In this document: in pieces, positions 1 to 20,000 of the stretch
Layout: every line of letters begins with the position of its first letter
Position numbering within the stretch: position 1 is the stretch's first letter
IMG/VR virus record: IMGVR_UViG_2049941000_000011
Reading direction: 5' to 3' (one strand)
DNA from: an uncultured virus (IMG/VR IMGVR_UViG_2049941000_000011)
Lineage: Duplodnaviria > Heunggongvirae > Uroviricota > Caudoviricetes
DNA length: 20,000 nucleotides
Translations under genes and position numbers: made by a program
The notes under the pieces: generated by a model
Database searches by the model: none
Told to the model about the DNA's origin: nothing
What the model saw: only the letters and a program-made list of their open reading frames with translations

Positions 1-93
1 ATTTATGAAGAATTGAAAAGACAAGGATGTCCGTTTGACAAAGAAGGCTGCGTTGGTGGATATAGAAAAATCCATTTGAAGTCAAAGATTTGA
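1..93 (+). CDS. 3' end of a hypothetical protein (truncated by window edge)
   Basis: Frame 1 is open from base 1 (IYEELKRQGCPFDKEGCVGGYRKIHLKSKI*); its TGA (91-93) overlaps the TTG start at 90 (TTGA coupling). Confidence 0.45.
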   Translation: MYEELKRQGCPFDKEGCVGGYRKIHLKSKI

Positions 94-356
94 ATGGATT
101 AGTTCTTGCTTGTGAAAAAGCATTGATAAGGGTTTGTAGCAGAAACGGCAAGGTTGCTGATTTCAATGACTATGTTTTAAAACCTAGATGTAACAGCATG
201 ACGATAGGTTTACTCGAATTATCTGACTATGCGAGGATTTTTATCGGTGCTAACTTACTAAAATATATAGGTGAAGAATTCAAAGATTGGGATTGGCATC
301 CTAAAACAGGATTCAAGTTGATTGGCAATGGCAAATGCCTTTTTGAGGCACATTAA
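90..356 (+). CDS. hypothetical protein
   Basis: 88-aa ORF with TTG start coupled to the upstream stop; followed directly by the RBS of the next gene. Confidence 0.55.
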   Translation: MNGLVLACEKALIRVCSRNGKVADFNDYVLKPRCNSMTIGLLELSDYARIFIGANLLKYIGEEFKDWDWHPKTGFKLIGNGKCLFEAH

Positions 357-369
357 AAGGAGGATTATC

Positions 370-471
370 ATGACCAAGAAAGAAAAAATTATTAACGCAA
401 TTTTGTGGTTTGTGTCCACAACGCTAGGATTCTTTGTAGGGAATCTGTTATTTAAACTTATTTGTGAATAG
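370..471 (+). CDS. small single-TM membrane protein (33 aa, not in ORF track)
   Basis: AGGAGG at 358-363, ATG 370, MTKKEKIINAILWFVSTTLGFFVGNLLFKLICE*; basic N-terminus followed by a hydrophobic helix; fills the intergenic gap. Confidence 0.75.
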   Translation: MTKKEKIINAILWFVSTTLGFFVGNLLFKLICE

Positions 472-483
472 GAGGAAAAATTT

Positions 484-672
484 ATGGATAACGAAGAGAA
501 AACATTCAAAGTCTGCATCACAGAAACACTAGAAAAAGTGGTGGAAATCGAAGCTTCAGATGCTAAGGAAGCCATGCGTAATGTTAGGAATTTATATTAC
601 CATGAAGATATCATCTTAATGTCTGAAGACCTCACTAATGTAGATTTTTCTATTATGGAAGGGAGTGATTGA
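484..672 (+). CDS. DpnD/PcfM-like protein
   Basis: AGGAGG RBS; FKVCITETLEKVVEIEAxDAxEA...YYxEDIILxxEDL matches the DpnD/PcfM family pattern as I recall it. Confidence 0.75.
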   Translation: MDNEEKTFKVCITETLEKVVEIEASDAKEAMRNVRNLYYHEDIILMSEDLTNVDFSIMEGSD

Positions 673-674
673 TA

Positions 675-860
675 ATGTTTGAGATGTTTGATTGGTATTA
701 TCGAGAAGGCAGAAAGCTCCGTGCGACCGACAATCGTGCTGGGCATAGGCATCATTATAGAAATGAATGCGAAGGCAACGAGATAAGAAAACAGAACAGA
801 AAGGTGAACAACCGAAAGAAAAACAAATCAGCCCGTAAGGCAAGGAGGAAAAACAGATGA
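675..860 (+). CDS. small basic protein with Arg/Lys-rich C-terminus
   Basis: GGGAG RBS at 661-665, ATG 675; ends RKKNKSARKARRKNR; ATGA overlap with the next gene. Confidence 0.7.
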   Translation: MFEMFDWYYREGRKLRATDNRAGHRHHYRNECEGNEIRKQNRKVNNRKKNKSARKARRKNR

Positions 861-1198
861 TGGCAAATGAAGAAGTAAAGACAGCAGTGGAAAGTGCAAA
901 GTGGTGTGCAAACACTATTAGATTAAACAAGAAGATTGGCAATAGAGATATCGCTAATAAAGAAAATGATGGCTGCTGTTATGCAATAGAGAGATGTTTA
1001 CAAGTTATTGAGCAAGCCCTTGATGACCGTGATAAGCTACACTGCTTGGTTGCTGAGATGTGCGACTACATCGGTCTAGATGATTTAGCTCCTTATGATG
1101 ATTACGATAAAATTATCAAGGCGTTTAGAGAATATGCCGATGAGAATGAAATCCTAAGAGTCGATAAGAATACCAGGAAAAAGGATGGAGGTGAATAA
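857..1198 (+). CDS. hypothetical protein
   Basis: AGGAGG upstream, ATGA overlap, 113 aa. Confidence 0.8.
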   Translation: MMANEEVKTAVESAKWCANTIRLNKKIGNRDIANKENDGCCYAIERCLQVIEQALDDRDKLHCLVAEMCDYIGLDDLAPYDDYDKIIKAFREYADENEILRVDKNTRKKDGGE

Positions 1199-1200
1199 CG

Positions 1201-1944
1201 ATGAGTAAGATTGAAATGTGCACGGATCACACGGGTAAGATGGAAGGGATTAACTCCATCTCTACCAGCACGGACTTGAATCCGAACTGCAGGTCTAATG
1301 CAAAGATACGTGGATCCATATGTGCCAAGTGTTATGCCCACAACATGATTCAGATGTATGCTGGGCTAAGGGATCGCTTGCAAAGAAATACCGAGGCGTT
1401 GACCAAGGAAGTTCTCCCCGATGAGGATTTGCCTGATACGACTGGGATGGAAATTTTCAGATTCGAAAGTTTTGGTGATTTGCATAATGAGATCCATCTA
1501 ACTAATTATATGAATATCGTTAAGAAAAATCCTGGAACCAGATTTACCCTCTGGACAAAAGTATACGATGTCGCTTATAATTATTTTAGGGATCATGATG
1601 TTCCTGAAAACTTTACATTGATCTTGTCATCCCTAATGATCAATAAAAGAATTGATTTATCTAAGTTTAAAGCACTGGGAAAATTCCAACCTGGGCAGTT
1701 GAAGAGTTTCACTGTCTGGGACAAGAAGTTCTTGGATGCTAATCCAGGATTGGTCAATGTGAATTGTGGCAGCAGGATGTGCAATCTATGCCGCCAGTGC
1801 TACAACAAGAACAAGGTCGAAGAGATTAATGAGATTCTTAAGAGTGACCAACACGCCGTTGTGGTGAAAGAGGCGCTGAAGAGTCCAGAGATGCGCGAGA
1901 AAGTAGCCGTGGATTTGGGTGACCTTGAACAGTTATTTTCATAA
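1201..1944 (+). CDS. Gp88-like phage protein (Cys-rich, radical-SAM-like/Fe-S candidate)
   Basis: GGAGGT RBS; motifs GKMEGINSIST, C-x10-CAKCYA, FRFESFGDL, FTLWTK, C-terminal NC-x4-CxxCxxCY typical of phage Gp88-family proteins. Confidence 0.65.
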   Translation: MSKIEMCTDHTGKMEGINSISTSTDLNPNCRSNAKIRGSICAKCYAHNMIQMYAGLRDRLQRNTEALTKEVLPDEDLPDTTGMEIFRFESFGDLHNEIHLTNYMNIVKKNPGTRFTLWTKVYDVAYNYFRDHDVPENFTLILSSLMINKRIDLSKFKALGKFQPGQLKSFTVWDKKFLDANPGLVNVNCGSRMCNLCRQCYNKNKVEEINEILKSDQHAVVVKEALKSPEMREKVAVDLGDLEQLFS

Positions 1945-1953
1945 AAGGAGGAA

Positions 1954-2784
1954 ATGGTTATGGAAAATAATCCAATCGGGAGTTTATTATTAAAAGCTCT
2001 CTACATCAAACACACTCGTCACTGGAGTGATATTTACAAAGCAATCCTAGATGGGGAATGCTCAGAACTTCCTGATGAGAAGGAATTAAGAGAACAAGTG
2101 GACAAATTCGAGAAGGATAATGATTGCCAATTGATTTCTATCATGGACAATGAATATCCTGAAGGATTAAAGAAACTTGAGAAACCACTCTTCGTAGTTG
2201 AAATGAAAGTAGATTCAAAATTCCAGGGTCTATTCTTCGCTAAGAAGGGTGAAGATGGTGATGTGAAACCTCGTAGAACCGAACCTATAGACACCCCTGA
2301 ATCATTCTTAATGTTCTTGTGTAATAAGAACAGACAGCCAATCACGCTAACAGAAACAGTCACTAAGATTTTCAATAAAGATGGATTGATGACTGCCCAC
2401 ATCGAGGAAGACACAGTGGGTTGTTGGCTCGTGTTCAATGATGGAGTGGTTGAAGACCTTGTTGATGAAATCATGGGACAGGTGAGAATGAAATTCGCCA
2501 ATGAACGTGACGCCATAACAAGGGCATTCCAAATCTGTAATGGAGTGTTATACATCAAATGCGATTCAATGCTATACAATTTACGCGGCACAATCGCTGG
2601 GACAACAGAGGACTTACGTGGGTCAAGAAGTGGATACGAAAAGCCAACCTTCTTTACTCCAGGTAAAAGCGGAAGTCTAAACAATCTTCATATCAAGAAC
2701 CACCAAGGTTTCTTGGTTGACCTCAAGGAAGACTTGATGGATTACTCATTATTTGTCGTAGAAAAAGAAAAGGAGAAAAAGTAA
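1954..2784 (+). CDS. highly diverged DprA/Smf-like paralog
   Basis: N-terminus (LxIKHxxxWxxIYKA...IMDNEYPEGLKKLEKPLFV) and C-terminus (PGKSGSLNNLHIK...LVDLKEDL) align by eye with the DprA at 10541; the core is diverged. The ATG at 1960 has better RBS spacing. Confidence 0.65.
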   Translation: MVMENNPIGSLLLKALYIKHTRHWSDIYKAILDGECSELPDEKELREQVDKFEKDNDCQLISIMDNEYPEGLKKLEKPLFVVEMKVDSKFQGLFFAKKGEDGDVKPRRTEPIDTPESFLMFLCNKNRQPITLTETVTKIFNKDGLMTAHIEEDTVGCWLVFNDGVVEDLVDEIMGQVRMKFANERDAITRAFQICNGVLYIKCDSMLYNLRGTIAGTTEDLRGSRSGYEKPTFFTPGKSGSLNNLHIKNHQGFLVDLKEDLMDYSLFVVEKEKEKK

Positions 2785-2785
2785 T

Positions 2786-3028
2786 ATGCCAGATGAAGTT
2801 GCAGTAAAGAAATTTAAAAAGACAATCACTGTCGATGGTATCGAAGTCGATGTTGATGCATGGACTGAAGAGGAGCTTGAGGCTGAATGCAAAAGAGCCG
2901 AAGCTTATATTAAGAAATATGGGAGTGACGAAGATAAGATGTCCAGTGACTACCCAAGACATGAAGGTGAAGACGCCGTCATGGATTTAGCTAGAGAGCT
3001 ACAAATAAATAATTTCAAATTAATGTAG
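2786..3028 (+). CDS. hypothetical acidic protein
   Basis: AAGGAG RBS, 80 aa, 1 nt after the upstream stop. Confidence 0.75.
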   Translation: MPDEVAVKKFKKTITVDGIEVDVDAWTEEELEAECKRAEAYIKKYGSDEDKMSSDYPRHEGEDAVMDLARELQINNFKLM

Positions 3029-3036
3029 AAAAAAGC

Positions 3037-3065
3037 TTGCATTCCTGGCAATGTTGGCGTATAAT
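3037..3065 (+). promoter_or_regulatory. sigma70/sigmaA-type promoter for tagged-gene array A
   Basis: TTGCAT (3037-3042), 17 bp spacer, TATAAT (3060-3065); A-tract upstream; TTCCTGG (3042-3048) and CCAGGAA (3070-3076) form an inverted repeat around the -10. Confidence 0.8.
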
Positions 3066-3082
3066 AAAACCAGGAAAAAGGC

Positions 3083-3166
3083 AAGAAAGATTCTATAACT
3101 GGTTGCCGTGTTGGCGACATATTCCTCCAAAAGGGCTCGTGGCAAGTGCTGCGAGTCTTTTCTTTT
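3083..3166 (+). other. structured 5' leader / possible small RNA or attenuator
   Basis: Nested inverted repeats AAGAAAGATTC (3083-3093)/GAGTCTTTTCTT (3153-3164) and TTGCCGTG (3103-3110)/CGTGGCAA (3138-3145), allowing G-U pairs. Confidence 0.35.
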
Positions 3167-3187
3167 AGAGGGGAAAGGAGATTGCGT

Positions 3188-3559
3188 ATGGTGAAAATAA
3201 AATTATACAGGTATGAATTATATCGATTCAATAAGCAATATTGCTACGAAAAAATTTATCAAAGCTTTAATTTGCAAAATGCATTAAAAGAATTAGATAA
3301 GATTTTAAGAATAAGAGCAAAGAGTGAAGAGTTTCAGCACTATGAAGATTTCATGGCAAGACTAGAAGACCGTGTCAGGAGTCATCAGGAAGATTGTCAA
3401 TTAGATGAATCTTTTCTCACAGACAAAAACTGTTTCTGGAACATTCATAGCGGAACAAATTGGCAGAAACCAAAAGAACGCCATCACGAAATCGAAACAG
3501 GTGTAGATGTCGCAGGAAAACTGACAGGAAGATGGATGCTGAATGTCACCAGGCTCTAG
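3188..3559 (+). CDS. hypothetical protein, tag variant MVKIK (array A)
   Basis: AAGGAG at 3175-3180, ATG 3188. Confidence 0.8.
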   Translation: MVKIKLYRYELYRFNKQYCYEKIYQSFNLQNALKELDKILRIRAKSEEFQHYEDFMARLEDRVRSHQEDCQLDESFLTDKNCFWNIHSGTNWQKPKERHHEIETGVDVAGKLTGRWMLNVTRL

Positions 3560-3570
3560 GAGGTAACCGT

Positions 3571-4008
3571 ATGTTTAAAATTAAATTTGGAAATTATTAT
3601 GAACTTTTTTGTGCCAATCTAAACGAAACCAAGATATGTAGATTCGGAAACAAAAAACCAGACTTATTAAATCTGCCAGTGGGCCAGGGACTATGGGTAG
3701 AAAACACTATTGAAGAATGGTGGGACAAATTGAAAGTAGGAAGAATTAAAGCTGACGAATCTAAGTGGTGTAAATGGGCAATTGACGAAATAATAACATT
3801 CATGCTAAAGGTTGAACTTGCAGTGGAGGATGGGGATAAAGTAGCAGATATCAATAAAAAGAAACGTCACAATACAACGCCAGAAGGATATTTTGTTAAT
3901 GCCGCGGCACACACAGAGGATGTTAATTCTCTCATCACTTGTTATTTCTTTATTGGTCGTTATGGCGTAACAGAAATGTCCCTTGTTTGGGATATCCACA
4001 AGAGGTAA
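3571..4008 (+). CDS. hypothetical protein, MFKIK tag (array A)
   Basis: AGGAGGT RBS then ATG 3571; the ORF-track start at 3460 is an unlikely extension. Confidence 0.85.
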   Translation: MFKIKFGNYYELFCANLNETKICRFGNKKPDLLNLPVGQGLWVENTIEEWWDKLKVGRIKADESKWCKWAIDEIITFMLKVELAVEDGDKVADINKKKRHNTTPEGYFVNAAAHTEDVNSLITCYFFIGRYGVTEMSLVWDIHKR

Positions 4009-4013
4009 TGTGT

Positions 4014-4409
4014 ATGTTTAAGATTAAAAAGCTTGCAACATATGAAGTTATTCAATACTTTTGGTCATCTGGTTCAGGATTCAAACCTGCTAGCACCTTC
4101 ATGGAACTTTTGAAAGAAGTGGAAGTGGAAATAATCCGCGAATTTCGCGGGAGCGGGATGCGCGTGGATGAAGATTTAGCTGATATATTAACAGAGTTTT
4201 GGGAATATGTCGGTAACACCCAAGGATACGCCACTGAAGACAAAATAAAAAAAGAAATTGAAATGCAATATGGGGACTATAAGGCCCGCATCAGGACTTT
4301 TATGTCTGGCTCTGGTAGAACAACAGAATATGTGATAACCATAGATTCGAAGAATTGTAGAATAACACGAGAAATTCATGTAGGAAGGAGGATGCCAAAC
4401 GATGTTTAG
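4014..4409 (+). CDS. hypothetical protein, MFKIK tag (array A)
   Basis: GAGGT RBS, ATG 4014. Confidence 0.85.
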   Translation: MFKIKKLATYEVIQYFWSSGSGFKPASTFMELLKEVEVEIIREFRGSGMRVDEDLADILTEFWEYVGNTQGYATEDKIKKEIEMQYGDYKARIRTFMSGSGRTTEYVITIDSKNCRITREIHVGRRMPNDV

Positions 4410-4782
4410 AATTATTTTTAACAAATGTGTAGAAAAGTATTACGTCACTTTTGGAATAGTAAGGTCTGAAATGACAGACTTAAAGAAAGTTATCAATTGG
4501 CTAAAGATCCGTGTAGATGACATGTTTGGCAGAAGAGGTTGGAAACCTTTATTCGAGAAGTTAGAGAACCATATTAACATAACGCAACACATAAAAAATG
4601 ATTGTTTGGGAGATATGACATTCGAGAATCGAGAGTATAGTATTAAAATACATCATAATATTTATGGTCAGCAAAAAAGGCATCTCCAATACAACATCTG
4701 TTTTTACATTCGTGGAATATTCCAGGATGGGGGAATAGTTATTGTAGAAAGGAAAAGGAGTCCAAAAAAATGTTCAAAGTAA
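4402..4782 (+). CDS. hypothetical protein, MFRII tag (array A)
   Basis: AGGAGG RBS; 8-nt overlap ATGTTTAG with the upstream stop. Confidence 0.85.
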   Translation: MFRIIFNKCVEKYYVTFGIVRSEMTDLKKVINWLKIRVDDMFGRRGWKPLFEKLENHINITQHIKNDCLGDMTFENREYSIKIHHNIYGQQKRHLQYNICFYIRGIFQDGGIVIVERKRSPKKCSK

Positions 4783-5087
4783 AAAAATATACTATTATAT
4801 TGGATGACACCACACATGAGGGGGTTAATATTGACCAGGTCCAAAATAATTTTTTGATCGATTTATTTTTTACAGACCAGATATCTGTTGAAAAAGCTAT
4901 AACAGCCATGGAGTGGATAAGAGATGTAATCAAAAACGGGAACGATACCAAACAACGCCCATCAGGAGTAGGAATAGCACACTCAAGAGATCCAAATGAC
5001 CCTGGATATCATGCATTCTGTGTTAGAATACCCCGTGAAAAGGAATCATCAATTTATTTTGATGTATATACAAATTATTTAAACTGA
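4770..5087 (+). CDS. hypothetical protein, MFKVK tag (array A); probable paralog of 5102-5440
   Basis: AAGGAG RBS; shares KYxxxxD...VRIP...F-x-V pattern with the next gene. Confidence 0.85.
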   Translation: MFKVKKYTIILDDTTHEGVNIDQVQNNFLIDLFFTDQISVEKAITAMEWIRDVIKNGNDTKQRPSGVGIAHSRDPNDPGYHAFCVRIPREKESSIYFDVYTNYLN

Positions 5088-5101
5088 GAGGAGGAGTAGC
5101 T

Positions 5102-5440
5102 ATGTTTAAAATAAAGCTTAGAAAATATATAATGACCATAGATGGTTATTCATACGAGCGTTGGACTTTTATAAAAGCTAAGAACGACCTAATGCAACAT
5201 TTATTAGCGAAAGGTATGAAGAATGCTGGTGCAGTCATCCTTCCAACTATAAGAGCTTTAAACTACATTAAAAATATATATGATGGCGTCCCAGAATCCG
5301 AGAATAAAAAACCAGAAGATATAAACATTAAAATGGGTTTAGACGAACCAGATATATATTACTCTGTTAGAATACCTATGAAAAACACTGATGATTATGT
5401 TTTCTTCACAGTAGCAGCAAAGGAGATATCTCATGTTTAG
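5102..5440 (+). CDS. hypothetical protein, MFKIK tag (array A)
   Basis: GAGGAG RBS, 112 aa. Confidence 0.85.
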   Translation: MFKIKLRKYIMTIDGYSYERWTFIKAKNDLMQHLLAKGMKNAGAVILPTIRALNYIKNIYDGVPESENKKPEDINIKMGLDEPDIYYSVRIPMKNTDDYVFFTVAAKEISHV

Positions 5441-5834
5441 AATAATATTTAAAAACGCATTCCACGGATGGAAACCAAAATATAAACTGCATACGGGGCG
5501 AATCTTTGATACAGTCTCAGATCCAATCGTGCAAAGATTGAGCGAATGCTTCTTGAGAATCCCAGATGAGGGTAGTTGGTTACCAAAAAAAGCTCGTCCA
5601 GAATTCTTCATAGCTGTAGCGAACAAATGTGAAAGACCCTACATGGGATTCCCATACTTGATTCCAGCTTCTATAGATTGTTCTTTTTTAGGCGATGCTG
5701 GGGCCGTGAGAAGCAGTATTAAAAAAGGGGTTAAGAGAAAATACCCTTTTCCAAAAGTATTTGGGCCCAAATATTGCACGGTAGAACAACAGATAGAAGT
5801 GCTAAAAAGAATCTATAGACAATGGAGGTTATAA
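5433..5834 (+). CDS. hypothetical protein, MFRII tag (array A)
   Basis: AAGGAG RBS; 8-nt overlap ATGTTTAG. Confidence 0.85.
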   Translation: MFRIIFKNAFHGWKPKYKLHTGRIFDTVSDPIVQRLSECFLRIPDEGSWLPKKARPEFFIAVANKCERPYMGFPYLIPASIDCSFLGDAGAVRSSIKKGVKRKYPFPKVFGPKYCTVEQQIEVLKRIYRQWRL

Positions 5835-5895
5835 GATGTATATTATCTGATTATTGGTAAAAAAATAAAGTCATTGAAGAACAGGAGGTATAGTT

Positions 5896-6159
5896 ATGAA
5901 CTTAGATGGCGAAATTTATGAAGTAGAGATAGCGTATCCTACTAATAGTGGAGAATCTTCAGTTAGAAAATTCTTCGCATCCAAAGATGAAGCAAAAGAG
6001 TTTGCAATGTCATGCGCTGGAGAGGACTATGAATATTTAGACCTCTGTGAATGGGACCCATGCGGGCCCAACTGGTCTATCATTGAACAGATTCGCACAG
6101 AAGACGGTAGAATTATAACAATCGCACAAATCGACAACACATACAAGGAGGAAAAATAG
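5896..6159 (+). CDS. hypothetical acidic protein
   Basis: AGGAGGT RBS, 87 aa. Confidence 0.8.
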   Translation: MNLDGEIYEVEIAYPTNSGESSVRKFFASKDEAKEFAMSCAGEDYEYLDLCEWDPCGPNWSIIEQIRTEDGRIITIAQIDNTYKEEK

Positions 6160-6160
6160 T

Positions 6161-6526
6161 ATGGAAAAATTTAAAATTAAAAATTTATTATTGCTCGAAT
6201 TAATTAATAAAAAGAATGCCATTGAAGATTTATCCAGGGCAATGTCAAAAAACATCCACAACGTCTCAAATGTAGAATTTAAAGCATTCTATAATAAGGG
6301 GCACGGATGGATTGAAGAAAGAATCATAATGACCTACCGCGGAGGGGCTATTGCAGTAAGAAATGTAAATATCAATTCACTTATCTGTGACTATGAAGAG
6401 GCAATGAAACTTGCCCGTGGCGGGTATTACGATGAGGTTGAAGGATATAGAAAGATGTTAGAGAACGAGAACTACATTGATATCCTGGAAAACCTAAATG
6501 AATTTTCACCAGAGGAGGTCTATTAA
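6161..6526 (+). CDS. hypothetical protein (starts MEKFKIK)
   Basis: AGGAGG RBS, 121 aa. Confidence 0.8.
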   Translation: MEKFKIKNLLLLELINKKNAIEDLSRAMSKNIHNVSNVEFKAFYNKGHGWIEERIIMTYRGGAIAVRNVNINSLICDYEEAMKLARGGYYDEVEGYRKMLENENYIDILENLNEFSPEEVY

Positions 6527-6527
6527 G

Positions 6528-6743
6528 ATGAAAGTCAAAACATTAATTGCAAAGTTGCGTAAGATCGCACAAAAGAATCCTGATGCCCAGGTGTTGGGAT
6601 TGGGAGATGAAGATGCTGGAGCAATCTATGATGTTAGTTACTATGAGAAGTGCACAGAAGATGAACTTCCATATGATGGAGGTGGATGCACAGACAGATT
6701 CTTGGGCAAAGACATTGTTGTCTTGAAAGGAGAATGGAACTAA
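6528..6743 (+). CDS. hypothetical protein
   Basis: GGAGGT RBS, ATG 6528 (MKVKTLIAKL). Confidence 0.75.
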   Translation: MKVKTLIAKLRKIAQKNPDAQVLGLGDEDAGAIYDVSYYEKCTEDELPYDGGGCTDRFLGKDIVVLKGEWN

Positions 6744-7024
6744 TGAACAACGAACGCAAATTAGAATGCATCGCAGATCTCGTGAAGAATTACCTTAACG
6801 ATAAGAAGGAATATTCCAGGATCCGTAACAATATGGTTTGGTATAGAGAATCAATGAAGGAGAACCAGGGCGTGGATGTCACTCCAGAACAAGCATTCAT
6901 GTTCGTGATGCAAAGCCCAACCAGCATCTATCAAGATTTGACCATCGCTGAACAAAAGGAAGTAGCTGCAAGTTTATGGGCAGCGCTTGTTAGAAAGAAC
7001 TATAGTTTAACCAGGATTTGGTAG
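6743..7024 (+). CDS. hypothetical protein
   Basis: AAGGAG RBS, TAATG overlap, MNNERKLE start. Confidence 0.75.
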   Translation: MNNERKLECIADLVKNYLNDKKEYSRIRNNMVWYRESMKENQGVDVTPEQAFMFVMQSPTSIYQDLTIAEQKEVAASLWAALVRKNYSLTRIW

Positions 7025-7036
7025 AAGGAGAATAAT

Positions 7037-7429
7037 ATGCTTAAAGTAAAAGTAACTCATGAGTATGAACTCGATCATACATTATTAACAGATATCTTAT
7101 CAACGGCTCTTACAGGTAACGACCTCTGGACTGTTGATTGGGATCCAAAAGATTCGAAGGCCATGAAGGCGAATCATCCTGAAATTACCGATTGGTGCAT
7201 AGAAGATGTTCTTGCGGGATTGCTTGAAGACGGCAAGACCTTTATCTTGATAGACAACGAAGAAGGTAAAGAACACACCGTAACGGCAGAAATGTTTGCA
7301 AATGGCATTGCCTTGTATGAAAAAGACCATGGCACTATTCAAAGTATCATGGAAGATGCAGACTTTGATTTATGGGATGGCGATGCGGTATTGCAACTAG
7401 CAGTATTTGGGGAGGTAATTTATGGATAG
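7037..7429 (+). CDS. hypothetical acidic phage protein
   Basis: AAGGAG RBS; ends DAVLQLAVFGEVIYG. Confidence 0.8.
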   Translation: MLKVKVTHEYELDHTLLTDILSTALTGNDLWTVDWDPKDSKAMKANHPEITDWCIEDVLAGLLEDGKTFILIDNEEGKEHTVTAEMFANGIALYEKDHGTIQSIMEDADFDLWDGDAVLQLAVFGEVIYG

Positions 7430-7634
7430 AGAGAAACTTTACGAAGCTATTGACAACAATACACTGTTTGATTTCATTGCTAATGAATACGACGACATGA
7501 CCAAGTATGAATTGAAAGAAGTTCTTTTAGCCGTGCTTGGAGTTGGATATGACGGATGTCACAGCGAAGAAGATGAGCGTGCCTGGATGGAACTCATCTA
7601 CAACGAATTACATGATTACAGGGAGTTTTATTAA
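7422..7634 (+). CDS. hypothetical acidic protein
   Basis: GGAGGT RBS, 8-nt overlap. Confidence 0.8.
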   Translation: MDREKLYEAIDNNTLFDFIANEYDDMTKYELKEVLLAVLGVGYDGCHSEEDERAWMELIYNELHDYREFY

Positions 7635-7636
7635 TT

Positions 7637-7963
7637 ATGATGACAGCCAAAGAAAGAAAAGAAATGAGAGAAAAGTTCTTTAAAGACTTTGATATCAGCG
7701 CTGATTCAAGTAAAGATGCAGGAGTGGGCATATTGATTGCCCACCACTACATCAGTTTGGGTGAACGAGTAATACAGACAATAACCGAAGAGGATATTGA
7801 GAGGGCTTACAAGGATGAAGTGCAGAAGCAAAAAGATGCGGAAGCGAAGGGGCTCGTATATATGGTAGAGCCCGATTTCACTAAGTTCGTATTAACAGCC
7901 TGTGTGGCATTATATAAGTTGCCATCCGAAGTAAAATATGATATAATTAAGAAATTAATATAA
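7637..7963 (+). CDS. hypothetical protein
   Basis: GGGAG upstream, 108 aa, tight packing. Confidence 0.75.
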   Translation: MMTAKERKEMREKFFKDFDISADSSKDAGVGILIAHHYISLGERVIQTITEEDIERAYKDEVQKQKDAEAKGLVYMVEPDFTKFVLTACVALYKLPSEVKYDIIKKLI

Positions 7964-7996
7964 TGTAGAGATGAAGAAGTCTCTGGAGGTAAAATT

Positions 7997-8359
7997 ATGT
8001 TCAAGATTCCTAACATTGAATACAAACTTAATAAGGAAATAACAAATGAACAGCTAGTTGCAGCAGAAACCTATTATATGACCAACACAATATTTCAAAT
8101 TCGAGACGGTAGGAAGAGAACTTTCTTTATAACAAATAAGAATCCCGAAAAGAAACCAGACGGCACGATTGAGTTCCGTGAATGCAGCATGATTGACAAA
8201 ACTTGTTTTGAAAAGGATGGTAGTTATCACGGCGCCCTACTCGCAGGGTTTAAATATTTTATCTTCAGAGACGAACTCGGTGGTGACCCCGAAGGATGGT
8301 ATTCTTCAGTGTATGACAGTAAAGATATAGTGGAAGCAGGTGATGAATATGAGTTTTAG
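7997..8359 (+). CDS. MFKIP-tagged protein, paralog 1 of 3 (array B)
   Basis: GGAGGT RBS; TIEFRECSMIDKTCFEKDG...YFIFRD motif shared with the next two genes. Confidence 0.85.
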   Translation: MFKIPNIEYKLNKEITNEQLVAAETYYMTNTIFQIRDGRKRTFFITNKNPEKKPDGTIEFRECSMIDKTCFEKDGSYHGALLAGFKYFIFRDELGGDPEGWYSSVYDSKDIVEAGDEYEF

Positions 8360-8696
8360 AATACCTAAAATCCACAAAAAACTTACACCTCTGTCCGAGG
8401 AACAACTCAAGATATTAGATGCGAGATTCGGTAGCGAAAACGTAATACTAATAGAGAAGCATGGCGTATTTATATGTGACAAACAAACTAAACACAGTAG
8501 AGCCAAGACAGTTGAATTAAGAGACTGTAGAAAAGTGGATGGCACCTGCTTTACCAGCACGGGGGAATACGCAGGAACATATGTTGGCAAACAACAATAC
8601 TTCATTATGAAAGACATGCTTGACGATAGCGAATTGTTTCTACAATACTATTATGATAGAGAAATAATAAAGGAGGGATATGAACATGAGCTTTAA
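8349..8696 (+). CDS. MSFRIP-tagged protein, paralog 2 of 3 (array B)
   Basis: AGGTGA RBS; TVELRDCRKVDGTCFTSTG...YFIMKD. Confidence 0.85.
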   Translation: MSFRIPKIHKKLTPLSEEQLKILDARFGSENVILIEKHGVFICDKQTKHSRAKTVELRDCRKVDGTCFTSTGEYAGTYVGKQQYFIMKDMLDDSELFLQYYYDREIIKEGYEHEL

Positions 8697-9030
8697 GATT
8701 CCTAGGATTCAGATTAGAAGACAACACAGGGTCTTTATATCTGAGAGCAATTTTCATAATTTACTAGACGCTGGGCATATAGTAATAAATGTTATGCTGC
8801 GAGGAACTTTTGTGTGCTCAGCTATGACTAAGCATGAAAAAGAAGCTACGATTGAATTTATTAACTGTAGACGAGTTGATGATAGCTGTTTTGCAGAAGA
8901 CGGTTTCAGAGATATGTATTGTCCTGAACCAGCAAAAAGATTTATTTTTCAAGATGCACAAGCAGAAGACCGCACTGCATACAGTTCAATCTATTATACA
9001 GATGAAATAGTAACAGAAAGAGAGGAATAG
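8686..9030 (+). CDS. MSFKIP-tagged protein, paralog 3 of 3 (array B)
   Basis: AGGAGG RBS; TIEFINCRRVDDSCFAEDG...FIFQD. An in-frame ATG at 8680 is an alternative start. Confidence 0.85.
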   Translation: MSFKIPRIQIRRQHRVFISESNFHNLLDAGHIVINVMLRGTFVCSAMTKHEKEATIEFINCRRVDDSCFAEDGFRDMYCPEPAKRFIFQDAQAEDRTAYSSIYYTDEIVTEREE

Positions 9031-9032
9031 TT

Positions 9033-9404
9033 ATGTCTTTTAAAATTAAACCATTAGAAAAGCCAACGAAATTTTTCGTAACAAGCAGAAGAATCAGCAA
9101 TAAGATATACGAAGTATTGAAGGCTCATGGTCTTCATATATGTTATTCTCGCTACTGGGATACTGGCGACGGAGAACAACTTGAAAATAAGAATGTCTTC
9201 GCAAATTTTGCTAATACTTTCATTTTTGATAAAGAACCTCGCTGGGAAGAATCATGGACAAATCCAAAAACTGGCTTTGTAGAAAAGTGGATTCCTGATG
9301 TAAACAAATATTTGATGGAAGACGAAGTAGTACAGGACCAAGAATTTTATAAATATCTTAGTGATATTTTAGAGAAAGAAGGTGTAGAAGAATGTTTAGA
9401 TTAA
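9033..9404 (+). CDS. MSFKIK-tagged hypothetical protein (array B)
   Basis: GAGG RBS, 123 aa. Confidence 0.85.
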   Translation: MSFKIKPLEKPTKFFVTSRRISNKIYEVLKAHGLHICYSRYWDTGDGEQLENKNVFANFANTFIFDKEPRWEESWTNPKTGFVEKWIPDVNKYLMEDEVVQDQEFYKYLSDILEKEGVEECLD

Positions 9405-9655
9405 AGATAGACGCGGTGCATTTATTAACCTGGAGGAGCCCGTCCACTGGGGGAGTTAAATTTGTAGGATGGGACAGCAAAAGAAAGATTTATTCAACCA
9501 ATTATTACGAGAACGTGGGTTTTGGAAAAAAGACAACCTGGGTAAAGACCAGAAAAGAAATTAACAATAAAGTTAAAGAACTTATATCCAAGGAATACCA
9601 TGAAGTTGAATATCTAAGAGAAATTCACATATTTGGTCATGTGCATAATGAATGA
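9392..9655 (+). CDS. MFRLK-tagged hypothetical protein (array B)
   Basis: AAGGT upstream, 13-nt overlap with the upstream gene. Confidence 0.8.
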   Translation: MFRLKIDAVHLLTWRSPSTGGVKFVGWDSKRKIYSTNYYENVGFGKKTTWVKTRKEINNKVKELISKEYHEVEYLREIHIFGHVHNE

Positions 9656-10097
9656 TAGGATTTTAGCTGGAATCGTGGTTGTCGGTGCGATTGTCCTGGG
9701 GGCGGTTGCACTGATAATCAGTCTATTAATAGCTACACTCATTGATGAGAGAAAGGAGAATATGAGTAATATGGATAGACGTTATGTTGAGGGGCACGTA
9801 TCTGCCCAAGACCCTGAAGGTATTCAAGGAGCTTTGTATAAAGTTGACGCCGATGATGGTGATGTAATTAAATATTTATACATTGACAGCATTGAAGACT
9901 ATAGGGTACAATATTGGAGCTTTAATGAAGATAAAGAGCTCATAGATGGCGGTGAAATTGACACGACATCTACAGACCCAGAAGACATCCTGGATGATGT
10001 TAAGAGCTGGGTCGGCTTAGACGGAGCCACTCTTGAAAAAGAAGAAGACTGGCTGGACATCAGTGACCTGGAAGATTGGGGTTTCACTGGAATGTAA
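9648..10097 (+). CDS. N-terminal TM helix plus acidic domain; internal in-frame start at 9762
   Basis: ATGAATGA overlap at 9648; TM ILAGIVVVGAIVLGAVALIISLLIATLI; AAAGGAG followed by ATG at 9762. Confidence 0.7.
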   Translation: MNDRILAGIVVVGAIVLGAVALIISLLIATLIDERKENMSNMDRRYVEGHVSAQDPEGIQGALYKVDADDGDVIKYLYIDSIEDYRVQYWSFNEDKELIDGGEIDTTSTDPEDILDDVKSWVGLDGATLEKEEDWLDISDLEDWGFTGM

Positions 10098-10124
10098 AAA
10101 AAAGAAGAAAGAAGGAAATAAATT

Positions 10125-10478
10125 ATGTTACAAATTAGAACAGGATGTTTTGAAACAAATAGCTCAAGCACACACAGCTTAATCATGTGCTCAGAAAATC
10201 AATATAAAGACTGGATAGATGGAAAACTCTATTATTGTCAATGGGAAGAGTGCACAGGAGCTAAGAAAGGGCATTTCTATACCAAAGAAGAAGCTTTAAA
10301 ATTAGCACAAGGGTGCAAATGGTATGATGAAGAAGACGGATTACGTAGCGTGGGTCTATACACATTTGATGAATGGGAAGAAGACTCTTGTGTTGAAGAA
10401 ACAAAAAAATATGTTACCGAAAGTGGGGAAACAATTCTCGGATTATTAGTAGAAGAGGGTTGCTTCTCGGATTATTAG
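10125..10478 (+). CDS. phage protein with N-terminal RxGxFETNSSSTHS motif
   Basis: MLQIRTGCFETNSSSTHSL is a motif recurrent in uncharacterised phage proteins; AAGGA RBS. Confidence 0.8.
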   Translation: MLQIRTGCFETNSSSTHSLIMCSENQYKDWIDGKLYYCQWEECTGAKKGHFYTKEEALKLAQGCKWYDEEDGLRSVGLYTFDEWEEDSCVEETKKYVTESGETILGLLVEEGCFSDY

Positions 10479-10502
10479 TAGAAGAGGGTTGCTAGTAGAA
10501 GA
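10435..10502 (+). repeat. 29-bp perfect tandem duplication plus partial third copy
   Basis: TTCTCGGATTATTAGTAGAAGAGGGTTGC at 10435-10463 and 10464-10492, then TAGTAGAAGA. Confidence 0.9.
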
Positions 10503-10540
10503 ATAAGCGACTATGGATGTGGAAGAAAGGAGAAATGGAC

Positions 10541-11341
10541 ATGGAAGCTAGAAATTTATTAATAGGTCTATCCATTAAACACAATGGTGACTGGGAAAAA
10601 ATCTATAAAGCCGTATCTAGTAAAGATGTTGAGGAACTGGAATCATTCATCGAGCAATTTGAAAAGTCGGGATGCAAAGCGCTGACTATGCTGGACAAAG
10701 AATATCCAGATAGTTTAAAACATAGTTATCAGCCACCGTTCGTATTATTTTACGAAGGAGATTTATCATTGCTTGACCACATAGACAGTAATCTAGCAGT
10801 AGTTGGGACTCATGAACCTACTGGATATGGTATTGAGATGACCCATAACTTAGTGGGAGAGTTGTCCAGGAGTTACAACATCGTAACAAGTATCCGTCCT
10901 GGAATAGATAGTATAGCCTGTGATGCGGCGCTGTCCAATGAATATGGTCATGTCATTGCAGTGGTGGCAGGAGGGTTCGGATGTAAAACAAAATACAAGA
11001 ACTGGGACGAGCTTAAAAAGAATCATCTTGTATTAACAGAATACTTTGGAACCGAAAAACCAGAAGTCCATAAAGGATGCATGGGTAAAGATAGAATCAT
11101 TGTTGGTTTATCCAAAGGGCTACTGGTCATTGAAGATACAAAAACTGGACGCTCAGCAGTAACAGCAAACCTTGCATTAAGCAATGGCAGAGAGATTCTT
11201 GCGGTTCCAGGAAGAGCTGGAGAAGATTCATTATCAAATTCTTTAATTAGAACAGGAGCTGTCCTGGTAGAAACAGCTGAAGATGTTAAAACAGAATTAG
11301 AGGCGTTTGTAATGAGTAGCACGCCAGAGGAGGTAAAATAA
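10541..11341 (+). CDS. dprA: DprA/Smf DNA-processing protein homolog (non-canonical motifs)
   Basis: AAAGGAG RBS; DKEYPDSLK, PPFVLFYEGDLSLL, LAVVGT, GIDSIA, IAVVAGG, LVLTEY, RIIVGLSKGLLVIE, GREILAVPG, NSLIRTGAVLV are DprA signature blocks. Confidence 0.85.
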   Translation: MEARNLLIGLSIKHNGDWEKIYKAVSSKDVEELESFIEQFEKSGCKALTMLDKEYPDSLKHSYQPPFVLFYEGDLSLLDHIDSNLAVVGTHEPTGYGIEMTHNLVGELSRSYNIVTSIRPGIDSIACDAALSNEYGHVIAVVAGGFGCKTKYKNWDELKKNHLVLTEYFGTEKPEVHKGCMGKDRIIVGLSKGLLVIEDTKTGRSAVTANLALSNGREILAVPGRAGEDSLSNSLIRTGAVLVETAEDVKTELEAFVMSSTPEEVK

Positions 11342-11343
11342 TT

Positions 11344-11922
11344 ATGAAAAAAGATAGAAATGTAATTGCCAACGACATTGCTGCTAAACTTAAGGGCGGC
11401 AAAAAACTGACCAAGAAAGAAATTGAATTCATTTGTGACGCCATTACAGACCCTGAGGGCGAGTTCTGTAAAAGAGAAGCTAAATTCAGATTACTAGAAA
11501 TACACAACTGCAGCACAAAAATGGCAGAAGCACTCGAACCATATGCCGAAGAATCCATTAGAGATACTTTTGATTACACCGAGTATTTCTATGATGCATT
11601 AGACGATAATTTAAGGAATGATGTTTTGGACAAAACATTTAAAGTCAAGATTCATGTAAAGTCCATCGATTATGCAATCGAAGATGAAGACATCGTAGAC
11701 CTGGTTGATGGTGATGACGAAGCTGCGTTTGAAGCGAAGAGACAAGAAATCTTAGATGGGCTTCCAAAGCAATTAGACTTTGTACTTAAGGGAATTCCAG
11801 GTGATATTGATGATGAATCATTTGGGGACGAGGTTGCAAATGAAATTTCAGAAAGAACCAACTGGTTGATTTATAATTGTGATTTTGATGTTGTTGAAGC
11901 TATAGAGGAGGAGGAAGACTAA
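11344..11922 (+). CDS. hypothetical acidic protein
   Basis: GGAGGT RBS, 192 aa. Confidence 0.8.
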   Translation: MKKDRNVIANDIAAKLKGGKKLTKKEIEFICDAITDPEGEFCKREAKFRLLEIHNCSTKMAEALEPYAEESIRDTFDYTEYFYDALDDNLRNDVLDKTFKVKIHVKSIDYAIEDEDIVDLVDGDDEAAFEAKRQEILDGLPKQLDFVLKGIPGDIDDESFGDEVANEISERTNWLIYNCDFDVVEAIEEEED

Positions 11923-12152
11923 TGAAAACCGAAAAATTTTATCTTTATTTAGACCAACCTTCTTATATTATAGCCAGGGATACACCTTATGGCAGGGTCG
12001 TGATTTCTGGGACATATAAACATAAGGATAATGCCGTGAAGGAACTTAAGAAAAGAATCGCTTTTGCTAAGAACCAGGATGACGGCTTATCTGGATGGAG
12101 TGAACCATATCTCTTAGAGTTCACACCAAGTTCCAGGAAGGTAGAGTTATAA
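11922..12152 (+). CDS. hypothetical protein
   Basis: GGAGG RBS, TAATG overlap. Confidence 0.75.
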   Translation: MKTEKFYLYLDQPSYIIARDTPYGRVVISGTYKHKDNAVKELKKRIAFAKNQDDGLSGWSEPYLLEFTPSSRKVEL

Positions 12153-12175
12153 AAAAAGAAAGAGGAGGAGTGAAT

Positions 12176-12760
12176 ATGGCAAATGATTGTACGTTTGATG
12201 TAGTGGTTCGTGGATCAAAAGAAGAAATTGATATTTTTTACAACCGCTGTTTAAAAGCTAAAGAAAACGGAACCAAATCACACAGCTGGTGGGCTTATGC
12301 GATATTACAAGAACATGGATATAGCACATACACCATCGAGCACAAAGTAGGATTCATCGGGGGTCACCTGGATAATTTGGGCGAACCAATCGAAGATGGA
12401 GACGAATATTTCTTAACAATCAACATGACAACACGATGGTCACCAATGATCACGGCATTTAACAGGATGTTAGGAAATTACACCACGCTAAGAGCAGTAT
12501 ACTTTGCTGAGGAACCTGGAATGGGCATTTATGTCAATACAGATAAAAGTGGCAGAGACTTCAATGTTGAATATTGCATAGAAGACTACGATGAAGATGG
12601 CTGCGGGTCAGAATATTTTGGTTCAGATGAAGAACTCAAAAAATTTATAAAAGATGTTTATGGCAAAGATCTCAAATCAATTCCGCCAGATGATGATGCA
12701 GAAATTAAAATCAACAAAACAAAAACAATTTGTTTTCATAGGTTCGCAAAACAATATTAA
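12176..12760 (+). CDS. YubB/ferredoxin-like domain protein (putative)
   Basis: MANDC-x6-RG start, TTRWSP and YFAEEPGMGIY motifs resemble the YubB/DUF1281-like family; GAGGAG RBS. Confidence 0.55.
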   Translation: MANDCTFDVVVRGSKEEIDIFYNRCLKAKENGTKSHSWWAYAILQEHGYSTYTIEHKVGFIGGHLDNLGEPIEDGDEYFLTINMTTRWSPMITAFNRMLGNYTTLRAVYFAEEPGMGIYVNTDKSGRDFNVEYCIEDYDEDGCGSEYFGSDEELKKFIKDVYGKDLKSIPPDDDAEIKINKTKTICFHRFAKQY

Positions 12761-12773
12761 GGAGGTAAATAAT

Positions 12774-13007
12774 ATGGAAGATGTTGAAGGAAAGAAAATC
12801 AAAGAAGGGGACTTGATTCTTATTCCAGTCTTGATAAGAAAAATGTGCTACAGCATATTGGACAGTTTCCGAATCGTTAAAGTTACCAGGATGACAGAGA
12901 AAAGTATGTGGGTCATAGACCGCAGTGGCAAAGGAAAAGAGTTTTTAATCCGCCCTGATTCTAAAAAGATTTACAGAATTTCTAGAAAAAATTACAAAAT
13001 CACTTGA
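12774..13007 (+). CDS. small SH3/KOW-like beta-barrel protein (putative)
   Basis: AAGGAGGT RBS; DVEGKKIKEGDLILIP...VKVTRMTEKSMWV. Confidence 0.7.
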   Translation: MEDVEGKKIKEGDLILIPVLIRKMCYSILDSFRIVKVTRMTEKSMWVIDRSGKGKEFLIRPDSKKIYRISRKNYKIT

Positions 13008-13032
13008 CGCCCTGGAAAACATGTTATACTAT
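13004..13032 (+). promoter_or_regulatory. sigma70/sigmaA-type promoter for the FtsK-containing unit
   Basis: TTGACG (13004-13009), 17 bp, TACTAT (13027-13032); an overlapping TGnTATACT is also present; CCTGG occupies the same spacer position as in the 3037 promoter. Confidence 0.7.
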
Positions 13033-13056
13033 AAAGGTAACAAAAGAGGAAATAGT

Positions 13057-13692
13057 ATGAAAAAAAACAGAAAGAGTGGTATCAAAATAATGGCAGAATC
13101 ACTTTCACAATCATTAAGAAACCATGTAAATGCAATGATGGCGAGGGTCATGTATCGCCGCGATGACGAAGAGTTATTAGAAAGCTGGGTCATGTATGAG
13201 ATGACGTCGGATGCAATGCTTGATTCCTATGCAGGATGTAACGGATTAATCGAATGGACACAAGAAGCTTTGAAAACATATGACCATGAAAATTGGATAT
13301 CGAAAGCTTGTCTTAAAAATTTAATCAGAATCCTAAAGACCCATCAAACAAGTCTCACGAAGACAGATGAAGATTGGAAGCTTCTTAAGGAGGACTTCCA
13401 TAAAGAGGCTCAGCGAAGAGCTGATAAATTTTATCCTGACGCCGCATATGAAAGTATCCTGGAAAGATTGAATAAATATGGCAGCACCGTCATGGGTTAT
13501 CATATGTATGAATCCCTTGGAGAACAAAAAGTAAAAGAAGACCTCGCCGAAAGAGGAATCAAAAACGCCAAGATTGAAGTAACCAATTATAATGTAACAA
13601 AGGATTGCTTCGAAGACAAAGCGGTGGTGAATGGTCACTCCATGTGGGTGCTCACACCAATATTACCAATTGTAAAAATCAGCACCTGCTGA
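13057..13692 (+). CDS. hypothetical protein
   Basis: AGAGG RBS, ATG 13057; the ORF-track start at 13021 lies inside the promoter. Confidence 0.8.
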   Translation: MKKNRKSGIKIMAESLSQSLRNHVNAMMARVMYRRDDEELLESWVMYEMTSDAMLDSYAGCNGLIEWTQEALKTYDHENWISKACLKNLIRILKTHQTSLTKTDEDWKLLKEDFHKEAQRRADKFYPDAAYESILERLNKYGSTVMGYHMYESLGEQKVKEDLAERGIKNAKIEVTNYNVTKDCFEDKAVVNGHSMWVLTPILPIVKISTC

Positions 13693-13705
13693 TGGAGGTG
13701 AAAAT

Positions 13706-14032
13706 ATGGGATTTAAGATTCCAAAGTTGAATGGGATGTTAGTCTACGTAAGATGGGTTAAAGACGAAAAAGCATCCGCAGCAGAATATGCATTCAAGAT
13801 TAACAAAGATGGAGACATGCCGACAGTCGGAAACCTATATGCAGTTCGTGGCGAAAACAGCGGCACGGTCGTCGTAACAAGATTGGGAGCCGGACGCCGC
13901 GATGAGGATTCGGGGCGCTTACAGGTAACAAGAGAAGATGGAACAAAATTCAATATAACAAAACAAATGATGTTCAATCAAAAAGAATCAACAGCAACTG
14001 CAACAAAATATACTGGAAGATTCACATTATAA
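13706..14032 (+). CDS. MGFKIP-tagged hypothetical protein
   Basis: GGAGGTG RBS, 108 aa, beta-rich; directly upstream of the FtsK gene. Confidence 0.85.
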   Translation: MGFKIPKLNGMLVYVRWVKDEKASAAEYAFKINKDGDMPTVGNLYAVRGENSGTVVVTRLGAGRRDEDSGRLQVTREDGTKFNITKQMMFNQKESTATATKYTGRFTL

Positions 14033-14057
14033 TAAAGAAAGAAAGGAGCGTGGTCAT

Positions 14058-15488
14058 ATGGCGGTTACCAAGAAAAAAGATCTTGGCCATAAGATTGTTG
14101 ACCAATTCTCATCGATGGGAATACAGGTGAAACTAGCTAAGACAGTAGAATCGCCAAGATTCACAACTTACTATTACAATATGCAGGATCCGCTGCAGAT
14201 CCTCAAATTAAAGGATAAGCACGTAGATGTAATCCGTGACTTCAACAAAGTTAACGTCGTATACGGCCATCCTGAGGGCTATAGCTTTTCCCTGATGATT
14301 CAAAAGAAGAAAGTATCAACACTCAAAGTTTCTAAGCTTAAACAGCCTAAAACGCAATCGCCACACATCAAGGTGAATATCGGTCTAGATCTCTTAAATA
14401 AAGATGTAATCCTGGATTTCGATAAAACGAATCACCTGTTGGTAGCTGGAACTACAGGTAGCGGGAAGAGCGCCTTCATCAATACGATTCTATACACGTT
14501 AATTAAGGCTGTAGACCAGGAAGATTATGAACTTAAGCTTATAGATCCGAAGAGAGTTTCCTTCAACGCATTCAAGTCCCTGAAAAACGTGGAATTGATC
14601 ACTGAGACGGAGCAAGCATCAGATCTATTCACGCAGCTAATCAAGCTAATGGAGTTCCGTTACGAATATATGGAAAGCCATGGTGAGACAGATAAGAACA
14701 TCTTCAAGCCAACATTTGTCGTAGTAGATGAGCTAGCGGAGTTGATGTTGGTAGACAGAGCTAATTGTGAAGATAAGCTTATCAGGCTCCTACAGAAGGG
14801 ACGCCAGGCGAACATCCACATCATCCTGGCAACACAGCGCCCAACAACGGATGTAATCAGCGGCTTGATCAAAGCCCAGTGCGATACCAGGGTATGCCTA
14901 AAGATGGCCAGTGCTAAAGATAGCATTACGGTTATCGATAAAGGTATTGGGCAAACGCTCTTGGGTCGTGGAGATGGATTCATAAAGTATCCTGATAAAC
15001 CAGATGAAATCAGGTTCCAAACCGCTTTGGTTACAGATGCTGCGATATCCAAGCAAGTATTGTCCATGAAGCAGAAGAGTCGATTCGTAGAAGACGCCCT
15101 GGAAGAAACAACATGTTCCCGTGCCGCGGGGGCTGCAGCAATGATAGCGATCAGCAACATCCGCGTGAAAGCCGCAGTGGACAAATGCATCCGCAATATA
15201 TCTTCTTGGGGATTCAAGCTTCCAAAGAACTTATCCTGGGCAGAACAACAATCAAGTTCCTGGCTGGGATTGACAAAATTCCAGGATCCATGTATAATAT
15301 TAAATACTAAGCTTAATGAGCAAACGGATCCAATGATTGACATCGTCATCTACCATGAACTGGGACACATCATTGCGGGGCCCGCAGCTGGTCACAAAGG
15401 TAGATGGAGAGAAGTAATGAACGTGATTCATGAACACACAGGGTATGTATTCCATGAATATGTATATGCCCGCATCACCGAATCATGA
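14058..15488 (+). CDS. FtsK/SpoIIIE-family ATPase fused to a C-terminal SprT-like zinc metalloprotease domain
   Basis: HLLVAGTTGSGKS (Walker A), LIDPKR, FVVVDELAELM (Walker B), LLQKGR, HIILATQRP, LLGRGDG; C-terminal HELGH...GHKGRW (SprT-like HExxH plus downstream His). Confidence 0.9.
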   Translation: MAVTKKKDLGHKIVDQFSSMGIQVKLAKTVESPRFTTYYYNMQDPLQILKLKDKHVDVIRDFNKVNVVYGHPEGYSFSLMIQKKKVSTLKVSKLKQPKTQSPHIKVNIGLDLLNKDVILDFDKTNHLLVAGTTGSGKSAFINTILYTLIKAVDQEDYELKLIDPKRVSFNAFKSLKNVELITETEQASDLFTQLIKLMEFRYEYMESHGETDKNIFKPTFVVVDELAELMLVDRANCEDKLIRLLQKGRQANIHIILATQRPTTDVISGLIKAQCDTRVCLKMASAKDSITVIDKGIGQTLLGRGDGFIKYPDKPDEIRFQTALVTDAAISKQVLSMKQKSRFVEDALEETTCSRAAGAAAMIAISNIRVKAAVDKCIRNISSWGFKLPKNLSWAEQQSSSWLGLTKFQDPCIILNTKLNEQTDPMIDIVIYHELGHIIAGPAAGHKGRWREVMNVIHEHTGYVFHEYVYARITES

Positions 15489-15501
15489 GAAAGGAGAGCC
15501 T

Positions 15502-15672
15502 ATGTTAGTAGCATTACTAATGGCGTTAGGATTTATATTCTTGATATTCTTAGCAGGAGCACTTAAGTCCTACTCAGAGTTCAAAAAGATCTATGGGCCA
15601 CGTCCCCCAACCGACGAAGAAGACGAACGTGCAGCTGAAGCGAAGGCTAAGCGCTCATCGGAAAACAAATAA
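15502..15672 (+). CDS. small single-TM membrane protein
   Basis: AAAGGAG RBS; MLVALLMALGFIFLIFLAGAL followed by a charged tail. Confidence 0.75.
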   Translation: MLVALLMALGFIFLIFLAGALKSYSEFKKIYGPRPPTDEEDERAAEAKAKRSSENK

Positions 15673-15716
15673 CCAACAACCTATTGGTAGTATAGAATTT
15701 CTAAGGAAAGGAGGTA

Positions 15717-15902
15717 TTGATTACTAGGATGCTGTTGTTGCTCATCTTAACAATTATAGCAATCATATTTGGGTACATTATCTATAGCTTCATCGAAGTC
15801 AAGAAGACAGAGATGTCAAAAGATGCAAAAATCTTAGCAATCGGACTAATGTCACTACCAATAATTGCTGCGATTGTAAGTCTCATAGCCAGCTGCTTCT
15901 AA
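15717..15902 (+). CDS. small two-TM membrane protein
   Basis: AAGGAGGT upstream; two hydrophobic helices separated by a charged loop; start could be TTG 15717 or ATG 15729. Confidence 0.75.
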   Translation: MITRMLLLLILTIIAIIFGYIIYSFIEVKKTEMSKDAKILAIGLMSLPIIAAIVSLIASCF

Positions 15903-15934
15903 CAGGAGTAGCCCCGGCTGGGACCGAAGGACAC

Positions 15935-15964
15935 AAAGGGGAAGGCTAAAAACCTTCCTCTTTT
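15935..15964 (+). terminator. rho-independent terminator
   Basis: AAAGGGGAAGG-CTAAAAA-CCTTCCTCTTTT hairpin with T-run after the last + strand gene. Confidence 0.75.
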
Positions 15965-16426
15965 CAGCACCTGACAAAAAAACAGGATTAATTATCTATA
16001 CTTTTTTATATATATTTTTTACTTAATAAAGAGTTAATTGCATATTTTTCCAGGAATTTTCCGAGAATTTATACTTTTTCCTACTTTTTACTGAGTTTTT
16101 CTATATTTTTATTTTTAGCCATTTTAAGCCACGAAAAAATATATAGGCATTGATCTTTTCACGCCCATATATATAAACGCCGCTACGGGCCTAAAAATAA
16201 ATAAAAACAGGCATCTACGCGCATTTTACTACTATACGCGCGCAAATAACCCGCTCTAATTTACCAACCGTCCTAGGGTAAGTCCACGACGTTAAACTGG
16301 ATAGCGGCCAGCCCCCACTATGCCATCATTTTTTTTATTTTTTTTATTACCCCGCGCGGCGGCCCGCCGGCCAACTCCGTTTTTGAAAACTCGTATCTAG
16401 CTCCGGCCGTATCTAGCTCGCCCCCC
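15965..16426. other. non-coding strand-convergence region with phased T-tracts and GC-rich repeats
   Basis: T-tracts about every 10 bp from 16045 to 16125; CGTATCTAGCTC direct repeat at 16392 and 16408; GC-rich run 16350-16372. Confidence 0.6.
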
Positions 16427-16873
16427 CTAGAGCTTCAGCGTGGCCTTTGGTGGTTGCCTGTATATGAATCCCAGTTCGTCCCTGACGCACTCTTCTATCC
16501 ACTTTTCGACATCTACGTGTCCACGTCTGGTAATTATAGGGTGACTGTGGTCTTTGCCCTCGTGACTAAGCGAAGCCGATAATGATATCTCGTAATCGCC
16601 CGTGATATGTTGATAGATTTCTTCAGGATCAGGATATAAAACTAATTGATAGTCTGGTAAAGGATTAATTGTTCCGTCTCTCGCAACATCGTGTGTCACC
16701 TTATATATAACAAATTGTTGTTGTTCATCATTTTCATCAAGAAACAGAACAGAAGCGCCCGGATGACCAAAATTCTCTCTGATCGCATTCATCACGCTAT
16801 GCGCCCATTCTTTATCTAATGTAATAATATCACCAACCTGATATCGTCCTTTTAACATTTTAATTTTAAACAT
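16427..16873 (-). CDS. MFKIK-tagged protein with KOW/SH3-like start (array C)
   Basis: GGAG RBS; YQVGDIITL; 8-nt ATGTTTAA overlap. Confidence 0.85.
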   Translation of the reverse strand: MFKIKMLKGRYQVGDIITLDKEWAHSVMNAIRENFGHPGASVLFLDENDEQQQFVIYKVTHDVARDGTINPLPDYQLVLYPDPEEIYQHITGDYEISLSASLSHEGKDHSHPIITRRGHVDVEKWIEECVRDELGFIYRQPPKATLKL

Positions 16874-17231
16874 CTTTATCTCCCACGTATTTTCCGTCTG
16901 TGTCGGTTACTTCATCAAGCAATCTACCGTAATATCCGTATTCGCGTCTCCACTCCTCTTCGCTGATCTTTTTTAAATCCTTGCGATGGAAACAATACTT
17001 AATTCCATTATAATCCCTGATGTCCACCAAATAATGACACGAGGCTCCCTCACTAGGATCTGCCTGGACAACTATTCCAATATATGTCTTGGTGTTTATA
17101 ACTTCCTTGCTATCCAGCACCAAAGTATTCATCACGCCATCTTCGCCGCCTTGAGAGCCGCGTGTGACCTGCTCTTTACATATAACTATGTCGCCTGGTT
17201 GTAATGGCCCGAAATCTTTAATTTTAAACAT
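16866..17231 (-). CDS. MFKIK-tagged protein with KOW/SH3-like start (array C)
   Basis: LQPGDIVIC...YIGIVVQ...YLVDI; 8-nt overlap. Confidence 0.85.
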   Translation of the reverse strand: MFKIKDFGPLQPGDIVICKEQVTRGSQGGEDGVMNTLVLDSKEVINTKTYIGIVVQADPSEGASCHYLVDIRDYNGIKYCFHRKDLKKISEEEWRREYGYYGRLLDEVTDTDGKYVGDKDV

Positions 17232-17736
17232 GATCTTTCCATAACCCCCTTGCTTGTAATAAAGCTATACAATCGTTGCCAACCCTACCTAGATTGTGAG
17301 ATTTGCGCCACTCCATTCTTCCAAGAGGAATATTCATGACATGAGTCTCATCACATTCCAGATCAGGCGCACGCACGATATCACTAAACTTATATCTAAC
17401 GACGCACTTATCTCGATCTACATCTCTTCTTTTGAGCAGACTCGTGCTGAGAATGACGTTGCGGCAATTCTCCTTAATACTTTCGTAAGAGCACTTCAAT
17501 TTATTACATGTCACAACAGTGTCCGCCAAATATTTAATAATATCATCAGCAATAATGACATCGTATGTATCTACTGACACAAAAATCGGTGGATCCCATC
17601 CTTTTTGTTCCTGCAGCTCACGGCGATAGGTTTTCGCCTGGACAATCCCCATAATAACACACGATGGATCTACATCATCTTGCCAGCACACAACGTCACC
17701 GACTTCAGCTTGGCTCCTAAATTTGATCTTAAACAT
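17224..17736 (-). CDS. MFKIK-tagged protein with KOW/SH3-like start (array C)
   Basis: AAGGT RBS; AEVGDVVCW...IMGIVQ...YDVII. Confidence 0.85.
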   Translation of the reverse strand: MFKIKFRSQAEVGDVVCWQDDVDPSCVIMGIVQAKTYRRELQEQKGWDPPIFVSVDTYDVIIADDIIKYLADTVVTCNKLKCSYESIKENCRNVILSTSLLKRRDVDRDKCVVRYKFSDIVRAPDLECDETHVMNIPLGRMEWRKSHNLGRVGNDCIALLQARGLWKDHV

Positions 17737-17738
17737 AT

Positions 17739-18008
17739 TTATTTACCTTTCGCCTCACTTGCATCGTCTAGCGTCCCTTCTAATGCTCGTCTAAGTAATT
17801 GTGTCTTTCCACTACAACGAGCACCCACGAACACAGTATACGTGCCGCCGCTGCCAGCGCCCATTGATCCCCAGGTCTTCATGAAATCTTCCCATTCCTT
17901 CGCCATGTTGTCAATCTTGGTGTGGGAGAATTTCTGTTTACTCTTCGGCAGGGCCCTTATTTTTTGTTGCTTCTTAATTTTGTTTTCTATAGATGGAATT
18001 TTAAACAT
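17739..18008 (-). CDS. MFKIP-tagged 89-aa protein with an orphan Walker A motif (array C)
   Basis: GAGG RBS, ATG 18008; TVFVGARCSGKTQLL near the C-terminus. Confidence 0.8.
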   Translation of the reverse strand: MFKIPSIENKIKKQQKIRALPKSKQKFSHTKIDNMAKEWEDFMKTWGSMGAGSGGTYTVFVGARCSGKTQLLRRALEGTLDDASEAKGK

Positions 18009-18010
18009 AT

Positions 18011-18343
18011 CTATTTTTTCCTCTTTATCTGAAGAGTGGCATCGGTCCATTTTCTTTTTAGCTCTTCATATTGATCAACCTCATGAACAACAGCCACATC
18101 TTCAGCAACTTTTTTCGCGGCGGCGTTCATCATTGCTTGATATAGTTTTATTTGATAATCTTTATAATCAGAATCTATAGCTATATCGACAGATGGAGTG
18201 ATACTGCTCTCAGCACATCTATCTGCTGCCTCAGGATCTATCTCTACCTCTATATCGGGCTTACTCCATCCCGCCAGTCCTTGCATGACTTCTATAAGTT
18301 TTCTTCTTCTGATCTCTCGTTCTATTTTTGGAATCTTGAACAT
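18011..18343 (-). CDS. MFKIP-tagged hypothetical protein (array C)
   Basis: GAGGT RBS; MFKIPKIEREI resembles MFKIPSIENKI of the next gene. Confidence 0.85.
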   Translation of the reverse strand: MFKIPKIEREIRRRKLIEVMQGLAGWSKPDIEVEIDPEAADRCAESSITPSVDIAIDSDYKDYQIKLYQAMMNAAAKKVAEDVAVVHEVDQYEELKRKWTDATLQIKRKK

Positions 18344-18515
18344 ATTCTCTTACCTCTATTGGTGCTACATCTAGTGATGGGTATGTCTCTTTATATAGAC
18401 GGCTAGCTCCATGGAAACCCAGGATCCTGTAGAACTCTACATATATCTCGCCTTCTTTACGCCCACCTTCAATCACACATTGTATTTTTCTCTCGAACCT
18501 TCTTATTCTAAACAT
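18261..18515 (-). CDS. MFRIR-tagged hypothetical protein (array C), overlapping the next gene by 83 nt
   Basis: Starts 1 nt after the upstream TGA; reads through the next start because ATGTTCAAG has no in-frame stop. Confidence 0.7.
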   Translation of the reverse strand: MFRIRRFERKIQCVIEGGRKEGEIYVEFYRILGFHGASRLYKETYPSLDVAPIEVREYVQDSKNRTRDQKKKTYRSHARTGGME

Positions 18516-18516
18516 A

Positions 18517-18894
18517 TCAGAACCCTTTGAAATGCATCACAAGCTTCATATATTCTTCTTCAGATAAATCGAAGTTCTTACAGCTATCTTTATATATAGG
18601 TCCAAGTTCATAATGAGCATGTGTCGGTGAATCGCTATCTACGGTAATGCTATTATGCTCTATAGGAAGCAAGTCACCTCTAGGGAGAAAGGAATCACCA
18701 CCCGTACCCCAATCTATATCGAACGTTGCACCCATCTGAGGATCCATAGAATCTATTTGATAGGCAGCTGGAGTTATATGTTTAACGATACATCTATATA
18801 GGGTTCCACCTGTATCTCTAATCATAGGGTTAATTTTAAATATATATACAAGTTCCCCGATTTTGAATTGATGACGTCTATAGATTTTAAACAT
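18517..18894 (-). CDS. MFKIY-tagged protein with KOW/SH3-like start (array C, first gene)
   Basis: GAGGT RBS; FKIGELVYI...YRCIVKHITPAAYQI. Confidence 0.85.
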   Translation of the reverse strand: MFKIYRRHQFKIGELVYIFKINPMIRDTGGTLYRCIVKHITPAAYQIDSMDPQMGATFDIDWGTGGDSFLPRGDLLPIEHNSITVDSDSPTHAHYELGPIYKDSCKNFDLSEEEYMKLVMHFKGF

Positions 18895-18911
18895 ACTTTA
18901 CCTCTACTAAT

Positions 18912-18940
18912 ATTATACACGGAAATGGATATATATACAA
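18912..18940 (-). promoter_or_regulatory. sigma70/sigmaA-type promoter for array C
   Basis: Minus strand TTGTAT (18940-18935), 17 bp, TATAAT (18917-18912), just upstream of the RBS of 18894. Confidence 0.8.
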
Positions 18941-19115
18941 GGAAATTAAGTGTCTCACAAACATAAAAGTGTTGCAAAAAAAGACACACAAGACAAGACA
19001 ACTTCAGCTCTCCCTAATACGTGTCTGTATCTTCCTATACCTTTCTCTTTATTTTTATATCTCCCTCTCTCTATCGCATAATGCGTAGCGCGTATGCACT
19101 AGGCGTGCCTCTACA

Positions 19116-19180
19116 TATACGCATGCGTATAAGAATATCTTAGTAAAGACGTCTTTAGTAAGGATGTCCTTAGCAAAGAA
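19116..19180. repeat. array of abutting palindromes / about 15-bp tandem repeats
   Basis: TATACGCATGCGTATA (19116-19131), then TAAGAATATCTTA-G-TAAAGACGTCTTTA-G-TAAGGATGTCCTTA-G (19130-19173). Confidence 0.75.
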
Positions 19181-19358
19181 ATATTTTATTTATATGTGTT
19201 GCGTTTACACTTAATTTATATATATGTATGGGTGTGTTTAGAACATATTGTATTTGCACCTTTTTACAAGATAATTTTATTATCAATTCACACCTTTTTA
19301 CAACAAAAGAAGAATACGAAAGAAAATAAAGAAAGAAAAAGTAACATAAAAAGAAAGA

Positions 19359-19368
19359 NNNNNNNNNN
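19359..19368. other. assembly/scaffold gap
   Basis: 10 N bases inside an A-rich tract. Confidence 0.99.
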
Positions 19369-19550
19369 AAAAAAATTTTTTCTGCGTGTCTGCTGCTGCA
19401 TCCACTTAGCAAATTTCGAATACGAAATTTCATTTCGGTAGGGAATTTTTTACTGGGGCTTTTTACTTGGGCCGCGAACAGACGCTCACTCATAAGCCCC
19501 TGGCGGGACTTATTCGTTCGCGAAGATAACGATGGGGATGTGTGGGGAGA

Positions 19551-19582
19551 AAAATAAAAAAAAGAACCCTATTACGGATTCT
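19551..19582 (-). terminator. rho-independent terminator
   Basis: Minus strand AGAATCC-GTAATA-GGGTTCT followed by a long T-run, just downstream of the 19600 stop. Confidence 0.8.
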
Positions 19583-19599
19583 ATTTATCGTATTTCTAT

Positions 19600-19953
19600 T
19601 TACTTTACGTGACCGTGAGTACAAGAATGACACTTACTATAAAGAGTATTTTCATCTTTATAAGGACAAGTAGAGCATGGATTTGGTACTATACAAGATT
19701 CTGCCTTTGTTGTTAGAGCTAGAGCTACAGCTTTAAGATCTACAGTTCTAGATTCACATTCACTTCTGCGTACTTTATGTTCTGCATTGCAATGAGGACA
19801 AACTACAGTCACACGACCATTTAGGCATCTCTCAATTCTGATACAATCTTCATCCTCAAACTCATAAACGCATCCACAGATAGGACAAGTGGTTGTATAG
19901 ATTAAGTGTTCTTTTTTATTTAAGTCTTTACCAGGTTTAATAATTCTTCTCAT
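19600..19953 (-). CDS. Cys-rich zinc-ribbon protein
   Basis: GGAG RBS; CPICGC, CPHC, CSTC, CHSC (four CxxC pairs). Confidence 0.8.
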   Translation of the reverse strand: MRRIIKPGKDLNKKEHLIYTTTCPICGCVYEFEDEDCIRIERCLNGRVTVVCPHCNAEHKVRRSECESRTVDLKAVALALTTKAESCIVPNPCSTCPYKDENTLYSKCHSCTHGHVK

Positions 19954-20000
19954 ATTTTTATTTCTCCATATTAACTAAGTCATTGTAAGTATTTTCATCG

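Follow-up and report, generated by a model that had tools for sequence, protein, structure and literature searches.

A recurrent N-terminal Phe-Lys/Arg-Ile peptide on small proteins of an uncultured phage-like element: a candidate portable handle

Nineteen small genes in the window (the whole 20,000-nucleotide stretch of DNA that was analysed) begin with one short peptide, M[SG]?F[KR][ILV], which is found on protein bodies without detectable kinship as well as on paralogues. Our tentative preference is for a portable handle at the N-terminus, under selection as a peptide, which one common partner would read from its free end.

Occurrence of the motif

Six-frame translation of the window gave 19 matches to the pattern; all are RBS-supported gene starts among the 44 gene models, with no internal match (Table 1). 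From the amino-acid frequencies of the bodies, 0.056 tagged starts would be expected in 44, and the probability of 19 or more is about 1e-43. The DNA form ATGTTYARRATH has 13 copies, against a mean of 0.18 and a maximum of 3 in dinucleotide-preserving shuffles; none of the 200 shuffles reached 13, an excess that, for this window, speaks against start-codon chance as the cause of the motif. Bare TTYARRATH has 29 copies against 13.6 expected, and its 11 copies away from starts are at about the chance level. The background sample comprised at least 118 IMG/VR loci with an RBS and ATGTTYAARATT, each picked for one match; among the matches listed for 118 loci, a second start-like match was present in three and a third in none. 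The density in the window is 18–19 tagged starts per 20 kb.

All of the starts listed in the sequence-only reading were recovered, as were its arrays A (3188–5834), B (7997–9655) and C (16427–18894, on the minus strand) and the singleton at 13706. MVKIK (3188) lies outside the pattern as a near variant, together with MEKFKIK (6161) and MLKVKV (7037). The gene at 3188 has no family match in Pfam, PHROG or NCBIfam, and the tagged genes are ORFans in family searches. At 8686, GGAGG is 9 nt before the ATG but only 3 nt before an upstream in-frame ATG. The start of 18011–18343 is less certain owing to its 83-nt overlap with 18261–18515 and to an Atlas record that begins at residue 20.

Residue 5 is Lys (nine) or Pro (six) in 15 of the 19 tagged starts and in 10 of 87 MFKI-type starts of other phage contigs. 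The subclass F[KR]IPx[IL] proposed earlier exists as an extended start in a slightly wider form, F[KR]I[PR]x[IFL], which runs over 12–14 residues in seven genes with at least four unrelated bodies. In four genes an extra residue precedes the Phe, either Ser (AGT, AGC, TCT) or Gly (GGA); given these insertions, it is the peptide that is kept rather than its distance from the ATG. Methionine aminopeptidase cuts Met before Ser or Gly and retains it before Phe, so that Phe would be mature residue 2 in all 19 proteins.

Table 1. Coordinates of the array, singleton and backbone genes.
Gene	Strand	Length (aa)	Start	Array	Description
3188..3559	+	123	MVKIK	A	Gene 1; near variant, Val for Phe; RBS ggaaaggag
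3571..4008	+	145	MFKIKFGNYYEL	A	Tagged; RBS aggagg
4014..4409	+	131	MFKIKK	A	Tagged; ORFan
4402..4782	+	126	MFRIIF	A	Tagged; ATGTTTAG contains stop of 4014–4409
4770..5087	+	105	MFKVKK	A	Tagged; upstream stop in tag codons 4–5
5102..5440	+	112	MFKIKL	A	Tagged
5433..5834	+	133	MFRIIF	A	Tagged; ATGTTTAG contains stop of 5102–5440
7997..8359	+	120	MFKIPNIEYKL	B	Family B member 1
8349..8696	+	115	MSFRIPKIHKKL	B	Family B member 2; TT-TAG of tag is stop of 7997–8359
8686..9030	+	114	MSFKIPRIQIRR	B	Family B member 3; TT-TAA of tag is stop of 8349–8696
9033..9404	+	123	MSFKIKPLEK	B	Tagged
9392..9655	+	87	MFRLKIDAV	B	Tagged
10517..11341	+				DprA-like protein; backbone; Pfam PF02481 at 1.7e-40
13706..14032	+	108	MGFKIPKLNG	Singleton	Tagged; directly upstream of FtsK-like gene
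14058..15488	+				FtsK/SpoIIIE-type ATPase with C-terminal SprT-like HExxH domain; backbone
16427..16873	-	148	MFKIKMLKGRYQVGD	C	Tagged; barrel class; ATGTTTAA contains stop of 16866–17231
16866..17231	-	121	MFKIKDFGPLQPGD	C	Tagged; barrel class; ATGTTTAA contains stop of 17224–17736
17224..17736	-	170	MFKIKFRSQAEVGD	C	Tagged; barrel class
17739..18008	-	89	MFKIPSIENKIKKQ	C	Tagged; basic
18011..18343	-	110	MFKIPKIEREIRRRK	C	Tagged
18261..18515	-	84	MFRIRRFERKIQ	C	Tagged; basic; weak RBS
18517..18894	-	125	MFKIYRRHQFKIGE	C	Tagged; first gene of array; barrel class

Backbone genes and relatives of the element

The FtsK-like gene was used as the anchor in the search for relatives. It matches Pfam PF01580 at 2e-31 and phrog_1358 at 1.7e-68, has a weak SprT-like match, and is matched over its full length in phages (e.g. 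Mycobacterium phage Omega gp204, 91% coverage). The DprA-like protein also matches TIGR00732 at 7e-36, under the curated cut-off of that model. The tagged arrays neighbour DNA-handling genes (DprA, FtsK-like, PcfM-like). Ribosome sites in the window are of the Firmicutes type. No relatives of the element were found in IMG/VR or GTDB; those that were found reach about 140 kb. The run labels of the element point to cattle gut.

Close orthologues keep the tag. MFKIP is retained in P0002–P0004 (72–77% identity to 7997), MFKIKD in P0005–P0008 (79–99% identity to 16866) and MSFK[IV]K in P0012–P0014 (76–89% identity to 9033). P0010 (51% identity), the only divergent relative of 3571 among 1.84 billion representatives, starts MFKINFGNYYELFC, with 13 of the first 14 residues identical (p 0.0012).

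The metagenome contig L001 has the backbone in common with the window (FtsK 73% identity) in a different gene order and contains no match to the pattern in 14.4 kb. Homologues on L001 were found for 3/19 tagged versus 15/25 untagged genes (p 0.005) and, within the syntenic span, for 3/13 versus 14/16 (p 0.0007). Its orthologues of tagged genes start MVKIV or MFRMID, or hold the body as an internal domain: the orthologue of 9033 (35% identity) starts MVKIVLGLDR, the homologue of 16866 starts MFRMIDKYLSGD, and the body of 9392 corresponds to the C-terminal half alone of a two-domain protein of 161 aa (L001 3160–3645), so that the tagged start of 9392 is a new N-terminus. Two of the three genes in its array C start MFR. 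The probable counterpart of 16427, assigned by eye and without a BLAST match, starts MWTITHWEGYYHVND; the gene at the position of 13706, likewise 108 aa and without a BLAST match, starts MFTSADLEKK. By this comparison the tagged genes are the variable set, and the tag is specific to this lineage and parallel across families. That the tag is missing or altered in the L001 orthologues supports the sequence-only reading.

Codon choice and gene junctions

The main rival to a portable handle, possible although we hold it less probable, is that a start or junction module is reused without any reader and that the peptide is a by-product. RBS-ATG-TTT-AAR-ATT would be an efficient compact junction, A/T-rich and unstructured, with Lys-Ile at codons 3–4; TTT-A would supply the stop of the upstream gene and thereby couple translation, and the module would be inherited by new or duplicated cassettes and kept because changes lower expression. 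The junctions offer evidence for this: 8/19 tagged starts lie 8–13 nt inside the 3' end of the gene before them, six tags provide its stop codon through TT-TAA or TT-TAG, and two further tags carry the upstream stop within codons 4–5. The other 11/19 tags have no such overlap, which counts against the module.

Synonymous variation in the tag, cited earlier as a sign of selection on the peptide, is real but biased. Phe is TTT in 16/19 (48% in bodies, p 0.0013), Ile is ATT in 11/17 (36%, p 0.015) and Arg is AGA in 5/5 (47%, p 0.023), whereas Lys is AAA in 8/14 (61%, not significant). Third-position A/T in codons 2–6 reaches 81% for tagged and 73% for untagged genes, against 62% in bodies; overall A/T of the same codons is 83.5% in tagged versus 70.7% in untagged genes, as the module would have it. 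Most of the codon bias of the tag is a general start effect, and the A/T-biased tag codons show some selection or history at the RNA or DNA level.

The Lys-Ile pair of the tag is a published high-yield start motif. In the enrichment results of Verma et al. (2019; PMC6920384), K or N followed by I or Y at codons 3–4 or 4–5 (AAVAUU, AADUAU) was the top enrichment among the E. coli eGFP variants with high expression; in the window, K-I stands at codons 3–4 or 4–5 in 13/19 tagged genes and AAVATT in 10/19. A graded series of weaker starts in the window (MVKIK, MLKVKV, MKVKTL, MRRIIK, MSKIEM) also fits a start module. Codon 2 was fixed in the library of Verma et al., and the invariant Phe at mature residue 2 is explained neither by the relevant passages of that study nor by those of PMC10415131, a large study in which the influence of the first three codons was strongly context-dependent. 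Further points against the module are the additional codon, for Ser or Gly, that separates ATG from TTT in four genes (three unrelated codon types), the conservation of the FKIP class to residue 12–14, the lack of conservation in the RBS-ATG spacers, and the absence of the motif from the related phage L001. The peptide had been proposed as a modular tag, a reading that is supported in part; a role in translation or at junctions explains several features equally well.

Kinship of the tagged bodies

Under plain descent, all tagged genes would derive from one small ancestral gene, or a few, by repeated duplication, and the N-terminus would evolve most slowly because it serves as the first strand of the structure or as a strand for oligomerisation; we regard this as unlikely. 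The tag had been described as lying on 20 proteins of different families, which overstates the case. It does occur on bodies without detectable kinship, but marks of duplication are also present, and the sharing of the tag is, to judge from the start regions, partly due to descent by duplication. The genes lie in tandem arrays, and start regions pair over 17–29 nt (3571/5102, 4402/5433, 7997/8686, 7997/18011), with 82% identity over 28 nt between 5102 and 3571 and 87% over 23 nt between 4402 and 5433. The identical 8-nt ATGTTTAG overlap in the gene pairs 4014→4402 and 5102→5433 suggests a duplicated unit. A 12-residue spacing before a GD/GE motif and a late EEW..G motif are common to the four array C barrels, which are likely paralogues. 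Descent also gains from the MFR starts already present in array C of L001, from the strand-like alternation of F-K-I-K, and from W-T-I-T at the corresponding place, by eye, in the likely L001 counterpart of 16427.

Bodies were compared by Smith–Waterman z-scores after removal of the first eight residues. Significance was reached only within the family B trio (z 18–20) and between 3571 and 7037, which is untagged (z 6.8, a weak likeness), so that among tagged bodies the trio alone is alike; in full, 7997 is paralogous to 8349 (E 7e-16) and 8686 (E 4e-9). When the profiles of family B and of the array C family were compared with hhalign, only columns 1–6, which are the tag, aligned. Similarly, 17739–18008 and 7997 are 64% identical over the first 14 residues, with no alignment beyond. 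One family has three starts (3571 tagged, 7037 MLKVKV and an L001 member MNICYRV), and 9392 is tagged on a body that is an internal domain in L001; both observations argue against plain descent.

Two tagged bodies were modelled with AF2; both models are weak, with a mean pLDDT of 60 and 65, and were built on shallow alignments. The 16866–17231 model is an SH3/Tudor/KOW-like barrel with middling VIA Z scores of 6–7.2, which agrees with the KOW/SH3-like bodies proposed earlier for array C; the family B model (7997) is a predicted helix plus sheet without a structural match (best Z 4.9). The Atlas model of 5102 (pLDDT 0.61) has weak structural neighbours only. The tag is a low-confidence tail in both AF2 models, with residues 1–14 of 16866 modelled as coil (pLDDT below 50 at residues 1–5) and residues 1–13 of 7997 likewise as coil, at pLDDT below 50; chain ends commonly come out at low confidence. 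At least two different predicted folds carry the tag, which both AF2 models leave unpaired at low confidence, and across classes the bodies show no sequence kinship; these observations count against plain descent.

Virion loading and recombination as less likely readings

The tag might instead load a bank of variable proteins into the head during assembly, to be ejected into the host, a use that we consider doubtful and less likely than control of protein fate. The common N-terminal peptide would be a T4-like signature, and the full-length matches of the FtsK-like gene are phage proteins. Against this, searches of Pfam, PHROG and NCBIfam detected no head, protease or scaffold gene among the 44 window proteins, the neighbours are the DNA-handling genes listed above, inspection showed no cleavage-type motif after the tag that is common to all classes, and nineteen species would be a large number for folded cargo.

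Least probable is a DNA-level recombination site, in which the start is a microhomology for cassette shuffling, duplication and inversion and the peptide is incidental: identical 12–15-mers at several starts, the 25-nt inverted repeat (88% complementary) between the 7997 and 18011 starts on opposite strands 10.3 kb apart, the mosaic joints in relatives (in two runs, 11947 adjoins 7934) and the different L001 gene order would suit it, but upstream spacers are not conserved, no listed joint in relatives falls at a tag, and the short matches differ from one another at synonymous sites and thus give no hint of homogenisation.

The proposed portable handle and known systems

For the portable handle, the window would be an early-looking accessory region in an uncultured phage-like element, in which three arrays of fast-evolving small ORFans may have grown by tandem and segmental duplication, one N-terminal peptide being kept while the remainder of each protein diverged past recognition. 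After methionine processing, the proteins would begin X-Phe-[Lys/Arg]-[Ile/Val/Leu]-[Lys/Pro], with X a retained Met, or a Ser or Gly exposed by Met removal. The step from the tag to one reader, made in the sequence-only reading, is pure inference as to both the existence and the identity of that reader, and no candidate reader was found in this analysis of the window. Of the possible uses of such a handle, control of protein fate through an AAA+ unfoldase or protease, for example host ClpXP, is the most likely, although its overall probability is low; recognition of the ClpXP type would give short-lived early proteins. Use by another hub seems more doubtful still.

The internal-protein loci of T4, a large phage, are marked by an N-terminal peptide common to small proteins that are polymorphic and not related to one another. 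The tagged bank resembles these loci and their capsid-targeting peptide. The analogy with ClpS degrons is unlikely because none of the tags has Phe as its first residue and because ClpS, according to a review passage, is not found in Gram-positives. The core of the tag, in a likeness of three residues, resembles the N-terminal ClpX degrons of lambda O (..TAKI..) and Dps (..TAKL..) as given in a review table.

Occurrence and placement of the tag

Gene models were made from the ORF list with ribosome-binding sites as a guide. In the six-frame translation of the 20 kb window the tag, an N-terminal peptide of the form M[SG]?F[KR][ILV], has 19 matches; all 19 are starts of gene models (19 of the 44) and none is internal. 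The layout described in the sequence-only reading, three arrays and one singleton, is borne out by the gene models of the window (see the table). Orthologues in public protein collections, which come from independent gene calls, start at the same residues (MFKIP, MFKIK, MSFKIK and MFKIN). The end of gene 18261–18515 and the start of gene 18011–18343 overlap by 83 nt and the ESM Atlas record of 18011–18343 begins at residue 20, so one gene model may be wrong or a frameshift may be present.

Location of the tagged genes in the window
Feature	Position	Strand	Remarks
Array A	3571–5834	+	Tagged; the near variant MVKIK at 3188 precedes
Array B	7997–9655	+	Tagged
Singleton	13706 (start)	+	Tagged
Array C	16427–18894	minus	Tagged

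The amino-acid make-up of the protein bodies predicts 0.056 tagged starts in 44 genes [P(≥19) ~ 1e-43]. At the DNA level, the form ATGTTYARRATH is present in 13 copies against a mean of 0.18 and a maximum of 3 in 200 dinucleotide-preserving shuffles. Without ATG, its nine-base core has 29 copies against 13.6, the 11 non-start copies being at chance level. Background was taken from a scan of IMG/VR for a ribosome-binding site followed by ATGTTYAARATT, which gave at least 118 loci (about 446 kb), each selected for one match; among the matches listed, a second start-like match was present in three of these loci and a third in none. Residue 5 is Lys in nine and Pro in six of the 19 tags, whereas it is diverse in the background (Lys in eight and Pro in two of 87, again among the matches listed), and the motif is therefore written M-(S/G)-F-[KR]-[ILV]-[KP]. 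Inspection of the 19 tagged starts revealed no motif common to all tagged classes after residue 5. A full-text literature search on the strings MFKIK, MFKIP and MFKI returned nothing relevant among the matches listed, and is our sole basis for regarding the tag as absent from print.

Bodies of the tagged proteins and classes of start

No tagged protein has a family match in Pfam, PHROGs (also at E values up to 5) or NCBIfam. All-against-all BLASTP of the window proteins linked only the array B trio 7997, 8349 and 8686 (family B) and, weakly, tagged 3571 and untagged 7037. With the first eight residues removed, Smith–Waterman z scores against shuffles were 18–20 within the trio, 6.8 for 3571/7037 and below 5.6 for all other pairs. 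A deep HMMER search with 3571 retrieved one cluster of relatives and one short repeat-like match in a 6865-residue protein; tblastn found no relatives of 7037 in phages. When the profiles of family B and of the array C family were compared, the first six columns, corresponding to the tag, were all that aligned (probability 1.6%).

Two AF2 models, of 16866 (an array C gene starting at 17231) and of family B, were obtained from shallow alignments, with mean pLDDT values of 60 and 65. The model of 16866 is a small β-barrel, the best matches of which are all SH3/Tudor/KOW-type domains, with middling scores (VIA Z of 6–7.2 with PsaE, the PHF19 Tudor domain and the Spt5/NusG KOW domain; Foldseek E ≥ 0.2). 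The family B model consists of one helix and an antiparallel sheet and had no convincing structural match (best Z of 4.9). In the ESM Atlas, the model of 5102 has weak structural neighbours only and 18011 gave weak leads only. At the resolution of the tools used (BLASTP, Smith–Waterman, hhalign-type profiles and AF2 models), the earlier description of different bodies, KOW/SH3-like in array C, holds. A single homologous family for all tagged bodies fails across classes by sequence, by profile and by the two model folds; body homology is seen inside family B alone and is plausible inside the array C barrel class.

Start regions pair over 17–29 nt in 3571/5102, 4402/5433, 7997/8686 and 7997/18011, the last of these pairs being inverted and 10.3 kb apart. 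An identical 8 nt overlap, ATGTTTAG, recurs in the gene pairs 4014→4402 and 5102→5433, which would fit duplication of a unit of two genes. All four array C barrels have a 12-residue spacing before a GD/GE motif and, late in the protein, an EEW..G motif. In the FKIP subclass (7997, 8349, 8686, 13706, 17739, 18011 and, with Arg for Pro, 18261) the first 12–14 residues are held in common across four or more unrelated bodies. From these four observations we recognize three or four classes of start, carried by some fourteen bodies without sequence kinship; unrelated bodies under one tag thus stand, and the proposed twenty families do not.

Genomic setting

The untagged neighbours include DpnD/PcfM-like, GP88/DUF5131-like and DprA-like proteins, a member of phrog_2355 and an FtsK/SpoIIIE-type ATPase (14058–15488) with a fused SprT-like domain of zinc-protease type (HELGH) at its C-terminus. 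Full-length matches to the ATPase occur in phages only, Mycobacterium phage Omega gp204 having the same layout at 91% coverage; 276 Bacillus phage records match it, and plasmid matches are limited to the ATPase core. Contigs that carry orthologues of tagged proteins reach 139.7 and 142.2 kb, and members of the lineage also lie on a contig of 42.4 kb. The ribosome sites of the window are of Firmicutes type and the host is probably Gram-positive. On the basis of neighbours, relatives and ribosome sites, the window is taken for an accessory region, early in appearance, of a large phage-like element that is uncultured; the element is only inferred to be a phage, since no structural gene is in view. 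No head gene was found among the 44 window proteins (Pfam, PHROGs and NCBIfam) and no tRNA gene in the window, and a promoter scan of the window gave promoter-like sites at shuffle level (65 versus 60.9).

Near-identical DNA was found neither in INPHARED phages nor in PLSDB plasmids. Searches of IMG/VR with the FtsK-like protein, family B, DprA or the 13021 family, and of GTDB genomes with the FtsK-like protein or the zinc-ribbon protein described below, gave no relatives. In JGI metagenomes no relative of family B was detected, and the FtsK-like protein found a single locus, L001. The whole stretch is present in runs labelled bovine gut metagenome, which may be its source. Three further studies labelled bovine gut contain near-identical contigs (99% or more); two of these are RNA libraries, which is no proof of transcription, and stretches of the window that such contigs leave uncovered carry no information. 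Short metatranscriptome contigs with 0–1 differences match tagged genes at 3180–3396, 4548–4801, 9167–9452 and 13677–13815. They give a hint of array transcription in the habitat, DNA carry-over being an alternative source of these contigs.

Several local features were recorded. A 276-residue protein (1954–2784) lies directly upstream of array A; its N-terminal 70 residues resemble the N-terminus of the DprA-like protein 10517 (38% identity, E = 2e-10) and the remainder has no family. A perfect 29 nt tandem duplication (10435–10492; not a multiple of three) is located at the 3′ end of gene 10125–10478, directly before the DprA-like gene, the start of which has no clear ribosome-binding site. 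One copy of the repeat is absent from one RNA-library contig, where its loss would shift the reading frame. Array C is flanked by two long noncoding stretches (15903–16426 and 18895–19599) with GC-rich stems and long A/T runs, and a run of 10 N is present at 19359–19368. One RNA-library contig joins 16349 to 19936; a fusion just after an N-terminal module was considered here and rejected, because the short side comprises 21 letters only and the joined frame stops at once.

Comparison with a related locus

The metagenome locus L001 has backbone genes in common with the window, and its FtsK-like protein is 73% identical to that of the window. Homologues are present in L001 for 15 of 25 untagged window genes versus three of 19 tagged genes (Fisher p = 0.005); for the syntenic span alone, the counts are 14 of 16 untagged versus three of 13 tagged (p = 0.0007). 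The tag expression has no match in the 14.4 kb of L001 examined, which is part of its contig. Counterpart starts differ (MSFKIKPLEK in the window versus MVKIVLGLDR in L001, and MFKIKDFGPLQPGD versus MFRMIDKYLSGD), and the body of 9392 (MFRLK...) is present in L001 as the C-terminal half of a protein with two domains. One family comprises tagged 3571, 7037 with the start MLKVKV and an L001 member with the start MNICYRV. The differing starts and the homologue counts together indicate that the tag is lineage-specific, has changed in parallel in several families and marks a variable gene set.

In contigs from two RNA-library runs, 11947 of the window is joined to 7934 with 22 other letters between them, so that gene order differs in relatives at this point; in L001, the homologue of 7637 adjoins that of 11922. 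Of the small genes beside array C, the most conserved encodes a Cys-rich (13 Cys) zinc-ribbon-like protein with a weak TerY-C match (minus strand; 19600–19953 in the window and 13291–13644 in L001); it starts MRRIIK in both phages and is 67% identical between them.

Interpretation of the tag

The observation of the tag is solid; its mechanism is left to competing readings. Our main reading, put forward tentatively, is that the tag is a portable N-terminal handle bound from its free end by one putative partner. The following findings count for selection on the peptide. In four genes a Ser (AGT, AGC, TCT) or Gly (GGA) codon is inserted after ATG and before TTT, with F-K/R-I kept. A 51%-identical relative of 3571 (P0010) is identical at 13 of the first 14 residues (p = 0.0012). 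In the FKIP class conservation extends to residue 12–14. Methionine aminopeptidase leaves Met in place before Phe and removes it before Ser or Gly, which would put Phe at position 2 of all 19 mature proteins. Within the handle reading, control of protein fate by an AAA+ machine would be the most concrete idea. A fuller proposition seems rather unlikely to us at present: large gut-Firmicutes phages would have an undescribed N-terminal addressing code, in which one dedicated reader, be it an AAA+ machine of the host or a hub protein of the phage, recognizes the mature end X-Phe-Lys/Arg-Ile-(Lys/Pro) at the free N-terminus and so decides how long a bank of some 20 hypervariable effectors lasts or where it goes.

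The main rival to the handle is a start and junction module that is reused across genes and has no reader; we regard it as doubtful. At the nucleotide level it draws on codon choice: TTT is used in 16 of the 19 tags (48% in bodies), ATT in 11 of 17 (36%) and AGA in five of five (47%). Third positions of codons 2–6 are A or T in 81% of cases in tagged genes, the figure being 73% for untagged genes and 62% for bodies; much of the tag codon bias is a general start effect. It also draws on junctions. In six genes (4402, 5433, 8349, 8686, 16873 and 17231) the stop of the preceding gene lies inside the tag, as TT/TAA or TT/TAG, and in two further genes it lies in tag codons 4–5. The stop-bearing Phe-Lys/Arg codons are TTT-AAR or TTT-AGA, the start–stop overlaps are 8 or 11 nt and the proteins upstream of the six stop-bearing tags end in [DH]V or EF/EL.

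A translational role would have a parallel in the ramp of Verma et al. (2019; PMC6920384), who give K/N-I and K/N-Y at codons 3–4 or 4–5 (AAVAUU, AADUAU) as most enriched in high-expression eGFP variants. Lys-Ile occupies these codons (3–4, or 4–5 in the MSF and MGF forms) in 13 of the 19 tags, with the hexamer AAVATT in ten; the other six tags have R-I (four), K-V (one) or R-L (one). However, as described there, the ramp motif has no invariant Phe, whereas the tag has one and carries Arg for Lys in five of 19 cases, and the ramp was measured in Escherichia coli reporters, not in natural gene arrays. Moreover, a later study describes the first-three-codon effect as strongly context-dependent (PMC10415131), and the invariant Phe is accounted for in none of the translation sources examined.

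The start pairs and repeated overlaps suggest that a good part of the tag sharing is plain descent. As a complete account, with the N-terminus maintained as a structural strand, descent appears quite unlikely. In both weak AF2 models the tag is coil with pLDDT < 50 (residues 1–13 in family B and 1–5 in 16866), low-confidence chain ends being common, and in 16866 the strands start at residue 15; the modelled coil fits a free tail. Loading of the tagged proteins into the virion is rated very low, as the window shows no head genes and the genes around the tagged ones are of the DNA-handling kind. To a DNA recombination site at the tagged starts we give next to no credence.

If the handle reading is true, all the variable 'dark matter' genes of a phage lineage would become open to experiment through a single short peptide: the reader could be pulled down, the effectors could all be followed or destabilized together, and such effectors would be recognizable in metagenomes from their first five residues. 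If instead the start module is true, the tag would be a natural translational ramp and stop–start junction that gene cassettes use again and again; it would be of use in expression design and would shed light on how new genes form in phages.

Comparison with known systems

The N-degron of the ClpS or Leu type, offered as an analogy in the sequence-only reading, was rejected. Phe is never the first residue, always following Met, Ser or Gly, so that no mature chain would begin with Phe, Leu, Trp or Tyr; in addition, a review states that ClpS is not known from Gram-positive bacteria. A nearer likeness is offered by ClpX N-motif-1, for which a table in the review lists the N-terminal signals of λ O and Dps (TNTAKI.. 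and STAKLV..); the λ O degron is bound inside the open ClpX channel (PMC12723719). N-motif-1 and the tag both lie at the extreme N-terminus and have a hydrophobic-Lys-hydrophobic core (TAKI and TAKL versus FKI), the match being limited to three residues; N-motif-1 is unstructured, and the tag may be so too. We know of no precedent for nineteen proteins with one degron in one phage.

The RxLR and PEXEL effector motifs of eukaryotic pathogens follow a signal peptide, and conotoxins have conserved pre-regions. By analogy only, these resemble the tagged proteins in combining a conserved N-terminal address with a hypervariable body in expanded gene families. All three differ in belonging to other kingdoms and other machinery, whereas the tag is the very N-terminus of cytoplasmic-looking proteins.

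The internal proteins of phage T4 (IPI–III and Alt) carry an N-terminal capsid-targeting peptide, and the internal-protein loci of T-even phages are polymorphic. Unlike in T4, no head or protease genes were found near the tagged genes, no common motif that might be a cleavage-type site, such as the prohead-protease site directly after the T4 peptide, was seen behind the tag, and the motif sequence is unrelated. The T4 peptide appears to be the closest known system, the common logic being one N-terminal peptide on polymorphic, unrelated proteins: in the window too, a short N-terminal peptide, present at 19 of 44 starts, is borne by otherwise unrelated, fast-changing small proteins encoded in arrays of what is probably a large phage.

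Follow-up and report, generated by a model that had tools for sequence, protein, structure and literature searches.

A recurrent M-F-[KR]-[IVL] start peptide on small phage proteins, and a possible role for methionine excision in keeping its register

The internal proteins of phage T4 are diverse and share only an N-terminal targeting sequence (CTS); their likeness to the proteins described here lies in small, diverse and fast-evolving phage proteins being addressed to one destination by a short N-terminal peptide (PMC3012670). ClpX reads unstructured N-terminal degrons, and the N-degrons of ClpXP, such as the lambda O tag, consist of short unstructured stretches at the N terminus of otherwise unrelated substrates, including one phage protein, and are read in the axial channel of the unfoldase (PMC12723719). 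With respect to the maturation of N termini, PMC12930335 reports that Met is cleaved by methionine aminopeptidase (MAP) when the P1' residue is Ser, Pro, Thr, Ala, Gly or Val and little cleaved when it is Phe, Lys, Arg or similar, Ser and Gly being in the best cleaved tier and Phe in the least cleaved, with a basic P3' residue weakly favourable. Start-proximal peptides have also been linked to translation: Verma et al. 2019 obtained the highest reporter yield with Lys or Asn followed by Ile (K/N-I) at codons 3-4 or 4-5, with any synonymous codon (PMC6920384), and the SKIK tag (Met-Ser-Lys-Ile-Lys) boosts translation via the nascent peptide, not via its codons (PMC10192921).

In the window, i.e. 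the whole stretch of 20,000 nucleotides analysed, 19 small phage proteins (84-170 aa) out of 43 ORFs have the start peptide M-F-[KR]-[IVL] at their extreme N terminus, 15 of them directly and four shifted by one residue (Table 1). About half of the small genes in this uncultured rumen phage carry this tag. Among 237 control loci (3.44 Mb), 72 ORFs start in this way, corresponding to 0.42 per 20 kb; the highest control count at one locus is 4 and comes from an internal repeat. Apart from the trio 7997/8349/8686, no convincing similarity was found among the tagged proteins once their first 8 residues were removed; as with the T4 CTS, a common N-terminal peptide is present on otherwise unrelated small phage proteins (n=19, one trio excepted).

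Table 1. Coordinates of the tags, of the genes with one extra residue, of the paralogue g7997 and of the misfit g6161
Feature	Coordinates	Strand	Length (aa)	Remarks
MFKI of g3571	3571..3582	+	145	
MFKI of g4014	4014..4025	+	131	upstream ATG 4008: SD spacer 0
MFRI of g4402	4402..4413	+	126	contains stop of g4014
MFKV of g4770	4770..4781	+	105	
MFKI of g5102	5102..5113	+	112	
MFRI of g5433	5433..5444	+	133	contains stop of g5102
g6161, MEKFKIK	6161..6526	+		not a tag member
g7997	7997..8359	+	120	MFKIPNIEYKL; without the extra Ser; paralogue of g8349/g8686
g8349	8349..8696	+	115	starts MSFRIPKIHKKL (MSFRI); ATG AGT TTT AGA ATA; Ser codon AGT; start overlaps stop of g7997 (ATGAGTTTTAG)
g8686	8686..9030	+	114	starts MSFKIPRIQIRR (MSFKI); ATG AGC TTT AAG ATT; Ser codon AGC; start overlaps stop of g8349 (ATGAGCTTTAA), a junction homologous to g8349's own
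g9033	9033..9404	+	123	starts MSFKIKPLEKPT (MSFKI); ATG TCT TTT AAA ATT; Ser codon TCT
MFRL of g9392	9392..9403	+	87	
g13706	13706..14032	+	108	starts MGFKIPKLNG; ATG GGA TTT AAG ATT; Gly codon GGA; directly upstream of FtsK/SprT-like gene
MFKI of g16873	16862..16873	-	148	contains stop of g17231 (ATGTTTAA)
MFKI of g17231	17220..17231	-	121	contains stop of g17736 (ATGTTTAA)
MFKI of g17736	17725..17736	-	170	
MFKI of g18008	17997..18008	-	89	runs on as MFKIPSIENKI; upstream ATG 18050 without SD
MFKI of g18343	18332..18343	-	110	runs on as MFKIPKIEREI
MFRI of g18515	18504..18515	-	84	
MFKI of g18894	18883..18894	-	125	

The tag is constrained in its amino acids rather than in its bases. Phe is invariant across the 19 tags and its wobble base varies (TTT 16, TTC 3), replacements within the tags are limited to K/R and I/V/L, the Lys codons (AAA 8, AAG 6) are the same as in the background, and upstream of the ATG of the tagged genes conservation is limited to SD-like purines. 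Relative to the window, the tags make excessive use of TTT, ATT and AGA, and 8 of the 19 tags also contain the stop codon of the preceding gene; given the bias of Phe to TTT and of Ile to ATT, together with these overlaps, some nucleotide-level or coupling constraint operates too. No residue pattern behind the tag is common to all 19; the Pro class has FKIPxIE, with a common peptide that extends over about 10 residues (FKIPxIExK), and we could match FKIPxIE to no known protease site.

In the trio family, in which g7997 is 30-34% identical to g8349 and g8686, a profile search found 15 distant homologues, 10 of which start at profile positions 16-18, and the tag is present in none of the 14 that were fetched. 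The tag here belongs to an N-terminal extension of roughly 14 residues that is predicted to be disordered, the AlphaFold model (mean pLDDT 85.6) having values below 50 at residues 3-9 and no secondary structure before residue 17. In at least this one family, the label is a predicted flexible add-on before an older domain; the structure model of g13706 was too poor to use, and the disorder result holds for the trio family only.

The original prediction started from the observation that the single residue inserted before Phe is always Ser (8349, 8686 and 9033, with three different codons) or Gly (13706), and re-reading of the codons confirms this, all four spacer residues being MAP-permissive. 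The paralogues g8349 and g8686, which are 34% identical, both have the Ser and differ synonymously in its codon, and g9033 is not detectably similar to the trio. All orthologues seen, the most distant at 67% identity, retain the Ser or Gly (P0002, P0125, P0127-129, P0131-132 and P0146-148); three cluster members of g9033 retain MSFKIKPLEKPT, and the g13706 orthologues at 89, 70 and 67% identity begin MGFKIP, MGFRIL and MGFKIL, respectively. With Ser or Gly at P1' in the four spacer genes and Phe at P1' in the 15 direct tags, the MAP rule predicts the mature ends M-F, S-F and G-F, which would make Phe residue 2 in all 19; the earlier arithmetic, in which Phe stays second after Met removal, is consistent with the MAP tiers for these three residues.

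The chance of all four spacers being small is 0.003-0.031 under three nulls, i.e. position 2 in untagged window genes (5/22 small), in 990 SD-supported control starts (0.368) and in control M-x-F[KR][IVL] ORF starts (13/31), with the category 'small' having been picked after the data were seen. Since the junctions at 8349 and 8686 go back to a single one that was duplicated, the fair count is three independent events, for which the corresponding range is 0.012-0.074. In the nulls, 23-42% of the residues at position 2 are small, so Ser and Gly may have arisen there by chance.

With these results in mind, it may be that the Ser and Gly spacers preserve the register of Phe for a reading anchored at the N terminus, an interpretation that is partly supported, that we favour over the alternatives and to which we give somewhat less than an even chance. 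The mature free N terminus of the tagged proteins would be read by one common, putative partner that counts from the alpha-amino end and so requires Phe as the second residue; an extra codon would be tolerated only if its residue (Ser, Gly) lets MAP remove Met, which would restore the length (S-F-K-I or G-F-K-I compared with M-F-K-I). We infer both the existence of the reader and its measuring from the N terminus, and the Met removal by rule. The pocket measuring from the N terminus that was proposed originally gains from the conservation of Ser/Gly, from the start assignments and from the amino-acid-level constraint, but has only three independent events behind it. No ORF in the window has a conserved tag two or more residues in from the start. 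The one apparent case, g6161, had been listed in the original prediction as not fitting and indeed does not, but it is no counter-example: its three orthologues read MEKIKIK or MKKIKIK, and since they have Ile where g6161 has Phe, it was dropped from the tag set. That the tag never lies further in, and that g6161 fails, therefore argues for tight N-terminal anchoring. The label might serve capsid targeting like that of T4 internal proteins, or as an N-terminal protease-recognition signal. The wider reading, which we consider rather doubtful, is that this phage lineage has an N-terminus-anchored addressing system of its own, in which a flexible peptide has been grafted onto many unrelated accessory proteins, a partner binds at the free alpha-amino group with a need for Phe second, and host Met excision serves to mature the label. 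A label that is indeed read from the free end would offer an experimental handle on what many orphan phage proteins share: one synthetic peptide, with its N terminus free or blocked, could fish out the reader, and a Ser to Lys swap would switch the label off with the rest of the protein untouched. In addition, Met excision would here set the register of a targeting signal in nature.

As in the T4 case, the N terminus is all that the 19 small, mostly unrelated proteins have in common, and in one family it is a predicted disordered add-on; unlike the T4 case, no conserved cleavage site was recognised behind the tag, and the tagged genes have DNA-metabolism genes as neighbours. We saw no sequence likeness between the tag and the T4 peptide, nor is the T4 CTS known to depend on Met excision or on being read from its free alpha-amino end. 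An unstructured N-terminal peptide, as in ClpX degrons, is predicted in the trio family (pLDDT below 50 at residues 3-9), and the hydrophobic-basic-hydrophobic pattern near the free end would resemble the consensus of ClpX N-motif-1; ClpXP N-degrons are not known to require a set number of residues from the end. ClpS binds a free alpha-amino group together with a bulky hydrophobic side chain, for instance that of Phe. Its Leu/N-degron, however, must have Phe, Leu, Trp or Tyr in first place, and identity with the tag was rejected because the predicted mature ends M-F, S-F and G-F put Phe at residue 2 (19/19), unless another putative peptidase trims one more residue.

The register argument depends on the start codons, and it had been cautioned that upstream ATGs exist. 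They do, g8349 having in-frame starts at GTG 8340 and ATG 8343 and g8686 at ATG 8680, with the ATGs two codons upstream in both genes, and one ENA gene call (P0123) begins at 8343. Were 8343 and 8680 the true starts, the proteins would begin MNMSF, with Met retained (Asn next) and Phe at residue 5. This is very improbable given that the SD-like motif lies only 2 nt from 8343 and 8680 compared with 5-8 nt from 8349 and 8686 (for g8686, AAGGAGGG with a spacer of 8 to 8686 versus 2 to 8680), the spacing in other window genes being mostly 4-10 nt; moreover, the protein collection has exact products from 8349, 8686, 9033 and 13706 and no product from 8680. The starts 8349 and 8686 are better supported than the upstream ATGs, with which assignment the database gene calls mostly concur, and even a shift in these two genes would leave 9033 and 13706 untouched. 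Accepting the starts, the tag may still be a real peptide label that its reader recognises in some way other than by measuring from the free end, with Ser and Gly reflecting shared ancestry and chance, small flexible residues being the least disruptive. The reduction of 8349 and 8686 to one duplicated junction, and hence of the spacers to three events, the frequency of small residues in the nulls (P for 3/3 up to 0.07) and the conservation of Ser/Gly at 67-90% identity, which is little above the background conservation of these proteins, all speak for this. It sits less well with the lack of any conserved tag displaced from the start by two residues or more, the failure of 6161 included, and with the retention of Ser in two paralogues whose sequences differ at two of every three positions, and we judge it unlikely.

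An explanation of another kind, which we regard as fairly unlikely, is that the tag is an early-elongation ramp or nascent-peptide enhancer, with Lys-Ile in an A/U-rich start lifting the yield of small genes, the mature N terminus being irrelevant and Ser/Gly coincidental. The likeness to K/N-I/Y and SKIK starts consists of a Lys-Ile just after the start that acts through amino acids (PMC6920384 and PMC10192921), and 13 of the 19 tags fit the position of the K-I motif (10 at codons 3-4, three at 4-5). The tag is fixed within one codon of the start, the codon over-use and the coupling of 8 tags to the preceding stop point the same way, and in SKIK, too, codon 2 encodes Ser (PMC10192921), with g9033 beginning MSFKIK. 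The original contention that a translational role would not predict the register holds only in part: the motif window in PMC6920384 permits exactly one extra codon, but the restriction of the spacer to Ser/Gly is indeed not predicted, Lys being the likelier spacer under a translational role because it is the commonest residue at position 2 (0.167, SD-supported control starts). The published motif also leaves unexplained the invariant Phe before Lys/Arg and the six off-motif tags (Arg-Ile four times, Arg-Leu and Lys-Val once each), and the roughly 10 shared residues of the Pro class and the 14-residue extension of the trio are more than a ramp needs. Nor does it account for the restriction to small accessory genes, the window's larger genes (DprA, FtsK/SprT, GP88) having no tag; one would expect many phages to exploit a ribosomal property, yet the tag is missing from 44 loci of other phages with FtsK-like genes. 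The K/N-I/Y and SKIK results are, furthermore, laboratory findings with E. coli reporters, whereas the tag here is natural and genome-wide; if it is a translation enhancer, the engineered SKIK and K-I ramps would have in it a genome-wide parallel from nature that is useful for expression design.

Whether read from the free end or acting in translation, the tag delimits a functional class among genes that are unnamed in any database. The tagged genes sit among DNA-metabolism genes, and there are no structural genes within the window. Contigs with tagged proteins reach about 140 kb, and the stretch is also found in bovine-gut runs.

The presence in the window of an N-terminal tag, with four genes carrying a Ser or Gly spacer between Met and Phe, is confirmed as an observation. 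Among the 43 ORFs tabulated, 15 start M-F-[KR]-[IVL], while M-[SG]-F-[KR]-I opens four more (g8349, g8686 and g9033 with Ser, g13706 with Gly; genes are named by start coordinate), compared with 72 such ORF starts in 237 control loci (3.44 Mb), i.e. 0.42 per 20 kb; the control maximum was four tag-like starts in one locus, itself an internal tandem repeat. The tagged proteins (84-170 aa) have no charge pattern in common, none of the 19 is named by Pfam or PHROGs, and with the first 8 residues removed a detectable relationship (30-34% identity) is left only within the paralogues g7997, g8349 and g8686 (the trio). The original prediction, that Met excision before Ser or Gly keeps Phe at residue 2, is partly supported; it came through the checks made: the start sites stand, the one exception falls away, orthologues keep the spacers, and the tag appears to be a flexible add-on at the peptide level. 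More noteworthy than the Met-excision register is the tag system itself, about which the register makes a prediction that is sharp, cheap and testable.

The best Shine-Dalgarno (SD)-like motif lies 5-8 nt before the ATG at 8349 and 8 nt before that at 8686 (AAGGAGGG, -11.2 kcal/mol), but just 2 nt before the upstream ATGs at 8343 and 8680; SD spacers elsewhere in the window are mostly 4-10 nt. The exact products from 8349, 8686, 9033 and 13706 are present in the protein collection, whereas the product from 8680 is absent and 8343 is used by one ENA call, although database gene calls are not fully independent support for starts, since callers use SD models too. The caveat of upstream ATGs that accompanied the prediction was thus checked, with SD spacing and, mostly, the database products favouring 8349 and 8686; given the SD spacing, it is very improbable that the true starts lie upstream. 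The claim of three different Ser codons and one Gly codon as spacers was likewise borne out by the sequence. An in-frame start two codons before a better-spaced ATG recurs in several ORFs (1954 and 12170, as well as 8343 and 8680; MVM.., MNM..), and the annotated longest ORFs at 1954 and 12170 probably start two codons too early, because the SD spacer of their first start is just 1-2 nt.

For methionine aminopeptidase (MAP), tiers of P1' residues have been reported in which Ser and Gly rank among the best cleaved and Phe, Lys and Arg are worst, with a basic P3' residue weakly preferred (PMC12930335). By the MAP rule the mature ends would therefore be M-F, S-F and G-F, and the predicted arithmetic, i.e. 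Phe as residue 2, holds for 19 of 19 tags. The one misfit named earlier, g6161, does carry a shifted Phe in the window (MEKFKIK); however, it is not an exception to the tag, since three members of its cluster read MEKIKIK, MEKIKIK and MKKIKIK. The Phe is thus unconserved, a local Ile-to-Phe difference, and the gene is not counted as tagged. Two other candidates were rejected, namely g7037 (MLKVKV), which has Leu in place of Phe and matches phrog_2355 from residue 5 onward, and the ORF at 19433 (MKFRIR), which is without an SD motif and lies beside an N run. The g3571 and g7037 proteins have weak similarity (E 0.016) and are alike over their first 12 residues; these two may have inherited their beginning with the N-terminus instead of gaining it as an add-on.

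The spacer residues are kept in all orthologues seen. The g8349 orthologue P0002 (82% identity) and the g8686 member P0125 both start MSFKIP, three g9033 members start MSFKIKPLEKPT, and all five g13706 relatives start M-G-F-[KR]-I; the M-x-F starts gathered from relatives, as the prediction proposed, are those of such orthologues. Ser is also kept between g8349 and g8686 despite 34% overall identity, the codon difference being synonymous. The junctions before these two genes are, however, alike (ATGAAY ATG AGY TTT ARR ATW CCT A, each overlapping the stop of the preceding gene), i.e. homologous, and so amount to a single event, which reduces the independent events to three. Three sets served as nulls for how often position 2 is a small residue: the untagged window genes (5 of 22), the 990 SD-supported starts of control loci whose G+C is <0.45 (a fraction of 0.368) and the distinct M-x-F[KR][IVL] ORF starts of control loci (13 of 31). 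Under these, in that order, the probability of three small residues out of three is 0.012, 0.050 and 0.074, and that of four out of four is 0.003, 0.018 and 0.031. The figures fall if the residue must be Ser or Gly (0.147 of control starts), but that category was picked after the data had been seen. The restriction of spacers to Ser and Gly is thus suggestive, not significant, and chance together with ancestry is a live alternative for the identity of these residues, whatever the function of the tag. Overlap with the upstream gene does not obviously force the Ser codon, because the overlapping C-terminal tails of g7997 and g8349 are unconserved in the wider family.

The tag pattern fits selection that acts on the peptide and not on a site in RNA or DNA: Phe is unchanged in all tags while its codon differs (TTT in 16, TTC in 3), replacements are limited to Lys/Arg (AGA, five times) and Ile/Val/Leu, and the DNA upstream of tagged starts has nothing in common beyond SD-like purines. 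The Lys codons of the tags (AAA 8, AAG 6) match the rest of the window (59% AAA). Because the variation sits at wobble positions and the upstream DNA is unconserved, the idea of an RNA operator or a conserved DNA cassette was rejected. There is nevertheless an A/T preference, with TTT, ATT and AGA over-used, and 8 of the 19 tags contain the stop codon of the ORF before them, at +5, +8 or +10 from the A of the ATG; some nucleotide-level or coupling role therefore stands beside the peptide constraint. Six of the eight overlapping stops consist of the last T of the Phe codon with the AA or AG of the Lys/Arg codon (ATGTTTAA, ATGTTTAG, ATGAGYTTTAR). The tag thus doubles as a start/stop junction, and part of the TTT bias may be explained by the overlap.

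Searching 1.84 billion representatives with a profile built from the trio gave 18 proteins (E <= 0.001), three of them the window's own or near relatives. In 10 of the 15 others, the match begins at residue 1-3 of the protein, opposite profile positions 16-18, and in none of the 14 distant homologues fetched is the tag at the start, which falls at the position of g8349 residue 15. An AlphaFold model of g8349 (17-row alignment) has a confident core (mean pLDDT 85.6, pTM 0.74), whereas residues 3-9 have pLDDT <50 and the first ordered element is a helix at 17-27. Because the homologues without the tag start at residue 15 and the N-terminus is predicted to be disordered, the tag of the trio family is read as part of a flexible stretch of ~14 residues that was added in front of an older domain, a conclusion drawn from this one family. 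For the same two reasons, the idea that the tag contributes to the fold of this family was rejected. The g8349 core had no PDB fold match at E <= 0.001, and the g13706 model (pLDDT 40.7) was too poor for use. The family of the trio consists of proteins of ~100 aa (P0149-P0163) in which Cys and Asp residues are conserved; within it, the N-terminal extension is confined to the window copies and close relatives. A class of tagged genes whose shared peptide runs on as FKIPxIExK (the Pro class) comprises g7997, g8349, g8686, g13706, g18008 and g18343; its pattern, F-[KR]-I-P-x-[IL]-[EQHN]-x-[KR], spans ~10 residues and is shared by proteins of four or more unrelated families, encoded on both strands, and g18515 (MFRIRRFERKI) resembles a variant of it.

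That the tag is read in a register anchored at the N-terminus is the reading we tentatively prefer, although it falls short of being probable, with three independent events behind it and Met removal taken from a rule, not a measurement. A role in translation is unlikely, but is to be taken seriously. According to Verma et al. 2019, yields are highest with Lys/Asn and then Ile/Tyr at codons 3-4 or 4-5, whatever the synonymous codon, the shifted motif scoring somewhat lower (PMC6920384); 13 of the 19 tags fit this motif, which allows exactly one extra codon. The register is therefore not unique to Met excision, and the claim that translation would not predict it is too strong. The SKIK enhancer, which starts Met-Ser-Lys-Ile-Lys, is reported to act as a nascent peptide (PMC10192921). 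Against a translation role, Phe is invariant, six tags lie outside the motif, the peptide shared by the Pro class is longer, the extension runs to 14 residues, the larger window genes are without the tag, and the tag is absent from 44 other phage loci.

It is rather unlikely that the tag is a real label with a reader that ignores the distance from the end. A ClpS N-degron as such is excluded because the predicted Phe is residue 2, not residue 1. ClpX N-terminal degrons, one of them on a phage protein, are described as a class of unstructured N-terminal signals (PMC12723719), and the tag is likewise N-terminal and, by prediction in one family, unstructured; the internal proteins of phage T4 are described as a varied set with nothing in common but an N-terminal targeting sequence (PMC3012670). 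The tag can be assigned neither to the ClpX degrons nor to T4-type targeting.

The tag was not found in literature on MFKI in phages or on N-termini conserved among small phage proteins that are otherwise unrelated. DNA patterns of tag pairs matched 32 viral loci, all chance or internal repeat, and 81 metagenome loci with no tag array; a recurrent MFKINIM tandem pair among the latter is part of an unrelated element, which carries two or three such paralogues in tandem on many metagenome contigs (20-166 kb). The four matches to a Pro-class pattern were all chance. By tblastn against phages, g3571 and g16873 had no match, the ESM Atlas gave no match at >=0.9 for g17736, and the homologue search gave only two clusters for g8349 and four for g13706.

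Coordinates of features in the window, with relatives and loci discussed in the text
Feature	Coordinates	Strand	Description
Protein at 1954	1954-2784		No Pfam match; N-terminal ~70 residues like N-terminal region of DprA homologue (38% identity, E 2.5e-10)
g3571	3571-4008		Start MFKIKFGNYYEL
g6161	6161-6526		
g7037	7037-7429		Start MLKVKVTHEYEL
Trio	7997-9030		Tandem paralogues
Spacer codons	8352; 8689; 9036; 13709		AGT; AGC; TCT; GGA
DprA homologue	10517-11341		
FtsK/SpoIIIE ATPase	14058-15488		Fused to SprT-like, metallopeptidase-like C-terminus (HELGH)
Convergent intergenic region	15903-16426		520 bases; AT-rich half, then unusually GC-rich patches
Run of 10 N	~19290-19300		Between last tagged gene and zinc-ribbon-like gene
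Zinc-ribbon-like gene	19600-19953		
Tags holding upstream stop	4402, 5433, 8349, 8686, 4770, 9392	+	
Tags holding upstream stop	17231, 16873	-	
g13706 relatives			Orthologues P0146, P0147, P0148 (89, 70, 67% identity); cluster members P0131, P0132
MFKINIMQ/MFKINIMS paralogues	around 10001-10360 of the metagenome loci		Metagenome loci L113, L116, L119, L121, L125, L142, L145, L155, L173, L175, L191

The window has a G+C content of ~38% and tightly packed genes, on the + strand until ~15900 and on the - strand from 16427 on. Its proteins are present on contigs of up to 139,732 and 142,204 bases (contigs of 139-142 kb carry P0001, P0002 and P0003), the stretch occurs in runs labelled bovine gut metagenome, and contigs from four runs carry a collinear relative with ~90% identity; coverage and RNA contigs from that comparison were left out of the evidence. 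We take the element to be a large uncultured phage, for which the strong SD motifs would suggest a Firmicute-like host. The Pfam-recognisable genes encode a GP88-like protein, a DprA homologue and the FtsK/SpoIIIE ATPase, to which PHROGs added phage FtsK-like families and little more. The protein at 1954 may be a second, diverged DprA-like gene, and the FtsK/SprT relatives P0003-P0017 form a small clade (40-96% identity; P0004-P0010 at 50-74%), several with the same SprT-like Pfam domain.

Megablast among phages and plasmids gave no match to the window. The FtsK/SprT and DprA proteins had no match in viral_contigs, nor the FtsK protein in genome_contigs; its tblastn against phages gave 398 records, all <60% identity, the best 15 of 398 being at 28-31%. 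A 16-sequence FtsK alignment reached <=38% identity among the matches listed in genome_contigs and, in viral_contigs, 44 loci at <=48% identity, with 0-1 MF[KR]I starts per locus. The element and close relatives were thus not found in scans of viral_contigs, metagenome_contigs and genome_contigs (for the FtsK alignment in the last, among the matches listed). Promoter-like sites in the window were not above shuffles (65 versus a mean of 60.9). In the convergent intergenic region, where neither a tRNA nor an Rfam family was detected, summed depth is raised and loose contig ends are numerous in all four runs examined.
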